A stretch of 64,000 bases of DNA from IMG/VR virus record IMGVR_UViG_3300042429_001351; one strand, given 5' to 3'. The translations under genes were made by a program, and so were the position numbers. This stretch comes from an uncultured virus (IMG/VR IMGVR_UViG_3300042429_001351). Its lineage: Duplodnaviria > Heunggongvirae > Uroviricota > Caudoviricetes. Positions 1 through 64,000 of the stretch are shown piece by piece. The notes beneath the pieces are model-generated. The model made no database searches, had not been told where the DNA came from, and saw nothing but the letters and a program-made list of their open reading frames with translations. Within the stretch, counting starts at the first letter, position 1. Every line of letters begins with the position of its first letter.

Positions 1-1
1 G

Positions 2-3000
2 GTTTGCTTGAGTCCTTACTCTTCCATACTCGTTTCTAAGTTGCTGTAATTCGGATATGTTTCTTTGGGCGAGCGCTGTTATTCGAGCCGTAGCACCAGA
101 AGCAGCATCTCGTCCGTCTTCACGGGCGGAAAATCTCATCTTCTTCAACAACTCTCCCAGGGGGCCAGGTTTTTCTTCTGTTCCCAGGTGAAGCGCGTCC
201 CATCTTCTTATTCTGTTCAAATACTGCGTAGCAGATTCTTTTGACTTATCCCAACCTGGGAGTATTGTCCCATCCCTAAGTGTCTGTTGTTCTCTATTGG
301 GCGGTCGTGTTGCAAATATTTCTCGAACCAGAATCATCTGTCTTGAAAAAGCGGTCCTAAATCTTGAGTACTCTATTTCGATTTTGTCAACAATTGATTT
401 TTGCTTGTCTATCTCTTTGTCGATTGCCTTAGCCCAATCCTTTGGTTCAAGCCCTTTAGCAACAAACTCATCTTTTATTCTCTGAATTCTCTTCTTTGTA
501 AATTCGTCGGCTCGTGATAAGGCAGCAGTATCCGCAACCCTTCTGGCATCATTGTATTTCTGCGTACTGATGTTATTTTCCAAAGCATAACGCTTGAGCG
601 CCAAAATCAAATTTTGAGTATCAATCAAATTTTCATCGAATGCAATCTCGTCTGCAGAAAGAGTTCCAGAATCAAAAAGGTTCCACAACTGCGCCCTTCG
701 TGCCGAAGATGCAGGGGTCGAAGAATTTAGGTCGTCATGTTCCTGCTTGATTGCGGCATCACGTGCTTCCTTTAGTTTCGTGCGAGCTTGAGATGCACTG
801 TAGTCATCCGCAGAAAGATTTACGCTAGGCATACCACCGCTGCCATAAGAACCGCTTCTTGTTATTTCATTTAAATCACCGATTAATTCTCCATTAGCGT
901 CACGTGTAAACCATTGAGGTTCATCCGCAGCAATAACTTCAATCAGTCTGTCTAAGCCAGAAGCAACACTTTGGTCCATTGCTAATGGGTCCGGACTGTT
1001 TATGTCACCTTTGTAAAATGCGTCTTCAAGCTCTTTTGGCGGAACGGCGACATCGACCATTTCATCTAGGTTTTTATATCTATCTACCTGGCTTCCCGGG
1101 TAGTCTTCTGTCCATTCACGTAGAAAGTGACCGTTCGACAACCAGTGCCTATAGAGCACCTGGTCGAGTAGGTTCATTTTTGTTACATCTATTGGGTTGC
1201 CATTGATATCAAGATTGAATGGGTGATTATCGCTTCCGTCGTATGCTGGTGCAATTATGTTTCCCTCATCATCGTAAATTGGCTGGTTCCAAACTTCCGG
1301 TGTGTCAAGAGTTCCGTATTTGTCTTCAAATCTTGGCTGTGATGCCTTGTCCCCGTAGTTCATGAGTTCATTTAGGAATTCTTCAATCTGCCGACTGATT
1401 TCTCCTTCATCGTCTCCCATGACTGAACCACCATCATCGTCTGGTGGCGGTGGTGGCTCTTCACTTCCATCGTCTGGCGCTGGCGGCTCGTCGCTACCAT
1501 CTTCTCCTGCTTCTTCACCTGGTTGACCAGGGTCGATGGCGTCCATGTCGGAAGCGCCATCATCGTCGATGTTGTCTATTCTCCGTGTACGAGATGGATA
1601 CTCTGGACGTAGTACGTCGTTTGAAAGCCAACCGTTCGATTGTCCAATATCTATGAAAAGATTAAGTTTTTCTTGAGCTGCAAGAGCTTCAATCGGGTCT
1701 ACGTTTTCTCCGTCGAGAATTCTGTTGGTAACGTCAAAGAACGGTTGTGCTGATTCTTCAACCCCCTGCGACCATTCGGTGTGGGTATAAGGCATGCCCG
1801 TATTAGGGTTCAGTAGTTCTTCTGGAGTCCTATCCATCCATGCCGGGATATTGTTTAGGAAATCCTCTATCGTCGCTATACCGTTAGCAACATCTTTGTC
1901 AATTTCATTATCAATCATTTGCTCGACAAGTTTGTCGAAGTTTGGGTCACTCGTTGACAATCCATTATCTTGAAGCATGCGTTTTGCAAGCATCGTTCTA
2001 AACTCTAAGTCTTGATACTCGTCAGCTATACCATATGCCACATCTTCGGCAAGTGAAAGTGTTGTCGAGTTAAGTGGCTCGCGCACAGATTGTCTTATGT
2101 CGGAATTTGATGGATTATTTGCATTTATCAATCCAGGGATAATAAATGTATTAAAGAAATTATCAATTTCCTTATCCGACATTGCATCCGGGTCAAGTCT
2201 TGAGATATTTCCGGATGGATTTACGTTTTTGTATTCGTCTAAAAATTCCTTAACTAATGGACGTTTTATGTTTGCTGCTGCTGCCAACTCTCTTGGCGAC
2301 GGCGGAGCTGTGGCTGCCCTGTATCCCTGCATTGAAAGTCCGGCATCGTTCAGTTCTACTGACGTCTTATCGAACAAATCATCAACTTGGTCATCCGAAA
2401 GAATATCCAAACCGCTAATAGCTCTTGCTATGTCGTCTCCAACGAGAGCGGAAGAAAGTGAAGGAAGTTTCGTGTCCCTATCTGGTAGGAGAGCGAAATT
2501 CTTGAGCTGTTGGCGCTTCCACTCTCTTCTCTTCCAATCAGACTCTTCTTGTGGTGTCATGTTCGGACCAGTCGCCATGGCTCCGGTTATCGATGAATCC
2601 CACATTTTTCCGGCATCGTTATCCCTCGAAAGCTCCCTATAGAAACGCGCGTTCGATGCTCGCTCGTTCGTATCCCATCTAGATGAAGAGCCATCAAATG
2701 CGCTTTGGGCAGTTCTCTGTATTTCGTTTAACTGCCTGAATCCGTTTGGCTTATTATTTCGGTCGGCAATATCTCTGACGTATCCACGTTTATTCGCTCT
2801 GTTCGTTTCGCGTATCCCGAGTACGAATTTTGAAGAATCTTTTTCTGGAGACTGACCAGAAGGGAAGGCCCTAAAAAGGTCGGCTTCTAGTTCTCCGTTT
2901 TTATTGTTCTTCTTTGAATCTCCGCTTCGGAAAACCCAATTCAACATTGAGTCCCAATTTTTGATTTTTCCTTCGCGCGCTGCTTCTAGAATCGGTTCTT

Positions 3001-4582
3001 TCGATACACCCATTCTGCTCTCTACAGCACTCGACAACTTGTTGTTATTGTTTTTAAAAGCCTTTTCGTTTTCATCTCTAAAGTCTTGATGATTTCGCAA
3101 TACCGTAGCAATTTCATCGCGGACCACATCGAATTTGTCGGCGAGCTCGTCAATGGAGTAATCGCCATCTTGCCAAGCGCGATAAATTTTATTCTTTTCT
3201 TGTCTATCGAGTTGATTTGAGAAATCATCGTAAGACTCTTTCAGTGCGCGAGCACGCTCTGCTTCCATGCCAAGTTTGCGAGCGGTTTCTTGTAATTCTT
3301 CAGTAGTTGAATCAATTTGCTCCACCTGTTGGACGGCTTGAGGCTTTGGCTTCGCCTCGCTAGCTTTAGGTTTTGGAGTATTAATCGGCTTGCGTTCCGC
3401 AACTCTCTCCGCCTCCCGGCGTGGTGTTGTTGGCTTTGCTCTCTCTATTCGTGCTGGTTTCTTTTCTGCGCTTTGTCCGCGAGACACAACCCTGGGAACG
3501 CGGTCTTCTCTCGGCTCACGGCGTGGGAGATTCACCCTATTTTCGGTAATTCGTTGAGCTAAACGTTCTGTTGGTTTTACGCTTGGTGCACTTGGTTTTT
3601 TGACTGGACCGATTGGATTAATTCCAGGTATCGCTGGGCGTTCGTGAATTGTGCCTTCCTGAACAACCCTGTCAGAGTCGGCGTCTCTTGCATTTTGTTC
3701 GAATGGAACTACTGCAGCTCCAATTCCTCCCATTGTTCTACGCGCGGAACGTCCCCTGTTTTCTACTTCCCCAACTCCGATGCGACCAGCGAGCCCGCCA
3801 CTAAGTCGTCTCCCAACGGCCTTGAAATCTAACTCCTCGTAGAATTCAATATGCTTTTGTCCTCTTGCTGCTCGTTTTCTAGCCTTAGCTGCTGCTCTTG
3901 TATTCGAAACCACTCGCTTGCCAAGCTTGCTTCCTTCTATTTTTTTACGATTGGTAGCAGCACGTTGCCCCACGGTTAAATTTTCCCAAGCTTTTGCTGG
4001 CAAATATCTTCTTGTGACAGTTCCACGTTTTGCTGGCTTGCCATCTATTGTGCGCCATTTTTGCTTGGTCCACCTACCCAAAGAGCGTTGAGTCTTACTC
4101 TTGCTTCCCCTGTATCCACCACCAGCTTTTCTGTATGCATTGGCGAGAAGCTGAGCTTTTCTTGCAGACCACTGGCCCGGTGCTCCACCTTTAGAGCCAG
4201 ACATTATCCGTTCTTTTAGACGGTCGCGTAATTCTGGCTTTGTATAGTTGGCGCTTTTTTCTTTGTATTTTCGTTTCGAAGGAGAGCCAATTATTTGCCT
4301 TATCTCGCGCTCTAATTGAGTTCGACGATATTTACGACCAGAAAAACCTATTCCGGAATATTTTCTGTAGTCCGATTCGTTTGTGCATGGCATCCATGAA
4401 ACACCGCCGGTTCGGTTACTGTATCGACGAATTCCGATGCATCCAAGTTGTCTTGCTCTAACGCGAGCAGATTCTGGGTCTGAATAAGTATCTGGGTCTG
4501 AAGGACGAACGATACGCGCTCCGCCCAGAACATCCTTGATTTCAGAATTTTCGTCTTCGTTAATCTGGTCCATATAGTCCAT
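2..4582 (-). CDS. Giant putative internal-head protein (>1527 aa, runs off the left edge; missing from the ORF track); N-terminal DUF5872-like domain, DxDxD motif, HTH-like segments, ITGAM motif
   Basis: Manual translation from ATG at 4582 gives MDYMDQINEDENSEIKDVLGG...YTKPELRDRLKERIMSGSKGGAPGQWSARKAQLLANAYRKAGGGY...ARDADSDRVVQEGTIHERP...SSITGAMATG. Same frame open at 4582, 2576-2596 and 2-300; not every codon rechecked. Confidence 0.85.
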   Translation of the reverse strand, partial: MDYMDQINEDENSEIKDVLGGARIVRPSDPDTYSDPESARVRARQLGCIGIRRYSNRTGGVSWMPCTNESDYRKYSGIGFSGRKYRRTQLEREIRQIIGSPSKRKYKEKSANYTKPELRDRLKERIMSGSKGGAPGQWSARKAQLLANAYRKAGGGYRGSKSKTQRSLGRWTKQKWRTIDGKPAKRGTVTRRYLPAKAWENLTVGQRAATNRKKIEGSKLGKRVVSNTRAAAKARKRAARGQKHIEFYEELDFKAVGRRLSGGLAGRIGVGEVENRGRSARRTMGGIGAAVVPFEQNARDADSDRVVQEGTIHERPAIPGINPIGPVKKPSAPSVKPTERLAQRITENRVNLPRREPREDRVPRVVSRGQSAEKKPARIERAKPTTPRREAERVAERKPINTPKPKASEAKPKPQAVQQVEQIDSTTEELQETARKLGMEAERARALKESYDDFSNQLDRQEKNKIYRAWQDGDYSIDELADKFDVVRDEIATVLRNHQDFRDENEKAFKNNNNKLSSAVESRMGVSKEPILEAAREGKIKNWDSMLNWVFRSGDSKKNNKNGELEADLFRAFPSGQSPEKDSSKFVLGIRETNRANKRGYVRDIADRNNKPNGFRQLNEIQRTAQSAFDGSSSRWDTNERASNARFYRELSRDNDAGKMWDSSITGAMATGPNMTPQEESDWKRREWKRQQLKNFALLPDRDTKLPSLSSALVGDDIARAISGLDILSDDQVDDLFDKTSVELNDAGLSMQGYRAATAPPSPRELAAAANIKRPLVKEFLDEYKNVNPSGNISRLDPDAMSDKEIDNFFNTFIIPGLINANNPSNSDIRQSVREPLNSTTLSLAEDVAYGIADEYQDLEFRTMLAKRMLQDNGLSTSDPNFDKLVEQMIDNEIDKDVANGIATIEDFLNNIPAWMDRTPEELLNPNTGMPYTHTEWSQGVEESAQPFFDVTNRILDGENVDPIEALAAQEKLNLFIDIGQSNGWLSNDVLRPEYPSRTRRIDNIDDDGASDMDAIDPGQPGEEAGEDGSDEPPAPDDGSEEPPPPPDDDGGSVMGDDEGEISRQIEEFLNELMNYGDKASQPRFEDKYGTLDTPEVWNQPIYDDEGNIIAPAYDGSDNHPFNLDINGNPIDVTKMNLLDQVLYRHWLSNGHFLREWTEDYPGSQVDRYKNLDEMVDVAVPPKELEDAFYKGDINSPDPLAMDQSVASGLDRLIEVIAADEPQWFTRDANGELIGDLNEITRSGSYGSGGMPSVNLSADDYSASQARTKLKEARDAAIKQEHDDLNSSTPASSARRAQLWNLFDSGTLSADEIAFDENLIDTQNLILALKRYALENNISTQKYNDARRVADTAALSRADEFTKKRIQRIKDEFVAKGLEPKDWAKAIDKEIDKQKSIVDKIEIEYSRFRTAFSRQMILVREIFATRPPNREQQTLRDGTILPGWDKSKESATQYLNRIRRWDALHLGTEEKPGPLGELLKKMRFSAREDGRDAASGATARITALAQRNISELQQLRNEYGRVRTQAN

Positions 4583-4693
4583 TAGATTGAGTTTTCGTGC
4601 AGGATGGCTGCACTACGGATTTGCGACGCAGGAGCTAATCTAATAGTACTCCAACAAAGGTTCTCTGGAGATGAATCAGTTTTTGTCAATAGA

Positions 4694-7003
4694 TTATTCA
4701 TTGTTTAAAAGTTTTTCAAGTTCTTCCTGGTGCAGCTGTTTTATTGCTTCAATATCAATATTTATGAATTGCGACCTAGCGAAGTCTGCTAAGTCGAATT
4801 TCTCCGGATTACGTCCTTCGTCAATGTCAATCTGATAAGCAATTTGGAGCGTATCCCGGATGTCCCTGGCTTGAGAACTGGTGACCGAATCGATGGTGTT
4901 TTTTTCAAGGAATTTGGGGTTTTGAATTTTCTTTTTATTAAGGAATGATTCTCTTTCATTTTTCAAAAGTTTTGCAACCATCGCACTGGTTAATTGCTCT
5001 GAATCAAGCAGGGTGGCATCTCGTAGTTCTTCTGTTAAATGTTTTAGTGTTGTTGCTCGAGATATCTTTTCATCCACCTTTGAGTCTACTGTTTCCAGAA
5101 TTTTATCTACTACGTATTCAGGTATTTTTGAATAATCGTCGCTTTCTCGAACCACCGACGTAGATTTCGGGATTGGACTAAGTCCAAAAGATGACCTTAG
5201 GTCGTCTTCTATTTGTTTTATTCTCCTGTCAAACTCCGAGATTAATTTGCCTTCATCGTTCTTAAAGGCGAGACGAACACCAACCTCCTGCCCTTTACTG
5301 TTTTTTGCTGTGACATAAGGGTTATTCAACCATGAGTTATATCTCTCCCAATACTGGGATGGATTTATTTCTTTGGAAAATGTACCGAGAAAGTCGCGCA
5401 CTTGTTGGGCTGCTGCAGTTTGGGGGTTTGCTGGGGTTTCGGAATGTGTAAAAACAACACCGAATGGGTCGTATAGAGCCCCATGGTCACTTCCTGATTT
5501 TCCCCACAGGAGCCCCAATTGTTCTATTTGTTTAGAAACTTTTTTTAATTGCGGAGCATACCCAGTCCCATATCTAGCATACTCTATCCCCCCAAATTTT
5601 GCGAATCCAATTTCAAAATTTCGTTTGCTATGTGCGTTTATGTACTTCAATCTGGTTGAGTCATCTTTCCACCAGAAAGTTAAACCACTAGATGGGTCAC
5701 GTTTTCCTTGCGTAAAATATTTGAAATTGTCAATATCTTTTTGCGCCCATTTTTTAATAAATGGTAATTCTTTATGTGTGTCGCGTTGAGGTCCACCGCC
5801 AACGGCTTCCCTAAATGCTTTTGGACTTATTCCAAGTCCGGCCATCGCACCGGTGATTCCACCATTTTTCAGGTGTGACGAACGGGTGTGATAGTTATCT
5901 GGATTGTTCCAAAAAACATCATTTCCTATTCTGTATCCTGCATCGCGAAGTGATTGAGCCATTTCTCTCGTTGAATTAAACTCGTCATTTAGTCCATGCA
6001 GCTGCATTGAGCGAGCGATTTTGAATAGTCGTGCTCCGTTTATGTTGTTTGTTGGGTCTTGACCGCCATCGAAATCCGGGTTAGCAATCCAGTCATGTTT
6101 TTTTATATCCCAGGCCATCGACTGTAAGTAGAGCCCAGCTGCCGTCCTTAGTGATTCCAGGTATTCTGGATTGTTCTTTAAATCCTCTAATGGCTTTCCG
6201 CTGATGTCGTACCTAAAACCATATCCGGCGCTTCCTCTGTCTATTGGGAATGTCCACCAATCAAAGTGCTGCTTGTGAAACTCTGCCCAATTTCTACTGT
6301 CGGCCCATGTTTTGAATTTCCTAGTTTGATTTGCCTGTTCCGATACAAGGCTATCAATTCCGCCAAATGGGGTGTTGTTTGTTTTCGCAACGTACTGTTT
6401 TGGTTTAGGTTTTTTGAACCTATCCATCATCCCCATTTCGCCAGTTATTGAGTCACCTGGCGTTGGGTCTGGCATCTCTCTGGAGGTGCCATCAAAAATT
6501 AGGCCATTACTATTTGCATCATTGCGTGTTAATGGGTTTTGGTCGCCGGTTATTTTTGCATTATTAAGAATTCGTCTTCCGATTCTGGGAAGAGCTTTTC
6601 CGGTTATGGCATCCCTATTTATCCCGCCGTTTGTTATTGGAGGAATAATCCCACCACCAAAAGCCGTAACCGTACTCCCAGAAGGAGTCGGAGGGGGATT
6701 TAATATATCAGTATCAAGTCTTTCTCCAGAAAACGCTGCTCGACGTCGTTTTTTCTTTTTTACTCGTTTTGGAATAACTTCTTCAGTGTTTAGCTCCTTA
6801 CCAGAACCGCCACCCGTCGAACCGCTGTATGAATAGTGCGCACTGACTAATCCGACGCCATCGACAGATACTGGAGCATCAATCAATCGCTCTTTTAACT
6901 TCTCCCAGCCAGAAACGTTCTCTCCACGCAGCTTTCGTTTTTTTCGATTCTTGCGTTTTGGTGAAGATATCTCCGGCGTAATTTGTTTACTTTTATTATC
7001 CAT
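4694..7003 (-). CDS. 769 aa multidomain putative virion/effector protein (OGFr_N/DUF1810-like and HicA-like segments)
   Basis: Long ORF with a basic N-terminus; KQHFDWWTFP motif; KQIEQLGLLWGKSGSDHGALYDPFGVVFTHSETP segment; ITGEM and ITGAM motifs at segment boundaries. Confidence 0.7.
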   Translation of the reverse strand: MDNKSKQITPEISSPKRKNRKKRKLRGENVSGWEKLKERLIDAPVSVDGVGLVSAHYSYSGSTGGGSGKELNTEEVIPKRVKKKKRRRAAFSGERLDTDILNPPPTPSGSTVTAFGGGIIPPITNGGINRDAITGKALPRIGRRILNNAKITGDQNPLTRNDANSNGLIFDGTSREMPDPTPGDSITGEMGMMDRFKKPKPKQYVAKTNNTPFGGIDSLVSEQANQTRKFKTWADSRNWAEFHKQHFDWWTFPIDRGSAGYGFRYDISGKPLEDLKNNPEYLESLRTAAGLYLQSMAWDIKKHDWIANPDFDGGQDPTNNINGARLFKIARSMQLHGLNDEFNSTREMAQSLRDAGYRIGNDVFWNNPDNYHTRSSHLKNGGITGAMAGLGISPKAFREAVGGGPQRDTHKELPFIKKWAQKDIDNFKYFTQGKRDPSSGLTFWWKDDSTRLKYINAHSKRNFEIGFAKFGGIEYARYGTGYAPQLKKVSKQIEQLGLLWGKSGSDHGALYDPFGVVFTHSETPANPQTAAAQQVRDFLGTFSKEINPSQYWERYNSWLNNPYVTAKNSKGQEVGVRLAFKNDEGKLISEFDRRIKQIEDDLRSSFGLSPIPKSTSVVRESDDYSKIPEYVVDKILETVDSKVDEKISRATTLKHLTEELRDATLLDSEQLTSAMVAKLLKNERESFLNKKKIQNPKFLEKNTIDSVTSSQARDIRDTLQIAYQIDIDEGRNPEKFDLADFARSQFINIDIEAIKQLHQEELEKLLNNE

Positions 7004-7012
7004 ATAGCTTTA

Positions 7013-7396
7013 TTAATGCCGGTCAGAGTCTTCTATTTCAACGCTTGGATTATCTTTTATGTACATATCGATAGCAACCATGCGATTCCCGTTGGAATCC
7101 TTTATGTACTTTTTTGCTTCTTTTATTTCTTTGGAATACTCTTTCTCCAGTGCCGCGTATGGACGAAAATTATCTGGAATTTGAGTTTGTAGAAGTTTGT
7201 TCCCGGCGGACCAAAGTTCCCAGGCTTTCTCCATAAAAGAATTTCTTTTTTCCTTGTTGACCGAAAGGCACATAGGAGGAAAGTCTGCCATATCTTCAAA
7301 ATCCGATATCGGCAACTGAACCTTTCTCAACAACTCTTCATAGGAGCGTAATTCATCTACTGTAAAATTTTCGTAGTTAATCATGTTGCCGTCCAT
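7013..7396 (-). CDS. Hypothetical protein, 127 aa (candidate immunity protein)
   Basis: Starts 1 bp after the stop of the 2108 aa gene, same strand. Confidence 0.7.
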   Translation of the reverse strand: MDGNMINYENFTVDELRSYEELLRKVQLPISDFEDMADFPPMCLSVNKEKRNSFMEKAWELWSAGNKLLQTQIPDNFRPYAALEKEYSKEIKEAKKYIKDSNGNRMVAIDMYIKDNPSVEIEDSDRH

Positions 7397-7397
7397 C

Positions 7398-10300
7398 CTA
7401 AAACCAATTACTTGGACTCAATTGAGCCGTTTTCCCATTTGGGTATTGTATCGCCCCTAGAAGGGGGGCGTAGTCGGTGTAGTCTTTTATTGGTTTATTC
7501 TCCATAATCATTGAAGAGCGATTAAGCATAATGATTCTTCCTATTGAACCATTTAATGCGTGTTTCCATATTTGGGATGGTGTTATCGAGGAATCACTGA
7601 TTCCTTCTGCGGCAAAACCATCGTACCCCATCATGGTTGCAATGTTTTCTCCTCGCATAAACAATTGAGAGCGTATAGCTCTAATTATTTTTTTATTGTT
7701 GTCTGTAGCGCTTTGTAGACCAGCTGATTCATCTTCAAGCATTTTCACAAGGTCGCTAACGTGTGTCATTCTCTGTTGCAGCCATGCATTCCATAGGTCT
7801 TTTGTTTCCTCTATTTCCCGCAACTCATCAACCGACATTGCTGCAGCTTCCGAGATTCCTGGGAAAAGTGCTTCTCTCATATTTCTATCTAATCTCCCGT
7901 CTCTATTCATGCCCTCAATGGTTACGGCGCCCCAGCTAGCATCTGGTCTTTGACCTGGGGCAACAGGCGTACCTTTGGCGGTAAGTCTATCTATATGTGC
8001 GTCGAGCTCGACTATTTGCTGACTACTCAATGTCTTGCTGTTTGGATTTAGTTTCAAACTGTCTACTGGAATGCCGTATATGCTTGATTGTCCATGGGAT
8101 GAGTTCGTTCCGTTTGGGGCATTCGGTGCACCAAGTGCGTTATATAGCGACCAAAGAGCTTCATAGCTTTCTCCGCTGTTTCCGCCTCCCTCTCCGCCAA
8201 AGATGCTTCCAAACTGCTTTCTGTTTACCAATCTTGACTCTTGCGAGAGGACCGCAACCATAGACCCACCCTGGTGACCGTGGTACGACTTCCATGCACT
8301 CGGGCTTTGGGACCAATACTCTCCCCTGCCGCTAGCGTTTCCGCCCTGCCCAGGTATAAACCGGTCTCCAGTTAAGGCATCGTTCACCATTTGCAACTGC
8401 ACTGAAGCCGGTGCTCGTTGCTTGCCACCGACGCCTCTTGAAATAACGACATATCTTGGTTGACCGTCGGTCTCGACTTCCTTCAACATCTCGATAATTT
8501 CTTCTCTACTGGCGAGTACGGGGAAGCTATTAAATCCGTTGAATTGCCAAACAGCACCGAGGTGTGCGGTACCGGCATCCGGATAAACAATTCCAGCTAT
8601 CCGTGAACCTTGAGGTCCGACTATTGGCTGGTTTGGATTTGCCAAACCAGCGTCATAAATTTCTCCCAATACATCCAACATATCAATTTGCTCGTCGCTT
8701 ATTGTTGCTGGCGCACCATGGGTAATAAATTCAAACAGCGTTTGCGCTCGGTGGTCGTCTCTTATTGTTATTATTTCACTTGCAGTTCTTAGTGCCTGTG
8801 GTGGCGTTGGCGAATTCCACGGGTCGAGAATTGATGGTTGATTGTCATACAATCCTTCTGCTCTTGGTAAACCCTGCGCTGCACGCGCAGCAACCCGTCG
8901 CGTTCTTTCGTTGGAACGTTTGGCTCTGTCTTCCATGCCAATTCTTATTGCATTTTCTATTGCAGCAAGAGCTGGAGGATTATTAACTATATGTTTTTCC
9001 AGTAGGTGGGCAGCCTGCTCAGCAATTGCTCCTTGGAAAATATAAATATCCTGGAGACCTTTATTGCGTCTCTTGTTCGTTGAAAGCTCTCTTCTCCATC
9101 CGCTCAAAGCATTGTCGCGAGCATCAACTGCCGTGGCGTGCACAGCAGAAATATGTCGTTGTGCGTCAAGCCAGGCCGAATTTGCTTTTTGTCTTAAAGT
9201 GTCTATTTCTTGCTGTGTGCTGCCGGGAATTGGATTGTTGGCTGCATGCTCTAACTGAAGCGCGCGATTGATTGGAATAGTCATTCCAGCGGTTGTTGTT
9301 CTCGAGCGATAGCTTCCATCAGGAAGATAGAACTCACCGATTGGTAAATTAGGGTCAAGACCGAGTCTTTCTACATTGAAGCTACCAGCATCTAAATATG
9401 CATTATTCGGATACGCTGCTCCATCGGCAATAAGTTTGGTGGTTGTAGGGCTCGCGTTTGTTATGGAACGCGAGAGCCAATTTGCTCCATCGAGAAGTTC
9501 GTTTGAAGTAGCCGCGTTTTGGAGTAACTGCACAGCTATTGTTGCGTCTAAATCTTTGAGTAATGGAAATACTGGCTGAGTCACGTCATTAGTAACGCGT
9601 GCACCTCTTGTGTCTATGTAAGACAATTCGCTCAGGGGTGCTTCCGTCTGGGCACTAATTTTTTTATTTCCACCTTTTTTGTGTTCTTCAAAACGCTTCC
9701 TCACTGCGTTCCTGAATGAACTAATTACACCTATGTAGTGATTTTTGGCAGCGGCAGTTTTGGGTTTTACTGTTATATCTAGTGACGGTGTGTTTGGGTC
9801 GACGCCTGGCGCTACTCGTAGTACCGGTATTCCTTTTGTTAACGCGTTATTGGTGTCCACCGCTATATGTGGGAATATATTCCCAACCCCTGCCCCACCG
9901 TCGAGTACGAGTGGTTTTGGGGTGTAAATGGAATGCTGGTCAATCGGAAGATTTGATAAATCTTCAACAAACTCCCCGGTTGATGTGTCAATGTAAAGTC
10001 CTGACTTGGTATCAAAAACGATTCCCAACGCTGAGTTGCCCACTCCTGGGGTAATTGTCTGTCCGGTTCCAGGGGCTCGCGGTATAGGTGTCGTCGTTGG
10101 TATTACTGGTGCACTTGGCGTAACGCTTGGAGCGATTGGGGGAGTTGGGACGGGAGGAGTAGAAGGAGTCGATGTTGGGGTAGGAGGGGCCGACGGGGTA
10201 GGAGAAACTGGAACTGGTGACGTAGCACCACCACCCGGAGTCTGTGGGGTGTTCCCTCTATTTGGACCATACGGTGTGTACGGTCTGCGTTTAACCGGGT

Positions 10301-13300
10301 CAACTCCTGTTCCCGTTATCTTTGCATTGTCCATCACTCTTTTGCGCAAAGATGGTTTTAGGTCGTTGATTAGGTTGTGGTCTTTTGTTGATTCAAAATC
10401 AGTTAATACCAAAAAGTTATGGAGATTGGTTTCTTCTATTCCGGCTCGCCTTGCGTCTGTTTTCGAAAGATTATCTATCCAACTAAGCAATTCGTCTTCG
10501 GTTAGTGGGTTTGTGTCGCCAACTGCTTTGCCTAATTTCTTCCTAAAACTATCTTCTCTGTAGTCCAGTTCTTTCTGCATTTCTGAAGAAAGAAGTGATT
10601 TGTCAAGAGCACTCAGTGTCGATGCGTCTGGTAGTTCTGGTCCTGTCGTGGTTTTGCTGAAACGCAATCCACTTCTAGTACTGCTGTTTGTAACAGAACG
10701 AACTCTCGCTCTTGTTGATGGTACTGCCTGCTGTTGCTGCTGGTTCGCTGGTCTTCTAAACCTACCTAAAACGCGTTGTATGAAAGTAGGTTTGGCATTT
10801 TGTGCTGGAGTTTGACTTTTTTGAATTTCATTTTTTATGTAATCGCTAGCAATGTATTTAACTTCATCGTTGCCATTTGCATCCGTGATTACGACAGCAG
10901 AAACAATGTGGTGCCCTTCGTCATCGAGAAAATGTGCCGTAGAGGAATTTGAATCTTCAATGTAGATTGGAGGCTGATACGGGTAGTTATTGTTTGGCTT
11001 AGGATTTCTCGTGCTGTATCTTATGGTGTTCCCTTTTGAATCCACCTGTTCAATCGTAAGACCAAAATTGGATACGGCACCCTGTGTCGGAGAAGGGCCA
11101 TTCGGGTCATTGAAAGCTTTTGACCACTCATCAATTATTTCTTGTAATTCTTTTTGATTAGCGTCATCAAAGGAATCTGGTAATAGAGGTTTTCTATTTG
11201 GGTCTGTCAAAAGATTGTTTAGCTCAAGTACGCCACCAAAGTTTGATTCATCTTTAGTCCATACCGAGGCAGGTACTCCCTGTGGTGGCATGAGGTCCTG
11301 GAGAAGGATGTCAATTCTTGGGTCTCCATTGTAGATATGGCGAGCGGAAAGGTTCATTGACGGTGAGACTCTTTGTCCACTTAGTCGTGGGTCGAGAGGA
11401 TAATTTTGAGGGGGCGATGCATAGTTGACTTCGTCTTGTGGATTTACTGGCTCTTGTCTAATTCTGCTAGCCATACGTCGCATGAACTTGGCTGCTCGTT
11501 CTCTCCGTGCGTCTGTGGCTCTTGGTCTTCTGCCCTGTAGTTCTCTGATTGCGCGTTCTGTGTCAGTTGGTGGAGGACCAAATATCCCAGTCGACTGACC
11601 GATTCTCTGGACGATTCCTGGAGTATTCGGTTTACTGCCACGATTTTTGCGTTTGTTGTTATTTTTTGGAGCCCTTACTTGTCCGCCAGCAATGCCAGCA
11701 CTTTGGCTCGTGTTGTTAATTTTTGAGATGCGTCTATTTTTTCTTCTATCTGGATTGACTAAATCATCTGCTGTTTGCCGCATTCGCCGAGCTATTGCTG
11801 CGCGCCTATTCGAACCTCGTCTGCCAGTTCCGGTTGAAAGCAGTTCATTAACTGTTTCCTCCCCAATTATTAAGGCGTCGTTTCTATCAAAGGGGTCTAA
11901 TCTTCTACCTATATCGGGATTCGGCTGCCTGCTTCCATCAGCCGCGAATTCAAATAAAAACTCTTTTGCTATGGATGAATTGTAATCAATTGCATACATC
12001 TCATTCGGGGTTATATAGGCAGGAATATTATTGTCAAAGTATCTATTAGCACTATCGGTGAGTTGTTGCGTAATTTGAGTCGACCTATTGCCAAGCCATT
12101 TCTGCGTATCTATCATTCCCTGGAAATCAAAAAATTCACCAGTTGCGTCATTGTAATAAATACCGTTATCAGCAATATCTAAAGGTATTGTTCCACCATT
12201 TGTTCTCAGCTCATCAGATATTAACTGGTCTGGTCTCGTATATTTTCTGTTAAAAGAATTTGCTGGCGACAGGAAATCTTCTGTTTCCTTTCGAGTGAGA
12301 ACTTTTGCCCCACTGTAGTTTGCTAGAGCATCACGATATGCATCTATAGTATCTATTTGTTTTTGATTGCCGTAAAGATTACTCGTCACTTTAGCTGTAT
12401 GGAGTATGTCTAGTCGTTCTTTTTGAGTTATGTAATCACCGATTACATTCGTTAGGTCGTATCCTGTTTTGCTTACATCTAATGGGTCACGCACCCCGAT
12501 AAGTTTGAGTTCGTTTACTACTTCGTCCGAATCAATCATCTCGTCAAGGTTTATCAACAAGCCATCTCCCAACAGAATGGAGCCATTGTTGGAAAGTTTC
12601 TTAGGAAGTATTCCGCCGGTGTGCCTGTATTCCAGTGGGATTTTCTTATCTCTTTTAAATTTATTGTCTTTGGGGTTTGGTGTAGAAGTTGGAATTCTTC
12701 TGGCTGCTCTGCGGGAAGTCGCCGTATTGAAAGCGTCATTTCTTATGTCGTTTCCGACACGCGCTATAACAGTTCCAGCGGCGATGCGAGCCCTGTCTCG
12801 ACGGGTCATGTCGGGATTGAGAGAACCATATACATCTCTTGCGGTTGGATTTGCGGCGCGGAGTTTTTCTTTTGCGGTGCGCTTATTTATTTTTTCAACA
12901 CGTCTCGCAGCACGACGCCCAAATTTTTCAACTCGTGCAATTCTTCTTTTTTCTGCCCCTGCTTCGAGTCTTTGTCCTGCTCTCAAAAGGGCTGGCTTGT
13001 CAATATTGCTTAGGTCGTCAGATGGTTTGGCAATGTCACGCAATGAAGCGCCAATCATCCCACGACCGATTCTTCTAACCATGCCGAAGGTACAACCAGT
13101 GCCGAGTCGGTTGGTGTACTGACCACCGAACGGAGTGTTGTCTGGACAGCGCCAGCCACCGCCGCCAGGCATATTTGTATCCCAAACAGCACGGACACCC
13201 TTCACCTGGAGTGTGAGGCTTGAATTTTTGCTGTCATGGATGAATGCTCTGGTTTTATAGTTGACTGCAATCTGCTTGTATGCAACATCAATAGACGCCA

Positions 13301-13724
13301 ATCCAATATCCGTAATTGGCCAATTAAGGATGTTTTCCTCTACCGAGTAATCATCCTCGATATTGAAATCATCACCAGTGGAACTATTTGCTGGAAAATA
13401 TGGTGGCGCGCTCTTGGTTTCGATGATTCGCATCAGAGCTTTTTTCGAAATTTCATTTTTCAGTTCAGCGAAGGTGTTCTGTGAAAATTTTTCCTCTATT
13501 GAGTCAATGTCAAGACTGCCAACATCTGACATTTCCCCAATCGTCAATGTTAAATCAAGTGATTCACGAATTGCTTCAATCGTCATTTTTTCATTATTGG
13601 CCCAGTTTGCCCAAACCTCTCCCTGGCCAAGTGCGCCAAATGCTATCGGCTCGCTGCTGGACAATACCAAAACGGCAAAAGTTTGCTTTGTTAGTTTGTC
13701 TTCAATTAATGCAACTTGTCTCAT
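7398..13724 (-). CDS. 2108 aa giant putative virion protein with C-terminal ADP-ribosyltransferase-like domain
   Basis: Long ORF; RCP-CX17C motif; Pro/Thr linker; C-terminal ISRGV...GRGEYWS...GYDGF...IIMLNRSS pattern resembles phage ART-like toxin domains. Confidence 0.65.
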   Translation of the reverse strand: MRQVALIEDKLTKQTFAVLVLSSSEPIAFGALGQGEVWANWANNEKMTIEAIRESLDLTLTIGEMSDVGSLDIDSIEEKFSQNTFAELKNEISKKALMRIIETKSAPPYFPANSSTGDDFNIEDDYSVEENILNWPITDIGLASIDVAYKQIAVNYKTRAFIHDSKNSSLTLQVKGVRAVWDTNMPGGGGWRCPDNTPFGGQYTNRLGTGCTFGMVRRIGRGMIGASLRDIAKPSDDLSNIDKPALLRAGQRLEAGAEKRRIARVEKFGRRAARRVEKINKRTAKEKLRAANPTARDVYGSLNPDMTRRDRARIAAGTVIARVGNDIRNDAFNTATSRRAARRIPTSTPNPKDNKFKRDKKIPLEYRHTGGILPKKLSNNGSILLGDGLLINLDEMIDSDEVVNELKLIGVRDPLDVSKTGYDLTNVIGDYITQKERLDILHTAKVTSNLYGNQKQIDTIDAYRDALANYSGAKVLTRKETEDFLSPANSFNRKYTRPDQLISDELRTNGGTIPLDIADNGIYYNDATGEFFDFQGMIDTQKWLGNRSTQITQQLTDSANRYFDNNIPAYITPNEMYAIDYNSSIAKEFLFEFAADGSRQPNPDIGRRLDPFDRNDALIIGEETVNELLSTGTGRRGSNRRAAIARRMRQTADDLVNPDRRKNRRISKINNTSQSAGIAGGQVRAPKNNNKRKNRGSKPNTPGIVQRIGQSTGIFGPPPTDTERAIRELQGRRPRATDARRERAAKFMRRMASRIRQEPVNPQDEVNYASPPQNYPLDPRLSGQRVSPSMNLSARHIYNGDPRIDILLQDLMPPQGVPASVWTKDESNFGGVLELNNLLTDPNRKPLLPDSFDDANQKELQEIIDEWSKAFNDPNGPSPTQGAVSNFGLTIEQVDSKGNTIRYSTRNPKPNNNYPYQPPIYIEDSNSSTAHFLDDEGHHIVSAVVITDANGNDEVKYIASDYIKNEIQKSQTPAQNAKPTFIQRVLGRFRRPANQQQQQAVPSTRARVRSVTNSSTRSGLRFSKTTTGPELPDASTLSALDKSLLSSEMQKELDYREDSFRKKLGKAVGDTNPLTEDELLSWIDNLSKTDARRAGIEETNLHNFLVLTDFESTKDHNLINDLKPSLRKRVMDNAKITGTGVDPVKRRPYTPYGPNRGNTPQTPGGGATSPVPVSPTPSAPPTPTSTPSTPPVPTPPIAPSVTPSAPVIPTTTPIPRAPGTGQTITPGVGNSALGIVFDTKSGLYIDTSTGEFVEDLSNLPIDQHSIYTPKPLVLDGGAGVGNIFPHIAVDTNNALTKGIPVLRVAPGVDPNTPSLDITVKPKTAAAKNHYIGVISSFRNAVRKRFEEHKKGGNKKISAQTEAPLSELSYIDTRGARVTNDVTQPVFPLLKDLDATIAVQLLQNAATSNELLDGANWLSRSITNASPTTTKLIADGAAYPNNAYLDAGSFNVERLGLDPNLPIGEFYLPDGSYRSRTTTAGMTIPINRALQLEHAANNPIPGSTQQEIDTLRQKANSAWLDAQRHISAVHATAVDARDNALSGWRRELSTNKRRNKGLQDIYIFQGAIAEQAAHLLEKHIVNNPPALAAIENAIRIGMEDRAKRSNERTRRVAARAAQGLPRAEGLYDNQPSILDPWNSPTPPQALRTASEIITIRDDHRAQTLFEFITHGAPATISDEQIDMLDVLGEIYDAGLANPNQPIVGPQGSRIAGIVYPDAGTAHLGAVWQFNGFNSFPVLASREEIIEMLKEVETDGQPRYVVISRGVGGKQRAPASVQLQMVNDALTGDRFIPGQGGNASGRGEYWSQSPSAWKSYHGHQGGSMVAVLSQESRLVNRKQFGSIFGGEGGGNSGESYEALWSLYNALGAPNAPNGTNSSHGQSSIYGIPVDSLKLNPNSKTLSSQQIVELDAHIDRLTAKGTPVAPGQRPDASWGAVTIEGMNRDGRLDRNMREALFPGISEAAAMSVDELREIEETKDLWNAWLQQRMTHVSDLVKMLEDESAGLQSATDNNKKIIRAIRSQLFMRGENIATMMGYDGFAAEGISDSSITPSQIWKHALNGSIGRIIMLNRSSMIMENKPIKDYTDYAPLLGAIQYPNGKTAQLSPSNWF

Positions 13725-15793
13725 TTAGGCAATAGTCCCAGCAACTGTTTAAATACTTTGGACGAGGATGTTAGCTGTTGAATTCTGTTCAAATATATTG
13801 CCTGGGTAATCTTTAGGTGAACCTTTTCCGCTTCCGACAACTTTCCATCTTTTGAAAGGTAGTCAGTAAACTTGCCGAAATCAAAATTGTTAGCGTCATC
13901 TATGAGTTTCTCGAATAACTCCATTGCTCTTTTTTTCTGCTTTTCTTGAAGTCCAAGAAAGTAATTTGTGTAAGTCGCGCGTTGTTTTTTATTGAAAAAT
14001 TCGTTAAGTGACATCTGCCTTCTTTGGCGCAATTCTGTGGTTGAAAGACCAGAGAATCCGGATGATGGATTTACCGAAGCTATTGCTCTGATTTGTCCGT
14101 CAATCCGCACCGGAGCAATATTTGAAGGGTTTCTATCTCGCGTATCCGTGAGGAAGTCCGATATTGCAATTCCTAGAATGTCTTCAGGGGGCATCATGTC
14201 TGCGGGTGTTTTTCTGATTTGTCGAGCAGTGCTGTCAACATCCTGCGCTTCAGCGAGCATATAGCTCCTTCTCTTTCCGCTTCCGGTAAGCCGAACCTTT
14301 GGAGCATTTAGACCCAATGAGCGCTGAACCTCTGATGCCAGTGCGGCGCCTAAGTGTTCAAAATCTTTTGTTGGTTGCACTTCAAAAACTGTTTGACCGT
14401 CTGCTCGTTCGTGAATTATTACTCCGTTTTTTATCTTTCCGGTCTTGTACATGGAGCTACGTTTTACGGCTTCTGCACGAATTGTTGCTGACAGGTTCTC
14501 TATCGAACCACCTGCGTTTAAGTGTCTAACAGCTGATGCAAGGTCGTCAATTTTTTCGGAATCCGGAAGTGGTTCTAGCTGTCCATCTGATGCTGATGAG
14601 CGGACTTTTGGTCCTTTCTTCTTAGCAAATATTTCATACTGCCATCTGCGCATTTGACGCTTTGCAGATTCTCCTGGCAGTTTTGCCATAATCATTTCGT
14701 TTGGATTATTGATACCCCTGAACTTCTCTTCATAGGAAATTCCATCGCCCATTTCCGAGGCAATAAACTCAAGCGCTGCGGTTGGGTTTTCGGCCGTGCT
14801 CATTTTTTGAGCTTGGCTAATCGTCTTGCCCAGTTTTCTGCGCTCTCCAACTGTTAGCGGGCGTGCTTTTGAGAGGCTCAATGTTGAGCCGCCTGGAAGA
14901 ACGTAGTAAACACTGTCGACTCCGGTGTTCGACAATAATCCCATCTCATCTTGACCGATAATGTTTGGTGTAAGTGCGGTTGTAATAAACGAGGCACCTT
15001 CCATGTCTCTGTTGTCTGGCACTGTTCTTAAGACTGCTGGAGAAACAACTGGCTGAAGAATAAATCCATCACGACGAACAAGACGCATGTACGGTTCGGT
15101 GACATTGGATAATTTTTCTACGATGTTTGATACTTCCCTAACCTTCAAAGCTCTATTAGCCGTTGAGACTTTTGGTATCTGTGGAGCTCTTGATTGTAGA
15201 ACCTCTCCTGACACAGAAAGAGAAGCAACTCCGCGCGAACTGCTTGCTTGTCCACGACCGGAGACGGCGTCTCGCAGCGCTCTTCCAATTGCTCTTCCGA
15301 TTGCGCCAGGAAGGTCAAATAGTTGTTTTCCACACGTTGAGCGTCTCTCATCGGTAAACCGTCCACCAAACTGATAACCCTCAGGACACCTAAATCCACG
15401 GGTTGGTTTGGTCGCCCTAAGCGGGTTAAGGCTTGGAAGTCGTAGATTTGGGCCGCCACCTGGTGTTAGTAGCGATGCGGCTATTGAGCGTTTTGGCGAA
15501 CGAAGCATTGTTAGATTGCCTGGAGTAACTGCGCTACCTAGGCCCTGTGCTGCCTGAAGAAGTCTGCTATCCGAAGAAACTTGACCGACCTTTACTTCGT
15601 ATCCACGCTTGCCTTCTTTTCTTTGCATCTTGCATTTAAAGTTGACTGCAGCATTTTTGGTGTCAGCAAAAGAAATTGGGCTCAGGAATATATTCGGTCT
15701 TGTTATTGCTAGTTCTGGCGATAAGTAACGAACCCTGTAAATCGGGTTTTCGGATTTTTCTCCGCAACAATCAGAAATCAAATAAGTTTGCAT
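13721..15793 (-). CDS. 690 aa protein with C-terminal HipA/PI3-4-kinase-like domain
   Basis: ALASEVQRSLGLNAPKVRL and ISDFLTDTRDRNPSNI resemble the D-x5-DRHxxN loop of HipA/PI3-4-kinase-like folds; N-terminal RCPEG CX17C motif; ATGA overlap with the next gene. Confidence 0.6.
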   Translation of the reverse strand: MQTYLISDCCGEKSENPIYRVRYLSPELAITRPNIFLSPISFADTKNAAVNFKCKMQRKEGKRGYEVKVGQVSSDSRLLQAAQGLGSAVTPGNLTMLRSPKRSIAASLLTPGGGPNLRLPSLNPLRATKPTRGFRCPEGYQFGGRFTDERRSTCGKQLFDLPGAIGRAIGRALRDAVSGRGQASSSRGVASLSVSGEVLQSRAPQIPKVSTANRALKVREVSNIVEKLSNVTEPYMRLVRRDGFILQPVVSPAVLRTVPDNRDMEGASFITTALTPNIIGQDEMGLLSNTGVDSVYYVLPGGSTLSLSKARPLTVGERRKLGKTISQAQKMSTAENPTAALEFIASEMGDGISYEEKFRGINNPNEMIMAKLPGESAKRQMRRWQYEIFAKKKGPKVRSSASDGQLEPLPDSEKIDDLASAVRHLNAGGSIENLSATIRAEAVKRSSMYKTGKIKNGVIIHERADGQTVFEVQPTKDFEHLGAALASEVQRSLGLNAPKVRLTGSGKRRSYMLAEAQDVDSTARQIRKTPADMMPPEDILGIAISDFLTDTRDRNPSNIAPVRIDGQIRAIASVNPSSGFSGLSTTELRQRRQMSLNEFFNKKQRATYTNYFLGLQEKQKKRAMELFEKLIDDANNFDFGKFTDYLSKDGKLSEAEKVHLKITQAIYLNRIQQLTSSSKVFKQLLGLLPK

Positions 15794-16457
15794 CTAGCGC
15801 CTCTGCTCTTGGTTTATTAACTTCATAACCATGTTCGTGCTCCCAGTTTCCATCATCACGCAAATAGTTGCAAAAATCAGGTTCCATATCTATGAAATCC
15901 TGGATAACTGTTATGGCATGATTCCAATCTGCCTCAGTTATTACCGGAGAGAATGGAGATTCGGTTCCTCTTACGCCCGCAAAAGCGAGCGACTTTCCAC
16001 CAGAACGAGAAGTTAGCTTTCTTAATCTATTATCAAATTCATCGTCTGACCAGAGCGAACCGGCAGTAACTTTCTTTAATTTTTTTTTGCAATTTTTCAT
16101 TCCCGGATGATGGCATCCCTCGTTGGGCCACAAACCAGTTGTTTCATGGTGCAGCCAAGCACAAATTCTTTCAAGTGGATAGAGCTCTGGGTGGTCTGCA
16201 AGAATAACTCTGCATCTACGGAATCCACCTTCACGCTTCATGATTGGTCTCCAGTAGCGAAGCAATCTCTCTAAGTTTCCACGTCGTGGTCCGCGCCCCT
16301 GGAGAACATCGCCACTGATATTTTCCTGGGGTATTACTGCACCTGCTGGTCCGCCAGCTTTTTCATCAATTGCTTGCTCCCCAGCCTTTTCGATTACTAT
16401 TTTACTAGTGAGTATTTGCTCGAATATGTCCACTGCCGCTCCGATTTTTGGTGACAC
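15771..16457 (-). CDS. Hypothetical phage head-region protein, 228 aa
   Basis: ORF with LERLLRYW...FRRC...CAWLHHETTGLWP Cys/His motif; TACAAT -10 and AGGGG RBS upstream of the GTG start. Confidence 0.7.
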   Translation of the reverse strand: MSPKIGAAVDIFEQILTSKIVIEKAGEQAIDEKAGGPAGAVIPQENISGDVLQGRGPRRGNLERLLRYWRPIMKREGGFRRCRVILADHPELYPLERICAWLHHETTGLWPNEGCHHPGMKNCKKKLKKVTAGSLWSDDEFDNRLRKLTSRSGGKSLAFAGVRGTESPFSPVITEADWNHAITVIQDFIDMEPDFCNYLRDDGNWEHEHGYEVNKPRAEALDANLFDF

Positions 16458-16508
16458 CCAATTTCCCCTGGTTTAATTGTACGCACAAAACCAGCGCGAT
16501 AAATAATG

Positions 16509-16859
16509 TCAAGACTTAATATGTTTATTGAAATATGTTTGCTTTGACGCTTTCTCCAGCGAACTCATGGATATTCGTACTTTTTCGTTATATGGGTTTG
16601 TCTCGGTTCGTCTTGGTATCAGTTTTATGAACTCTGACTGCCACTTTTGGTCCTCGAAGTCCATCGACCAAAGAAACTTCTGATAGTCGTTGTCTTTCAA
16701 TGGGACCACTTCTGGATTGGTCGCGATAAAGGACATAAACGAAACTGGTGCCTGACTCTTGCCATCGGAATAAATACCGTCAAACTTGTCCGCCCCAGAG
16801 ACGAAGTAGAGCTTGCCAGAGTCACCTACGTTTGCCACTAAGTGTTTTTCAATTGCCAT
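16509..16859 (-). CDS. Hypothetical protein, 116 aa (candidate immunity protein)
   Basis: Directly downstream of the 2470 aa gene; GAGG RBS. Confidence 0.7.
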   Translation of the reverse strand: MAIEKHLVANVGDSGKLYFVSGADKFDGIYSDGKSQAPVSFMSFIATNPEVVPLKDNDYQKFLWSMDFEDQKWQSEFIKLIPRRTETNPYNEKVRISMSSLEKASKQTYFNKHIKS

Positions 16860-16869
16860 AAAACGACCT

Positions 16870-19800
16870 CTATTTATCTTTCATCGTTGAGAGAATCGCA
16901 TAGAGCTTGACCATTGGAGGTATTTCATCAAGACTAACAGATTCCTGTTTTGCAGATTTAATTGACGAGCCAAGTCTCCCAAATATCGGTTTTACAATCT
17001 TGGAGGCAACATCTCTGATTTTTTCTGTCTCCTCAAAGTCGTACAGCCCACCATCAGCACCAGCTCTAAATTGTGGAACGATATCAAGGTCTTTATTCTG
17101 TCCGAAAAGCCACCATGCGCTAAATGCTTCAGCAAATTTTTCAGCGTTATTCGTAGCGCCGTACTTCGTTACCGATGATAGCTGACCAAAATCCTTTTCT
17201 AGCGATGTACTCCAACTAGAAGCATTATTTGACTTTCTTGATGCTAATGTATCGAGCACATGACCCATTTCGTGCACCATTACACCGTAAGCAAGACGTT
17301 TCGCCATCTCTTCTTTTTTTGCTTTGATTTTTAATTCATTTTCTGGCGTACGAGTTATTTTGTTGTTGTTTTCAAATTGCAAGAAGATGTCATGAACGCC
17401 ATGGTATTTTTTCCCAATTTGTGCTTTTAGATTTGATAATGCCTGTCCGCGCAATTTTGTATCCATTACAAATGTATCTGCTATTTCATCAGACGCATTG
17501 GAAATTCGCCCAACCGGTATTTCCATTTCAATTATTCCAGCATCATCGTCCATGGAGACAAAACCAAGGAGCCCTTCTTCATCGTTTGTGGTTAAGTCTC
17601 TTTTGACTCTAAAACGCATATCAGAAGCAGCTCTTCCGCCAAATAAATCTTCTGCATCAAAATTTGACAAAATGTCATCTAGGGCTTGAAGCGATGCAAA
17701 ATGCGCCGTTTTGTAGGAATCGCCCTCATCGAATATGTCGTCAATTTCCATTTCTAAATCGTATTTTTTTTTAAAATATTTGGTCTGCTCTGCGGCTGTT
17801 CTGCCAAATTTTGCTTCATGCTCCTTTGTAGATGCGACCTTAACCACACCAGACTTGTCGCGGCCATAAGGGAGTGTCTTGGGTCCTTTTTCAACTACCT
17901 CATCAAGCGTTCTACCTACCGACATTTCTCCCGTTAGCGAGCTCTCAACCACGGTATTGGGTTTTTTTTTAGTGCTCTGCGAAAGACTCATCGCGCCAGT
18001 TATTCCTGAGGCGATGTTGTCTTTATCCCCACCACCCTTTGCTTCACGCATGTCACTGATTATGTCTTCCATCTGCTTTTCAATTTTGTTTCTTATTGCT
18101 TCTTTTGCAGTGGTTTTTTTAGATGCTTTTTTATCGAAGGCTTTAGGGTCGAAAACGTTAAGTCCATATTTGTTAGTTATTGAAAGCTTTATGCCTTTTT
18201 TGTCCATTGACTTTCGCATGGCTTCTGCGGCTTCTAGTCTGAGGTATTTATCAACGTCCTGCTTCAGGTCGAACTCGGCTGCTCCAAAGCGGTTCATGCC
18301 TTTTTGAATTTTGTCAGGTATCACAAAGTCCCTTGGTGAGGAGGAAAGCATGTCTCTAATGATTTTTCGTTCTTCTTCGGTTGGATTGATTCTGTCCATT
18401 GCGGCATCGGAGATAATCTTTTCCTTAAGACCATTTAGGAAAGATTCGCTTTCCTTGATGTATGCGTCTTTGCCCATTGCCGAATTTGTTGCTGGAGAAT
18501 CAGGGTGACCGTCAATGAAGTTTTTTGGAATCGAATCGAATGGTATTTTTATTTCGTCAATATCGTCGGAGTTAAATCCCCCAGCAATAAACGCCTCACG
18601 TGGCTCCCACGAGCGACCTGGGCTTGTCGCGTACTTTTCTTTTCTATATGCGTCGTGGTTATTTTTAAAGCTATTGTATAGGTGCTCAATTATGTTTTCT
18701 GCACGGTTGTCAGTCTTGAAAGCAGCATCAACATGAGCCCTAGCAATCACTTCATTGTCTGAGCTGTTCATGCCGACTGGCTCAATATGGTTATTGAACA
18801 ACTCGCCGTTTCCGTACGCTGTTCTGTCAGCAACACCAGGGTTTAGAATAACTTCAGCGTTTCCAAAATTCCAGTCATTACCCCTAGTTCGCTTGGAGTG
18901 GGGAAAATCTACAAGGTTGGGGGAGTATCTTTCCGGATTCTCTTTACCACTGTTTTTGAGGAATTTATTAATGTCGCTCTGTTCTCTTTGAAGTTCATCC
19001 ATGTGTAGAACAAAACCCGATGCCGGACGTAACTCAACTGGGGTGTCTGGGTGTATGCCAATATCGGCTTCGTATTTTGCAAGTATCTTGTCGAGACCTA
19101 CAATCTCGTTTCTTTGATGGCTGTTCTTGAACCCGTTTTCAATAAGGTCTTTCAAGAATCTTCCAGGAACGTGCGTGCGAGGCTGTTTATCTAAACCCTC
19201 GTGGAAGTCAAGAATTGAAAACTCCAGTTCCTTCTTTAGCTCTTCGATTGGTGTTTCGTTTAGGTATCTGTGGAAATCTGGGTTAAGGCCATTGAGAGCA
19301 TTCTTAACATCAAATATGTTCTTCTTCCAGTCGTCGTCATTTGGGCCGTCTGGTGGAGGGGAGCCAGGTGGGGCAGCGGCAGCAGCCTGTGGTCCCTCTG
19401 AATTCGGAATGAAGTCAGTCTTAATCACGTCCTTCAACGCAGTAAGAACATTAATTCGTTCTTTGTTTCTGGCTTCCTTTGTCTCACTGATTAGCGTTGG
19501 TCCGAGCATCGTGTCGGCAGGGTTCAAATCTTTTATATAGCGCACACTTGTGTCTCCGCCAAAGTTTCCGCCAGGCCCATTGATTGAGCGCTTGATTTCT
19601 GCGGTCTTCCGATTTGATTTTCTAGTTGAAGATATTTTCATCGATGTTCGCATCGCGCCAGTTACACCGCTGCTACTTGATGATTGATAAAGAGGAGCGG
19701 ATAGAACCTTTTCTGGACTTGGGTCTATGCCTTCTTTTTTCAGCTTGACCGCTCTTGCCATAAGCGCATGTGCTGCTAGGTTGTAGTTTTCGGGTTGACG

Positions 19801-22800
19801 AGCACTGCGAAGTCGTGACGAAACACCGAATATTGGCTTATTAACCCCGACTAATTGTCTTTCATCTGATGGCCCTAGATTGCTGACAATAGTGTCTTCG
19901 GTGTCTCCCACGACAAGATAGGCCGAACCACGAAGGTTATCTTCCCATCTTATGTACGAATCTTGGTCTTTGACATCTATTGCAAAGGGGCCAGCTCCCC
20001 GTGCGGTATTTTGTGCTTCCGTGTAATACTTCGCTACGTCCTCTGGGATATCTGCAGCGGCATTTCTACCGTAGTATCCATCTGTAGTAACACCGCTTGA
20101 TGCTGGATATGCGCTCAAAAATCCAAAGTCTGGGCTTTCGTTAATTCTCGCTGCGAGTTTGCTGGCTCGAGTTTGTTGTGCCTGAAGTTCCGTGAGCCTT
20201 CTGTTCCCATCTTCAATCAAGGGCCTTATTCCGTCTCGCAGTGGAAGTGCTGTTATATCTAGTTCTTCGCCCTGTTTGGCGCCATACTGGGAGGAAATAC
20301 CGAGCAGTGAATTGATTGAATCTGCTTCTTCCCTGTTTTGTGGTGTGAACTTTGTTTGTCCTGCATTCAGGGCAGACATTATTGTTTCATATGTTGCTAA
20401 TTTTTTTGCATCTTGTCGGAATTTTTCATTAAAATTACCAATTTGCATTCTGTTTAGGGCGCCAGTATCGCCAGGTGAACCAGCTCCCATCCCAGCAGTA
20501 GATGTTCGTGAAGGATTAAGAACTCCGCCATCCAGTTGCGCCTTGCCTACGTGAATCACAGCTTCTTGATTACCGTCGAGTTTGAACGCTTCAATATCGC
20601 CATCGTTTCTTCGTTTTTGGAGTTCTTTACCCTCCTCGACGAGTCTTCTGTATTCTTCCTCAGGCACGTCTTCTATGTCGAGAATTCCTTGCTCTACTCT
20701 TTCCTTCTTGGTGCGCGCTAAGAATTCCTGAAGAACGACTTCTTTTTTAGAATCAGAAATTTTCTTTTCTAATTCTTGTTTGAACTTGGCGAGCCCCTCT
20801 TTCTCAACTTCTTCTTTTGTTAGGTTGCGTGGAGTTACGTCAGCGTCAAATCCGTCTAGGGATGTCTTGTCTTTACCGCGAGATAGGACAACTCCAAACT
20901 CCCCACCTCTCCACTCACCAGTCGCCTCAAGTGCAGCCATGGCTTTCTCTAAACTATCGACCCTATTCCTGGCTTTTTCGCTTCGTTTATCTTGCTTATC
21001 AGTTGATTCGGAAACTATATTTCTAAAGTTTTGAGGAGCCAGGGAAACATCCATCGAGCCAGTTACGCCGCCATTCCGCTCAAGTACTTGCTGTTCAAAA
21101 TCAACGATTGCTTTTTCGAAATCATTCTGAGCTTCAGTAACTCTTTCCTTTTGCGACTTCATATCGAGGACGGTGGTTGGAAGGTTCTTTTCTATGGCTT
21201 TATCAACCAACGCTGCCATTACCATTCCTGCCGCCTCAGAGTCTGCGTCGGCAGTGTGATGCTTGGAACCCAAATCAACGCCAAGATATGCCGTAATATC
21301 TGCTAGTCCATTTGATGCTTTTCTTGTTTCTGGAATCACAGTGCCGTCATCCAGTATTTTTTCTTTTACGAGCTTGGATGGGCCTTCTGGGTTTTCAGGT
21401 GTCCAGCGTGGCAGTGTGTGCTCTGATATGTCTTTTGTATCTAGGTAACCAGAAGGCCTCCACTGAATCCCAAGTTTTTCTAGAGTCGCATCAAGTACAT
21501 CTTTGTCAAACGGTGCATATTGAACTCCAAATATTGCATTTTCGCCGGCAAAATCCGCAAGCATCTGATGGGCCTTTAGCATGCTTTCCTGGGTGTCCAA
21601 ATACGCATCGGTCAGTACATTGCCATCTTTGTCTTTAAGGTATTTCGCAGACCATTCACCTAATGGTTGGTCTGGTTTCATGAATACATTAAGGCGGTCA
21701 ATTACTTTTCCACCCTTCATTCGTACGGCACCTATTTGGACCGGAGAACCCTTGCCTATAGTGCGACCGTCGCTGTCGTTTTCTATTCCAGTTGTTTCAT
21801 AGTCAAAGAAGATTATTTCTGTTTCGTCATATATTTTTTTAAACTCTTCCCAGGTTTTTGCGCTTCCAAATATTTTTTGAGCATCGCCGAGAAATGAACC
21901 ATACGTAGGTTCGCGCGGGTAGCGCGGTTTGTCTTGCTCGACAGACATTGCACCAGTAATCCCACTTCGCAGACGAGCTGCGCTGAGTGGCTGCCATTGC
22001 TTTTTAGGTTTTTTGTTTTTATTTCTAGCTTTTCTTTCGTCTTGTTTTACCCACCCCTGAACCTGTTGTGCATGCAGGCTGGTTCGGCGCTGGCCACCAC
22101 CCATGTCCATCGCCCCAGTTAGATTCCATGTTCCAGGTCGAACACCAAAGGTCCCAGACCCTGAATCGTTGAGTCTTCGTGTCACTTCTGCGGAGGTCAT
22201 CGGCGTTCCAGGAATTCCTATTCTTGCCGTTCGTGAAGGCCCGGTACCTGAAGCCGCGACTGCATCAGAGAATTCTTGAACATAATTGGCGTTTCTCGTA
22301 CTCTGTCTAACCGGTCCCCTACCACCTGGTCTTGGTGACCTGAGATTAAGCGGGTATCTTTGCGGCGAGAGCATTCTGGCCTGGCTGTTAGTTTCGCCAT
22401 AGAGTCTTCTAGCTGCGTAATACTCTGCTCTTGTCTCAATAGGGTTAGAAGCAGCATATTCCCCACCAGCAAATTGAGCCATAAGCATTAGGTCTTCAGC
22501 TGTATCGGTAATGTTGTTTACTACCGCTTCAGTAAATGCGTCGTAAAACTCAACGAGGTCTTTTTGTAGGTCTGCAGAGTTAAAGTTTCCGCGTCCTCCC
22601 ATGTACTGTCTAGTCTTGAGATTTTGAGCGGCATCCATTACGAGCTGGATGCTCGGACTATTCATTGGATTCCGCATGTTGGTGAAATCTATTTCCCATC
22701 CACCGTTCTCTTTTCCAGGACGCCAAGCTGGTGCTCCACCAGTAGTGGCACTGCCGGCAAAGTATGTAGGGTTTGACGGGTATCGAGCCATTCTGTTTAC

Positions 22801-24282
22801 GTCGAATCCAAGAGCCTGCAATGCTGTAGAGAAGTGCGCAAGGTGTCCAAATTCGTGAGTGGCCGTATAGTGCATGTCGCCCTCGACGGAATCATGTATT
22901 CCGCCACTGCGTGCATCGCCGTTATGAAAACCTAACGAGCTCTGGAACAGAGCTGCAGGGTTTATTCTCATAATGACGTGAACTCCGCCCTGTCCGGCAT
23001 TCCGTCCAGCCACTAGTTTTTTCCCTGCAGCACTTACAAGTCTCCCGTTGGAATCTATAGCTGGTCCGAAATGGTCCAGTGAAACTTCAAATGCACTCCC
23101 CATGTTGTAATCAACCTGGAACTGAGTTACTAATTTTGCATGGTCCGGATTCGCAATTGCCTCAACAATTGTTGCCTCCCAGAACGCCCGAATTCCCCTT
23201 TTTGCCTCACCCTTTTGCTCCCATCTCAGATTCGATGGAATCGCATTTTGGAAATATGCTTTAAATTCATTCGGCTCAACATTGGGGAACATTTGTGTCA
23301 TTACCCTCATGAAGGTTGCTTCATCGGTAATGTCTCCGATGTCGTCACCGTTCGGAAGTTTTATCAATCCGGAACGTATCATCTCGTGATTTGTCATAGC
23401 AAGCATCGTTGACCGTTTACCACGTTGGGTTTTTTCTTTCCGGCCCAAAAGATAAGGTTCACTTGGTCCAGACCTTCTGGATGGGTCATACCTCTGACCG
23501 ACACCTCCAGACATTGCTCCAACAATTCGCCCACCAACAGCCATTCGGCTAGATACTTCGTCGTACCCCATGTCCAAAAAATCTTGCTGGGTTAGGTTGT
23601 TCATGTCTCTTGCTGCTTGGAATCCACTTGGGGTTCTTCCACCAACTTGTGACGCATCCGCAATTGCACTTCCTGCACGTCTTGCTATTCGTCCTGCGCT
23701 TCCGGCGGCTGTGCGTGGAGAGACAATAAAACAGTTAGACATTCTTTGGTCAGTAAACTGGTTTGCTGCCGGACTTCCTTCAGGACAGCGAAGTTTGTTC
23801 TTGTCATCCACCCATGGCTTTAAACCAAACTTCCCCATCATGGAGCGTGCAAGAAGGGTATCTATTTCGTCCCTAAGTTTCGGACCAAGAGACTTTGAGT
23901 CAAGATGTAAATCTGGGTGTTTAAATTTAACTTTCGGCTTTTTTGTTTGATATTCTTTTTGCAAATTGTAATAATTTGTATCTGTATGCAATGGGTTGCC
24001 AAACTTACACAAATGCATAGTCATCCCTGGTGGGATTAGGGGAAGTGGGTCACTTTGCTTCCATGTTTTAAGAAATGCGTCGTATGGATTCTTAAAAGGA
24101 TTTTCTTCTTCTTTTGATTTTTCGTCTTTTGGTTTAGACTCTTTTGGCTTGGCTTCTTTTATGTCAAGGGTCGGACCAGTAATTAATTTTGCGTCCTTGT
24201 TTTTGACAGCTCTCGCTATCGCCCTGTTGATGAAATCGTTTTGTCTATAGCCCACTGAAGGTCTCCCAGCGCGAAGCCACAC
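16870..24282 (-). CDS. 2470 aa polyvalent protein/polyprotein: zincin, DEDDh exonuclease, ART-like, DUF3626-like, second zincin
   Basis: THEFGH and VHEMGH (HExxH) motifs with downstream YA/GxxNxxExxAE; IIFFDYETTG...FD...HHTADAD exonuclease motifs; six [ILV]TG[AES]M motifs; start codon uncertain. Confidence 0.8.
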   Translation of the reverse strand: MWLRAGRPSVGYRQNDFINRAIARAVKNKDAKLITGPTLDIKEAKPKESKPKDEKSKEEENPFKNPYDAFLKTWKQSDPLPLIPPGMTMHLCKFGNPLHTDTNYYNLQKEYQTKKPKVKFKHPDLHLDSKSLGPKLRDEIDTLLARSMMGKFGLKPWVDDKNKLRCPEGSPAANQFTDQRMSNCFIVSPRTAAGSAGRIARRAGSAIADASQVGGRTPSGFQAARDMNNLTQQDFLDMGYDEVSSRMAVGGRIVGAMSGGVGQRYDPSRRSGPSEPYLLGRKEKTQRGKRSTMLAMTNHEMIRSGLIKLPNGDDIGDITDEATFMRVMTQMFPNVEPNEFKAYFQNAIPSNLRWEQKGEAKRGIRAFWEATIVEAIANPDHAKLVTQFQVDYNMGSAFEVSLDHFGPAIDSNGRLVSAAGKKLVAGRNAGQGGVHVIMRINPAALFQSSLGFHNGDARSGGIHDSVEGDMHYTATHEFGHLAHFSTALQALGFDVNRMARYPSNPTYFAGSATTGGAPAWRPGKENGGWEIDFTNMRNPMNSPSIQLVMDAAQNLKTRQYMGGRGNFNSADLQKDLVEFYDAFTEAVVNNITDTAEDLMLMAQFAGGEYAASNPIETRAEYYAARRLYGETNSQARMLSPQRYPLNLRSPRPGGRGPVRQSTRNANYVQEFSDAVAASGTGPSRTARIGIPGTPMTSAEVTRRLNDSGSGTFGVRPGTWNLTGAMDMGGGQRRTSLHAQQVQGWVKQDERKARNKNKKPKKQWQPLSAARLRSGITGAMSVEQDKPRYPREPTYGSFLGDAQKIFGSAKTWEEFKKIYDETEIIFFDYETTGIENDSDGRTIGKGSPVQIGAVRMKGGKVIDRLNVFMKPDQPLGEWSAKYLKDKDGNVLTDAYLDTQESMLKAHQMLADFAGENAIFGVQYAPFDKDVLDATLEKLGIQWRPSGYLDTKDISEHTLPRWTPENPEGPSKLVKEKILDDGTVIPETRKASNGLADITAYLGVDLGSKHHTADADSEAAGMVMAALVDKAIEKNLPTTVLDMKSQKERVTEAQNDFEKAIVDFEQQVLERNGGVTGSMDVSLAPQNFRNIVSESTDKQDKRSEKARNRVDSLEKAMAALEATGEWRGGEFGVVLSRGKDKTSLDGFDADVTPRNLTKEEVEKEGLAKFKQELEKKISDSKKEVVLQEFLARTKKERVEQGILDIEDVPEEEYRRLVEEGKELQKRRNDGDIEAFKLDGNQEAVIHVGKAQLDGGVLNPSRTSTAGMGAGSPGDTGALNRMQIGNFNEKFRQDAKKLATYETIMSALNAGQTKFTPQNREEADSINSLLGISSQYGAKQGEELDITALPLRDGIRPLIEDGNRRLTELQAQQTRASKLAARINESPDFGFLSAYPASSGVTTDGYYGRNAAADIPEDVAKYYTEAQNTARGAGPFAIDVKDQDSYIRWEDNLRGSAYLVVGDTEDTIVSNLGPSDERQLVGVNKPIFGVSSRLRSARQPENYNLAAHALMARAVKLKKEGIDPSPEKVLSAPLYQSSSSSGVTGAMRTSMKISSTRKSNRKTAEIKRSINGPGGNFGGDTSVRYIKDLNPADTMLGPTLISETKEARNKERINVLTALKDVIKTDFIPNSEGPQAAAAAPPGSPPPDGPNDDDWKKNIFDVKNALNGLNPDFHRYLNETPIEELKKELEFSILDFHEGLDKQPRTHVPGRFLKDLIENGFKNSHQRNEIVGLDKILAKYEADIGIHPDTPVELRPASGFVLHMDELQREQSDINKFLKNSGKENPERYSPNLVDFPHSKRTRGNDWNFGNAEVILNPGVADRTAYGNGELFNNHIEPVGMNSSDNEVIARAHVDAAFKTDNRAENIIEHLYNSFKNNHDAYRKEKYATSPGRSWEPREAFIAGGFNSDDIDEIKIPFDSIPKNFIDGHPDSPATNSAMGKDAYIKESESFLNGLKEKIISDAAMDRINPTEEERKIIRDMLSSSPRDFVIPDKIQKGMNRFGAAEFDLKQDVDKYLRLEAAEAMRKSMDKKGIKLSITNKYGLNVFDPKAFDKKASKKTTAKEAIRNKIEKQMEDIISDMREAKGGGDKDNIASGITGAMSLSQSTKKKPNTVVESSLTGEMSVGRTLDEVVEKGPKTLPYGRDKSGVVKVASTKEHEAKFGRTAAEQTKYFKKKYDLEMEIDDIFDEGDSYKTAHFASLQALDDILSNFDAEDLFGGRAASDMRFRVKRDLTTNDEEGLLGFVSMDDDAGIIEMEIPVGRISNASDEIADTFVMDTKLRGQALSNLKAQIGKKYHGVHDIFLQFENNNKITRTPENELKIKAKKEEMAKRLAYGVMVHEMGHVLDTLASRKSNNASSWSTSLEKDFGQLSSVTKYGATNNAEKFAEAFSAWWLFGQNKDLDIVPQFRAGADGGLYDFEETEKIRDVASKIVKPIFGRLGSSIKSAKQESVSLDEIPPMVKLYAILSTMKDK

Positions 24283-24332
24283 ATTTACGCTTAGCCCGAT
24301 TTGTTGGTTGGTATGACACCAACAATATTACA

Positions 24333-25829
24333 TTATTCTGTATCGGTCTGATTAAGTTCTTCCTCGACGGCAAGCATCTGGAATTCCATCAGATTTGACA
24401 AGAAGTTCGATTCTGGAGAAACCTCAACAACTTCTGCCGTTTTTTCGGCATCATCAGAAGGACCCCAGCTCATTGGAATTAGGTCCTCAAGACCCAAGGC
24501 TACGGCACGTTTCATGATGTGAGATTTTGCTTCGGCTGGATTCTTCGCTCTACCGAATGCTTGAATCGCATTGCGAAGGTCGGCTTCGTCTTTGACTGGG
24601 AATGAACCATCAGCAAGTGCATGACCTTGTTTTGCCATTGACATTCTCGACTCTTCGGAGTAAGCACGCTTAAGTGCAACTTCTGCAGCTTCTGCTTCAA
24701 TTGCTGATGCTTCTTCCTGTGTGTACTCGTCATAGCCAAGTACTTCTCCATCAAGCGAAACGAATACATCGTACGACTTGCCATTTACGCCTTCAATTTC
24801 AACTGCGTAAACATCAAATCCTTCGAATACGTCTGGCTCTACAGCGACAATATCTCCCTCAACCGACTTGACAGCAATATCTGCTGCTTCGCCAAAGCTC
24901 ACAAGAACTTTGTCTTGAAGGGCTGACTTAACCTCAATCACGTCGTTTGAAAGAACATGCCAACCCATGACTTCTCCGGTCGAACCGTCAAAGAAGATTT
25001 CTACCGGCTTGCCATCTTTTCTTTCAACATCAACAACAAAAAGGTCGGCTTCGTCGGAGTATCCAGAGTCAAGAACTTTTCCTCTGAACATATCTTCGGC
25101 CATGCCTTCGACTTCAATAAGTGCTGGCATTCCTTTTTCAGAAACGCATCCGCCTGGACAGCTGTCGCAAACATTTGCGCCGCCTGGGTACACCTTGCGG
25201 TCGAACGAGCAAACATACGCTTCCTCGTCGAAGTCTGCTGATTTGAATCCCATTGACTGCATGCGACGTTGACGCATCTTTGAGCGATTCTCTTGAGTTG
25301 AACTATAAGAGTCCATCATTTTTTCGTCAGACTCATCTTCCATGTCTTCGTCCGACTCTTCCATTGGAACATTTGACATTTTTCTTACTGGCTTCGCGAC
25401 CGGAGCGACATCCTCATCTTCGTCCATGTCGTCTTCCTCATCCATGTCGTCTTCTTCGTCGAGCATCTCTTCTTCTGCAGGGACAGGCATCATCTTTGGC
25501 TTCTTTTTCTGTGGAGACTCTTGCTCTGTATACATCTCGTCTGCATCTTCTTCGTCGATGATATCCTCGTCGTCGGTCATGGCTTTCTCATCAATCTCTG
25601 TGTCCATGTCTTCATCCATAGCTTCCGCTCCTGGCATTGAGTTCTTTTTCTTTTTGGGTGTATTCATGCCCATCTCGGCCATCGCCTTAACAGATGTAGC
25701 CATGGCTCCACACTTTCCACAAACTTTTGCTCCGGCTTCATAGCCGCACTCTGATGCGTCAAGACCTTTTGCACATTGGGCAACTTCGCCGTCTGAGTCC
25801 AACTTGACGACTGGTGATTTCTGAGTCAT
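24333..25829 (-). CDS. Acidic head-associated protein with Cys clusters, PepSY-like repeats and C-terminal DUF6582-like domain (possible scaffold)
   Basis: Start reassigned to ATG 25829 (AAGGAG RBS, ATGA overlap). D/E/M-rich tract; SFGEAADIAVKSVEGDIVAVE...YAVEIEG...YDVFVSLDGEVL; ALADGSFPVKDEADLRNAIQAFGRA. Confidence 0.65.
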   Translation of the reverse strand: MTQKSPVVKLDSDGEVAQCAKGLDASECGYEAGAKVCGKCGAMATSVKAMAEMGMNTPKKKKNSMPGAEAMDEDMDTEIDEKAMTDDEDIIDEEDADEMYTEQESPQKKKPKMMPVPAEEEMLDEEDDMDEEDDMDEDEDVAPVAKPVRKMSNVPMEESDEDMEDESDEKMMDSYSSTQENRSKMRQRRMQSMGFKSADFDEEAYVCSFDRKVYPGGANVCDSCPGGCVSEKGMPALIEVEGMAEDMFRGKVLDSGYSDEADLFVVDVERKDGKPVEIFFDGSTGEVMGWHVLSNDVIEVKSALQDKVLVSFGEAADIAVKSVEGDIVAVEPDVFEGFDVYAVEIEGVNGKSYDVFVSLDGEVLGYDEYTQEEASAIEAEAAEVALKRAYSEESRMSMAKQGHALADGSFPVKDEADLRNAIQAFGRAKNPAEAKSHIMKRAVALGLEDLIPMSWGPSDDAEKTAEVVEVSPESNFLSNLMEFQMLAVEEELNQTDTE

Positions 25830-26203
25830 GAATTTTGCTCCTTGTATTGCATCGAACTTGACAGACAGCCTTTTGGGTTGCTGCAACCACCACACGGATT
25901 CATGCGTTTTTCGCCTGAAACTATGCAGTGATATTTATATGAAATTTTTTGTTGCTGTACAGGTTTAGCATAACCCATAACAGGGGTTCTTTGGCTGACG
26001 TTACCTACTTTAGGACGTGTGAAGCGTGTCGATTTACCACTTGCGAGATGAGTCTCTTCGGACTTGATTTGAGTCTCGATGACATCCAGTTTCTTATTGA
26101 GTTCTCCCACCAACTCAAAGTTATTTTGGACAATCGCTGAGTCGCGCTCAAATTCAATATTTTTCACAGCGTAATTGAGTAATTCCGTACGTTTCTCGTT
26201 CAT
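25826..26203 (-). CDS. Hypothetical protein, 125 aa, C-terminal Cys cluster
   Basis: ORF within the head operon; YHCIVSGEKRMNPCGGCSNPKGC. Confidence 0.75.
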   Translation of the reverse strand: MNEKRTELLNYAVKNIEFERDSAIVQNNFELVGELNKKLDVIETQIKSEETHLASGKSTRFTRPKVGNVSQRTPVMGYAKPVQQQKISYKYHCIVSGEKRMNPCGGCSNPKGCLSSSMQYKEQNS

Positions 26204-26211
26204 TTCGTGGG

Positions 26212-28704
26212 TTATCCCGAAAAACTAGATAGTTCGTAGTTCTCTAACGGTTGTTCTTTTTCAATTTGGGATATCACATTGACGAGGGCATTAACCCCAT
26301 CAACGCCGACAGAGGCAAGCCCTGTCACCCATATTCCGTCATCGTTTGCGGTTGAATTAAAACCGTGGTATTCAGCGACAGTGTCAACAGCTGATTTGAT
26401 ATCGAATATAAATGATGGGTGAATATCTATCTGGAACCCATCAATTTGATTCGATTGAATCTGGAGGCCAGACTTGACCTCTAGGTCATGATTCTCTGAA
26501 ATTGATACATATACGCTCAACTCAGACTTACCTCTAGCTGCTGCTGCTCTGGCAAGGACGTTGCTTCTACGCTCACGCATAATTGCCTGACGAATCCTTT
26601 TGCGTGCTTTTTCTTCGGTAATCATATTTCTTTTTGCAAGATGTCTGATTGCCGCATCCATAGCGCGCTTTGAATCGCTAGGTGGCTTTGATTCATCAAT
26701 CCCAAATTCACGCAATTGAGCAAGAATATTATCGCCACGATTCCTCAAGCCCATTGCTCCAGTAACCCCACCAGCCGGAACCCTCTGAGGTGGCGCTGGT
26801 ACGGACGGACGGCTCGGGCTTGGTGCTGGAGAAGGGCGGCCTGGGACACGACTTGGAGCAGGCTTCGGAACGCGAACTGGCTCGGGAAGTCTTTCTGGAA
26901 TTTTGTCTGGTATTTCTTCTGGCTTTGCAGGCATTTTGGGCTCAATGTACGGAACATCATCTTCGCCGGTTATGGGGTTCGTGGTTCTGCCATCGCTGTC
27001 GCCGTCGCGTGAAGGTTTACCCATTCGACCAGCAGCACGACGAGCACGACCAATTGTCCCACCGAGAACTTTTTCGTTAATTGCTTCAAGTGCATTCATT
27101 AGCGCATTTTGTGCTTCTGGACCGTACCAGTCCATATTCGGGATAGCAAAACCGTCTGCAAGCAACTCGACTTCAAATCCGTGCGAATTTCCGATTTCAT
27201 TTGCCGCTTCGTACATTTCTACATTTTGTGTTTTCACAAACATATGTAGACCTGGTGTTTCGTCTTTGAAGGATGTCCATGATTTCATTGCCGATTTACC
27301 TGTACCGCATTTTCCGCCACACCCACAATCACTGTGGCTGTCGTCATTTCCATGGAGTTCAGAATCACGACGCATTAGAGAGTCGTAGAAATCTCCACCG
27401 TCAACAAATCTCTTGGGTTTGTCACTGGTAAGGGCAACCGAAGGTCCGCCATCAAGCGGGATATAAACGGTTTCTGGCTTAACTTCGTGCGCCGTGCCAA
27501 ACATAAATCTTTCGCCATCCGGGGTGTGCCATCCAGCCCGCATTGTCGACGTCGAGTTGTCTTTGTCTAAATCAAAGATGACCGTACTTTCATCCGCTTC
27601 ACGGATGGCTACCTGTCCACCGAAATGCATGCTTAGATGGCGAACAAGGTCGCCCATTCTCCCGCTTATAGGGTTTATTGAAGAACTCCCACCAGAGTAA
27701 ATTGACATGTTTTTGACCTCAATTTCGGAGTCTGACTTCTTTTTTGTGTTGTCATATCTGTCCAAAAGCCGACGTCCTTTTGCTGCGAGCTTTGCGGCAT
27801 CCTCGGTGTTCTGTGGCACTGGTTCGCCCCACGCCGCAGCTGAAAGCGCAAGTCGTGTTGGCTTTCCGTTTTCATCCTTCATTGGACCGCTTGGATTAGT
27901 GAAGAATCTTGTAAGGAATGAACCTTTGCGGCGCATCTTTTGTGGAGTGTCAGCAGGACCCTTGACGCCTGGTTTCAAATTTGCACCTTCGGTCTTTTTG
28001 AAGTGAGCCCTACCTGCTGCAGTTAGCCCGCCATCTGGGTCCTTAAGTGCAGACTTTGCCTCTGCGCTATCGGCTGGAACGCAATTTGGGACCATATCCC
28101 CATTCTTTCCCTTTTTCATTCCAACTTGCTTATACCCAGGCCAGCATGGACCTACTTTTGCAGCCTTCACCGATTCATCTGACTTAATCGAGATGGTTCC
28201 AGTTAACTGGTTGGCACCATGAAGAACAGGACTTACCTCGTATAGTTCAACCTCCTTAAGGAGGTTGGCTTGCTTCTTGCTATCGAAGAAGGCATCAAGT
28301 GTTTTGTAACCAATTGACCACTCTTGGTCTTCGCCAAAGAATGTTATGTTATTGAATGCTTCGCGACCGCGTTCCGATTTAAGGTTAAATTGAACTCTCG
28401 TATAGAGTCCACCCACGCCATTTGCTCGCATTTTTGCAGGCAAACGTGGGTCGTTTGGACCAACCTCGTAGATGTCTAAAACTTTACCAATAGGCTCATT
28501 CCAGTTGTGACCCCAAACGACTCGTGGCTTACGTCTACGGAGCGAGGAATCAAAGCAACCAGGCAAGCAAATGTCGCCAACACTGTCCTTGTTCCCAATA
28601 GCGGCAGTGAAACATTCAACGATACCCAATGCCTCATTGGTGCTTATCTGTCCAGGCATGGACTTGTATTGAGTTTCAGTAAAGTTTTCGGTAATATTTG
28701 TCAT
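26212..28704 (-). CDS. HK97-family prohead maturation protease with long C-terminal extension (830 aa)
   Basis: GNKDSVGD, WGHNWNEPIG, WSIGY and LYEVSPVLHGAN motifs; immediately downstream of the portal; extension has a CWPGY...VPNCV motif and a DUF6321-like segment. Confidence 0.9.
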   Translation of the reverse strand: MTNITENFTETQYKSMPGQISTNEALGIVECFTAAIGNKDSVGDICLPGCFDSSLRRRKPRVVWGHNWNEPIGKVLDIYEVGPNDPRLPAKMRANGVGGLYTRVQFNLKSERGREAFNNITFFGEDQEWSIGYKTLDAFFDSKKQANLLKEVELYEVSPVLHGANQLTGTISIKSDESVKAAKVGPCWPGYKQVGMKKGKNGDMVPNCVPADSAEAKSALKDPDGGLTAAGRAHFKKTEGANLKPGVKGPADTPQKMRRKGSFLTRFFTNPSGPMKDENGKPTRLALSAAAWGEPVPQNTEDAAKLAAKGRRLLDRYDNTKKKSDSEIEVKNMSIYSGGSSSINPISGRMGDLVRHLSMHFGGQVAIREADESTVIFDLDKDNSTSTMRAGWHTPDGERFMFGTAHEVKPETVYIPLDGGPSVALTSDKPKRFVDGGDFYDSLMRRDSELHGNDDSHSDCGCGGKCGTGKSAMKSWTSFKDETPGLHMFVKTQNVEMYEAANEIGNSHGFEVELLADGFAIPNMDWYGPEAQNALMNALEAINEKVLGGTIGRARRAAGRMGKPSRDGDSDGRTTNPITGEDDVPYIEPKMPAKPEEIPDKIPERLPEPVRVPKPAPSRVPGRPSPAPSPSRPSVPAPPQRVPAGGVTGAMGLRNRGDNILAQLREFGIDESKPPSDSKRAMDAAIRHLAKRNMITEEKARKRIRQAIMRERRSNVLARAAAARGKSELSVYVSISENHDLEVKSGLQIQSNQIDGFQIDIHPSFIFDIKSAVDTVAEYHGFNSTANDDGIWVTGLASVGVDGVNALVNVISQIEKEQPLENYELSSFSG

Positions 28705-28803
28705 TGTTTACGCGCTTTCAGAGAACTGTATTCACAATAATAAGCGCTGGAGACACTCTTTTGGCATAAGAGCGGATTAAATTACTGGACTTTAATTAAA
28801 GTC

Positions 28804-31056
28804 TCAGTTCAAGCCGAATTTTAATCTGCAACGACAGTTCATTGTCATGCGAGCTGGGGATAGTGGGTCGCCTGGGAACCTAATTACATCATCACCAACA
28901 TTGAATGCATCGCCAACACTAACCGTTTTCCCGTCGAGAAGTCTGTGCTCTGCTCTTGTTTTTGAATCCTTCAAAGAAATCCAAGTTTTTGATGCCGCAC
29001 CAACCTGTTTTGCTCCAAAGTAGACACCAGCATTATATGAAGTCTGCGCCTCATGTTCAGCAATGACCCTTTGCTTCTTGGAAATTAGATTAATAAAGAT
29101 TGCCACCAGGGCAGCCTTTAGCATTCCGGAACGGTCCTCGTCATCTTCAAGCGCAGAGGATATAAGTATGGCTGCTGCTATTTCTTCCTTGGTTGATGAG
29201 TTGACTTTTTGCATTCTTTCAATTTGTGCATCAATCAACTGTTTGATTTCTTCTTCATCAATTTCTGTCGGCATTCCTGTCTGTTCATTTATCAGACGAG
29301 CTGCGTCATTTGTAATACCGGAAAGAAGCGGTCTGAAGTCTTCAAGCATTTGCTTGTCCCAAACATCAATGTCAAAAATTAAACTCGATTCTAGGGAGCC
29401 TGCTGCAAGTGCCTTTTTTGATTTTGCGCCCATGGCCTTTTCAAGGACAACTCGTTGCTGCCGTTCGAAAAATCTATCTAAATTTCTATCCAAAATTTCA
29501 ATCCAGCGTTTTGAGTTTTCTTCTGCTTTTGAGTCCCAGTCATCGATTTGTTTGTTATCTGATTTTGACTGCATCGTCGGTTCGTATGCAGACAACGCAC
29601 TCGGTGACATTTGTGGTTGTCCACCCTGCTCTGCTGCGAGTGCTTCAGTCATAGTGTTTGGCTTTTGATTCATGTCAACTATTTGTGCCGGTATCTCTTG
29701 GTCTTGCGGCGCACCTTCAACTGGAACCTCTGGTGTTGGCATTACCCCCGCTGCTGCGACGCCAGGCATACCTGGCTGTTGTCCAGCCGCTGCAGCATCG
29801 GCTGCTTGCTTGGCGGAGTCAAACTCTTTGTCTGTATAACCAATCGGAGTAAGGTTTGGATTGGCAAGAAGAGCCTGCATGAGGTCTGATTTGATATGAA
29901 TTCTTCCGGTTGCGGCTCGATACTCGTTGCCACTTATAAGACCATTCTGAAATTCGTCTAACAAATATCTTTCACGCTCTTGCTTGTAGAGAATAAGGAT
30001 TGGTACATCAGACGTATCGAAGTCAATATAAAACTCATCGTCCAGTTCGTCTAATGCCCGACCAATCAACTCCATGTGCGGAAGCATTGTCTCGTTCCAA
30101 AAAACCCTATGTTCTTCAGCGGCATTTGAGAATGTTCGACCGGATGCATTGCCAATAACGGATTCCGGAACACCGAAGGATGCAAGGATTTCCTCTTTTG
30201 TAATCTGTCGCATCTGTATATAGTTGGCATCACGAGGGGATGCACCTGTATCGACGTAATCAACACCGTCGTCAGATGAGACAACAGTTATAGAGCCAGC
30301 CCTATTTATATTTCCACGAAATCTACTGCGAAGCTCATCTTTGTCATCGTCATCAATTTCTCCTTTTACAACAAGCAAGCCGCCTGGCCGACCGTCGTTA
30401 AGAAGGAAGTTGCGATTATATATTTTAGAAAGGTTTTCAATTTCAATGGCGATACCAGCAGACTCAAGTGGAGTCATGGACAGGTATGGGTCTAGTGGAT
30501 GTGGCTTTCTTACCCAGCAAACATCTTCCGGCTTTAGGATTACCTTTGTTCCGTTTCGCATATCAACTTCAAAACCGGAAACAAACTTTTTCGGGTCAGG
30601 TATTGGCGATGTGTGTTGTGGCGGAAGTAATTGAAGGGCGATGATTCCACCATCACGACCGCGTACTTTTTCAATAAATGCCCCACGTGAGGACATTAAC
30701 AATTGAGAGGAAAGTCTGTATCTAAAAACAAATGAGTTTTCACCCATGTTTGATTTAGAGTTCAAAATATCCAATATTTTGTTACTCTGATTGTCTGTGA
30801 CAATTTTCCCAGTTGGGGAATTATCTTTTCGCAACATTGCAGGTAGGCGGGCCTGATTTCCTGCTATCGCATCAATGCACCTGTTAACCCAGGTGACCTT
30901 GGCCATTCCTTCTCTGTAGGCACGCTCAATATCCCAAGAGTCTCGATATGGCTTTCCAGCCTGGCTTGGGTTGAACGCGACAGGAGCACCTGGCCCGAGT
31001 ATCGATTTCTGTCCTGGTGACTGGAGAGATTTGTTTTGCGAAGAGTTCCACGCCAT
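28804..31056 (-). CDS. HK97-family portal protein fused to a MuF (SPP1 gp7-like) head morphogenesis domain
   Basis: WVNRCIDAIA, ILASFGVPESVIG, FWNETMLP portal motifs; C-terminal KTWI...DSKTRAEH...DG...RFPGDP...NCRC. Confidence 0.92.
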   Translation of the reverse strand: MAWNSSQNKSLQSPGQKSILGPGAPVAFNPSQAGKPYRDSWDIERAYREGMAKVTWVNRCIDAIAGNQARLPAMLRKDNSPTGKIVTDNQSNKILDILNSKSNMGENSFVFRYRLSSQLLMSSRGAFIEKVRGRDGGIIALQLLPPQHTSPIPDPKKFVSGFEVDMRNGTKVILKPEDVCWVRKPHPLDPYLSMTPLESAGIAIEIENLSKIYNRNFLLNDGRPGGLLVVKGEIDDDDKDELRSRFRGNINRAGSITVVSSDDGVDYVDTGASPRDANYIQMRQITKEEILASFGVPESVIGNASGRTFSNAAEEHRVFWNETMLPHMELIGRALDELDDEFYIDFDTSDVPILILYKQERERYLLDEFQNGLISGNEYRAATGRIHIKSDLMQALLANPNLTPIGYTDKEFDSAKQAADAAAAGQQPGMPGVAAAGVMPTPEVPVEGAPQDQEIPAQIVDMNQKPNTMTEALAAEQGGQPQMSPSALSAYEPTMQSKSDNKQIDDWDSKAEENSKRWIEILDRNLDRFFERQQRVVLEKAMGAKSKKALAAGSLESSLIFDIDVWDKQMLEDFRPLLSGITNDAARLINEQTGMPTEIDEEEIKQLIDAQIERMQKVNSSTKEEIAAAILISSALEDDEDRSGMLKAALVAIFINLISKKQRVIAEHEAQTSYNAGVYFGAKQVGAASKTWISLKDSKTRAEHRLLDGKTVSVGDAFNVGDDVIRFPGDPLSPARMTMNCRCRLKFGLN

Positions 31057-31065
31057 AAAGTGCGA

Positions 31066-31233
31066 TTATTCCAGTCCTAGTAGAAACCCGAGGGCGCCAG
31101 AACAAACCCCTGCGGTAATAAAGCCCACAGGCAACGAAATGTAAAAAGCGCCAATTGTTGTCATAATTATAAATGACACCATGAGCATATTGGCAGTTCT
31201 CCGTCTAGTAAACCATTGTAGTACTTTTTTCAT
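31066..31233 (-). CDS. Small membrane protein (55 aa) upstream of the portal
   Basis: Manual translation MKKVLQWFTRRRTANMLMVSFIIMTTIGAFYISLPVGFITAGVCSGALGFLLGLE; two hydrophobic segments. Confidence 0.75.
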   Translation of the reverse strand: MKKVLQWFTRRRTANMLMVSFIIMTTIGAFYISLPVGFITAGVCSGALGFLLGLE

Positions 31234-31299
31234 ACACCCACCGGTTCTGCATCTTTCATATGGTTAAATACTAGTACGAAATACGTTGATGACAGGAAC

Positions 31300-32607
31300 A
31301 TGATGACAAATTGGAACGAAGTACTCAGATACCTAGAACCCAAGAAGCCTTTGTACTGCCCTGAAGAGGCATCGATTACACAAAGAGTATTCCTTAGAAC
31401 ATACGACATAGAAGCCCTTTTTGGTGGTGCAGCAGGCGGAGGAAAATCGTCTGCGTTGCTGATGGCTGCTCTCCAATACGTTGATATACCTGGCTATTCT
31501 GCAATTCTTTTCAGAAGAACTTATGCCGACTTGTCTCTGCCTGGAGCCTTGATGGACCGTTTTAAGTCGTGGATTGCAATGCATGACGATGTGCACTGGA
31601 ACGCAAATAGCTTCATAGCTACCTTCCCGTCAGGCGCAAGAATTTCTTTCGGTTACCTAAACAACGTTGGCGACTATCTTCGTTACAAGGGTTCTGAATT
31701 TCAGTTTATTGGTATGGACGAGGTTACCGAAATTAGAGAATCTGATTATCGCTATCTCTTTTCTCGTCTACGTCGTCCATCAACTGGTGAATTATCAAAA
31801 GTCCCACTAAGGATGAGGACTGCGTCTAACCCTGCACCCAATTGGGTTAGACAGAGGTTTATCGTTGAGGGACGTGAGCACGGTCGGATATTCGTTCCAT
31901 CCATGCTTACCGATAACCCAGGAATTGACGCTGAGTCATACCGACAGGCGCTATCCGCCCTTGACCCCATTGAGCGCAGACGGCTGGAAATGGGCGACTG
32001 GTGGGCAACTAGCCTCGGAACGATTTTTGATAGAACAGCATTTGTCCCAATTGACCCGATAGATGTGCCACAAGTCACATCATCAGCTAGGGCTGTTAGA
32101 TTCTGGGACCTTGCAGCAACCGAGCCAAGCCATTCAAACCCAAATCCCGACTGGACCGTAGGCACTTTGATGCTTTTCGACCAAGGAATCGCCTATGTCT
32201 TGGATGTCAAAAAGGCCCGAGTAAAGAACGAACGGGTTGAGCAATTAGTGGCTCAAACAGCCTATGAAGACGGCCATACGGTGACGATACGAATGGAGCA
32301 AGAACCAGGTTCGTCAGGAAAGGCCCTAATCGACCAGTATGCCCGCTACATCCTTCCAGGGTATGACTTTGGTGGAATTCGGTCTACTGGGGACAAATTA
32401 ACTAGGGCACGCCCTTTTTCTGCGGCCGTAGCCAACGGTAACGTTCGGGTTGTCCAAGCCCCATGGCTATCGGATTGGCTTGATGAATTTTCTGCATTTC
32501 CAGAAGCATGCGACCACGACGACCAGGTTGACTCTGCCGTTGGAGCTTTTACACATTTAACTGGTTTGGGGTTGCCACAGAGGAGACCAGTCTCTATAAT
32601 CATCTAG
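31300..32607 (+). CDS. terL: Terminase large subunit
   Basis: Walker A GGAAGGGKS, Walker B IGMDE, motif III TASNP, nuclease WDLAA and HDDQVDS. Confidence 0.95.
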   Translation: MMTNWNEVLRYLEPKKPLYCPEEASITQRVFLRTYDIEALFGGAAGGGKSSALLMAALQYVDIPGYSAILFRRTYADLSLPGALMDRFKSWIAMHDDVHWNANSFIATFPSGARISFGYLNNVGDYLRYKGSEFQFIGMDEVTEIRESDYRYLFSRLRRPSTGELSKVPLRMRTASNPAPNWVRQRFIVEGREHGRIFVPSMLTDNPGIDAESYRQALSALDPIERRRLEMGDWWATSLGTIFDRTAFVPIDPIDVPQVTSSARAVRFWDLAATEPSHSNPNPDWTVGTLMLFDQGIAYVLDVKKARVKNERVEQLVAQTAYEDGHTVTIRMEQEPGSSGKALIDQYARYILPGYDFGGIRSTGDKLTRARPFSAAVANGNVRVVQAPWLSDWLDEFSAFPEACDHDDQVDSAVGAFTHLTGLGLPQRRPVSIII

Positions 32608-32638
32608 GAAGACCTACAAACCTAACTATTGGAGACAT

Positions 32639-33148
32639 ATGAATATTGAGGGGAAAGAAGCCTGGAATAAGGCTTTGGACGATGCAAATCGTTCATTAAT
32701 GGAATTAGAGCGCGCTTTTAGCAAGCTCGGAGAAAGCAAGGACATTGAAACTGTTTGCTCCGCATTGGTAGAAGCACACCTGCTCAAAGCAAGCATGTCC
32801 GTGGCTTACGACTCTCTTTGCCACATCGTCGATGGAGTGATGGGAAGTCTCCCAGAATTCATTACAACCGATGGAAGCAAAGTTGAAAAACGAGCCGGCA
32901 ATGACCGCAAGAAGTGGAGGCACGAAGAACTTGCGCAGAACATTGCGTCACGTTTAAGCGATATGTCGGTTGATATGTCAACTGGTGAAATCACAATGAC
33001 ACCGCAAGAAATGGTTGTCAAACTTCTTGACTACTGTGCGCCATCATACTGGCGAGTAAAAGAACTTGCAAAAATTGGAATTTCCGCAGATAAGTTCTGC
33101 GAGGTAGAAGAAAAAGAAGCAAGCATTATCGTACGAAAGGCTAAATAA
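32639..33148 (+). CDS. Hypothetical phage protein
   Basis: ORF with GGAG RBS, coupled to the next gene. Confidence 0.75.
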   Translation: MNIEGKEAWNKALDDANRSLMELERAFSKLGESKDIETVCSALVEAHLLKASMSVAYDSLCHIVDGVMGSLPEFITTDGSKVEKRAGNDRKKWRHEELAQNIASRLSDMSVDMSTGEITMTPQEMVVKLLDYCAPSYWRVKELAKIGISADKFCEVEEKEASIIVRKAK

Positions 33149-33149
33149 A

Positions 33150-33794
33150 ATGTCAGACATATACCAACAACTATCAGAGTCGTTCCCACCAGAGATGGTG
33201 CGTTCAGTTAATAAAAGTGGAACGAATCTTCTATACATCCCAGTTACCGAAGTAACCAACCGTCTCAATAAGGTTCTCGGTGTTGGGAAGTGGTCGCGCG
33301 AGGTAATCAAGTGTGAACGCGACGCAATTGATACTGACTGGATTATGGCTCATGTCCGCATTACTTGGCTTGCAACGGATGAGCACCCAGCCGTATCTCG
33401 CGATGGAATTGATGCAGCAAAGATTATGCGCACCAAGCAAGGTCAGATTGTCGACCTTGGCGATGCGTACAAGAGTGCAGAGTCAAACGCGTTCAAGAAA
33501 GCAGCCCAAAGCCTTGGTGTCGGTTTGTACTTATCTCGTACTGACGACGCAATCGAAATCGAACAAGCAATGGATGCTGTTCCAGCAAATGCTGATGCTC
33601 ATCCAATTTGGGACAACTTCATTGGTATTAGCAAGAAATTCAATGCTGAGCAAAAAGCCGAACTCCGCTCCAAGTGGAGCGAATGGAGTGGTGGAAAAGC
33701 CGTTCCAACAAAAGACACGGTGACATCTGCAGAGGCTGATTTCCTTCATGTTGAAGCAGTTGCGATTGCTTTCTCCGAAAAGAAGAAAGACTAA
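33150..33794 (+). CDS. Rad52/Sak-like single-strand annealing protein
   Basis: LLYIP...VTNRLNKVLG...W; YKSAESNAFKKAAQSLGVGLYL. Confidence 0.85.
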   Translation: MSDIYQQLSESFPPEMVRSVNKSGTNLLYIPVTEVTNRLNKVLGVGKWSREVIKCERDAIDTDWIMAHVRITWLATDEHPAVSRDGIDAAKIMRTKQGQIVDLGDAYKSAESNAFKKAAQSLGVGLYLSRTDDAIEIEQAMDAVPANADAHPIWDNFIGISKKFNAEQKAELRSKWSEWSGGKAVPTKDTVTSAEADFLHVEAVAIAFSEKKKD

Positions 33795-33796
33795 AC

Positions 33797-34585
33797 GTGA
33801 CAACGGAGTTGAATCCACTCCCACCACACCTTTCAGCATCATCTATTGGGACATTCCAACAATGTCCGCTACGTTTCAAGTTGTCGCGAATCGATAAGAT
33901 TTCGGAACCGCCAACCCAGCAGACGTTGATGGGGAATTTTGTTCACGACACCCTTGAGTATTTCTACAACACATATCAACCAGAAGACCGCTCGCTTTCT
34001 AACGCGCAACATTCTGCTCGATTTGTTTGGGAATCATCTGGATGGGTGGAACGTGTAACGCCGTATCTTCGGACATTATCTATAAATGACTTCCGATGGA
34101 ATTCATGGTGGTGTATCGAGAATCTTTTCGGACTTGAAAACCCTGGGATAATTCATCCTCGTGGAGTTGAGTTTGAGGTCAACGGTGCAATCAATGGAGT
34201 TGTAATCAAGGGTTTTATTGACCGCTGGATACATGACGAAGACAAAATAACCATCAGTGATTACAAGACTGGAAAAGTTCCATCTTCGCGCTACATGGAA
34301 GGTAAGTTTTTTCAGTTGGTCCTTTATTCCCTGCTCCTCAAGGAGATGGGGATTACATCAGAAAACACAGAACTTGAATTGCTCTATCTAAAAGATGGGG
34401 TTCGTAAGACCAATAAGCCAAAAGAAATTGATTATGAGTCAGCAATAAACTTAATAACAACGGTAAAAAGGGAGATAGACCAAGCTTATGAAGACAACAA
34501 ATGGCCAGCTGTTCCGTCGCGACTCTGCGACTGGTGCGTTTACAAATCAAGTATCTGCAGCCATTGGAACAAAAAAAATGAATGA
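33797..34585 (+). CDS. PD-(D/E)XK RecB/Cas4-like exonuclease with 4-Cys cluster
   Basis: HLSASSI..F.QCP, MGNFVH, GFIDR...SDYKTG, QLVLY, CDWC...C. Confidence 0.9.
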   Translation: MTTELNPLPPHLSASSIGTFQQCPLRFKLSRIDKISEPPTQQTLMGNFVHDTLEYFYNTYQPEDRSLSNAQHSARFVWESSGWVERVTPYLRTLSINDFRWNSWWCIENLFGLENPGIIHPRGVEFEVNGAINGVVIKGFIDRWIHDEDKITISDYKTGKVPSSRYMEGKFFQLVLYSLLLKEMGITSENTELELLYLKDGVRKTNKPKEIDYESAINLITTVKREIDQAYEDNKWPAVPSRLCDWCVYKSSICSHWNKKNE

Positions 34586-35069
34586 TGAGACTTTTGCTCG
34601 GATTGTCGCAGAAGATGTAAAAAACAACGTAACCGAAAGCCAGCGAGAATATTTGATGCTCCCACAGAATCGGGCACGCTGGAAGTTTGCATTAAAAGTC
34701 TTGTCCGAAAATATCAGTTCACAAATAAAGGACATCAACGCAGACAAGGAGGCCGACAGTATTCGTTATTCGGCACTTGGTTCGCAGGGGAAGTCGATGC
34801 TTGTCGAATCAGGTGCTGCCTATGACGCGAAGCTCAATAAGATTAGTCGCTTCATGTTCTACGTTGAAAGCCGTCTTAATTTTGTAGAAAACCTCGTTGA
34901 GGATGAGTCTGAGATGTCTCGAAAAGAGCTCTTAGAAGCAGCAATTCACAAGTATCTTGAGATGCTTGATGAGATGGACTTTGAACGCACCGAACTTGAC
35001 GATGCACTTGAGCACGCATTGATTAACAACTCCCTATCTGCGTTTGACTCAGTTACACTTGAAGAGTGA
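34578..35069 (+). CDS. Hypothetical protein
   Basis: Probable start MNDETF overlapping the end of the preceding gene. Confidence 0.7.
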   Translation: MNDETFARIVAEDVKNNVTESQREYLMLPQNRARWKFALKVLSENISSQIKDINADKEADSIRYSALGSQGKSMLVESGAAYDAKLNKISRFMFYVESRLNFVENLVEDESEMSRKELLEAAIHKYLEMLDEMDFERTELDDALEHALINNSLSAFDSVTLEE

Positions 35070-35368
35070 GATATAGGTCAAAGAAAAAAGAAGAAGAGTA
35101 CAAACTACGAAGACCTCTCGTTATTCGCTTGCTCGAAGAGCGACCATGGTGCGAGGCATGTTCAAAATTTGCCGAACACGATGAAGTTGTTACCTATACA
35201 AGAAACAGAAGCAGCGACATACATGAAATTATTCGTCGTTCACAGGGCGGCTCGATACTCGATGAAGAGAATCTCATGTCGGTATGTAGGCCGTGCCACA
35301 TGAGAATCGGAAACTATCCGCAGTTGGCTTTTGACCTAGGTCTGGCTAAGCACGGCTGGGAGCGTTAG
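35066..35368 (+). CDS. HNH endonuclease
   Basis: CEAC...DIHE...RSQGG...ENLMSVCRPCH. Confidence 0.85.
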   Translation: MRYRSKKKEEEYKLRRPLVIRLLEERPWCEACSKFAEHDEVVTYTRNRSSDIHEIIRRSQGGSILDEENLMSVCRPCHMRIGNYPQLAFDLGLAKHGWER

Positions 35369-35397
35369 GTTTTAACTAGCTAAGAGTTTTTGGGTAT

Positions 35398-35436
35398 AAA
35401 AAAACCACCTCACCCACTAGTGATGAGGTGGTTTTT
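35398..35436. terminator. Bidirectional intrinsic terminator between convergent genes
   Basis: AAAACCACCTCA / TGAGGTGGTTTT inverted repeat flanked by A and T runs. Confidence 0.85.
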
Positions 35437-35450
35437 GTTAAAGGGTTTAT

Positions 35451-35801
35451 TTAGCCTTGGATTACGGTGAATGCAACTGTCATGTTTGAACCAGCAGTGC
35501 CGGAACCGACAGCCGATACGTCAAGGCTGACAAGAGCGCCTTGTGTGAAATCGCAGTTGGCTGCAGTAAGCGTGCCTTCGTCTGAAGTTCCTGCAGCTGC
35601 GATTGAGAACGCTGCTGCTACATCAGAACCGACTTTAAGGTCTGCGGTAAGTGCTGAACCTGCTGGTGCTGTGGTTACGGCTACGTAAGCGCCGGTGATT
35701 CTGCCAGCAAACGGCATGGCCATTGTGACGATGCTGCTGGTTGACAATCCACCAGCAATGTTCATTGTGATGGTTGTTGGTGCGAGTACTGCTGTTGACA
35801 T
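35451..35801 (-). CDS. Small beta-rich structural protein, probable capsid decoration protein (116 aa)
   Basis: GGAG RBS before ATG 35801; Ala/Thr/Gly/Ser-rich; stand-alone gene with its own terminator. Confidence 0.55.
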   Translation of the reverse strand: MSTAVLAPTTITMNIAGGLSTSSIVTMAMPFAGRITGAYVAVTTAPAGSALTADLKVGSDVAAAFSIAAAGTSDEGTLTAANCDFTQGALVSLDVSAVGSGTAGSNMTVAFTVIQG

Positions 35802-35925
35802 TTTTTCTCCTATGTATAAATGGGGTACGCGAAAAAGTATACACCAAACAATCTTGACCAAAGGAGAATAAAAAAAAACGTTTATTTTACGTGAGTGAAA
35901 AATGTTGCGGGTGTATTGTTGTAAT

Positions 35926-35988
35926 CCTTAGGACCGTTATAGGCGCGAAAGTCGGGTGGGGAAACTCACTCGGCTTTTGCGTTTTTTT
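35926..35988 (+). ncRNA. Putative ~60 nt small RNA ending in an 18-bp GAAA-capped hairpin/terminator
   Basis: TATTGT -10 at 35914-35919; stem 35943-35960/35965-35982 with 5 G-U pairs (plus-strand specific); T run; no ORF. Confidence 0.5.
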
Positions 35989-36050
35989 GTTTTACAAACA
36001 CCATAAAGCTATTTACTTTCGTAAGGCATCGCTGAGTGTTACTCTGAAAT

Positions 36051-36186
36051 CCTCTAGCCGGTAGCCGTTTCCAAGGGAAGAAAGGCAGGTGGTCAAAGAG
36101 TCTAGTGATTTTTCACGGCAAAACAATTCCTCTATGCTCCGAGGACATTGGAAACCCGCCTGATGCTAGAGGTCAGGCGGGTCTTT
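36051..36186 (+). ncRNA. Putative structured ncRNA (~135 nt)
   Basis: Extended -10 TGtTACTCT at 36037-36045; nested pairings CCTCTAGC/GCTAGAGG, GTTTCCAA/TTGGAAAC, TCCTC/GAGGA; 3' hairpin ACCCGCCTGA/TCAGGCGGGT. Confidence 0.6.
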
Positions 36187-36209
36187 GCTGTACGGGGTAG
36201 TATTCGTCT

Positions 36210-36725
36210 GTGAAACTACTTGGACTAGACCTTTCTCTCACTTCTACTGGGTACTGTTTCGACGGTGAGAGCGGCGTTATCGCCACTGGCCTTTTAGGGA
36301 CCGAACGTCTCGAAGCAGTAAAAGATGATATTTCGAATTTATTATTAGCTAATAAAATTGATTGTGTTCTTCTTGAAGGCTACTCATTTGCGTCTCGTAG
36401 CGGGCAAGCGTTTTCTATTGGTGAGCTAGGTGGAGTTATTAGACTTTTGATACACAATCTAGGGATAAATCTCATAGAGATACCCCCAACATGTAGGGCC
36501 AAGTTTGCAACAGGAAAAGGGAACGCCTCCAAGAATGAGGTTATCTCAGCAATATCTGCCCGAACCGGAATCGTGTGGGGGAATCCTGGCGCTGATGATA
36601 AATGTGATGCTTGGATTCTTGAAGAGATGGGTCTTGCTCGTCTCGGCAAACAAAGATATTCTTGGCCAGACGTAAACATGTCTGCTCTGGAGAAGATAGA
36701 TTGGACTCCTCTCGAAGGGAATTAA
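36210..36725 (+). CDS. ruvC: RuvC-like Holliday junction resolvase
   Basis: LGLDLSLTSTG, LLEGY, KFATGKGNASK, DDKCDA; GTG start just after a TAGTAT -10 (leaderless). Confidence 0.88.
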   Translation: MKLLGLDLSLTSTGYCFDGESGVIATGLLGTERLEAVKDDISNLLLANKIDCVLLEGYSFASRSGQAFSIGELGGVIRLLIHNLGINLIEIPPTCRAKFATGKGNASKNEVISAISARTGIVWGNPGADDKCDAWILEEMGLARLGKQRYSWPDVNMSALEKIDWTPLEGN

Positions 36726-36728
36726 TAC

Positions 36729-37067
36729 GTGGACCGCAGCAAACCGATTAGCCAAGTTGACATCGAGCAAGAGCTTCTTCGCCTGATGGATATTTTGGAA
36801 AACGAAACAGAAGCATTCGAACAACTCGCTGTTGATGCAGCCAAAAAAGAAGCAATGTTCAAGGGTGAATGGGCAAAGCAATACCTTTCCGCAAAGGGTT
36901 CAATCAAAGAGCGTGAAGCATGGTCGGACTACAAGCTTGCAGACCAGATATTGGATTACAAAATCGCAGAAGGCCTCGTAAAAGCAAAGCGTGAAAAACT
37001 TCTTTCATTACGTACGAGCATCGATGCACTGCGCACACTGAACGCAAACGTGCGAGCACAAGTATGA
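36729..37067 (+). CDS. Hypothetical coiled-coil protein
   Basis: ORF coupled within the operon. Confidence 0.75.
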   Translation: MDRSKPISQVDIEQELLRLMDILENETEAFEQLAVDAAKKEAMFKGEWAKQYLSAKGSIKEREAWSDYKLADQILDYKIAEGLVKAKREKLLSLRTSIDALRTLNANVRAQV

Positions 37068-37630
37068 GTAAAAAGTATGTAGGACCAGAGTCTATTTCAA
37101 TTGATGTAAAAACCCTGAACGAACCGGAGTGGCGAGCCACACATGTTCTCAAACCAGACCTGGAATTACTCCAACAATCAGTAGTTGATTACGGTCTCCT
37201 ATCACCAATCATCGTCCAAAAAAAAACACTGCAAATAATCGACGGTTATCATCGTTGGATTATTTTCCGTTCTAATAAAGAAATCATGTCACGACATGAG
37301 GGGAAGATTCCTGCTCTCATCTTTGACATCGACGAGATAGATGCAATGATGATGCACCTGCGGCTAAACCGAGGGCGTGGGAACATATTTGCCAATAACA
37401 TGTCAAGAATTATCAAAGATGTCTATTACAGCGAGAAGTATGACATCAACGAAATCCAAGAACTTTTGAACATGAACGTCATTGAAGCAGACATGATGCT
37501 CGATGGCTCACTCTTAAAGAGTAGAAAAGTCAAGGACCATACGTACTCAAAAGCATGGGTTCCAATTGAGGTTCCATCTGGCAAAGTAGAGAAAGCAGTT
37601 CTTGAACGACCTCCAAACGTTGACCGCTAG
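37064..37630 (+). CDS. ParB/Srx-like domain protein
   Basis: LQQSVVDYGLLSPIIV...IIDGYHRW...LNRGRG. Confidence 0.85.
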   Translation: MSKKYVGPESISIDVKTLNEPEWRATHVLKPDLELLQQSVVDYGLLSPIIVQKKTLQIIDGYHRWIIFRSNKEIMSRHEGKIPALIFDIDEIDAMMMHLRLNRGRGNIFANNMSRIIKDVYYSEKYDINEIQELLNMNVIEADMMLDGSLLKSRKVKDHTYSKAWVPIEVPSGKVEKAVLERPPNVDR

Positions 37631-37685
37631 CAGACGTAAGTAAAATGGTGTAAACTTTGGTAAAACTTGTCCACAGTGAGGTTTT

Positions 37686-37865
37686 ATGCCAACACCAAGC
37701 AATGCAACCGATAGCGAACTAACGCCTCCTACAAGAGCAAGAATTTTGCCATCCCGAGACAGGAATCAGCGTCCTAGTTTTTTGCGTCGCGCTGCGGCTT
37801 CAGGCCTAAATCGTCTAGCTAATATTGTTTCGCCACAGCAGCGGCCAGCCGCTGGCACAGCGTAA
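37686..37865 (+). CDS. Small basic protein (59 aa), below the ORF-track cutoff
   Basis: GAGG RBS, TAAACT -10 upstream; MPTPSNATDSELTPPTRARILPSRDRNQRPSFLRRAAASGLNRLANIVSPQQRPAAGTA. Confidence 0.6.
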   Translation: MPTPSNATDSELTPPTRARILPSRDRNQRPSFLRRAAASGLNRLANIVSPQQRPAAGTA

Positions 37866-37878
37866 AAGGTAATTCTAC

Positions 37879-38754
37879 ATGCTCGATACAACGGAAATGC
37901 TCGTTTCCGACAATGACCTCAGCATATATATGGATATATCTTTTTCCATGCGTCAGAAGGACGCGGCGGAGTTTGTCCTAAAGGGTCTACAGATGGAATT
38001 AGAAGCTTACCTAGGTAGGCCGGTAAGGCCTCAGGATTTTACGGAGAGCCATGTCATACCAAGCTCCTACGTTGGAATTCCTGCAACATCCTTCTTCTAT
38101 GATTCAAGTCTTAACTCAACTGGGGAGAGCCTTAATTATTTAATGCCCGCAATAAATATTTCCTTGAGGAATACTCCAGTTATTAAAGTGACAGAAGTTA
38201 AGTTTAGAAATATTGCTGCCCCATATCAATTAATGGGCGAAGCTGTGACCCGTACCTGCGACATAACCGCCGCTCAACAAACTTCTGCATCAGTAACATA
38301 CACATCGACCGGACACAGTCTAACGGTTGGTCAAACAGTGTCGATTAAAAACACAACTCCCTCAACATACAATCTTTCAAATAAACAGATAGTCTCCATA
38401 ACATCAAATACTTTTACAGTTGCTGAAGTTGTTGGTTCGCTCGGTACTTATGTTAGTGGTGGTGTTGCAACAGCAACAGGAAATGATTATGTCGTTCATC
38501 GTTACGGTCTTGAGCTTTTTAGGGGATTTGCCAACGATATAGTTGATGTCACTTATCGCGGAGGCCTCGAAGGCGACATACAGGAAATGTTCAAGCTAAT
38601 GATTCTTCGCGCTGCAACACGTGAAATGCAAAACATGCATGACGACGTTGTTGGTATAAAAGATTTGAATTCCAGGAACGTTGCTCCGCTTGAGACTGGA
38701 TTCCTGGAAAAAGAACTAAATGCTATGAAAACTTACAGGCGAAGAAGAATTTAA
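37879..38754 (+). CDS. Head-tail connector/adaptor with inserted beta-rich domain
   Basis: ELEAYLGR, LRNTPVIKVTEV, VDVTYRGG, C-terminal ELNAMKTYRRRRI; position before neck and sheath genes. Confidence 0.75.
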   Translation: MLDTTEMLVSDNDLSIYMDISFSMRQKDAAEFVLKGLQMELEAYLGRPVRPQDFTESHVIPSSYVGIPATSFFYDSSLNSTGESLNYLMPAINISLRNTPVIKVTEVKFRNIAAPYQLMGEAVTRTCDITAAQQTSASVTYTSTGHSLTVGQTVSIKNTTPSTYNLSNKQIVSITSNTFTVAEVVGSLGTYVSGGVATATGNDYVVHRYGLELFRGFANDIVDVTYRGGLEGDIQEMFKLMILRAATREMQNMHDDVVGIKDLNSRNVAPLETGFLEKELNAMKTYRRRRI

Positions 38755-39215
38755 TGGCTGAAACAGAAATCAAAATCTCCACACGGGGACTGGGGTCGAT
38801 GATTGCTAGCCTAGAAAAAAAAATAGTTAGAGCACAGGATTTTGCTCCAATTTTTCCAAAGGCAAAGGCAGAAATTGCTTTATCAACTGCCGCAAACTTT
38901 ACATCCAATGGTCTCTTGGTTGGCGGGTGGTCTCCTCTTGACGCACAGTACGGCGCCTGGAAGATGACTCGTTTTCCCGGAGCACCACCAATGGTTCGTA
39001 CTGGAAGATTGTTTGCAAGTTTGACATCTCAGAATATGGCGTCTGTAAACATTGCCCCAAAATCATTTACCATTGGGACAAACGTCGAGTATGCAAAGTT
39101 TCACCAATATGGAACTTCCAAAATGGCAAAGAGAAAAATACTTTTTGTTCCTGCGGAGTTTTCTGCAAAGTTTGCAAACGATGCCGCCAAATGGGTTAAC
39201 TCAGGAAACATCTAA
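38754..39215 (+). CDS. Phage virion morphogenesis (Mu gpG-like) neck protein
   Basis: WSPL...MVRTGRLFASL...IGTNVEYAKFHQYGTSKMAKRKIL. Confidence 0.85.
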   Translation: MAETEIKISTRGLGSMIASLEKKIVRAQDFAPIFPKAKAEIALSTAANFTSNGLLVGGWSPLDAQYGAWKMTRFPGAPPMVRTGRLFASLTSQNMASVNIAPKSFTIGTNVEYAKFHQYGTSKMAKRKILFVPAEFSAKFANDAAKWVNSGNI

Positions 39216-39862
39216 TGGAACCAGCCGAGTTGATGTATGGGGCTCAGTTTGCAAAAAAGTTTGTAACCGACTACCTAAAAACCGATATCCCAAATCGATT
39301 GGTCATGTACAGAAACGGCTGGAACCTTGACGACATTGTTCTACCCAATCCTGAATCATATTTGACATATGAGCCTCTTGCCCTTGATGCGTGGCCCACG
39401 ATAATTACAGTGGTTCTTTCAACCAAGACCTTCGATAGGCGTGGTTTTGCAAATGGCCTAGACCCTCTTTATAGAGTTGTATACGGTATGAGAACATACG
39501 TATGGGTCCGCACGGAGGGTTCTGAGCAGACAACCGATATGCGCGACAGATTGACCACCGTTGTCCGCTCCGCACTCCTTGACTACCCGTGCCTTCAGAG
39601 GGATGGGGCTGACAGGGAGGCAATGATTGACGAATCTACGGTTGGCGAAGAATTTTCGGATTTAACCCTTCTCAAAGGTGACAGAGTTCTTGCGGGAGCA
39701 TATATCGCCTACGACCTAGCAATAGACGAAGTCATAGCCAGACAGAATATTGCCGATGAAGTGACGAGATTTGAATTTGAGGTGGGACAAAACCCACTCT
39801 CTACGGCGATTTCCGGAATCACAAACTTTGACGGAACTCCGGTTTCTATATCTGCAGACTGA
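39215..39862 (+). CDS. Putative tail terminator/completion protein
   Basis: Synteny between neck and sheath genes. Confidence 0.55.
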   Translation: MEPAELMYGAQFAKKFVTDYLKTDIPNRLVMYRNGWNLDDIVLPNPESYLTYEPLALDAWPTIITVVLSTKTFDRRGFANGLDPLYRVVYGMRTYVWVRTEGSEQTTDMRDRLTTVVRSALLDYPCLQRDGADREAMIDESTVGEEFSDLTLLKGDRVLAGAYIAYDLAIDEVIARQNIADEVTRFEFEVGQNPLSTAISGITNFDGTPVSISAD

Positions 39863-39863
39863 C

Positions 39864-40229
39864 ATGGACGATAGTTTCTTTCAACCACTAGACAACTATA
39901 CAGAAAAACTGGATAGCTCATATTCCGACTGCGTCCAAATACAGAATTTATCTGGGGGAATACTTCAGGCCGTAGAGGGCATTTATATGAGAAACTATTC
40001 ATTCGGACTTGTTTCTAAAAGCAACAAGAATATCGAAAAGTTTTTAAAGCAAAGAAAAATAAAAGTCTATGAATTCTCTGTGGTGAAAGCTGCAAAGAAA
40101 AAGAAAACTGAAGAAAAAAAGAAGATTGAGATGCCCCCAGCAGAAAAATCAGGACAAAGCATTGACATCGGTAATTTAACAGCACTATTTACCAAAGAAG
40201 AAAGCAACAAAAATCAAGACGAGATTTAA
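39864..40229 (+). CDS. Hypothetical protein
   Basis: Probable ATG 1 bp after the previous stop; Lys-rich C-terminus. Confidence 0.6.
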   Translation: MDDSFFQPLDNYTEKLDSSYSDCVQIQNLSGGILQAVEGIYMRNYSFGLVSKSNKNIEKFLKQRKIKVYEFSVVKAAKKKKTEEKKKIEMPPAEKSGQSIDIGNLTALFTKEESNKNQDEI

Positions 40230-40329
40230 GCGTTCCGGTTAAAACGTACGCCAAAATCAAGCTGCGAGTAGTTATACTCTCAGTAGTCTCATAACAAATA
40301 GTTCCGATTTAAATGGGACGGAGGAAACA

Positions 40330-41790
40330 ATGCCAGGCATAATTGTAACCACATCAGTTCGTACGGGTCCAACAAACACTCAGACAGCAGCGACCGCGAC
40401 AATGTTCGTAGTCGGTGTAACAGAGCGCGGGCCAGATGGCACCTCGCATCTTGTTACCAGCATCTCTGACTTCCAAGATATTTTTGGTGGTTACGTTTCG
40501 GATGGCTGGACATACCAAACTATTGAAACATTCTTCGAAGAAGGTGGCGCACGTGCATACGTGTCACGTGTCGTCGATGAAAGCGCAGTAGAGGCAAGTA
40601 TCGATTTGTCGGTTTCGGGCAGCGTTGCTGTAAGCCTTTTGGCATCAGGAACCGGAACATGGGCAAACACATCAGCCCTTGGTGGGTTGACCGCGCAAGT
40701 GACGCACCCATCTGCTACGACTTTCAAGGTATTGATTGCTCTGAATGGAACACAAGTTTTCGCCAGTCAGTCACACACATCGATTGCAAACTTTGTCGAG
40801 GAAATAAACAACAACTCAACCGCAGCCTTGTACCTGACAGCTTCTGCTGGAACTACAACCACTAGACCTGCGGTAATGGCTGCAACAGCTTTCTCTGGTG
40901 GAACAAACGGTTCAGCACTTGTTGATGCAGATGTTGTAACAGCGCTTAACACTTTTACATCGAACCTTGGACCAGGCTCTGTCTGTGCTCCAGGATTCAC
41001 ATCGACAGCAGTTCGTACTGCCCTTCTCGACCATGCAGAAGATAACAACCGTATCGCGCTCATGGGATTTGACAAGGAAGACACGGCTTCACAGGCAATC
41101 GCGGACGTGACTGATTTCTCGGGTCTGGCAAATGCCCAGTTTGGTGCATTCTTCTACCCATGGGTAAAGATTCCAAACGGAACTCTCACTTCGGTGATTC
41201 CACCAGAGGGATACGTCGCTGGAAAACGCGCACAGGTGCAAAATCAGTTCGGTGCATGGAATCCGTACGCTGGCGAAAGAACAGAATCAGATTTCGTAAC
41301 CGGGCTTTATACATCGCTTTCGAAGTCCGAGGCTGACGCGCTCGATGCCGGTTTCGTTAACCCAATCAGAGTAATTAACGGCACCGTACGTGTTTATGGT
41401 GCTCGTTCGGCCTCTGATGACACCGACAACTACAGATTCATCATGGCTCGCGAAGTTCTTAACCAGATTACGTACGAAGCAGAACAGGCTCTTGAAGCAC
41501 TGTTGTTCTTGCCAATCGACGGACGTCGGTCAACTTTCTCGCGAGTTGCTGCAACGCTCACCGCAATCATGGACAGAATCCGCATTGGCGGTGGCCTCTA
41601 TGAAGCATTCGGTGCAGATGGAAAACAAATCGACCCTGGCTACACAGTTCAGGTTAATGAAGCGAACAACCCGCTTACCCAGCTTGCAACTGGTGTCATC
41701 AAGGCGAAAGTTGGAGCAAGAGTCTCCTCGATTGGTGACACAATTGAAGTAGAAATTACAAAGTCCAATCTAACGGCGACGTTGGTATAG
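40330..41790 (+). CDS. Tail sheath protein
   Basis: MPGI..., VGVTERGP, FFEEGGARAYVSRV, FFYPWV, PPEGYVAG, VNPIR...VYGAR; GGAGG RBS. Confidence 0.93.
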   Translation: MPGIIVTTSVRTGPTNTQTAATATMFVVGVTERGPDGTSHLVTSISDFQDIFGGYVSDGWTYQTIETFFEEGGARAYVSRVVDESAVEASIDLSVSGSVAVSLLASGTGTWANTSALGGLTAQVTHPSATTFKVLIALNGTQVFASQSHTSIANFVEEINNNSTAALYLTASAGTTTTRPAVMAATAFSGGTNGSALVDADVVTALNTFTSNLGPGSVCAPGFTSTAVRTALLDHAEDNNRIALMGFDKEDTASQAIADVTDFSGLANAQFGAFFYPWVKIPNGTLTSVIPPEGYVAGKRAQVQNQFGAWNPYAGERTESDFVTGLYTSLSKSEADALDAGFVNPIRVINGTVRVYGARSASDDTDNYRFIMAREVLNQITYEAEQALEALLFLPIDGRRSTFSRVAATLTAIMDRIRIGGGLYEAFGADGKQIDPGYTVQVNEANNPLTQLATGVIKAKVGARVSSIGDTIEVEITKSNLTATLV

Positions 41791-41806
41791 GTTCACGGAG
41801 GAATAT

Positions 41807-42253
41807 ATGGCATCAGGTAAATTAGCTCAGAGGCAAATAATTGCCGAAATCACACCCCTTGCGGGTGGTGACGTAGTGGGTCCAGCCCTTTCCGGATACT
41901 TTGCACAGGTATCTGGTGGCGAAATCACGGCCGCCGTTGAAAAGATTTACGTCGGTGGAACACCGTTCCCCGAAGTACTTTGCGCCCCTTCAGAAGTCGG
42001 CGACATGACCCTCACTAGGCATTACGATACAGACCTTCGAACCATCATGAAGGACCTCCGCCTTGTTGTCGGTCGTGCGTACTACGAATTGAAGATTTAC
42101 GACACAGACTGCGACCTTAAAAACTCACAGTCAGAGCGCATTTATTCCAAGGTTCTTTTGACGGGTCTTTCGGAACCAGAAGGTGATGCATCAAGCGGTG
42201 CACCAGCAACCATCGCGTTGACCTTCGCTGTTTCTGGCGCTCCAACTCAATAA
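41807..42253 (+). CDS. Tail tube protein
   Basis: Follows the sheath; FAQVSGG, DMTLTR, EGDASSG; GGAGG RBS. Confidence 0.85.
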   Translation: MASGKLAQRQIIAEITPLAGGDVVGPALSGYFAQVSGGEITAAVEKIYVGGTPFPEVLCAPSEVGDMTLTRHYDTDLRTIMKDLRLVVGRAYYELKIYDTDCDLKNSQSERIYSKVLLTGLSEPEGDASSGAPATIALTFAVSGAPTQ

Positions 42254-42300
42254 GTATTGACATCCGCCACTAAGGGCATAGCCCTGATAGTGTTGCGGCC

Positions 42301-42810
42301 ATGACAAACTTCTACCAAGAACAAAACGAACTGTCCAAGCCTGCTCCATCTTTCGACGGAGCTGACGAAAATGTGCTTGACGCACTTAAAGCTGTTATCT
42401 CCAAAAAGGTACAGCGGAACGAAATATTCATCAACGTTCCAGAGCGTCCGGGCGTCACACTGTTGATTAGTCCGAATATCACGCAGAACCAAATCAAAGC
42501 GTGGCAAAAGAATTCCGGCTCGGAGTCCAAGAACGGTATTGATGCAACCAAGTTTGCATGTCAAGTCATTGGTCATACAACAAAAGGCATCTTCCTCAAT
42601 GGCGAAGAAGTCCTTGAAGATGGCAAGTCGCTCGGCTTTGCATCTCCAGCCGTACTCAAGATGACTGGTGCTGCACGCGCACTCCCAGATGGTGTTCAAA
42701 TGTTTTTCGGTCTCGACCCACACGTCGAGTCTGCTGCTCTTGCAATCATTGATGCTGCAGGTTACGGTGACACCGTAGAACAGCAAGAAAACCCCTCGAA
42801 TCAGTCCTAG
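42301..42810 (+). CDS. Tail assembly chaperone (G form)
   Basis: Lies between tube and tape measure genes; ends ENPSNQS with a slippery heptamer. Confidence 0.8.
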   Translation: MTNFYQEQNELSKPAPSFDGADENVLDALKAVISKKVQRNEIFINVPERPGVTLLISPNITQNQIKAWQKNSGSESKNGIDATKFACQVIGHTTKGIFLNGEEVLEDGKSLGFASPAVLKMTGAARALPDGVQMFFGLDPHVESAALAIIDAAGYGDTVEQQENPSNQS

Positions 42811-42986
42811 AAGAATTAAGCGAAGACACGCGCATTCAGACGGCTGCGCGTCTAGGTGAGGTTTTCGGTACAGACCCAATAAAACTACTCAATTGCTCGT
42901 TCGAGGAATGGGTAATTAGGCTTGCTTGTGCTAAAGTTGTTCAAGAAGACCGCGAGGCAGCCGAGAGAAAATCTAACGGCTTCTAG
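42795..42986 (+). CDS. -1 frameshift extension of the tail assembly chaperone (GT form)
   Basis: A AAC CCC at 42789-42795; -1 frame reads LESVLEELSEDTRIQTAARLGEVFGTDPIKLLNCSFEEWVIRLACAKVVQEDREAAERKSNGF* with no ATG. Confidence 0.8.
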   Translation, partial: LESVLEELSEDTRIQTAARLGEVFGTDPIKLLNCSFEEWVIRLACAKVVQEDREAAERKSNGF

Positions 42987-43021
42987 TGTGTCGCAGATAT
43001 TTATCTAAGGCATAAGAGACT

Positions 43022-46000
43022 ATGGCAGCTGACGAACGCGCAACGATAACTATTGACGTAGACGTCAAAAATCTGAATAGGCTTCAGCAGGTTACCGCTG
43101 CGCTTGAAGCAATGGGCGTCGCATCCGAAGTAAACGCCGCTAAGTTCGGCAATCTTACGGGAGCAATGACTGGTCACTCAAGGGCATCAAATAAAGCATC
43201 AAAAGATTCACAAAGACTATACGAGAAAATAAGCATACTCGACAAAGTAAGCATGCAATTTACTAAACAAGCGCGAAAGTTGATGCTTGGAGTAATGGCT
43301 ATGAGCATTGAATTCGGCGTATCTGCTCTCGCCTTGGCCTCAGTCAACGCACTGTTCGTTATAGGAAAAGTTCTTGTAAAGAGCTATCAACTTGCAATGC
43401 AGGGACTGGCCGCAGGTCTCGCATCGGTTGGCGTTGCCGCTATTGCCGCCGCCGCTGCGTTTAGCGAAATGCAAACAGCTCAATTCGCATTTAGATACTC
43501 GAGCGATTCAACGACTAATTCAATGGATAAATCCTCGCTCGCGCTCAGAGGTTTATACAAGGACACTCAGTTAAACATCTACGGCATGAAAGCTCTTTCT
43601 GCAGCATTTGCTGGAGTGAGCAAGAATTCTACGTTTACTGCTGGTTCGCAAAAGATGCTCCAGGGTTTTTCAGATTTTATTGCATCAAGTGGTGACCCAA
43701 CGAAAGCGATGCAGGCAGCAGCTAATGCTATTGGTTTAATCCAGAAAAAACAAACTGGAACGTCAAAGCAGATGTCCACAGAAGCAATTAATGCAATCAA
43801 ACAAATAAACCCAGCTTTGGCTGATTTGGCCAAAAAGGGTGGTGGTGGATTTGGCAATAAAGATAAATTTATTGAGGCTTTGCTTGATGGTTCACTTGCA
43901 GAAAAATCTGGTGTTGCTGGTGCTGCATCCAATGTTGCCGGAACACTTTTCGCCCAATTCAAAAGCTACCTAACAAGTTCTTTTGTTGAATTAGCAGATG
44001 TTGGTAAGCGTGTGCTTGAACCAGTCAAGAAGGCAATGCATGCAATATTTACTAGCTTGACCAAGAATTTTAGACGGATTAGTTCTGACCTTGTAGCTTT
44101 TGGTCAAGGACCATTCCTCAAGTCACTCGTTACTGCTGTTGACAAGCTCGGCGAGTTTGCAGTCATGCTTATCAGGAAGGTCCTTCCCACAACTGAGGGT
44201 TTCTCTAAAAGGATAAGCGGAATCTTTTATCAGTTACAAAGATATTTTTATCAGGTTACAACATCGTTGGACAAAATGCGTGACGGTGGGACCATTGTTA
44301 TCAAAACTTTTGGTGAACCAATACTCGAAATATTTAAACAGATTGGTAAAAGTGCTCGAAACATCGGGGAGCTAGCGGTGAAGCACAAGGATAGCTTCCT
44401 TAAATTCGGAGAAGCCCTAAAAAATATTGTTGTTGGATTTTTTGATTTATCAAAAACTTTTAAAGAAGCATTTACTGGAGCCTTGCCGGTTATCACAACC
44501 GTCCTTAACGCTATTGCAAAAATAGTTTCGGCGGTGAACAAAGTTTTTGGAATGCTAACGGGTCCCAACAACCCAATAGGTTCTGCTATAGGAATATTCG
44601 CAATGGGCGGAATGGCGCTTAAAGGTACCAGAGCTGCACAAAGGAAAAGGAGATATTCGGGAAGTGGTGGTGGTGGTATTCCTGGATACAACGAAGTCAG
44701 CGAAATGGACTGGGCTGCTAGAGGACTGCCAATGCCCAGCAATGCAAGCGGAGCAGCAACCGCAGCAGGTGGTGGAACATCCCTAAGCGGTGCAATGGCC
44801 GTAGCCGCAAGTGCTGCATCAGAAGCTCTAACAACAGGTCTTGCCCCTGGAATAGGTTCTGTTACTGGTGCTTCCAATGCAGCTGCAACAGCATTAAACA
44901 AACTCGCAACCACGGCAAGCGGAGCATCAATGAAGGGCGGCATGAAGGGTGGGTCGGTCGATGACTATGGATACATCGAAAAGATGCCTACGCGTTTGCC
45001 TGGACAATCACAAGCCGACTACATGCGAGATAGAACAAGATACATAATGAATAATAGGGGCGACGACTTACGTGACCTTGAATCTCGCGGTCCCCTATAC
45101 GAACCATTGATTGCACCAGATGGACGAGTTGGTAGTGGAGGAGGGAGAACTCCACAAATAAACCGCGGTCAAAGATATGACTCATTTGGATTACCAATTG
45201 CTGGGGGCGCAGCGACAACCAGAGAGCAATACAAATCTCAACGGTTTGATATAAGCAAAAAATCAGATGCTTTTGCACGCTTACTGGGTTATAGCGACAC
45301 TACCGCTGGACGCGCAGCTGACAGCCTGTGGAATTCGCCCGAATTTTTGAACTCTGCAGCTCAAGACAGTATGACCAGAAGTCAAAAATTGATGTCATTT
45401 TTACGTCCTAAGGGCAAGAGGGCATCTGACCTATATGCGGAAACTAAAGGTGGTCTGAAATCATTTTTGCCAAACACGGGCGCAACGATGAAAGGTCAGG
45501 CTCTACAAGTAAAAGACACCTTAAAGAATTCCCCACAAGCGCTTAAGTCATTTTGGAGAGGTTCTGGTGGCGGGATAACTGGAGCAATGTCAGGTGGCGG
45601 CACAACTGGTGCATCTGCGGCCGCTGGTGGAGGTCGAGTGATTAATGCTGGTCCAGGAAGTATCAGGGACATTGGACTGAAGGGGAAGCTTGGATACTTG
45701 GGAGGTAGAACCTTATTTGGTCAAGGGTATAAAGGCGGAACCTTCGGTACAGAACTGAAGAATTTGGTCACCGGCAAGAACATGAGAGACCGTTATCAAA
45801 TGTCTCTAGCTAATCAGCAAGCTGTTTTTGCGAAGAATAATCCAGAAGCCGCTGCAGCAGGCGTAAAGATGCAGGGCAGCAGACTGAAGGCAATGAAGGC
45901 TGCAACAAAAGCAAATCTCAGCGGCCTTGGTGGTATGGGTGCAATGGCTGCTGGTTACGCGGCTAGCAGATTTGGCAATGAAGAAAATATGGGCGCTCTG

Positions 46001-48037
46001 CAAGCTGGTGCTGGAATGATGGCGGTAAATCCGCTTCTTGGTATTGCCACTGCTGGACTAGGAAGCGCAATGTCAGCAAAAACAAAAATGGGTGGTGTTG
46101 CTTCCGGTGCTGCCGGTGGCGCGGCACTTGGAATGATGGTTGGTGGACCACTCGGTGCCGCTGCAGGAGCTCTACTAGGTGCGACGTTTGGTTTTTTTAA
46201 AGCAAAAGCAAACCAAAGCAAAATGGTTAAAGATGCGGTCAAGAAAATTGGCATGAATCAACTTGCTGGAATAGCTGCGAAAGCTGTTGAAGGAGCGTTG
46301 ATAGGTACCACAAATCTTGCACGAAAGAAGATGGCGGATACTAGTAAATTAGCCGATGCTTTCAGAGGTGCAAAAACAGAAGAGGAAAGAAAGAAAGTTC
46401 TCGCTCAATACTCCACTGGTCCTGGTGCAATTCTTTCCGGCAATACATTAAGCCTTGCAACTGGTAGCAATTACACCTCTACACAAGAACAATTGGATAA
46501 AAACGTCGAAGAACAAAAAAAATTAACTCCAATGTTCAACCGTTTCGACGGCGTAATGAAAGCGCTCGGTGGAACCACCAAAATGACGTCTGCCGAAATA
46601 TTTGATTTGGCAATGCGCAAAAACGTAGACCTGTATGACAGCACCCAGAGCCTTGCTGACATCACCAAGAAGCTCGGTATTGGAATGGCAAAAACAGCCC
46701 AGCAGATGAAAGATGCGTTTAAGGACATACGCATTGGTGCTCAGGGTGTGTATAACGAGTACAAAAAAGGAAAAGAGATAAAGGACTCACTGCAGGGTGC
46801 GGGAAACACTCTAAGAGGTGGGAATAACTCCGCAGACGCAATGGCTGATTATCTCAATAAATTTGGCGACTATCTAGATTACAAAAAACCCAACTCTCCG
46901 CTCTCAAACATTGTCCAAACAATAAAGTCATTTGGTAGTGGCGAGGCTTTTGGTACCGGTGCATACTTCCAAAAAGGAGGGGTTCTGAGTGGTGTAACAC
47001 AGACCGCAGAAGCACAGGCACTGGGCGCTGATTACACGTCTCAATTAAAAATAGGCGCTGCCGAAACAGTTGCAAATCAACTTGGTTCACAGTTACTGGG
47101 AGCAAACATTCAGGGTGTTGACCCAACCTTGTTGCGCAATCAAATCAAAGGTCGAACACTGAACCTTATGAGCACCGTAGAAGCTGGAAGCGCAGCCGGA
47201 GCAACAGAAGAACAAAAAACAGCTGCAGCTGCTGCAGCAGCCCAAATAAAACAAATTGAAGAATTTGTGTTGGACCCAACCAAACTTCAGGGCAAGACCG
47301 CTGGTCAGGCCACGGATATGCTCAACAAGCTTTTGTATGGTGGTTCGAAAAATTCGCCGTTTGGCAAAGGTCAGCTTTCGCTTGAGAACGTAGCCAAGGA
47401 TTTAATCGAAGTAAAACTTGATAGGGACCAGTTGGAGAAAGATTTCTCGGCTGCCGTCAGTGCGGCTTTTGCACAAACATTAGATTCGCCAGACTGGTGG
47501 AATCAGGCTCCAAACTGGTGGAACTGGAAATTCGACCCTGCCACTGGACAGTTCTCGCCACCAGACACACGGTCCCCACGACGTGGCCGTATAGGCGACA
47601 CAGGAGCCCCTAGAGCGCTTGGAGCCACAATGTCGGCACATAATGCTATGAACTCAAAACTGACCGGAAAACGCACCGTAACAAGCTCATTCAGAACAAA
47701 CAACCTAGGTTCTCCAAGTAGCGACCATGCAGCCGGAAGGGCGTATGACCTTACAGGACAGAACCTGGGCCAGTACGCGTCGCTAGCTAAGGCGTCAGGA
47801 GGTTTTGCTGAGTTCCACGGTGCCGCTAGTTCCAGGCATCTTCATGTTGTTCCTTCACTTGCACCATCTGGAGATACATCTAGTCCGATGAGTTCCAACA
47901 TGTCACCTACTGGAACCACGTACAACGGCGGAAACATATCAATTACCATTGTTGAGTCTAAAGATGCCAGAGCAACAGCAAGGGAAGTCGCTAACGAAAT
48001 TATTGCTATGCAAAAGAACGAAAGAAGGAGAATGTAA
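43022..48037 (+). CDS. Tape measure protein with C-terminal M15-like Zn peptidase
   Basis: 1671 aa, Ala/Gly-rich helical protein after the chaperone; SDHAAGRAYDL...HLHVV. Confidence 0.9.
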   Translation: MAADERATITIDVDVKNLNRLQQVTAALEAMGVASEVNAAKFGNLTGAMTGHSRASNKASKDSQRLYEKISILDKVSMQFTKQARKLMLGVMAMSIEFGVSALALASVNALFVIGKVLVKSYQLAMQGLAAGLASVGVAAIAAAAAFSEMQTAQFAFRYSSDSTTNSMDKSSLALRGLYKDTQLNIYGMKALSAAFAGVSKNSTFTAGSQKMLQGFSDFIASSGDPTKAMQAAANAIGLIQKKQTGTSKQMSTEAINAIKQINPALADLAKKGGGGFGNKDKFIEALLDGSLAEKSGVAGAASNVAGTLFAQFKSYLTSSFVELADVGKRVLEPVKKAMHAIFTSLTKNFRRISSDLVAFGQGPFLKSLVTAVDKLGEFAVMLIRKVLPTTEGFSKRISGIFYQLQRYFYQVTTSLDKMRDGGTIVIKTFGEPILEIFKQIGKSARNIGELAVKHKDSFLKFGEALKNIVVGFFDLSKTFKEAFTGALPVITTVLNAIAKIVSAVNKVFGMLTGPNNPIGSAIGIFAMGGMALKGTRAAQRKRRYSGSGGGGIPGYNEVSEMDWAARGLPMPSNASGAATAAGGGTSLSGAMAVAASAASEALTTGLAPGIGSVTGASNAAATALNKLATTASGASMKGGMKGGSVDDYGYIEKMPTRLPGQSQADYMRDRTRYIMNNRGDDLRDLESRGPLYEPLIAPDGRVGSGGGRTPQINRGQRYDSFGLPIAGGAATTREQYKSQRFDISKKSDAFARLLGYSDTTAGRAADSLWNSPEFLNSAAQDSMTRSQKLMSFLRPKGKRASDLYAETKGGLKSFLPNTGATMKGQALQVKDTLKNSPQALKSFWRGSGGGITGAMSGGGTTGASAAAGGGRVINAGPGSIRDIGLKGKLGYLGGRTLFGQGYKGGTFGTELKNLVTGKNMRDRYQMSLANQQAVFAKNNPEAAAAGVKMQGSRLKAMKAATKANLSGLGGMGAMAAGYAASRFGNEENMGALQAGAGMMAVNPLLGIATAGLGSAMSAKTKMGGVASGAAGGAALGMMVGGPLGAAAGALLGATFGFFKAKANQSKMVKDAVKKIGMNQLAGIAAKAVEGALIGTTNLARKKMADTSKLADAFRGAKTEEERKKVLAQYSTGPGAILSGNTLSLATGSNYTSTQEQLDKNVEEQKKLTPMFNRFDGVMKALGGTTKMTSAEIFDLAMRKNVDLYDSTQSLADITKKLGIGMAKTAQQMKDAFKDIRIGAQGVYNEYKKGKEIKDSLQGAGNTLRGGNNSADAMADYLNKFGDYLDYKKPNSPLSNIVQTIKSFGSGEAFGTGAYFQKGGVLSGVTQTAEAQALGADYTSQLKIGAAETVANQLGSQLLGANIQGVDPTLLRNQIKGRTLNLMSTVEAGSAAGATEEQKTAAAAAAAQIKQIEEFVLDPTKLQGKTAGQATDMLNKLLYGGSKNSPFGKGQLSLENVAKDLIEVKLDRDQLEKDFSAAVSAAFAQTLDSPDWWNQAPNWWNWKFDPATGQFSPPDTRSPRRGRIGDTGAPRALGATMSAHNAMNSKLTGKRTVTSSFRTNNLGSPSSDHAAGRAYDLTGQNLGQYASLAKASGGFAEFHGAASSRHLHVVPSLAPSGDTSSPMSSNMSPTGTTYNGGNISITIVESKDARATAREVANEIIAMQKNERRRM

Positions 48038-48039
48038 TC

Positions 48040-48675
48040 ATGGCACTTTCAGTGACAGGGAGACCAGTGGCACAATCGACTTATACCGGAATCAGCTTTA
48101 ATGCTCTCAAAAGAACAGCTAGGAACGGTTCAGCGTTTCGTGCAATGAATCAAATAAACTCGTTTGTCCGTGGGAAAAAACCGCTTGAATACCTGTTTCT
48201 TTATGCTCCGGCATCGTTTACCCATGAGGGCTATGGCGTTAACCTAAACGAAATACAGAGACCATATTTAGCACCAATCGTTGATGTGACTGGTGGTAAA
48301 GCACGAAAGGCGAGTTTTCAGTTCATCATTACTGACGCGGATGACTCTTTCTTTACTGCCGTAGATGATGAAATATCCTATGTTCAAGCATTTGCCGACA
48401 ACGGAATACCGGTCAGTTTTAATTCAGTTCATAAACAATTAGATTCTTCTTTTTGGTACATAGACAACATGACATTTACTCATGCGCGCTCCAACCTAGC
48501 TGGCAGAACAGTGAGCGCTCAGTGCGATGTTTCCCTAACAGAGTACCTACCTTCATCAAAAAACTTCATCCAACTCCCAAGGTTTAAGTATGGGAATATT
48601 ACTCAGATAACTAAGAAAAAGATTACGACTCCAGGAGTGGACCCGGACGACATTGCGGCAGCGCTTAAAGGATAA
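48040..48675 (+). CDS. Putative tail tube initiator/baseplate hub protein
   Basis: Position after the tape measure; ends the domain with VSLTEY. Confidence 0.55.
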   Translation: MALSVTGRPVAQSTYTGISFNALKRTARNGSAFRAMNQINSFVRGKKPLEYLFLYAPASFTHEGYGVNLNEIQRPYLAPIVDVTGGKARKASFQFIITDADDSFFTAVDDEISYVQAFADNGIPVSFNSVHKQLDSSFWYIDNMTFTHARSNLAGRTVSAQCDVSLTEYLPSSKNFIQLPRFKYGNITQITKKKITTPGVDPDDIAAALKG

Positions 48676-48684
48676 ACACTTACG

Positions 48685-50100
48685 ATGTTTCCTGATTATC
48701 CAACTGCTGACGAAGCAAAAATAAGTGCGTCATATATTCTTGCTTATGGAAATATAAATCTTCGCACCCGTCCATTGTCTCTTCTTGTCAGCGGAAAAGT
48801 TGACGCATCTTTTTGCTTCCTTCACCCGACAGTTTTTGATGATGGTACTCCGATATTTGCTTTAATACCGCAAGTATCGGATGACGGAAGAAAATTGACT
48901 CAAAAACAAGCCATAGATTTGTATCAAATTTCTAATAGGCATTTCGGCAAATTTGCATTTAAGGTAGCCGGAAAACCACCGGTACACCCAGCGCGTCTAT
49001 ATCAGAACGTTCTCATTGCCAGAGAACTCGCTATTTTGAAATCTCAAAAAGCGGCAGGAATAGTAGCCGGAGACGCATACTTTCCAGTATCTCTCAATCC
49101 AGACGAGAACAAACGAAATCTCAGCGGAATACTGCAAGTAACAGATTTATTTGGAGCAGCCCAAAAGTATTTCGAGGAAAACTTATTCGAGGTAACAGTT
49201 GACTACAAGATGGACATGGGCTCAGAAGTCACGTTCAAGGTCATGGATAATGGCTACAACATGATGGATAAAAACTATTTTGTGGTACGAAGGGACATCA
49301 CCTACAGAGGACGCAATTACGAAATAGCCGCTGTTAATTCCGGACCCGGGGAGGGTGGTTCACCAATAATCAGTGTTTCTGCCAGAAATAAAGGGATACA
49401 GCAAATGCGCAGAGATAAACTTCCGAGAACGATAAGCGGTGGAACGGCCTACGAATACGCAGCCGCAGCTGCCAAAAAATTTGGTATGGGGTTTATTGGT
49501 CAGAAAACAAACACGGTCCACTCCACATTTAAGTCGGGTGGTTCAAATAACAATAAATCAACATGGGATGTTTTGAAAGACCAAGCGCAGGGCAATCAAT
49601 ATGTGGTTTTCGAAATTGACAACATTCTAATATTTGGTTCTCATCAGTGGCTAATGTGGAAATTTGGGAACTGGATGAAGGGGGGGAAGAGGTTTGTTCC
49701 ATTATTATATGTACCAGGATTTACTGGAGAGGATTTAAGTAAAGTACTCATTGATTCGGACGATACCTCGAACATTTTTCAACTCGAAAAATGGCACACT
49801 TTCAATACTGACGACCAAGACCCTATGGCTGCCACGGGAAGCTGCAGTGTATTAATGCCAAACGGTGGTGCCTTGAGGCCAGGAATGACGGCCGTATGCG
49901 GACCATACCCTGACTATTTCTATGGTGGCTACATAATCACAGACGTGAACTATACTGAAGGTTCTCCAGGCCCAGCAAGTGTCTCATTTAGAACGCCAGA
50001 AGAACCCCGAAATCAAAAAGGGCTCCCAATCAAGCCAAGAACAGGTAGCAAGCCAGCAATCCCAATCCCGGTTGGAAGCGTATCCGTAGTTGCGGTGTAG
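48685..50100 (+). CDS. Putative baseplate hub protein (gp27/gpD-like)
   Basis: STWDVLK, LRPGMT, YIITDVNY motifs; synteny. Confidence 0.6.
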   Translation: MFPDYPTADEAKISASYILAYGNINLRTRPLSLLVSGKVDASFCFLHPTVFDDGTPIFALIPQVSDDGRKLTQKQAIDLYQISNRHFGKFAFKVAGKPPVHPARLYQNVLIARELAILKSQKAAGIVAGDAYFPVSLNPDENKRNLSGILQVTDLFGAAQKYFEENLFEVTVDYKMDMGSEVTFKVMDNGYNMMDKNYFVVRRDITYRGRNYEIAAVNSGPGEGGSPIISVSARNKGIQQMRRDKLPRTISGGTAYEYAAAAAKKFGMGFIGQKTNTVHSTFKSGGSNNNKSTWDVLKDQAQGNQYVVFEIDNILIFGSHQWLMWKFGNWMKGGKRFVPLLYVPGFTGEDLSKVLIDSDDTSNIFQLEKWHTFNTDDQDPMAATGSCSVLMPNGGALRPGMTAVCGPYPDYFYGGYIITDVNYTEGSPGPASVSFRTPEEPRNQKGLPIKPRTGSKPAIPIPVGSVSVVAV

Positions 50101-50107
50101 GACAATC

Positions 50108-50515
50108 ATGACTTTTTATGACCACATAGACGATTTTAGCAACCCGGTTAAGGGTAACGCTGGCGCAAAACGTCCTGTAGGGCTGTATCTGGGTAAGGTC
50201 GTTCGTGTTTCTGGGGGGATATTTATATCCATACCAACGCTTGCTCCTGGTAGTACTTTTGGCCCCTGTAAAACATTTGGAAGTTACCCAGTGATTGGTC
50301 AATCTATTTTATGTGGATTCCTTGACGGTAAATTTGAAGAACCTGTCGTAATAGGTAAATCTACTCAGTCAAAAGTCTTGAAAGATGTAGATACTCCAGT
50401 CGACAGCACCGATGGAAGTAATAAACTATATGTGGACACTCAGATAGCAAACCTGCTTTCTTATGTAAATACGCAGCTAGCGACAAAGGCGAACAACGGT
50501 CATGGACACTCTTAA
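50108..50515 (+). CDS. Putative baseplate spike (OB-fold N-terminus)
   Basis: LYLGKVVRV...IPTL...YPVIGQSILCGFLDG...PVVIG; His-rich end HGHS. Confidence 0.65.
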   Translation: MTFYDHIDDFSNPVKGNAGAKRPVGLYLGKVVRVSGGIFISIPTLAPGSTFGPCKTFGSYPVIGQSILCGFLDGKFEEPVVIGKSTQSKVLKDVDTPVDSTDGSNKLYVDTQIANLLSYVNTQLATKANNGHGHS

Positions 50516-50804
50516 ACTCCCAATAGTATTTGATAAGGGTAGGGTTGGTTTGTTGCAGGAAAATACCCGTGATTACTATAACCAGGCCGTAGCTATTGCG
50601 TGCCGAATCGAAAAGGGCGAGTTGGCTCTTGAGCCAACATATGGTGTAAAAGATTCTACTTTTGAAACATTTAGGAAATCCGAGCTAAATTACACGCTTT
50701 CAACATTCTGGCCAGAAATTCGAATAGTAAAACTTGAACAAGACAGGCCTGATAAAAACGGCTCATCTCGTTTGCTTATCGATTTTGCTTTTGAGGGAGA
50801 GTAA
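50502..50804 (+). CDS. gp25-like baseplate wedge protein
   Basis: IEKGELALEPTYGV...FWPEIRI; synteny. Confidence 0.7.
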   Translation: MDTLKLPIVFDKGRVGLLQENTRDYYNQAVAIACRIEKGELALEPTYGVKDSTFETFRKSELNYTLSTFWPEIRIVKLEQDRPDKNGSSRLLIDFAFEGE

Positions 50805-50806
50805 TC

Positions 50807-52300
50807 ATGGCATCTCCGGATTTTTCGAACTACATCGACCTAACAGTAAACGACAAGCAACCAGATGAGATATACAACGAGGCTGTTGATTATGCAAAAA
50901 TAGCATTGCCCGAGTTTTCTCCTCGCTCCGGAACGGTTGAGGATGCAGTTTTGCAATCAACAGCGTACATGGCTGGCGTTACATCTGGAGCGATAAACCG
51001 ACTTCCGAATGGCCTCATGGAAGGAATAATGAGGTTAATCGGTGTTGTTAGAAAAGAAGCAACATTCGGTTCTGTGGATGTTGAATTTACCCTTAGCGGT
51101 GATGGACTAACGGTTCCAGCTGAAACAATTGTTTACTTCCAAACGACGGATGGAGACATAACGGTTCAATATCCATTTATTCTATCGGCCGATACAACTG
51201 CTGTTAGTAGTGAGTCGACAGTAACCGCCACCCTAACATCCCAAATCGGTGGAATCCTGCCAACAATGGACATCGGAACAATTCTTAGTTTGTCGCAAGC
51301 AAATACTGTTGTTCTGTCGGCAGCGACCGCGTCGAACGTAACGCAGGGAGCAAGAGCAGAAACCGAAGCCGAATATTTTGAAAGGGCAACTACTTACTTG
51401 GAATCGCTTTCCTCCTGTCTCGCCACGGCCAAACAGGTTGAGAACTATATTCTTGCAAACTATTCCGAAGTATATAGATGCAAGGTTTACGATTTAACAC
51501 AAGCGATTACCTACGAAGCACCCGCGAGTGCCGTAAATGCTGAAAAATCCGGATACTCAACAACCGTTCTTGCGGATTCCGATTTCGTCATAGCTCTCTA
51601 TCAGCTCGACTCTCAGATAGTTAGAGCCGTGACTCCTTCATTGTCTCTCTCTAGTTATGAATCAACAATTCCTTCTGGACATTACATTGGAGCATCGGTT
51701 GGGGCTTCGGCTGGAAGCTCTTCGGTTGCTTACTCAGATTCAGCATCCGTGCTCGGGCAATATGGTCCTATAAGCCTTATTGCACTTGAATCGCTGCTTC
51801 TCGCAGACGTAGGCGACAACCCAGGGCATTTTGTTATCTTCATGTGCGACCAGGACGGAATGCCGGTTCTATCCAGTATTAAAAATGAGATTTACACTGA
51901 TGTGGCTGAAAAAATCACAGCCGGTTTAACCTTTAAGATATTAGACGCATTTCCAGTGGACATCGATTTCACTGTAACTATTTCTGTTGATGCAGAGTTC
52001 GGAGCGAGCACTGTTGCCACATCGCTAGCCGCAGACCTCGAAACGTACATGTCCGTTGCGGAATGGCCAAACTGGAACTCTTTTGTCCGTATATTCGACG
52101 TCGTTGTAAGGTCAAGCAAGATTGCCGGAGTATCTTACGTTTACAGCGTTACACCATCGATACCAACTTCGGCAGAAGGTGCAATGGAGGGAAATGAAGA
52201 CCTTCTCTCTGAGGTAACTGACGATGGAAACCTTCTTGGTTATCAATTTCTTTATGCTGGAGTGATGCCTAGGGCGACAGTGGAAGTGCTCGTTATTTAA
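50807..52300 (+). CDS. Baseplate J-like protein
   Basis: GVVRKEAT...VEFT, VPAET, QGARAETEAEYFER. Confidence 0.85.
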   Translation: MASPDFSNYIDLTVNDKQPDEIYNEAVDYAKIALPEFSPRSGTVEDAVLQSTAYMAGVTSGAINRLPNGLMEGIMRLIGVVRKEATFGSVDVEFTLSGDGLTVPAETIVYFQTTDGDITVQYPFILSADTTAVSSESTVTATLTSQIGGILPTMDIGTILSLSQANTVVLSAATASNVTQGARAETEAEYFERATTYLESLSSCLATAKQVENYILANYSEVYRCKVYDLTQAITYEAPASAVNAEKSGYSTTVLADSDFVIALYQLDSQIVRAVTPSLSLSSYESTIPSGHYIGASVGASAGSSSVAYSDSASVLGQYGPISLIALESLLLADVGDNPGHFVIFMCDQDGMPVLSSIKNEIYTDVAEKITAGLTFKILDAFPVDIDFTVTISVDAEFGASTVATSLAADLETYMSVAEWPNWNSFVRIFDVVVRSSKIAGVSYVYSVTPSIPTSAEGAMEGNEDLLSEVTDDGNLLGYQFLYAGVMPRATVEVLVI

Positions 52301-52301
52301 T

Positions 52302-53573
52302 ATGGGCGCCATAACCAACAGGCTTTCTGGTGCGCAGTTCACGCTTTCGGAGTTCGGCACTGCCAATTCATGGACCAGCGATGACATGGGCATTTCTGTT
52401 GATACAACTTCAGAGCTTTGGACTTCTTCGGCCAACAAGCAACTTGCATTAACAATTCTTAACGACGACCATACTGGGACAATACGATTAGATTCTGCAG
52501 AAATAGGTTTAAGTGATTTAACTAAACCCATCATTTTTACATGTGGTATAAAAATGCCATCTGGAGGAACGGTTGAAGTTAGTCTTGGGCACTCTAGCCA
52601 AGAAGAAGAAAACTCTGTCAATACCCTCAAGGCAGTGCAGGGCTCGACATCCGTAGTTAACGCAGTTGGAGTTGTAAACCCACAATGGTTCATATTTAGA
52701 AGCGACCCGATTATCCCGATTTCTCCTGTTGGCACAACGGGAATGACAATCCACATAACTTTTACAGCAAACGACGCAACCGCACCTATCTACTTTACTT
52801 TGCCGGTTCTATGTCAAAATTACGAATTTGCTTCAAAAAACACAATACTTAGCAGCGTGGCGCAGAATATACCAAGAGTGTTTTTGGATATTGACTTTGA
52901 ACAGACCAGTGGGATAGACCTCCCATTTATGAGATTGCTTGATATTTTTACAAATGGACTGGATGAATCATATCAACAAATGGGAAAATACGCATATCTG
53001 GATATCGAACAAGGCTACAACGACTCGGACAACACAACAAAAAGTACGCTAGTCAATCCTGACGTGGCCGACTTTGAAACGCTTACATGGTTGTGTAAAT
53101 TTACGGGAACAAAACCCGTAACACGATACGAATCATCACTAGATACGGTGACAGTACCATTTATTTTGGGAGATGAAATTTCCTCTGGTTCACTTCTTGA
53201 CAGCGATGATGGTTTGCTGCTTACCAGTTACACAGAATTGAGTCCTCCGGTTTTCACGCTTGCGAAACAAGTTGAACTACTTAGTTGGCAGGTTGACAAT
53301 GGGTATTATGGGATTAATGCTGGTACTCTTCCTGCCGTTGTGGATGCAGCTAAACAACAGCTAACAGGGGAGAAATCAGTTGTTGTGGAGTATGACTATG
53401 AAACAACACCATGGGTAATCAATCTTTCCAGTGAGTGGTATGAGACATACGGCTCAACGGGCGAGGAAGATGTTGGGAGTTCATCAAAACTCGTTTTGGG
53501 TGCTGTTGAATATGCCCGTCCGCTCGGGGTGAAAATAACACACACAATGACGCATACCGTGACCATACAATGA
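52302..53573 (+). CDS. Putative baseplate wedge (P2 gpI-like C-terminus) protein
   Basis: LVNPDVADFETLTWLCKFTG, AGTLPAV, ARPLGVKI; follows baseplate J. Confidence 0.6.
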   Translation: MGAITNRLSGAQFTLSEFGTANSWTSDDMGISVDTTSELWTSSANKQLALTILNDDHTGTIRLDSAEIGLSDLTKPIIFTCGIKMPSGGTVEVSLGHSSQEEENSVNTLKAVQGSTSVVNAVGVVNPQWFIFRSDPIIPISPVGTTGMTIHITFTANDATAPIYFTLPVLCQNYEFASKNTILSSVAQNIPRVFLDIDFEQTSGIDLPFMRLLDIFTNGLDESYQQMGKYAYLDIEQGYNDSDNTTKSTLVNPDVADFETLTWLCKFTGTKPVTRYESSLDTVTVPFILGDEISSGSLLDSDDGLLLTSYTELSPPVFTLAKQVELLSWQVDNGYYGINAGTLPAVVDAAKQQLTGEKSVVVEYDYETTPWVINLSSEWYETYGSTGEEDVGSSSKLVLGAVEYARPLGVKITHTMTHTVTIQ

Positions 53574-53667
53574 TTTTGCTTATTGGTACATCTATTGACG
53601 TAAATAATTGACATAAATTTAATAGGTTATAATTTAGAGACTATCGACGATAAAGGCCCTAGTAACC

Positions 53668-54954
53668 ATGACAATCCAGACATTTACAGCAGGACAAAGA
53701 CTGACAGCGCTTCAGCTGAACACGCTCCAGGCAAGTGATTTTAATTTTACACGTAACGTTCGAAATGATTTGACGTACACTTTCGCCCTTTCAGATAAAG
53801 GTAAATTGGTAGAAAGCACTAATGCTGGTGCGGCTGTTTTCACGATAGCCAATGACAGTTCTGTCGAATTTACCGTCGGCGACAGAATCGATGTTCTTCT
53901 TGCTTCTGTTGGCTCGGTAACCATTTCTCCTGCCTCTGGGGTGACCCTGTATGCCGAGGGCGACATCACAACAGTTGCCTCAGCATGGACAAGGCTCACC
54001 CTTATCAAGAGAGCGGAAAATTCCTGGGTTATGACCGGTACTGGAATGTCTGTCCAGACCGTGGAACTAGACGACCTTGCAGTCACGACTGCAAAAATCG
54101 CCAACCTCAACGTTACAACTGGAAAAATAGCAGATGATGCGGTTAACGGCGACAAAATTGCGGACTCTTCTGTAACCTCGGCACACATTGTTGATGGGAC
54201 CATCGTCAACGGGGACGTCAGTGCTTCTGCAGCGATTGCTTATAGCAAATTGAATCTTGGGACGTCAATCGTTAATGCTGATGTGAGTGCATCTGCTGCG
54301 ATTGATTATGCCAAGTTAAATCTTGGCACATCAATTGTTAATGCTGACGTCAGTGCATCTGCTGCGATTGTTGACACAAAACTTGCAACCATCTCAACCG
54401 CCCTAAAGGTATCGAACTCAGCAACGACAGCAACGAATGCTAATACGGCTTCTGCAATTGTTGCCCGCGATGCTTCTGGCGACTTTTCCGCTGGAACCAT
54501 TACTGCAAATTTGACAGGCATAGCAACCTATACGGCGGAGTGGGTTCTTGGAGCAAATGGTTCTAGTCACTACACTTTTGCAGGACCAGGTTTCACTGGT
54601 TCTGAAGACGACCCCATCCTCCACCTGGTTAGAGGGCAAAAATATAAATTCACAAATACGATGGGAGCTCATCCGTTCAGAATCCAAAGCACTGTAAATG
54701 GTTCTACGGGAACTGCGTACAATGACGGAATAACAAACAACGATGTTTCGAACGGAACATTAATTTGGGATGTTCAGTTTGACGCTCCTACTGTCCTTTA
54801 CTACCAATGCACTGCTCACGGAACAATGGGTGGCGCAATTTATATTGTTAACGACACTGCTTCAATGATTGGTACTCGCACTGTGTTCGTTCAACAAGCT
54901 ACGCCAACCGCTCTTGCGACTGGGGATATCTGGTTCCAGGTAACAGGACTCTAA
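53668..54954 (+). CDS. Tail fibre-like protein
   Basis: VTTAKIA/IADxxV fibre repeats, 22-aa repeats, C-terminal LVRGQKYKF...HPF...LYYQCTAH domain. Confidence 0.7.
   Translation: MTIQTFTAGQRLTALQLNTLQASDFNFTRNVRNDLTYTFALSDKGKLVESTNAGAAVFTIANDSSVEFTVGDRIDVLLASVGSVTISPASGVTLYAEGDITTVASAWTRLTLIKRAENSWVMTGTGMSVQTVELDDLAVTTAKIANLNVTTGKIADDAVNGDKIADSSVTSAHIVDGTIVNGDVSASAAIAYSKLNLGTSIVNADVSASAAIDYAKLNLGTSIVNADVSASAAIVDTKLATISTALKVSNSATTATNANTASAIVARDASGDFSAGTITANLTGIATYTAEWVLGANGSSHYTFAGPGFTGSEDDPILHLVRGQKYKFTNTMGAHPFRIQSTVNGSTGTAYNDGITNNDVSNGTLIWDVQFDAPTVLYYQCTAHGTMGGAIYIVNDTASMIGTRTVFVQQATPTALATGDIWFQVTGL
54202..54380 (+). repeat. About three 66-bp (22 aa) coding tandem repeats, IVN(G/A)DVSASAAIxYxKLNLGTS
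   Basis: Visible in the translation and in DNA (gtgcatctgctgcgatt repeated). Confidence 0.85.
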
Positions 54955-54955
54955 T

Positions 54956-56842
54956 ATGGCAATTCAATGGGGTGCATACGTTGGCCCTGCGTCAGGCTCA
55001 GGATTTAGTACTTCCAACAGGATGCGCGTTGGCGTTGAGCTTACCGCTTCAACTCCAGCGTCAGGTCTGGATACAACCAGCACCATAACTGCTCAGATGT
55101 ACACCCAGAACGAATTGTCTGGTACATCAAACTGGAATGATGCTCAAACACTGTCATCCGTTGCAAGCGTTGCTGGAGCCACATGGGGAGCGGGTGGTGC
55201 GGCTTTTACAAACCAGGAGTCAAACGGAATAACTGCTAGAGGTGTTCTTAAAACCTACACCTATACATACTCAACCTACGGTTCCAGCCCTGGAAATATC
55301 TCTTTCCAAGCAACTCTCGGTGGAGCGTTTAACGGCATCACTCCGACCGTGACTGCAACTCTTGCAATTCCCGCAAGACCTGTTACAACGACTACCACAA
55401 CTACTACAACTACTACCACAACGACCACACCAGCACCGCCGTTTTTCCCGCCAGAATTTACACCGGCAACGACTACAACAACGACTACCACTACGACGAC
55501 TACGCTCCCTCCGGCTACTGCTCCAGGCGCACCAACAACAGTTCTCGGAACTGCTGGTAATGCTCAGGTTGCATTGTCTTGGACAGCTCCAGCTTCGAAT
55601 GGTGGGGCATCGATTACCGATTATGTAGTGCAGTATTCTTCTGACTCGGGCTCAACATGGGCAACATTTGCTGACGGTACATCAACTGCAGCGTCCGCCA
55701 CAGTAACGGGTCTGACGAACGGAACAAGCTACATATTCCGTGTCGCAGCAGTGAACAGTGTTGGGACTGGAAGTTACTCAACATCATCGTCGGCAGTGAC
55801 GCCGGTAACTACGCCGGGGGCACCAGTAACGATTACCGCAACTCCTGGTAGTGGAGAAGTTGGATTGACATGGCTTGCCCCTGCATCAACAGGTGGGTCA
55901 AGCATCACTGATTATTCCGTTCAATATTCTTCTGACTCGGGTGGAACGTGGAGCTTGTTTTTTGAGGGCGTGTCAACCGCAACATCAGCAACTGTTACAG
56001 GCCTGACGAACGGAACGAGTTACACATTCCGTGTTGCTGCGACAAACAGTGTTGGGACTGGACCTTACTCATTGTCATCGTCGGCAGTGACGCCTTCTGC
56101 TGCAACAACTACGACTACAACCACCACTACAACTGCTGCCCCTACGACGACTACAGCTACAACCGCTGCTCCTGGTGTGAGTATCTCCAAGGTTTGGAAT
56201 GGTTCATCCTGGGTTGCTACAACCCCCCAGGTATGGAACGGAACGGCATGGGTGTCAGCAATATCCCGCGCATGGGATGGTATTCAATGGGTGGCTCCAG
56301 GGGCTACGACTACGACGGCTGCTCCAACGACAACTACCACTACCACGACGACGCTTGCTCCAACGACTACAACAACGACTACCACTGCCGCCCCTACGAC
56401 TACAACAACGACTACCACTGCCGCTCCTACGACTACGGCTGCGCCTACAACAACTGGAGCCCCTCCATGCTTCGGTTGTACTACTGCCTCGTGGGACGGT
56501 GTCACGTATTCATGCGATGGCACAATGAGTTACGAGTATTGGACGGCTGGATGTCCTGGATGTACAGGTGAAGGCGGATATAACGGAGCCTACAGAGACG
56601 GGAAGTGCGGTTACACGGCACCCGTGACCACCGAGGCCACGGCTGCACCAGTTGTTTGCACTCCTTTCGACGGATATTCCTGGACTGGGGGCTATTACTA
56701 TGGAGCACTCAACGAAGGTGGAGCGAGCTGTGCAACTTGGTGTAGCTGCAACCCAGTCACCAATGGCTATAGTCAATCTGTATGGAAAATATACGCCAAA
56801 GCCGGTTGTGGAAACGCCAACCTATTCATAGGCTGTAGTTAA
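54956..56842 (+). CDS. Fibronectin type III-containing, Thr/Pro-rich (mucin-like) fibre/adhesin with Cys-rich tip
   Basis: Two near-duplicate FN3 domains (W.APAS.GG..ITDY.VQYS...VTGLTNGTSY.FRVAA.NSVGTG); poly-Thr tracts; Cys-rich C-terminus. Confidence 0.85.
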   Translation: MAIQWGAYVGPASGSGFSTSNRMRVGVELTASTPASGLDTTSTITAQMYTQNELSGTSNWNDAQTLSSVASVAGATWGAGGAAFTNQESNGITARGVLKTYTYTYSTYGSSPGNISFQATLGGAFNGITPTVTATLAIPARPVTTTTTTTTTTTTTTTPAPPFFPPEFTPATTTTTTTTTTTTLPPATAPGAPTTVLGTAGNAQVALSWTAPASNGGASITDYVVQYSSDSGSTWATFADGTSTAASATVTGLTNGTSYIFRVAAVNSVGTGSYSTSSSAVTPVTTPGAPVTITATPGSGEVGLTWLAPASTGGSSITDYSVQYSSDSGGTWSLFFEGVSTATSATVTGLTNGTSYTFRVAATNSVGTGPYSLSSSAVTPSAATTTTTTTTTTAAPTTTTATTAAPGVSISKVWNGSSWVATTPQVWNGTAWVSAISRAWDGIQWVAPGATTTTAAPTTTTTTTTTLAPTTTTTTTTAAPTTTTTTTTAAPTTTAAPTTTGAPPCFGCTTASWDGVTYSCDGTMSYEYWTAGCPGCTGEGGYNGAYRDGKCGYTAPVTTEATAAPVVCTPFDGYSWTGGYYYGALNEGGASCATWCSCNPVTNGYSQSVWKIYAKAGCGNANLFIGCS

Positions 56843-56878
56843 GCGCAAATTCTATTCCTAGAATAAACAGGAGAATAC

Positions 56879-57115
56879 ATGTCAGACGCACCAAGATTCA
56901 TCAACCCACGAGAAACACCAGACGGATTCGAATGGTTTGCCTTTGTTGTAGATGGCGAAGTGGCTTGGTCGGAGCCTGTACCAATCCAAGAAGAAGCAAA
57001 AATTGCTGCACTTTTGTCTGGTGTGCAAGCGGTACGTCTTGCCGGAGATGAAAGATTCACGGTTATTTCTGGATACGGATACACGGATGGTGTATTCACT
57101 CCTCCGACTGTCTAA
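56879..57115 (+). CDS. Hypothetical protein (possible fibre assembly partner)
   Basis: AGGAG RBS; FAFVVDGEV...YTDGVFTPP. Confidence 0.7.
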   Translation: MSDAPRFINPRETPDGFEWFAFVVDGEVAWSEPVPIQEEAKIAALLSGVQAVRLAGDERFTVISGYGYTDGVFTPPTV

Positions 57116-57145
57116 ATTTTCCTTATATTGATGTAGGATGCCTTT

Positions 57146-57376
57146 ATGACAAGTCCATGGCAAGAGTATAAAAAAAAGCTCGGCGACACACGTCCGTGGG
57201 ATTTGGTAAACCCACATATTGAACACGTTTCCGAGGACGTTTCATCAGCGCGATACGCAATATGTGAAGCGTGTCCAAGTTTGCTAAAACTTACCCACCA
57301 GTGCAAAGAATGTGGTTGCTTCATGAAACTAAAAGTAAAACTACCTGCAGCAGCTTGCCCGCTCGGCAAATGGTAG
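57146..57376 (+). CDS. Small Cys-rich protein (DUF6171-like)
   Basis: RYAICEACP...CKECGCFM..K..L..AACPLGKW. Confidence 0.75.
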   Translation: MTSPWQEYKKKLGDTRPWDLVNPHIEHVSEDVSSARYAICEACPSLLKLTHQCKECGCFMKLKVKLPAAACPLGKW

Positions 57377-58389
57377 TAAAAGAGAATTTAAATAAGTACA
57401 AGATAACCGATGCCCAAATAGACCCATTCGGTTACTGTAACGCGAAGTGCTGGTTCTGCCCTGTCAGGTATCAAAAGAATCCCCCACATGCAGCAAAGCA
57501 TATGCCGGTTGATTTATTGGACAAGATATTTTCTGAGTTGATAAAAGAAAAAGAAAAACCAAACGGTGTAGTTGAAGCAAACTTTAATCATTTTTATACC
57601 GCTCACTACAATGAGATTTTGCTATACAAGCACTTGGACGAGATGCTGTATTTGGCCAAATGTTATGGGTTAAAAACCATGATACTTTCAAACGGTGTCA
57701 ATCTCACCGAAGAAAAGGTGGAGATACTCCAACGACACAAAGACGTTATAAGCGGAATCAATTTAAACATTCCCGCATTTGAGGATGGTTTATGGCAGGA
57801 ACGTTCAGGAGTCACAAGATACGATTTTGACCATGTAAGACAAAACGTATTACGAACAATGGAAGCGTTTCCAGAATACACAGCAAATGGAGCGTTTTCA
57901 ATAGGTGTAAATATACCCACCGCGCCGCACATGGAAGAAAATGGCGGACGGATGGAGATGCTCGAGAATGCACCAAAGATAGATTTGGACCCCTTGACAG
58001 GAGAATCTCCGACACAAGTCGCATTGGCTAAATCGCTATTTCCCGGTCTCACTGTTTATCCAGTGGAATCATTAATTGATAGGGCTGCGATACTGGCAGA
58101 ACATAAAGTGATTGATAATGCCAAAGCAATTTTGAGGTACAACAAAGGCGATAAAACTAGAGTAGTTGGTTGTTCTAATGGAACAATTGGGCGAATATAT
58201 GGCTGGCTGCATGTCAACGCCCTTGGGGAAGCGTTTCTCTGCTGTAACGATTATGACTTTGACTATACTTTTGGCAACATGAACGACAGCACACTCGACG
58301 AGATATGGCGTAGCGACGAACATGCCGCAATGATAGAGAGAGCCTTGGGTTCAATATGTGTGTCTTGCGCAAGCGCTATATGGAAATGA
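57370..58389 (+). CDS. Radical SAM enzyme with SPASM/twitch domain
   Basis: CNAKCWFC (CX3CX2C); C-terminal C...G.AFLCC...GN...EIW...CVSC. Confidence 0.9.
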   Translation: MVVKENLNKYKITDAQIDPFGYCNAKCWFCPVRYQKNPPHAAKHMPVDLLDKIFSELIKEKEKPNGVVEANFNHFYTAHYNEILLYKHLDEMLYLAKCYGLKTMILSNGVNLTEEKVEILQRHKDVISGINLNIPAFEDGLWQERSGVTRYDFDHVRQNVLRTMEAFPEYTANGAFSIGVNIPTAPHMEENGGRMEMLENAPKIDLDPLTGESPTQVALAKSLFPGLTVYPVESLIDRAAILAEHKVIDNAKAILRYNKGDKTRVVGCSNGTIGRIYGWLHVNALGEAFLCCNDYDFDYTFGNMNDSTLDEIWRSDEHAAMIERALGSICVSCASAIWK

Positions 58390-58390
58390 T

Positions 58391-59314
58391 ATGGCATCGA
58401 TATTCATACAAATACCTTCTTATAGGGATTTTGAATTAAACAAAACTGTTGCCAGCGCAGTGACCAATGCGAGCGGAGCAAACAAGCTTTCGTTTGGTAT
58501 TCATAACTGCATTTTGTTTGATGGCGAAATAGAAGTTAAAACAGATTACCCAGAATGGGTCACTATTAACTCGGCGACAAGTATTGCACCGCAAAACATA
58601 GGCCTACAGCAGGCAAGGTATTTAGCAAACGAGTTTTACGACGGAGAAGACTACTACCTTCAAATTGACTCGCACATGCGATTTTTCGAAAATTGGGACG
58701 CATCACTCATCAACGATATACGCTACTATCAAAACCTGGGCTTGCCTAAGCCACTTATTACTCAGTATCCGCCAGCTTATACATACAACGACGACGGAAA
58801 AGAAAACATTCAATTCAATCAGCCGTTTTATCAATGTGGAATCTGGTTTGGCGAGAAGGTAGAAAATTTTAAGGAAACCCTAATTCCCACACAGCAAGCT
58901 CGGGTTCTTTTTGATACTTGTGGATTTATTAAATCTGTTTCTGGCGGTTTTATATTCACACTCGGAAGTTTTGCAAAAGTTAAACCAAATCCAAAAATTG
59001 CCTTTTGGGGAGAGGAACCACTGATTGCCGCAAGGGCTTTTACTCATGGATTCGACCTGGTGATGCCCTTCTCTCACAATGTGTCTCATTTATATCACTC
59101 TCAACAGACATTTGCCAAAACACGTCGCCACCACATATGGGGTGATTTTTCAGAAATCTGGGGGATGATGGATGCTGAATCCAGAACAGAATACAAGAGA
59201 ATATTCACCGAACGAATAATTGGCGAAGGGGCATTAGGGACAGAACGCACCCTAGATGAATACGAGGAGTTTTCTGGTTTAAATTTCAGAGACGGAACCA
59301 TAACCTCATTATGA
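58391..59314 (+). CDS. GT60/Skp1-hydroxyproline GlcNAc-transferase-like glycosyltransferase
   Basis: IFIQIPSYRD, YYLQIDSHMRF...WD, FWGEE...AARAFTHGFD, HLY, LGTERTLDEYE motifs. Confidence 0.88.
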   Translation: MASIFIQIPSYRDFELNKTVASAVTNASGANKLSFGIHNCILFDGEIEVKTDYPEWVTINSATSIAPQNIGLQQARYLANEFYDGEDYYLQIDSHMRFFENWDASLINDIRYYQNLGLPKPLITQYPPAYTYNDDGKENIQFNQPFYQCGIWFGEKVENFKETLIPTQQARVLFDTCGFIKSVSGGFIFTLGSFAKVKPNPKIAFWGEEPLIAARAFTHGFDLVMPFSHNVSHLYHSQQTFAKTRRHHIWGDFSEIWGMMDAESRTEYKRIFTERIIGEGALGTERTLDEYEEFSGLNFRDGTITSL

Positions 59315-59889
59315 AGAATCTCAAAAAGATAAGTGACGATATATATATTGTAAACCTTGTTAGCGGTCGACTTGCTGCGAGGATTATGGATTCCATAAAA
59401 TTACTCGAAAAGAAAGAGCCATGTGGAGGAAGTGAACGAAACCAGTTTACGACACATTCCATAAGTGATTCCGCCTGTGTTGGTGGAATAAGACTTACAA
59501 CAATTCTGCAATCGATATTCAAGAGACTAACAAATCAATACTTTCTGAGTACTGGCGTAAGACTAGAAGTTCCATCGTTCCCGAATCAAAGCTGCAATAT
59601 CAAGAGTCAAGTCAAAGGCCAATCACACGGGGTGCATACCGATGGAGGGGACAAGGATTACGGAATTGGCAGGATTCTCCACTCGTCGGTTATATGCCTA
59701 AATGATGACTACGAGGGCGGGAGCACGCAGTTTTACCTAACTGGGACAATGGAAGAACCAAACATTGATATTGACATAAAACTCAAGGCAGGTCAAGCAT
59801 TAATATTTGACGCGAATCTGAACTATCATGGGGTTACCGAAGTCCTATCTGGGACTAGGTTTAGCTTGATTCAATTTTGGAGAGAGTAG
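59311..59889 (+). CDS. 2OG-Fe(II) oxygenase (prolyl 4-hydroxylase-like)
   Basis: HTD...LNDDYEGG...HGVTEVLSGTR. Confidence 0.88.
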   Translation: MKNLKKISDDIYIVNLVSGRLAARIMDSIKLLEKKEPCGGSERNQFTTHSISDSACVGGIRLTTILQSIFKRLTNQYFLSTGVRLEVPSFPNQSCNIKSQVKGQSHGVHTDGGDKDYGIGRILHSSVICLNDDYEGGSTQFYLTGTMEEPNIDIDIKLKAGQALIFDANLNYHGVTEVLSGTRFSLIQFWRE

Positions 59890-59891
59890 TC

Positions 59892-60962
59892 ATGAATACA
59901 GATAGCGATAACAGATTCTACGGAACGACACCAGATGTCCGCAATGACGAAACTGTGTCCGAAATCTTTAACATGCAATTTGAAGATTTGGGTGGTGGGG
60001 TAATTCGTTTCCCGGCAGCAATAGATGTTGACAAAGACATGCTTTTACCGTATATAGATAAAAACTCAAAATCCGCGCACGAACAAAGATGGACGTGGGC
60101 CAAGGATGAAGAAGGCAATGACTACGCAATAAACGAAGATGGCAACAAGTTTTCTCCAGAACAGGTAAAGATGGTTCCAGTAAGACTGCTTGAAGTAGTT
60201 AACTCTGGGACAGAGCCAGAGATGATAGAAGTGTTTAGATACTGGGAAGACACTATTTACAAGTGTCTCCTGCGGTACATAGATATATTCCCAATGGTCC
60301 TTGGAACAATCTGGTGGAGAACCAAGGGTCACGTAATGCGCTATGACGAGGGGGCATTCCTTGGCATACACAACGACAACGACTCAAATTACAGGGCCAC
60401 AGGTGGCGAGCGATTTGTGCCGCGTGGACAAATACAGATGCGTCAAGTTGTGGCGGTGATGTTCTACATTAACGATTGTGTTGAAGATGAATCAGAACTA
60501 GATGGCACAAACTTCACTGGTGGGGAATTAGTTTTCCCATATCTCGGAATAAAGAACACTCCAAAAACCGGGGATGTTGTTATCTTCCCTGCAAACTACA
60601 TTGCAACACATGGAGTTGAGCCAGTGAAAAAGGGCGTCCGATATGGATACCTTGAATTCTTCAGTCAAGGAAGCAGTCACGATGAAGTTGGAATTAACGT
60701 TTCAGAACCAGATAAATGTGATGGCTGGTGTAGGCCACACTTCATAGATGCGCTTTATGACGACTACAAGCACTACTGCAAGCAAACCGAATTCATGGGG
60801 AATGGTGATTCAGCAAAAGACGCAAACGGAATGTTTAAAGCAAATCCGGTTTATCAAAACAGAACGCTTGAAGGTGAAAACGGTCTAAAGAAGGCTTATT
60901 CACATTCCCAGGTTGTATACGACAATGAGCAGCGCGGCAGGGAACACAGCAGCTTGTACTAA
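59892..60962 (+). CDS. 2OG-Fe(II) oxygenase (prolyl 4-hydroxylase-like)
   Basis: HND...YIND...GGEL.F...FPANYIATHGVEPVKKGVRY. Confidence 0.88.
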   Translation: MNTDSDNRFYGTTPDVRNDETVSEIFNMQFEDLGGGVIRFPAAIDVDKDMLLPYIDKNSKSAHEQRWTWAKDEEGNDYAINEDGNKFSPEQVKMVPVRLLEVVNSGTEPEMIEVFRYWEDTIYKCLLRYIDIFPMVLGTIWWRTKGHVMRYDEGAFLGIHNDNDSNYRATGGERFVPRGQIQMRQVVAVMFYINDCVEDESELDGTNFTGGELVFPYLGIKNTPKTGDVVIFPANYIATHGVEPVKKGVRYGYLEFFSQGSSHDEVGINVSEPDKCDGWCRPHFIDALYDDYKHYCKQTEFMGNGDSAKDANGMFKANPVYQNRTLEGENGLKKAYSHSQVVYDNEQRGREHSSLY

Positions 60963-61693
60963 GTGTTTTCTACGATACCAACGTGAACATAACCCTGCCC
61001 GGAATGCTGAACATCTGCTGCAAGACTATTTAGCTTGTTTTCTTCCTGAACCTCCATCTTTGCATCCCCTTGGCAGAACCACTGCAGATAAGAATTCCTT
61101 ACCCCGGATGTGATTGGCTCAACTTCATGACAGCCCATAAATGACGACGGATATATCAAAACCGAGCCAACTTTTGGACGTACGGTTATACCCCACGGCC
61201 TGAATCTTATATTTCCTCCCTCGTATTCCTCATTGAGGGCCATTGAACCAGTAAGGGTGTTGTGGAGCGGGAAGGTGTTCAGAACATTCCCTTCCTTGTC
61301 GTAAGGTAGGGCACAGTCGCTATGCGGTCCAATAGTTTGACCAATTGAGTACGAAGCAATCTGCCCACCTGTTCTCCAGCCAATACACTCAATTGCTACT
61401 GGGAACGAGCGACAATATTCAATTAGGCATCTATAAATGCCGTCATTAATCAAGGTTGTTATTTCTTTTGTGAATTCGGAGCCGTATGAAAGTCCATTAA
61501 ACCTGGTTGGCATTTTTAATACGTGCTCTTGCGTAACCGCGTAACCGCCATCATTGGTTAATGACTCAACATTCACGCCATGCGTTGCATCTAGATTTTC
61601 AGCAAAAATTCTTTCAAGATATGCCTCGAAATTGGATGCGTCTACCACATCTTCAAACAGCATTACCCCGTTCCCAAGATGCTTCACAATCAT
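60959..61693 (-). CDS. 2OG-Fe(II) oxygenase
   Basis: HSD...LNEEYEGG...HEVEPITSGVR. Confidence 0.88.
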   Translation of the reverse strand: MIVKHLGNGVMLFEDVVDASNFEAYLERIFAENLDATHGVNVESLTNDGGYAVTQEHVLKMPTRFNGLSYGSEFTKEITTLINDGIYRCLIEYCRSFPVAIECIGWRTGGQIASYSIGQTIGPHSDCALPYDKEGNVLNTFPLHNTLTGSMALNEEYEGGNIRFRPWGITVRPKVGSVLIYPSSFMGCHEVEPITSGVRNSYLQWFCQGDAKMEVQEENKLNSLAADVQHSGQGYVHVGIVENT

Positions 61694-62562
61694 GAGTGCA
61701 TACTTTCAACCAGGCTGTGACCAACCGAAGTTTTTCCTGGGTCGACCTTATTTAGGTAATCAGTAAAGTCGGAGCGAAGTGTTGGCATGTACACATTGGT
61801 TGCGGTTTTTGCCAACTCAGGCGACTCCACTGGGTCAACTATGTGCTCGTTAACAGCCTCGTTTGGTGTTCCGTGGGAATACCATCCAAGATACGTGTAC
61901 CTACTACCGCCGGTAGTCTCCTTGACTTCATGAGCAGCCATGTAGTTCGACGGGAACATCAATATGTCGCCGGCGGAAGGTTTGTAGTCAATGTCAAGAT
62001 AATTAAAGTAATGATGCCCGCCTTCAAAATTATCGTTCAAGTACACAATGCATGAGATTGTGTTTCTCGTGGCCAGCTGGTCGTGTGGGTGAGGGAATCC
62101 ATAGGCATAGTCGGCACTCGTGTCGGAGTGCGGCCCAAGAAACTTACCACCATTCTCCACAGAATAAGAAACCAGGTGACCTTTTACTTTCCACCAAACG
62201 TTCTTGTATGCCAAGGGGAAAAGATAGAAGTATTTGAGTAGATATGCGTCTTTTGATTTCTCCACAAACTCCAGAAAATCACTTATGTCCTCATCTGGAT
62301 TCTGGTGTATTCGTGAACCGCGGCGAGGCATTTGATTCACTCCGTCGGCATCAAAATAGTACCCACTTCTATTTATGAATGCAGGTTCACCTGTCTCTGG
62401 GTCTATTGCCTCTTCGTACATTTGAGCGCGTTCTTCCGCGACTTGTTTTTCTGCAAATGCGCTTGCCCAATCGTTGTCGAAAGAGATGGCTCCACTAAAA
62501 ACAACCACTCCACCGCCGAGGTGTTTGGGCTCCACATCGTTGAACTTCTGCTCTTGATTCAT
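61690..62562 (-). CDS. 2OG-Fe(II) oxygenase
   Basis: HSD...YLNDNFEGG...FPSNYMAAHEV...GSRY. Confidence 0.88.
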   Translation of the reverse strand: MNQEQKFNDVEPKHLGGGVVVFSGAISFDNDWASAFAEKQVAEERAQMYEEAIDPETGEPAFINRSGYYFDADGVNQMPRRGSRIHQNPDEDISDFLEFVEKSKDAYLLKYFYLFPLAYKNVWWKVKGHLVSYSVENGGKFLGPHSDTSADYAYGFPHPHDQLATRNTISCIVYLNDNFEGGHHYFNYLDIDYKPSAGDILMFPSNYMAAHEVKETTGGSRYTYLGWYSHGTPNEAVNEHIVDPVESPELAKTATNVYMPTLRSDFTDYLNKVDPGKTSVGHSLVESMHS

Positions 62563-62580
62563 ACAGTGTATGATAGCCCA
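62563..62580. promoter_or_regulatory. Overlapping divergent leaderless -10 promoters
   Basis: TATGAT (+, 62569-62574) 6 nt before ATG 62581; TATCAT (-, 62570-62575) 7 nt before ATG 62562. Confidence 0.65.
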
Positions 62581-62904
62581 ATGAGCGAAAAAAACGAGGC
62601 ATTCAATAGGTGGACTGAAATAATGGTTCAGGAGTTCGCCAAGCTACCTAATATGGTCGAAAAAGATGGCTACAACAATTGGGCAGACAACATACTCCCA
62701 GGCCAAATCGAGGACAAGTATTACACGGTCGGCCGCACTGGAGCAGAAGCAATGATGGCTTTCTGGGGAGACATTGCCGATGGCAAGATGGCCGACTTGT
62801 TAAATGAGTTCAACGTACCAAATCCACTTGGGCTAATACACTCATCAAGCACGCTTGCTAAACACCTTTTTGTGACCGAAAAGATGTTCTCAAAAAAAAC
62901 TTAG
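62581..62904 (+). CDS. Hypothetical protein (107 aa)
   Basis: Probable start MSEKNE directly after the -10 box. Confidence 0.65.
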   Translation: MSEKNEAFNRWTEIMVQEFAKLPNMVEKDGYNNWADNILPGQIEDKYYTVGRTGAEAMMAFWGDIADGKMADLLNEFNVPNPLGLIHSSSTLAKHLFVTEKMFSKKT

Positions 62905-63761
62905 TGGTCGTCGGCCCTGCTTAGATAGTCAACTTTTTCTTGCGGAGCATTCGAAATAGAACCATACTTTTCAATTAAATGGTTTTCATAATCCTTGATT
63001 ATCGAAGGCAGCCACCATTGACCGTTGTTCTGGAACATCGTTTCTTCTGGATGCGCTGGTGAGCATCCGCGCTCATCATCTTGCGAACCCTGAGCAAACC
63101 ATGTCAGGTAGGAATACCTTACCCCTCGTGTTACTTCGTTTATCTGATGAGCACCTATATAGTTTGCCGGCATCAGAACAATCGCGCCGGTTGACGGAGC
63201 AATATCTATATCGAAATACGGGATTGTCATGGTTCCACCAGAGAACGAATACTCAACTGATTCGTCATCGGTGCAGTCGTTGAAATATACAAGCGCTGAA
63301 AGAACGTTGCGTGTTGCATGTTGTTCTTTGGGCTCTCTACCGTAGCGATAGTTCACATCGTTGTCGGCGTGAAATCCAAGACCGCCGCTTTTTGCATACC
63401 TCAAAACATGACCAGGGCTCTTCCACCAGAGACACTGCAGGACAGCGGGAAACATTTCTATATAATGCAAAAGTGCGCCGTATATTGCTTTTTCACATTC
63501 TTGGAAAAATGGGATATCCAAGCTTCCTATCCTTATTGGAGCTTTATCCATGTCCTCTAGGTCGTAGATGAACCCACCCTTATTAATTGCGTGGAGTGGA
63601 TTGCCGTCTTCATCCTTAATAATCGTGTACGAGTTATTGAAAGCTTCATCCTTCTTTTTGTCAAGATACTCAAATGCCTCTTTTTGTGGAATATTGATTG
63701 CATTCTTAAAAATTACAGTTCCGCCGCCAAGGTGTTCTGGATTAAAGTTGAAATTGCTCAT
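62901..63761 (-). CDS. 2OG-Fe(II) oxygenase
   Basis: HAD...YFND...GG...PANYIGAHQINEVTRGVRY. Confidence 0.88.
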   Translation of the reverse strand: MSNFNFNPEHLGGGTVIFKNAINIPQKEAFEYLDKKKDEAFNNSYTIIKDEDGNPLHAINKGGFIYDLEDMDKAPIRIGSLDIPFFQECEKAIYGALLHYIEMFPAVLQCLWWKSPGHVLRYAKSGGLGFHADNDVNYRYGREPKEQHATRNVLSALVYFNDCTDDESVEYSFSGGTMTIPYFDIDIAPSTGAIVLMPANYIGAHQINEVTRGVRYSYLTWFAQGSQDDERGCSPAHPEETMFQNNGQWWLPSIIKDYENHLIEKYGSISNAPQEKVDYLSRADDH

Positions 63762-64000
63762 AAAAGAGATTGTACAGCCTGGATGATGGTCATATCCATC
63801 TCGCTAGTTTCTACTGTTTCTGCTAGTGGTTTAACGCTAAATCTAAATCTGTACATCTGCCTGCCGTCTTTGCCAACTATAAATTTTTCGTAATAAGCAT
63901 GTATTTTCTGCACCGCCCCACCGGCAAGGTTTTGACCCTGGGCAGCAGACAGACTGGTTCCAGCTTTTGTATCATCAACAAGCCTTTTTGCATACCCTTT
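63758..64000 (-). CDS. Partial CDS (3' end), glutathione peroxidase-like C-terminus
   Basis: Manual translation ...KIHAYYEKFIVGKDGRQMYRF... resembles GPx I.WNFEKFLV..DG...RF; ATGA overlap with the next gene. Confidence 0.55.
   Translation of the reverse strand, partial: KGYAKRLVDDTKAGTSLSAAQGQNLAGGAVQKIHAYYEKFIVGKDGRQMYRFRFSVKPLAETVETSEMDMTIIQAVQSLL

Follow-up and report, generated by a model that had tools for sequence, protein, structure and literature searches.

A short peptide tag, [ILV]TG[AES]M, recurs in the giant head-gene proteins of this phage, where the tags look like "cut here" signals joining enzyme modules. We give roughly even credence to the reading that the tag is a proteolytic processing signal, the cleavage code of the phage's own S78 prohead protease. 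Tags are present in three giant polyvalent proteins, in the chain of the S78 protease itself and in the tape measure protein. The window referred to below is the whole 64,000-nucleotide stretch analysed, which belongs to a 108-kb contig.

The exact motif has 13 matches in the window (20,351 aa, 44 ORFs), against 0.11 predicted from composition. Enrichment over shuffled sequences, on which the first-pass annotation had made its case depend, is clear: 2000 shuffles of the window ORFs averaged 0.10 matches and never exceeded 2, and the 19 matches on the contig compare with an average of 0.19 and at most 2 in 300 shuffles. ORFs of at least 750 aa hold 18 of the 19. Six-frame translation of the window gives the same count as the ORFs, 13, all in three of the six frames, with zero matches in the other three. 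The twelve sites that the first-pass annotation had listed each translate to [ILV]TG[AES]M in the ORF and on the strand of the gene named for them, and its two near-matches, LSGAM and IVGAM, are real. It was wrong in finding no motif in the oxygenase genes: the 13th exact match, LTGSM (61241..61255, minus strand), falls within the folded PF13640 domain of a 2OG oxygenase of 244 aa, has no G or S before it, and is most likely a chance match outside the system. The contig also encodes a radical SAM/SPASM enzyme, a PF11397 GlcNAc transferase and at least seven 2OG oxygenases.

The codons of the tag vary freely, as had been claimed. Gly is GGA at seven of the contig sites, GGC at six, GGT at four and GGG at two, and the Ala, Ser, Glu and Ile codons vary too; since synonymous codons are used in this way, selection acts on the peptide. 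For Thr, ACT is used at 13 of 18 motif sites and in 97 of the 199 Thr-Gly dipeptides elsewhere, which reflects how this genome pairs codons and not a DNA motif. The residue before the tag is G or S at 13 of 19 sites, in keeping with the "usually" of the earlier description. The general form is hydrophobic-[S/T]-G-x-M, with a small residue next.

The three polyvalent proteins (3687, 2470 and 769 aa) are encoded between the S78 prohead protease and capsid genes, and every tagged cargo gene sits between the protease gene and the major capsid protein (MCP) gene. All the head-module genes given coordinates here are on the minus strand. The gene for p3687 (2..4582), called ORF1 in the first-pass annotation, continues past the window start, so that the N-terminal 1527 aa are in the window. 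Its product has seven tags on the contig (aa 665, 2031, 2230, 2500, 2677, 2846 and 3122), of which only the translated ITGAM at aa 665 (2576..2590) falls within the window. Pfam matches in p3687 are NUDIX (1811-1939), HTH/sigma70_r4 (2183-2226), DnaJ (2515-2577), Zeta toxin (3236-3381) and HTH_23 (3466-3494), and its residues 13-110 are homologous to the C-terminus of a gene of about 240 aa that directly precedes the MCP gene in most relatives. The 769-aa protein, p769 (4694..7003), has no family match; its translation contains ITGEM at aa 186 (6434..6448) and ITGAM at aa 383 (5843..5857). The 2108-aa head-module protein (7398..13724) is untagged, its homologue has no tag in the complete relative G1 and one in the complete relative G2, and it is probably not processed. 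A 520-aa hyper-acidic protein encoded between the protease and cargo genes (24333..25895), without a canonical tag, is a candidate scaffold.

The remaining polyvalent protein, p2470 (16870..24282), has six tags and one near-tag, and its modules include a zincin, an RNase_T exonuclease and a C-terminal ATLF-like zincin. The conserved zincin module (aa 254-720), with the zinc-binding motif HEFGH (22843..22857), has the near-tag IVGAM at its N-terminal border (aa 253, 23512..23526) and is followed by LTGAM at aa 721 (22108..22122). The junction at aa 721, WN-x-[ST]G-x-M, is conserved in 6 of 11 aligned rows as judged by eye. ITGAM at aa 775 (21946..21960), in a linker, and VTGSM at aa 1073 (21052..21066), at the C-terminal edge of the exonuclease fold, bracket the exonuclease module (aa 787-1073, 21064..21924). 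Translation places further tags at aa 1540 (VTGAM, 19651..19665), aa 2094 (ITGAM, 17989..18003) and aa 2116 (LTGEM, 17923..17937). The ATLF-like zincin (Pfam PF07737, aa 2281-2395, E = 1.2e-6) has the motif HEMGH (17260..17274).

The protease is made as an 830-aa chain, p830 (26212..28704), which has two tags and, besides the S78 domain (aa 28-171), contains DUF6321 and three more domains. The S78 domain, of the HK97 gp4 type (28192..28623), matches PF04586 with 43.3 bits against a cut-off of 21. Of 24 aligned homologues, all have S130 and H162, and the 20 whose rows reach the H66 column all have that His. The VTGAM at aa 647 (26752..26766) follows a Pro-rich disordered linker and is the best-conserved single site, with G in 20 and M in 19 of the 24 homologues. 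ISGRM at aa 346 (27655..27669), at the border of a disordered linker and the next domain, is a possible second site, and G-R-M is found at this position in 28 of 70 loci. L007, L008, L016, L020/G1 and L045 have in-frame fusions of the protease to a cargo of 2391-3999 aa, and the first tag of these fusions is at the same point as the aa 647 tag.

The portal protein, which is fused to a MuF domain (28804..31056), is without a tag. The capsid protein has an HK97 fold with an N-terminal extension of about 150 aa; both it and the PF04586 protease resemble their HK97 counterparts, gp5 and gp4. What the HK97 protease is known to cut is the delta domain of the capsid protein; cargo polyproteins are not among its known substrates. 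No canonical tag is present in the capsid protein here, only K-S-I-G-x-M at aa 102-107, the Met of which is present in 40 of 59 related loci. The equivalent of the HK97 cleavage site aligns to about aa 153, some 45 residues beyond K-S-I-G-x-M, and has no tag.

The tape measure protein (1671 aa, 43022..48037, plus strand) is encoded after the sheath, tube and chaperone genes. Its translation contains LTGAM at aa 45 (43154..43168), aligned to RLAGRM in G2 and QLSGSM in the relative G4 and absent in G1, G3 and G5. ITGAM at aa 852 (45575..45589) lies in a Gly/Ser-rich stretch, and GVTGAM (G3), GVIGSM (G5) and GISGKM (G2) are aligned with it or near it. The near-tag LSGAM at aa 588 (44783..44797) is not conserved in the five aligned tape measures. 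No HExxH is present in the tape measure.

The tags coincide with module borders. None of the Pfam domains of p2470 and p3687 contains or is interrupted by a tag, and DnaJ begins 15 aa past a tag both in this contig and in G2. In the giant proteins of the window, 53% of 74 internal BLAST alignment ends are within 15 aa of a tag, compared with 8% of random positions; for the relatives' proteins, 39% of 64 ends are this close to a tag, compared with 7.5%. The exonuclease module occupies a different polyprotein position in L005, L013, L036, L052 and L018 and is still flanked by two tags; only in L013 and L036, where no module follows it, is the C-terminal one missing. AlphaFold models place five tags in disordered linkers at domain edges, which bears out the location proposed by the first-pass annotation. 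In p2470 aa 700-1110 (mean pLDDT 76.3), residues 787-1073 are folded with pLDDT above 86, and the tags at 721, 775 and 1073 fall inside or border on stretches where pLDDT is below 50. Such a stretch in p830 (585-657) contains the tag at 647, and ISGRM at 346 is at the end of a low-pLDDT segment (321-347). Genes split at tags were also looked for, a test ill matched to the question; of 88 projected gene starts, 1 has a tag.

Conservation in homologues is of the pattern and not of the letters. Among 78 loci (416,380 aa) the exact motif has 30 matches, confined to 12 loci, and is absent from most homologues; what relatives keep is the G-x-M core, in lineage dialects such as ISGRM, LSGSM, VSGKM and PVGxM. 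The complete relatives have many tags in their own dialect, 19 versus 1.2 expected in G1 and 23 versus 2.7 in G2. Across 18 genomes or loci, within-genome identity at the hydrophobic position is 0.59, whereas 500 label permutations average 0.30 and reach at most 0.37; the S/T position has 0.49 versus 0.29 and the x position 0.28 versus 0.16. The protease domain is about 80% identical across lineages with different dialects and also in a tag-free clade, so a change of dialect does not have to mean a change in the enzyme.

If the tag is the code of the S78 protease, the capsid cargo would be encoded as three giant polyproteins of 3687, 2470 and 769 aa and the protease as an 830-aa multi-domain precursor. 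The protease would act at the tags of the cargo and of its own chain, presumably within the procapsid, and would free about 18 modules: exonuclease, zincins, NUDIX, DnaJ, a zeta-toxin-like kinase, HTH/sigma-like domains and unknowns. These could then be ejected together with the DNA. The scissile bond may be the one after Met, because conservation alternates: the hydrophobic residue, G and M at i, i+2 and i+4 are kept and the x between G and M is variable. This pattern would be expected if an extended substrate turned P5, P3 and P1 towards the enzyme, and it parallels the [S/A/G]-x-E and [L/I]-x-E of phiKZ and T4. The link to S78 comes from several features: the best-conserved tag is in the protease's own chain, the protease-cargo fusions have their first tag at the same point, the protease positions H66, S130 and H162 are conserved, the cargo genes lie between the protease and MCP genes, p3687 aa 13-110 is homologous to the pre-MCP gene, and the G1 zincin protein is untagged. 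Several features count against it, among them the likeness of the protease domain across dialects. The capsid protein is the canonical S78 substrate, yet it has no canonical tag, and a procapsid protease should not meet the tape measure, a tail protein that is tagged.

The zincins embedded in the cargo are a serious rival as the reader of the tag, if on balance a doubtful one. The HEFGH module of p2470 or its C-terminal ATLF-like HEMGH module might cut at x|M, with Met as P1', in the capsid or after ejection. Zincin S1' specificity would account equally well for the invariant Met, and action after ejection would account for the tagged tape measure. The protein has two HExxH modules, one with a Pfam match, and the 254-720 module is itself bracketed by IVGAM 253 and LTGAM 721. 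BLAST matches to this module are found in 19 loci, nearly all tag-bearing; HEF[GF]H occurs near aa 400 in the LSGSM lineage and HEFGH in a 1759-aa protein of G1, and the tag-free clade L062-L079 has no HExxH in ORFs of at least 500 aa near the protease. The same role, including action after injection, is predicted for zincin domains of polyvalent proteins in passages of Iyer et al. (PMC5512222). However, the presence of a zincin may merely track large cargo, and the two do not always occur together: the fused-protease lineages L007, L008, L016 and L045 are tagged and have no HExxH in ORFs of at least 500 aa of these partial loci, and L046 has a HEAAH protein and zero tags. The 1759-aa zincin protein of G1 has no tag of its own, and the best-conserved tag is in the S78 chain.

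It is unlikely that the tag is left uncut and serves as a short linear docking or modification motif in flexible linkers. Such a motif could bind the capsid interior, the portal or the tail channel, or be a target of the radical-SAM, oxygenase or glycosyltransferase enzymes that the contig encodes. Its role as a cut site is read from the sequence, tags in head cargo and tape measure could mark all that must thread the tail, and the homogeneity of tags within a genome fits any co-evolving reader. Docking, however, gives no reason for a tag at every module border or for its absence after the last module of a chain; fusion of protease to cargo at a tag is hard to square with an uncut chain, and DnaJ, zeta-kinase, NUDIX and exonuclease would be unlikely to function as a single 3687-aa thread. 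Least of all do we favour cutting by a host protease, or a linker without any reader spread by module duplication and recombination: the modules are clearly shuffled and duplicated along with their flanks, and the title of Zweig and Cummings 1973 on T5, cited in 10.1101/2022.09.20.507954, speaks of selective host involvement in tail-protein cleavage, but G and M are invariant while the surrounding linkers diverge freely, the same junctions are tagged across lineages about 40% identical with changed flanks, and tags occur in the non-homologous protease, tape measure and cargo proteins.

Cutting by the S78 protease would be a variant of known systems, and whether it is one we consider an evenly balanced question. 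S77 is one family among the head proteases of T4, phiKZ and SPN3US. The other is S80, and according to passages of PMC5694885 these assemblin-like enzymes (T4 gp21, phiKZ gp175, SPN3US gp245) cleave numerous head and ejection proteins, as well as their own C-termini, at one short consensus motif, with several sites possible per substrate and products ejected into the host. The processing signal proposed by the first-pass annotation is partly supported: the tag is a peptide-level feature of module borders and predicted disordered linkers, conserved in dialect form and confined to virion-module proteins, all of which fits a processing site. The principle is already established for phages, in which a prohead protease can process many head proteins through a short motif. 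The first-pass annotation knew of no description of the motif itself for a phage, and none, read by or alongside an S78-type protease, was found in the literature searched. The T4, phiKZ and SPN3US enzymes cut after Glu ([L/I]-x-E, [S/A/G]-x-E and A-x-E), whereas the candidate site here is hydrophobic-[S/T]-G-x-M and the protease is Pfam S78. Their cutting removes N-terminal propeptides; here, as judged from sequence, tags connect modules of unrelated kinds within polyproteins of 769-3687 aa, with as many as seven in one chain, and the tape measure is tagged as well.

The cargo also resembles the polyvalent proteins of phages and conjugative elements described by Iyer, Burroughs, Anand, de Souza and Aravind in 2017, which in passages of PMC5512222 are giant and multi-domain, with conflict-type enzymes, zincins, a MuF link to packaging, predicted co-delivery with DNA and predicted processing by embedded peptidases. 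Those passages name no cleavage-site motif; here a junction tag with lineage dialects is mapped. The tape measures T5 pb2 and lambda gpH are proteolytically processed in tail morphogenesis, by an enzyme that the passages of 10.1101/2022.09.20.507954 leave unnamed; the tape measure here is without HExxH and shares its tag with the head cargo. RNA-virus polyproteins, adenain and poxvirus sites likewise derive many products from one protease code, and as their enzymes and substrates are not homologous to these, the likeness is one of analogy only.

The pentapeptide tag [ILV]TG[AES]M is a real and strongly enriched feature of this phage. The first-pass annotation had located its matches and both near-matches correctly throughout, and its observation holds for coordinates and for a signal carried by the peptide. 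The window contains 13 exact matches, compared with a mean of 0.10 and a maximum of 2 when each protein is shuffled 2000 times. The thirteenth, which had not been listed before, lies inside a folded 2OG oxygenase domain and is regarded as a chance match. Over the whole contig 19 matches are present (0.19 in shuffles), 18 of them within ORFs of at least 750 aa. The 19 sites are spread over five virion-module proteins, the protease chain included.

The window corresponds to bases 13207-77206 of a 108,378-bp IMG/VR virus contig that is estimated to be 73% complete, and the phage is a myovirus. The plus strand encodes terminase, a recombination module, neck, sheath, tube, chaperone, a 1671-aa tape measure and baseplate. 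The head module is on the minus strand and consists of a portal-MuF gene, the gene for an 830-aa protein (p830) headed by a Peptidase_S78 domain, a gene encoding an acidic protein of 520 aa and a series of very large genes. The last of these, for the cargo protein p3687 (3687 aa), extends past the window start and directly precedes the gene for the HK97-fold major capsid protein (MCP), so that the giant genes fill the interval between protease and capsid where scaffold genes usually lie. Portal and MuF form a single 750-aa chain (28804-31056, minus strand; PF04860 and PF04233), the MuF domain (PF04233, E = 7e-10) being joined to the portal and not to cargo. The N-terminal half of the 520-aa protein (24333-25895, minus strand), which is encoded directly after the protease, is hyper-acidic and rich in Met; the protein also has conserved CxxC motifs (KVCGKCGAM), and its C-terminal half is weakly PepSY-like. 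No family match above threshold was found for it, and it is a possible scaffold candidate. A 2108-aa protein of the head module (7398-13724, minus strand) has neither a family match nor the tag, and its 1469-aa homologue in the complete relative G1 lacks even a single x-x-G-x-M; the 2108-aa protein is perhaps a structural or ejection component that is not processed.

The tags lie between modules. In the 2470-aa cargo protein p2470 they occur at aa 721, 775, 1073, 1540, 2094 and 2116, with the near-match IVGAM at 253; in p3687 they occur at aa 665, 2031, 2230, 2500, 2677, 2846 and 3122. None of the Pfam domains found in these two proteins is interrupted by a tag. RNase_T falls between tags 775 and 1073 of p2470, and an ATLF-like zincin lies beyond 2116. 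The NUDIX, HTH/sigma-like and DnaJ domains of p3687 have one segment each, and a zeta-toxin-like kinase and HTH_23 share the last. DnaJ starts 15 residues past a tag both in p3687 and in the complete relative G2. An AlphaFold model of p2470 aa 700-1110, based on an 11-lineage alignment, agrees with the placement at domain boundaries claimed earlier: residues 787-1073 are folded (pLDDT > 86), and tags 721, 775 and 1073 fall within or border stretches with pLDDT < 50. In the p830 model, which is weak as a whole (mean pLDDT 57.8), tag 647 is within a Pro-rich stretch with pLDDT < 50, and ISGRM (346) ends a second stretch of low pLDDT (< 50), right at the boundary with the following domain.

These modules are mobile, and the tags mark them. 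When the giant proteins of the window are used as queries, internal BLAST alignment ends are within 15 aa of a tag in 53% of cases (8% for random positions), and on the relatives' side the figure is 39% (7.5% for random positions). The exonuclease module at aa 775-1073 of p2470 is found at about 1228-1531 in locus L005 and at about 2253-2556 in L013. It is preceded by a G-x-M tag in nine of the 11 aligned lineages (L052 and L018 have none at that column) and is also followed by one, except where the module ends the chain (L013, L036). The module at 1073-1539 is duplicated in L013 and has LTGAM on both sides in L010, and the p3687 modules are in a different order in L114.

At least 525 relatives of p830 are present in IMG/VR, and 78 loci were examined. 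The exact tag is found 30 times in their 416,380 aa, confined to 12 of the 78 loci. It is replaced by a G-x-M core with dialects, so that what is conserved in homologues is the dialect form and not the exact motif: in the giant ORFs beside the protease a tag of this type takes the form ISGRM, I[ST]G[KR]M, [VI]SGKM, LSG[SA]M, [VL]VG[RA]M, L[TS]GAM or P[VI]GxM. Tags in a genome's own dialect number 23 in G2 and 19 in G1 (2.7 and 1.2 in shuffles), are almost confined to giant ORFs, and resemble each other far more within genomes than between them. The dialects were pooled as 190 sites, in which the search pattern itself dictates G and M; some of the sites are conserved matches away from junctions, such as FFTNPSGPMK of DUF6321. 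Position G-2 is hydrophobic or Pro in this pool, G-1 is Ser/Thr (or Val/Ile), the residue between G and M is variable, and the residue following M is mostly Ser, Gly or Ala. A distant clade (L046, L062-L079) possesses the protease and lacks both giant ORFs and tag. In L193 (G001:C1:85088-94657), from a complete 174-kb relative, the S78 domain is the N-terminus of a 3190-aa chain and is followed by Mor-like HTH and sigma70 region 4 modules, each bounded by P-V-G-x-M tags.

These features suggest that the tag is a junction code, most likely a proteolytic one. The earlier proposal of a protease recognition site in phage polyproteins stands in part: cleavage at the junctions is probable, and the choice of enzyme is divided, with about an even chance that the tag is read by the S78 protease and a distinctly smaller one that it is read by a zincin. 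The N-terminal domain of p830 is a match to PF04586 Peptidase_S78 (E = 5.5e-11, 43.3 bits against a cut-off of 21; phrog_80, 8e-28), and its gene adjoins the portal gene. In the protease alignment H66 is found in each of the 20 rows covering it, S130 and H162 are invariant (24/24), and the GHNW, EWSIGYK and LHGANQ blocks are invariant as well; H66, S130 and H162 are the candidate catalytic residues. The best-conserved tag is in the protease's own chain (G in 20 and M in 19 of 24). The protease is joined in frame to thousands of cargo residues in five lineages, with the first tag at the same point, and the tagged cargo genes are part of the head module. Residues 13-110 of p3687 (4270-4544, minus strand) are homologous to the C-terminal part of a 220-250-aa protein whose gene, in most relatives, is immediately upstream of that for the capsid protein. 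The N-terminus of p3687 resembles a module with a scaffold-like or capsid-targeting role that has been joined to cargo.

The tape measure argues against the S78 protease, since it is tagged at two places that recur in several lineages and a procapsid enzyme should not reach it. Strict matching of tape measures to their own dialect failed (three of six fit the cargo dialect, G1 and G5 have none, and G3 has the dialect of the window), which limits the claim to G-x-M sites recurring at two aligned places in four of six lineages. The MCP offers a single candidate site, K-S-I-G-x-M at aa 102-107, whose Met is present in 40 of 59 loci; no tag lies where the HK97 cleavage site aligns (~aa 153). Ala replaces this Met in the tag-free clade and in phage Cantare. 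Among loci with an upstream ORF of at least 800 aa, tags are present upstream in seven of eight with Met and in none of seven with Ala or Val, an association that is only suggestive because the independent lineages are few. The Met of protease site 346 was rejected as a marker of tagged lineages: it is absent in all tag-free loci, but also in tagged G1, L016, L010, L025, L042 and L026, and the association is partial at best. A predicted complex of protease aa 1-185 with linker aa 630-668 scored 0.00 and 0.00 and is counted neither for nor against.

That the tag is read instead by the zincin modules in the cargo is less likely but a serious alternative. The HExxH motifs of p2470 are HEFGH at aa 476 and HEMGH at aa 2337, and zincins occur in lineages with the tag, none having been seen in the clade that lacks it; such a role is proposed for polyvalent proteins by Iyer et al. 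(PMC5512222). However, zincins are absent from the loci, themselves partial, of the fused-protease lineages, and G1 has a zincin protein without the tag. It is improbable that the tag instead marks all proteins that pass through the tail and is read only in the host, by a co-ejected zincin or a protease riding on the cargo. Cargo polyproteins, protease-linked modules and tape measure would then all carry the tag for tail passage, three or four long threads would be injected and cut into about 20 effectors within the cell, and in every lineage the dialect and its reader would evolve together. A comparison for gene fission at the tags carries little information: one of 88 shorter-ORF starts projected inside giant ORFs has a tag within 25 aa, and most cases are N-terminal length differences. 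A DNA-level or ribosome-binding-site origin is rejected, because codons vary freely at the Gly, Ala/Ser/Glu and Ile positions, and the excess of ACT for Thr at the tags is the genome's Thr-Gly codon-pair habit (ACT is used in half of its other Thr-Gly dipeptides); the signal is in the peptide. Where Gly is GGA, GGAG ends 2 nt ahead of ATG (7 of the 19 sites).

The proposed reading by the S78 protease resembles known head maturation. According to PMC5694885, the prohead proteases of T4, phiKZ and SPN3US cleave at [L/I]-x-E or [S/A/G]-x-E and process their own C-terminus too, and the phiKZ-type head protease is assigned to family S80. As in these phages, a head-maturation serine protease is encoded in the head module, and a single short motif recurs in several head proteins and at a conserved site in the protease itself. 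The T4 gp21 head protease belongs to S77. Unlike T4 gp21 and phiKZ gp175 (S77/S80, which cut after Glu), the present protease is Pfam S78 and the tag has Met in place of Glu; the system would thus work like T4/phiKZ-type processing and is not a member of those families. A cut after Met is favoured by analogy with T4, phiKZ and SPN3US and by the alternating conservation of hydrophobic residue, G and M. Among cultured phages the nearest relatives are Brevibacterium phage Cantare and Gordonia phages, with 47-50% identity in the MCP and about 41% in the protease domain. The Cantare genome has an ordinary 418-aa protease-scaffold and no giant tagged ORFs, and these cultured phages provide no experimental route to the tag. 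No description of the tag or of an S78-linked junction code was found in the literature covered, which excludes most subscription journals.

Judged by predicted domains, the system fits the definition of polyvalent proteins. Several unrelated conflict-type domains occur per polypeptide (RNase_T and ATLF zincin in p2470; NUDIX, HTH/sigma r4, DnaJ and Zeta toxin in p3687), zincin-like domains are present, and there is a MuF link to head packaging, carried here by the portal. Host delivery and release of domains by an embedded peptidase are a prediction of Iyer et al. 2017 (PMC5512222), whose survey puts assemblin-like peptidases at the C-termini; the S78 domain of the 3190-aa chain is N-terminal instead. 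If the tag is a cleavage code, it supplies the site grammar for this predicted processing. Such a grammar, legible from sequence alone, could split the giant ORFs of uncultured phages into real functional units, here about 18 products from three genes. It would also mean that maturation directed by a motif is not limited to the T4/phiKZ protease families but extends to the HK97-type S78 family, which is far more common, with Met in the key role that Glu has in the former. Tag and protease would further make a compact system for producing several bacterially expressed proteins out of a single reading frame. The tape-measure tags raise the possibility of one protease common to head and tail proteins.

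A cluster at window 57271-63761 encodes a radical SAM/SPASM enzyme, a PF11397 GlcNAc transferase and five P4H-like 2OG oxygenases. Two further oxygenases, an AurF-like oxygenase and a second glycosyltransferase are elsewhere on the contig (L080:241-1125, L080:2366-3475, L081:473-1378, L082:8976-10067). PF11397 is the family of the Skp1 hydroxyproline-GlcNAc transferase. Taken with the Pro-rich linker of p830 (aa 585-646), the cluster raises the idea that virion proteins could be hydroxylated and glycosylated on proline. The same contig encodes a 1376-aa tail-fibre-like protein (L081:14367-18497, minus strand) with an N-terminal Mtd_N domain (PF18454, major tropism determinant N-terminal domain).

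Follow-up and report, generated by a model that had tools for sequence, protein, structure and literature searches.

A lineage-specific motif at the module junctions of a giant polyvalent protein from an uncultured phage: candidate cleavage sites of a putative cargo polyprotein

A giant polyvalent protein encoded in the head-assembly block of an uncultured phage was found to carry a five-residue motif at its module borders. Our best explanation, plausible as a whole and tentative, is that an uncultured myovirus of ~169 kb has at least two genes for cargo polyproteins, this one among them, and that this head-module polyprotein would be cut by a protease of the phage, most likely S78, at sites specific to the lineage, then packed and injected; cleavage, the identity of the cutting enzyme, packaging and injection are the steps that we infer. 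The reading of the motif as a cleavage site is favoured by its enrichment, its position at borders, the shuffling of modules around it, its change between lineages and its association with a protease fusion.

The junction motif and its distribution

The stretch of DNA analysed here (the window) comprises 64,000 nucleotides from a complete, ~169-kb phage genome. As the initial annotation had stated, the gene at 16870..24282 (minus strand) is open over 2470 aa from a GTG at 24282. A GTG at 24255 is probably the likelier start on sequence grounds, because GGGAGA lies 8 nt upstream of it and its 2461-aa product agrees with the database gene call. Portal and S78-protease genes lie close by on one side, and an HK97-type capsid gene lies downstream on the other; all the giant proteins found are encoded in the interval between them. 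The portal protein, which has a C-terminal MuF domain and provides the head-module context (28804..31056, minus strand), was only 38-43% identical to actinophage portals. The capsid gene had 379 matches in IMG/VR, and no close cultured relative of the polyvalent protein was found in the phage collection.

The motif [LIV]TG[AES]M occurs six times in the polyvalent protein versus 0.13 expected, with a highest count of 4 in 20,000 residue shuffles of the protein. The copies, all on the minus strand and all where the initial annotation had placed them, are LTGAM (residues 721-725; nt 22108..22122), ITGAM (residues 775-779; nt 21946..21960), VTGSM (residues 1073-1077; nt 21052..21066), VTGAM (residues 1540-1544; nt 19651..19665), ITGAM (residues 2094-2098; nt 17989..18003) and, 17 aa past the latter, LTGEM (residues 2116-2120; nt 17923..17937). 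To judge from the sequence, IVGAM at residues 253-257 (nt 23512..23526, minus strand), which reads ITGAM, ISGAM or VAGAM in relatives, is likely a degenerate seventh site. In its general form the motif is phi-[ST]-G-x-M, with a linker signature of [GS][GS]-phi-[TS]-G-x-M, and sites also occur in tandem, 17-50 aa apart. The codons of the junction sites vary synonymously, those for Thr, Gly and Ala being free to change, and the motif signal is therefore at the protein level. A DNA-level signal, or translation starting internally from the invariant Met, was ruled out, since the codons vary and no conserved GGAG was present, and an internal start also by the Met-free motifs of sister lineages; a repeat-borne artefact was excluded by the differing flanks of the 23 sites in virion-module proteins.

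Module borders were found to coincide with the motifs. Pfam matches above the curated cut-off fell between sites, in this protein as well as in a second giant of 3,687 aa and in the giant of the sister phage G002, and the linker at 1540-1544, the only one covered by a structural model, fell in a stretch of that model (457-468) with pLDDT below 50, the mean of the model being 82.7. A mismatch between domains and motifs, named beforehand as grounds for giving up the modular view, was looked for and did not occur.

The initial annotation had described the motif for this one protein; it is indeed present there, and it also occurs in four other virion-module proteins. Across the complete 169-kb genome, 29 copies of phi-[ST]-G-x-M were counted versus 2.5 +/- 1.6 expected (maximum 8 in 300 shuffles), and 23 of the 29 were located in five virion-module proteins, so that several head proteins, the protease fusion among them, have a short motif in common above chance. 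Besides the 2470-aa protein, the carriers are the S78 fusion described below and three others. The second giant, of which the N-terminal 1527 of 3687 aa are encoded at 2..4582 (minus strand) before the gene runs off the window, has 10 sites in total, of which the window includes one (ITGAM, nt 2576-2590), and contains NUDIX, HTH, DnaJ and Zeta-toxin-like kinase domains. The 769-aa protein (4694..7003, minus strand) carries ITGEM (nt 6434-6448) and ITGAM (nt 5843-5857). The tape-measure-position protein (1671 aa; 43022..48037, plus strand) carries LTGAM (residues 45-49, nt 43154-43168), LSGAM (residues 588-592, nt 44783-44797) and ITGAM (residues 852-856, nt 45575-45589).

Sister lineages have other motifs around the same modules, namely [LF]SSG[RK], LRSSG and GLAS[SR]T. 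In a reciprocal control, G002 had 20 copies of [LF]SSG versus 2.6 expected and 2 of phi-[ST]-G-x-M versus 2.5 expected, and the 169-kb phage had 3 copies of [LF]SSG versus 3.1 expected. The motif is a genome-wide, lineage-specific code that extends beyond the 2470-aa protein alone. The N-terminal site of the tape-measure protein changes along with the lineage motif, and no recognisable copy of its own motif was found in the tape-measure N-terminus of one lineage of the LRSSG type, G006, which counts against the cargo-polyprotein reading.

Swapping of modules at the motifs was seen in the 61 homologues, where modules were deleted, inserted and permuted. Among the 29 homologues with the same motif, 82 module boundaries had a neighbouring module unlike that of the reference phage; a motif stood no more than 10 aa away from 62 of these and no more than 20 aa away from 73, the remaining 9 all being C-terminal tails, and the 82 boundaries are non-independent, as close relatives have junctions in common. 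Module 4 was up to 73% identical where it was flanked by [LF]SSG[RK] or GL.SSTS.

Modules of the putative polyprotein

The chain is made up of seven or eight modules, in the order tag region, LF-like zincin, basic peptide, DEDDh exonuclease, module 4, SopF-like ADP-ribosyltransferase (ART) fold, 17-aa peptide and second zincin. It combines disparate domains (RNase_T, an ATLF zincin, a second HExxH...E zincin and a SopF-like ART fold), and the proposal that it is a polyvalent protein of discrete modules was borne out by the Pfam domains, the second zincin and the ART fold. Within the mostly disordered N-terminal region (residues 1-252), the CX17C tag noted earlier corresponds to RCPxGxPAANQFT...NC (C166-x17-C184; 23731..23787, minus strand), which was invariant in 40/40 aligned homologues from all lineages. 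A 690-aa protein carries a similar tag.

Both HExxH motifs of the initial annotation are present, HEFGH at 476-480 in module 1 and HEMGH at 2337-2341 in module 7. Module 1 (22123..23511, minus strand) has H476-E-x-x-H480 together with E616. Its predicted fold gave nothing in Foldseek at E <= 0.001, and a wide search returned weak zincin matches, with lethal factor at Z 6.4 and others at 3.9-5.3; this weak fold match to a model suggests an LF-like zincin. MPTases have been unified with lethal factor (Iyer et al., 2017; PMC5512222). Module 7 (residues 2121-2470; 16873..17922, minus strand) is an ATLF-like zincin, ATLF (PF07737) matching residues 2281-2395 at E 1e-6 with 28.8-32 bits versus a cut-off of 27.4. 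The MPTase-PolyVal profile PF18818 gave no match in this protein and matched the giant of a sister lineage at E 9e-43.

Between the zincins, module 2 is a basic peptide of 49 aa (residues 726-774; 21961..22107, minus strand) that is kept in close relatives. Module 3 (residues 780-1072; 21067..21945, minus strand) is, by its sequence matches, a DEDDh 3'-5' exonuclease of the RNase_T family, in agreement with the initial annotation: RNase_T (PF00929) matched residues 824-961 at E 7e-9 with 36.8 bits versus a cut-off of 24, phrog_192 matched at E 1e-15, and the motifs FDYETTG and HHTADAD were readable.

Module 4 (residues 1078-1539; 19666..21051, minus strand) consists of a long helical hairpin and an alpha/beta part, and H1244, R1406 and E1474 are among its conserved residues. 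An earlier ART-like assignment of this unit found no support: a Pfam search gave no match, and fold matches were obtained only for the hairpin (1-120), the globular part being barely covered because it was folded jointly with module 5. The hairpin and module 5 dominated the fold matches. A PDB sequence search with modules 4 and 5 (residues 1078-2093) gave 0 matches at E <= 1. Atlas leads for module 4 were weak, at most 0.81, and included a crAss cargo-protein cluster at 0.80; all homologues found for module 4 had at least 1358 aa.

Module 5 (residues 1545-2093; 18004..19650, minus strand) had been called a DUF3626-like unit. The sequence part of that call did not hold, as Pfam DUF3626 (PF12294) gave no match on these residues at E <= 0.1, and the structural part did. 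Residues 1561-2036 of the model matched Salmonella SopF (7dn8_A) in VIA at Z 12.2, with an rmsd of 4.3 A over 236/292 residues, and in Foldseek with probability 1.0; SopF was the sole match with Z >= 8 among 48,161 chains, the next being 6.8 or below. A BFVD match, 'DUF3626 domain-containing protein' of a Nodularia phage, was obtained at E 2.9e-5. The modelled structure of module 5 is thus of the SopF-type ART fold, at 8-10% sequence identity to SopF. SopF, a DUF3626 ADP-ribosyltransferase (PDB 7dn8/7dn9; PMC6682159), is a type III effector, whereas module 5 is a phage module within a polyprotein, and the likeness is one of fold only. Shorter matches to module 5 were pieces on contigs of 0.9-4.3 kb only and are for that reason not evidence of split genes.

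Candidate proteases and rival readings

The S78 protein (830 aa; 26212..28704, minus strand) joins a prohead protease domain (28-171) and DUF6321 (221-292) to middle and C-terminal parts. The protease domain matched PF04586 with 43.3 bits versus a cut-off of 21, and H66 and S130, which we take to be the catalytic pair after HK97 gp4, were invariant in 4/4 sequences. The protein carries two sites, ISGRM (residues 346-350, nt 27655-27669) and VTGAM (residues 647-651, nt 26752-26766), the first of which is kept in a relative with an 81% identical protease (NPISGRMGD versus NPVTGRMGA). In G002 and in another sister phage, G001, the S78 protease (71-72% identical) forms the N-terminus of a polyvalent protein; the G002 fusion has 3,567 aa, with UvrD, ArdC-N plus MPTase and WYL domains and 14 [LF]SSG sites, and L or F precedes all 14 SSG tripeptides. 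A protease fusion that carries conserved sites, together with S78 fused to a 14-site chain, points to S78 as the cutting enzyme. According to this scheme, the short disordered linkers with the lineage signature would be cleavage sites of a phage-encoded maturation protease, most likely the S78 prohead serine protease, whose gene lies 2 kb upstream; S78 would act inside the prohead and divide the chain into separate enzymes; these would remain in the capsid and then enter the host with the DNA.

Observations on the tape measure and the capsid protein weigh against S78. The site near residue 45 of the tape-measure-position protein argues against a prohead-confined protease, which is not expected to reach the tape measure. 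No site changing with the lineage motif was found in the capsid protein, and this also counts against S78. The capsid protein has SLTG at residues 136-139, and S-phi-[ST]-x near 136 was found with both motif types among 80 relatives; a two-residue indel (SLTG here versus SFTSG in the G002 capsid) was considered as a motif-following change and failed across the same 80 relatives. Where the alignment places the first residues of mature HK97 capsid protein, the sequence is PTG/TLGRG.

The putative sites may instead be cut by the polyprotein's own zincin (module 1, possibly module 7), acting in cis or in trans and either in the cytoplasm, within the filled head or following ejection, a reading that we consider possible if rather doubtful and that follows the autoproteolysis idea proposed for MPTase domains by Iyer et al. 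(2017; PMC5512222). An HExxH zincin was present at about residue 480-660 in 56/61 homologues, H476, E477, H480 and E616 of module 1 were invariant in 40/40 aligned sequences, and the zincin module was always directly followed by a site of the form WN-phi-[ST]-G-x-M. Where the motifs of two lineages differ, this module is strongly diverged, and BLAST aligns the tag region only. As the S78 domain is conserved (71-81% identical across lineages with differing motifs) and the zincin is far more divergent across motif types, the zincin tracks the change of motif at least as well; moreover, a soluble or virion-carried enzyme could reach the N-terminal site of the tape measure. However, cutting by the zincin leaves unexplained both the conserved sites in the S78 fusion protein and the fusion of S78 to a 14-site polyprotein in a sister lineage. 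Iyer et al. themselves predict, rather than demonstrate, that MPTases process a phage polyvalent protein, and MPTase-bearing N4 vRNAP, ArdC and TraC1 are packaged or transferred uncut (PMC5512222). Within the loci analysed, the polyproteins of two further lineages, L104 and L119, had no HExxH; a zincin may lie elsewhere in those genomes. Taken together, we slightly favour S78 over the embedded zincin.

It is improbable, in our judgement, that the motif is uncut and serves as a conserved hinge or as a docking peptide for capsid loading, a chaperone or portal/tail passage, the protein being packaged and ejected whole like N4 vRNAP. The full-length delivery of N4 vRNAP, ArdC and TraC1 (PMC5512222) would agree with this, and the site in the tape measure would be in keeping with an export or threading signal common to the proteins that exit via the tail. 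A docking signal, however, need not mark every module border or recur in tandem at a spacing of 17-50 aa. Self-processing is the simpler reading of the sites in the protease fusion, and a strict five-residue code, private to each lineage and fitted anew to the modules that a lineage takes in, is a usual mark of a protease and its substrate. It is very unlikely that a host protease cuts the sites, or that the protein works as a multi-enzyme inside the cell and does not become part of the virion: differing hosts could underlie the motif differences between lineages, but the gene lies inside the head-assembly block, the motif is limited to proteins of the virion module, two kinds of protease are encoded by the phage itself, and a head protease is fused to such a chain in a sister lineage.

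Relation to known systems and significance

Delivery of polyvalent proteins with the DNA was predicted by Iyer et al. (2017), who also proposed the release of domains by embedded peptidases and drew an analogy with RNA-virus polyproteins (PMC5512222). As in the proteins described there, many unrelated enzymatic domains are combined here in one giant polypeptide, a zincin peptidase may act as the hub domain, and the gene lies near portal/MuF head genes (PMC5512222). The present protein differs in having a defined five-residue signature at every junction, a signature that is genome-wide, including the protease fusion and the tape-measure-position protein, and that differs between sister lineages exchanging the same modules. 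In the main text of PMC5512222, the word 'linker' occurs 0 times and no junction motif was found. Furthermore, an HK97-type S78 protease is N-terminal in the sister-lineage chain, whereas the assemblin-like peptidases described in that paper are C-terminal only (PMC5512222).

The proposed scheme also resembles prohead-protease cargo systems, in which a phage protease reads a short motif common to many head proteins. Head-internal or ejection proteins are processed by the prohead protease in T4 (gp21, with IPI-III and Alt) and in phiKZ (gp175). SPN3US gp245 is likewise a head-internal protein processed by the prohead protease, and every cut identified in SPN3US, self-cleavage of the protease aside, removes an N-terminal propeptide (PMC10052503), whereas the sites here would split the chain into 7-11 modules. 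After processing, the proteins of T4, phiKZ and SPN3US remain inside the capsid until they are ejected. The protease here is of the S78 (HK97) family and not of the T4 gp21 type, the motif lacks Glu, unlike that of T4/phiKZ/SPN3US-type systems, and a tail protein also bears it.

More speculatively, and with considerable doubt, a large family of ~140-170-kb uncultured myoviruses may load the capsid with effector enzymes, thousands of residues of them, in the form of polyproteins and cut them in a fast-evolving, lineage-private code (ITGAM, LSSGR, LRSSG, GLASST), modules moving horizontally between lineages and being re-fitted with the code of the recipient; the same code at the tape-measure N-terminus would make it one protease-substrate language for whatever accompanies the DNA out of the virion. 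If this is true, the effectors would be plug-and-play cassettes, and a private code may insulate them against co-infecting phages.

Polyvalent proteins are regarded as the earliest weapons delivered by an infecting phage, and for their loading and release the present analysis offers a testable rule, consisting of a five-residue junction code, two candidate proteases and the same module placed between different codes. If the rule is confirmed, one could predict from sequence which mature products arise from thousands of giant phage proteins that are still uncharacterised, a modular scaffold for the study of capsid cargo loading would be at hand, and tailed phages would be seen to use true polyprotein processing, as RNA viruses do.

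The junction motif in the polyprotein and across the genome

The 2470-aa polyprotein ORF (16870..24282, minus strand; residues counted from the GTG at 24282) and all six motifs reported in the initial annotation were found to be present, the likelier start being the GTG at 24255, which has a good Shine-Dalgarno sequence and gives 2461 aa, the same as the database gene call. Six sites of the form [LIV]TG[AES]M were obtained against 0.13 expected from shuffling, and the highest count in 20,000 shuffles was 4. L, I or V stood just before 14 of the 15 TGxM tetrapeptides in the six frames of the window; codons at the motif sites varied synonymously, and the signal therefore lies in the protein. A probable seventh site, the degenerate IVGAM (253-257), lies between the tag region and the first zincin, where relatives have ITGAM or ISGAM.

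The earlier observation was not only confirmed but also widened, as the motif is genome-wide. A 108-kb IMG/VR virus record includes the whole window, with an identical copy on a 169-kb record rated complete; the 83 ORFs of the former yielded 27 copies of [LIVM][ST]G.M (1.9 ± 1.4 expected), and the complete genome 29 (2.5 ± 1.6 expected). Five proteins hold 23 of the sites, namely a 3,687-aa giant (10), the polyprotein (6), the tape-measure-position protein (3), and the S78 prohead-protease fusion and a 769-aa protein (2 each), and the consensus from 23 sites was [GS][GS]-I-T-G-A-M-[GSA]-[VL]. Among the ORFs of the 108-kb record, the motif was absent from the portal, 520-aa, 690-aa and 2108-aa proteins. 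The giant is also polyvalent, with NUDIX, HTH, DnaJ and Zeta-toxin-like kinase domains, and none of its sites fell within Pfam matches above the curated cut-off.

Gene block and modules

A minus-strand block runs as one unit from 31056 down to the left end of the window, in the order portal with C-terminal MuF domain, S78 fusion (830 aa), a 125-aa protein, an acidic 520-aa protein, the polyprotein, proteins of 116, 228, 690, 2108, 127 and 769 aa, and the giant, which extends past the window end. On the plus strand lie genes for terminase, sheath, tube and chaperone, as well as one for a tape-measure-position protein of 1671 aa, and an HK97-type capsid gene lies just past the giant, beyond the window edge (its product 74% identical to a phrog_10 major head protein and matching HK97 structures at E 1e-49). 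Given these surroundings, the polyprotein gene is placed inside a myovirus head-assembly block.

Several neighbours were observed in their own right. The acidic 520-aa protein (24333-25895, minus strand), between protease and polyprotein, has Cys-rich stretches, a weak PepSY match and C-terminal ~300-320 residues 59-74% identical across lineages; it may be a scaffold or internal head protein. The 2108-aa protein (7398-13724, minus strand) has neither a family match nor a motif copy, unlike its giant neighbours. The N-terminal ~150 residues of the giant (2-4582, minus strand; L025:226-11289, minus strand, in its genome locus) gave weak DUF3721/DUF5872 matches and are kept in other lineages in whichever protein directly precedes the capsid gene (242 to 890 aa). 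This stretch resembles a constant, head-associated unit to which variable effector tails are joined. Elsewhere, at 59311-63761 and beyond, a glycosyltransferase and a radical-SAM-like gene adjoin a run of five or more paralogues resembling 2OG-Fe(II) oxygenases (phrog_61).

Within the polyprotein, the Pfam matches RNase_T (824-961) and ATLF (2281-2395) both fell between sites. An AlphaFold model of residues 1078-2093 (49-row alignment) had a mean pLDDT of 82.7; values under 50 were seen over model positions 457-468, the internal junction, inside which the motif lies (463-467). Residues 1561-2036 matched the Salmonella SopF fold (Z 12.2, rmsd 4.3 Å, 236 residues), the sole match with Z ≥8 in a wide fold search, with DarT, OspC3 and CopC at Z 5.7-6.9. 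Since SopF carries DUF3626 according to PMC6682159, the "DUF3626-like" label previously given to module 5 is supported by fold, but Pfam DUF3626 gave no match to this module. The "ART-like" guess for residues 1078-1539 was unsupported, because only coiled hairpins were matched. In module 1, the first zincin, H476, E477, H480 and E616 were invariant in 40/40 sequences, and its weak fold matches (Z 6.4 to 3.9) were to zincins, of the lethal-factor type and others. The first ~270 residues, mostly disordered in the model, contain an invariant tag, R165-C-P...A-N-Q-F-T...N-C184, for which capsid docking is our guess. A tag near residue 134 of the 690-aa protein (13721-15793, minus strand; 36-39% identity kept in sister lineages) resembles the polyprotein's RCPEG...FTD...C (E 5e-4 within the genome).

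Module exchange and lineage-specific signatures

A total of 61 homologues (1,452-3,594 aa) was found, and P0002-P0028 and P0033-P0035 carry 3-7 copies each of the motif in its general form, phi-[ST]-G-x-M (phi, hydrophobic residue). Modules were lost, inserted or reordered at the motifs: P0009-P0013 are without module 4, P0005 and P0012 each have an extra module, P0014 has its modules arranged 1-4-3-5, and P0015-P0021 show the arrangement 1-x-4-x-3. Of 82 boundaries beside a differing neighbour, 62 had a motif no more than 10 aa away and 73 no more than 20 aa away, these boundaries not being independent since related homologues have junctions in common; the remaining 9/82 were C-terminal tails.

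In a second homologue group, phi-[ST]-G-x-M was absent and module 4, up to 73% identical, was flanked by [LF]SSG[RK]; a third group has GL.SSTS at the same flanks. The complete sister phage G002 contains 20 copies of [LF]SSG against 2.6 expected, 17 of them in three proteins. In the reciprocal control, the present phage's motif was at chance in G002, and [LF]SSG at chance in the present phage. In other lineages, whose capsid proteins are 67-68% identical, the motif is LRSSG or GLAS[SR]T, the LRSSG type having 12 copies of LRSS in two ORFs.

The lineage's own motif also lay near residue 40-50 of the tape-measure-position protein in 5/6 genomes with a defined motif (a seventh, G009, falling outside this count for want of one): NLTGAM in the present phage, RLTGAM in G007, KFSSGR in G002, KLSSGR in G008 and GLASSS in G005. 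No copy was recognisable there in G006 (LRSSG type). In G009 the N-terminus of this protein (locus L129, G009:C1:115512-119744) bears an extended run of Gly, Ser and Arg at the place that the motif takes in other lineages. That this site changes with lineage shows the putative code to act in trans across the genome, and speaks against an enzyme that works strictly within proheads.

Candidate cutting enzymes and the cargo reading

Two candidates for cutting at the motif sites were weighed, between which the capsid protein does not discriminate. Slightly ahead is S78, whose fusion (26212..28704, minus strand) carries sites within its own polypeptide; the first, after the protease and DUF6321 domains, is kept in a relative with an 81% identical protease. 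Furthermore, G002 and G001 each have a polyvalent protein that begins with the S78 domain (71-72% identical), that of G002 (3,567 aa) having UvrD, sigma70_r4, ArdC-N with MPTase-PolyVal, and WYL domains and 14 [LF]SSG sites, all between domains. To our knowledge, S78 also has head-protease precedent in every studied phage. The embedded zincin, slightly behind, fits as well: it is invariant and always N-terminal, its divergence between code types is far greater than that of S78, and the tape measure could be within its reach. DUF6321, here joined to S78 (residues 221-292), has a gene of its own in the sister lineage (L011:23237-24820), where it lies downstream of the capsid gene and precedes a repeat tail rich in Arg and Asp.

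In SPN3US (PMC10052503), the identified prohead-protease cuts remove N-terminal propeptides, self-cleavage of the protease excepted. Polyvalent proteins were defined by Iyer et al. (2017), who suggested that embedded peptidases would set the domains free and likened the chains to polyproteins; no junction motif was found in main-text passages of that paper. Nor did full-text searches on polyvalent proteins with prohead protease, cargo, polyproteins and ejection turn up a junction code of this sort. The initial annotation had proposed a packaged, pre-cut effector cassette injected at infection, a reading that is partly supported: both the module layout and the comparison of lineages agree with a putative cargo polyprotein that would be cut, and that may then be packaged and injected.
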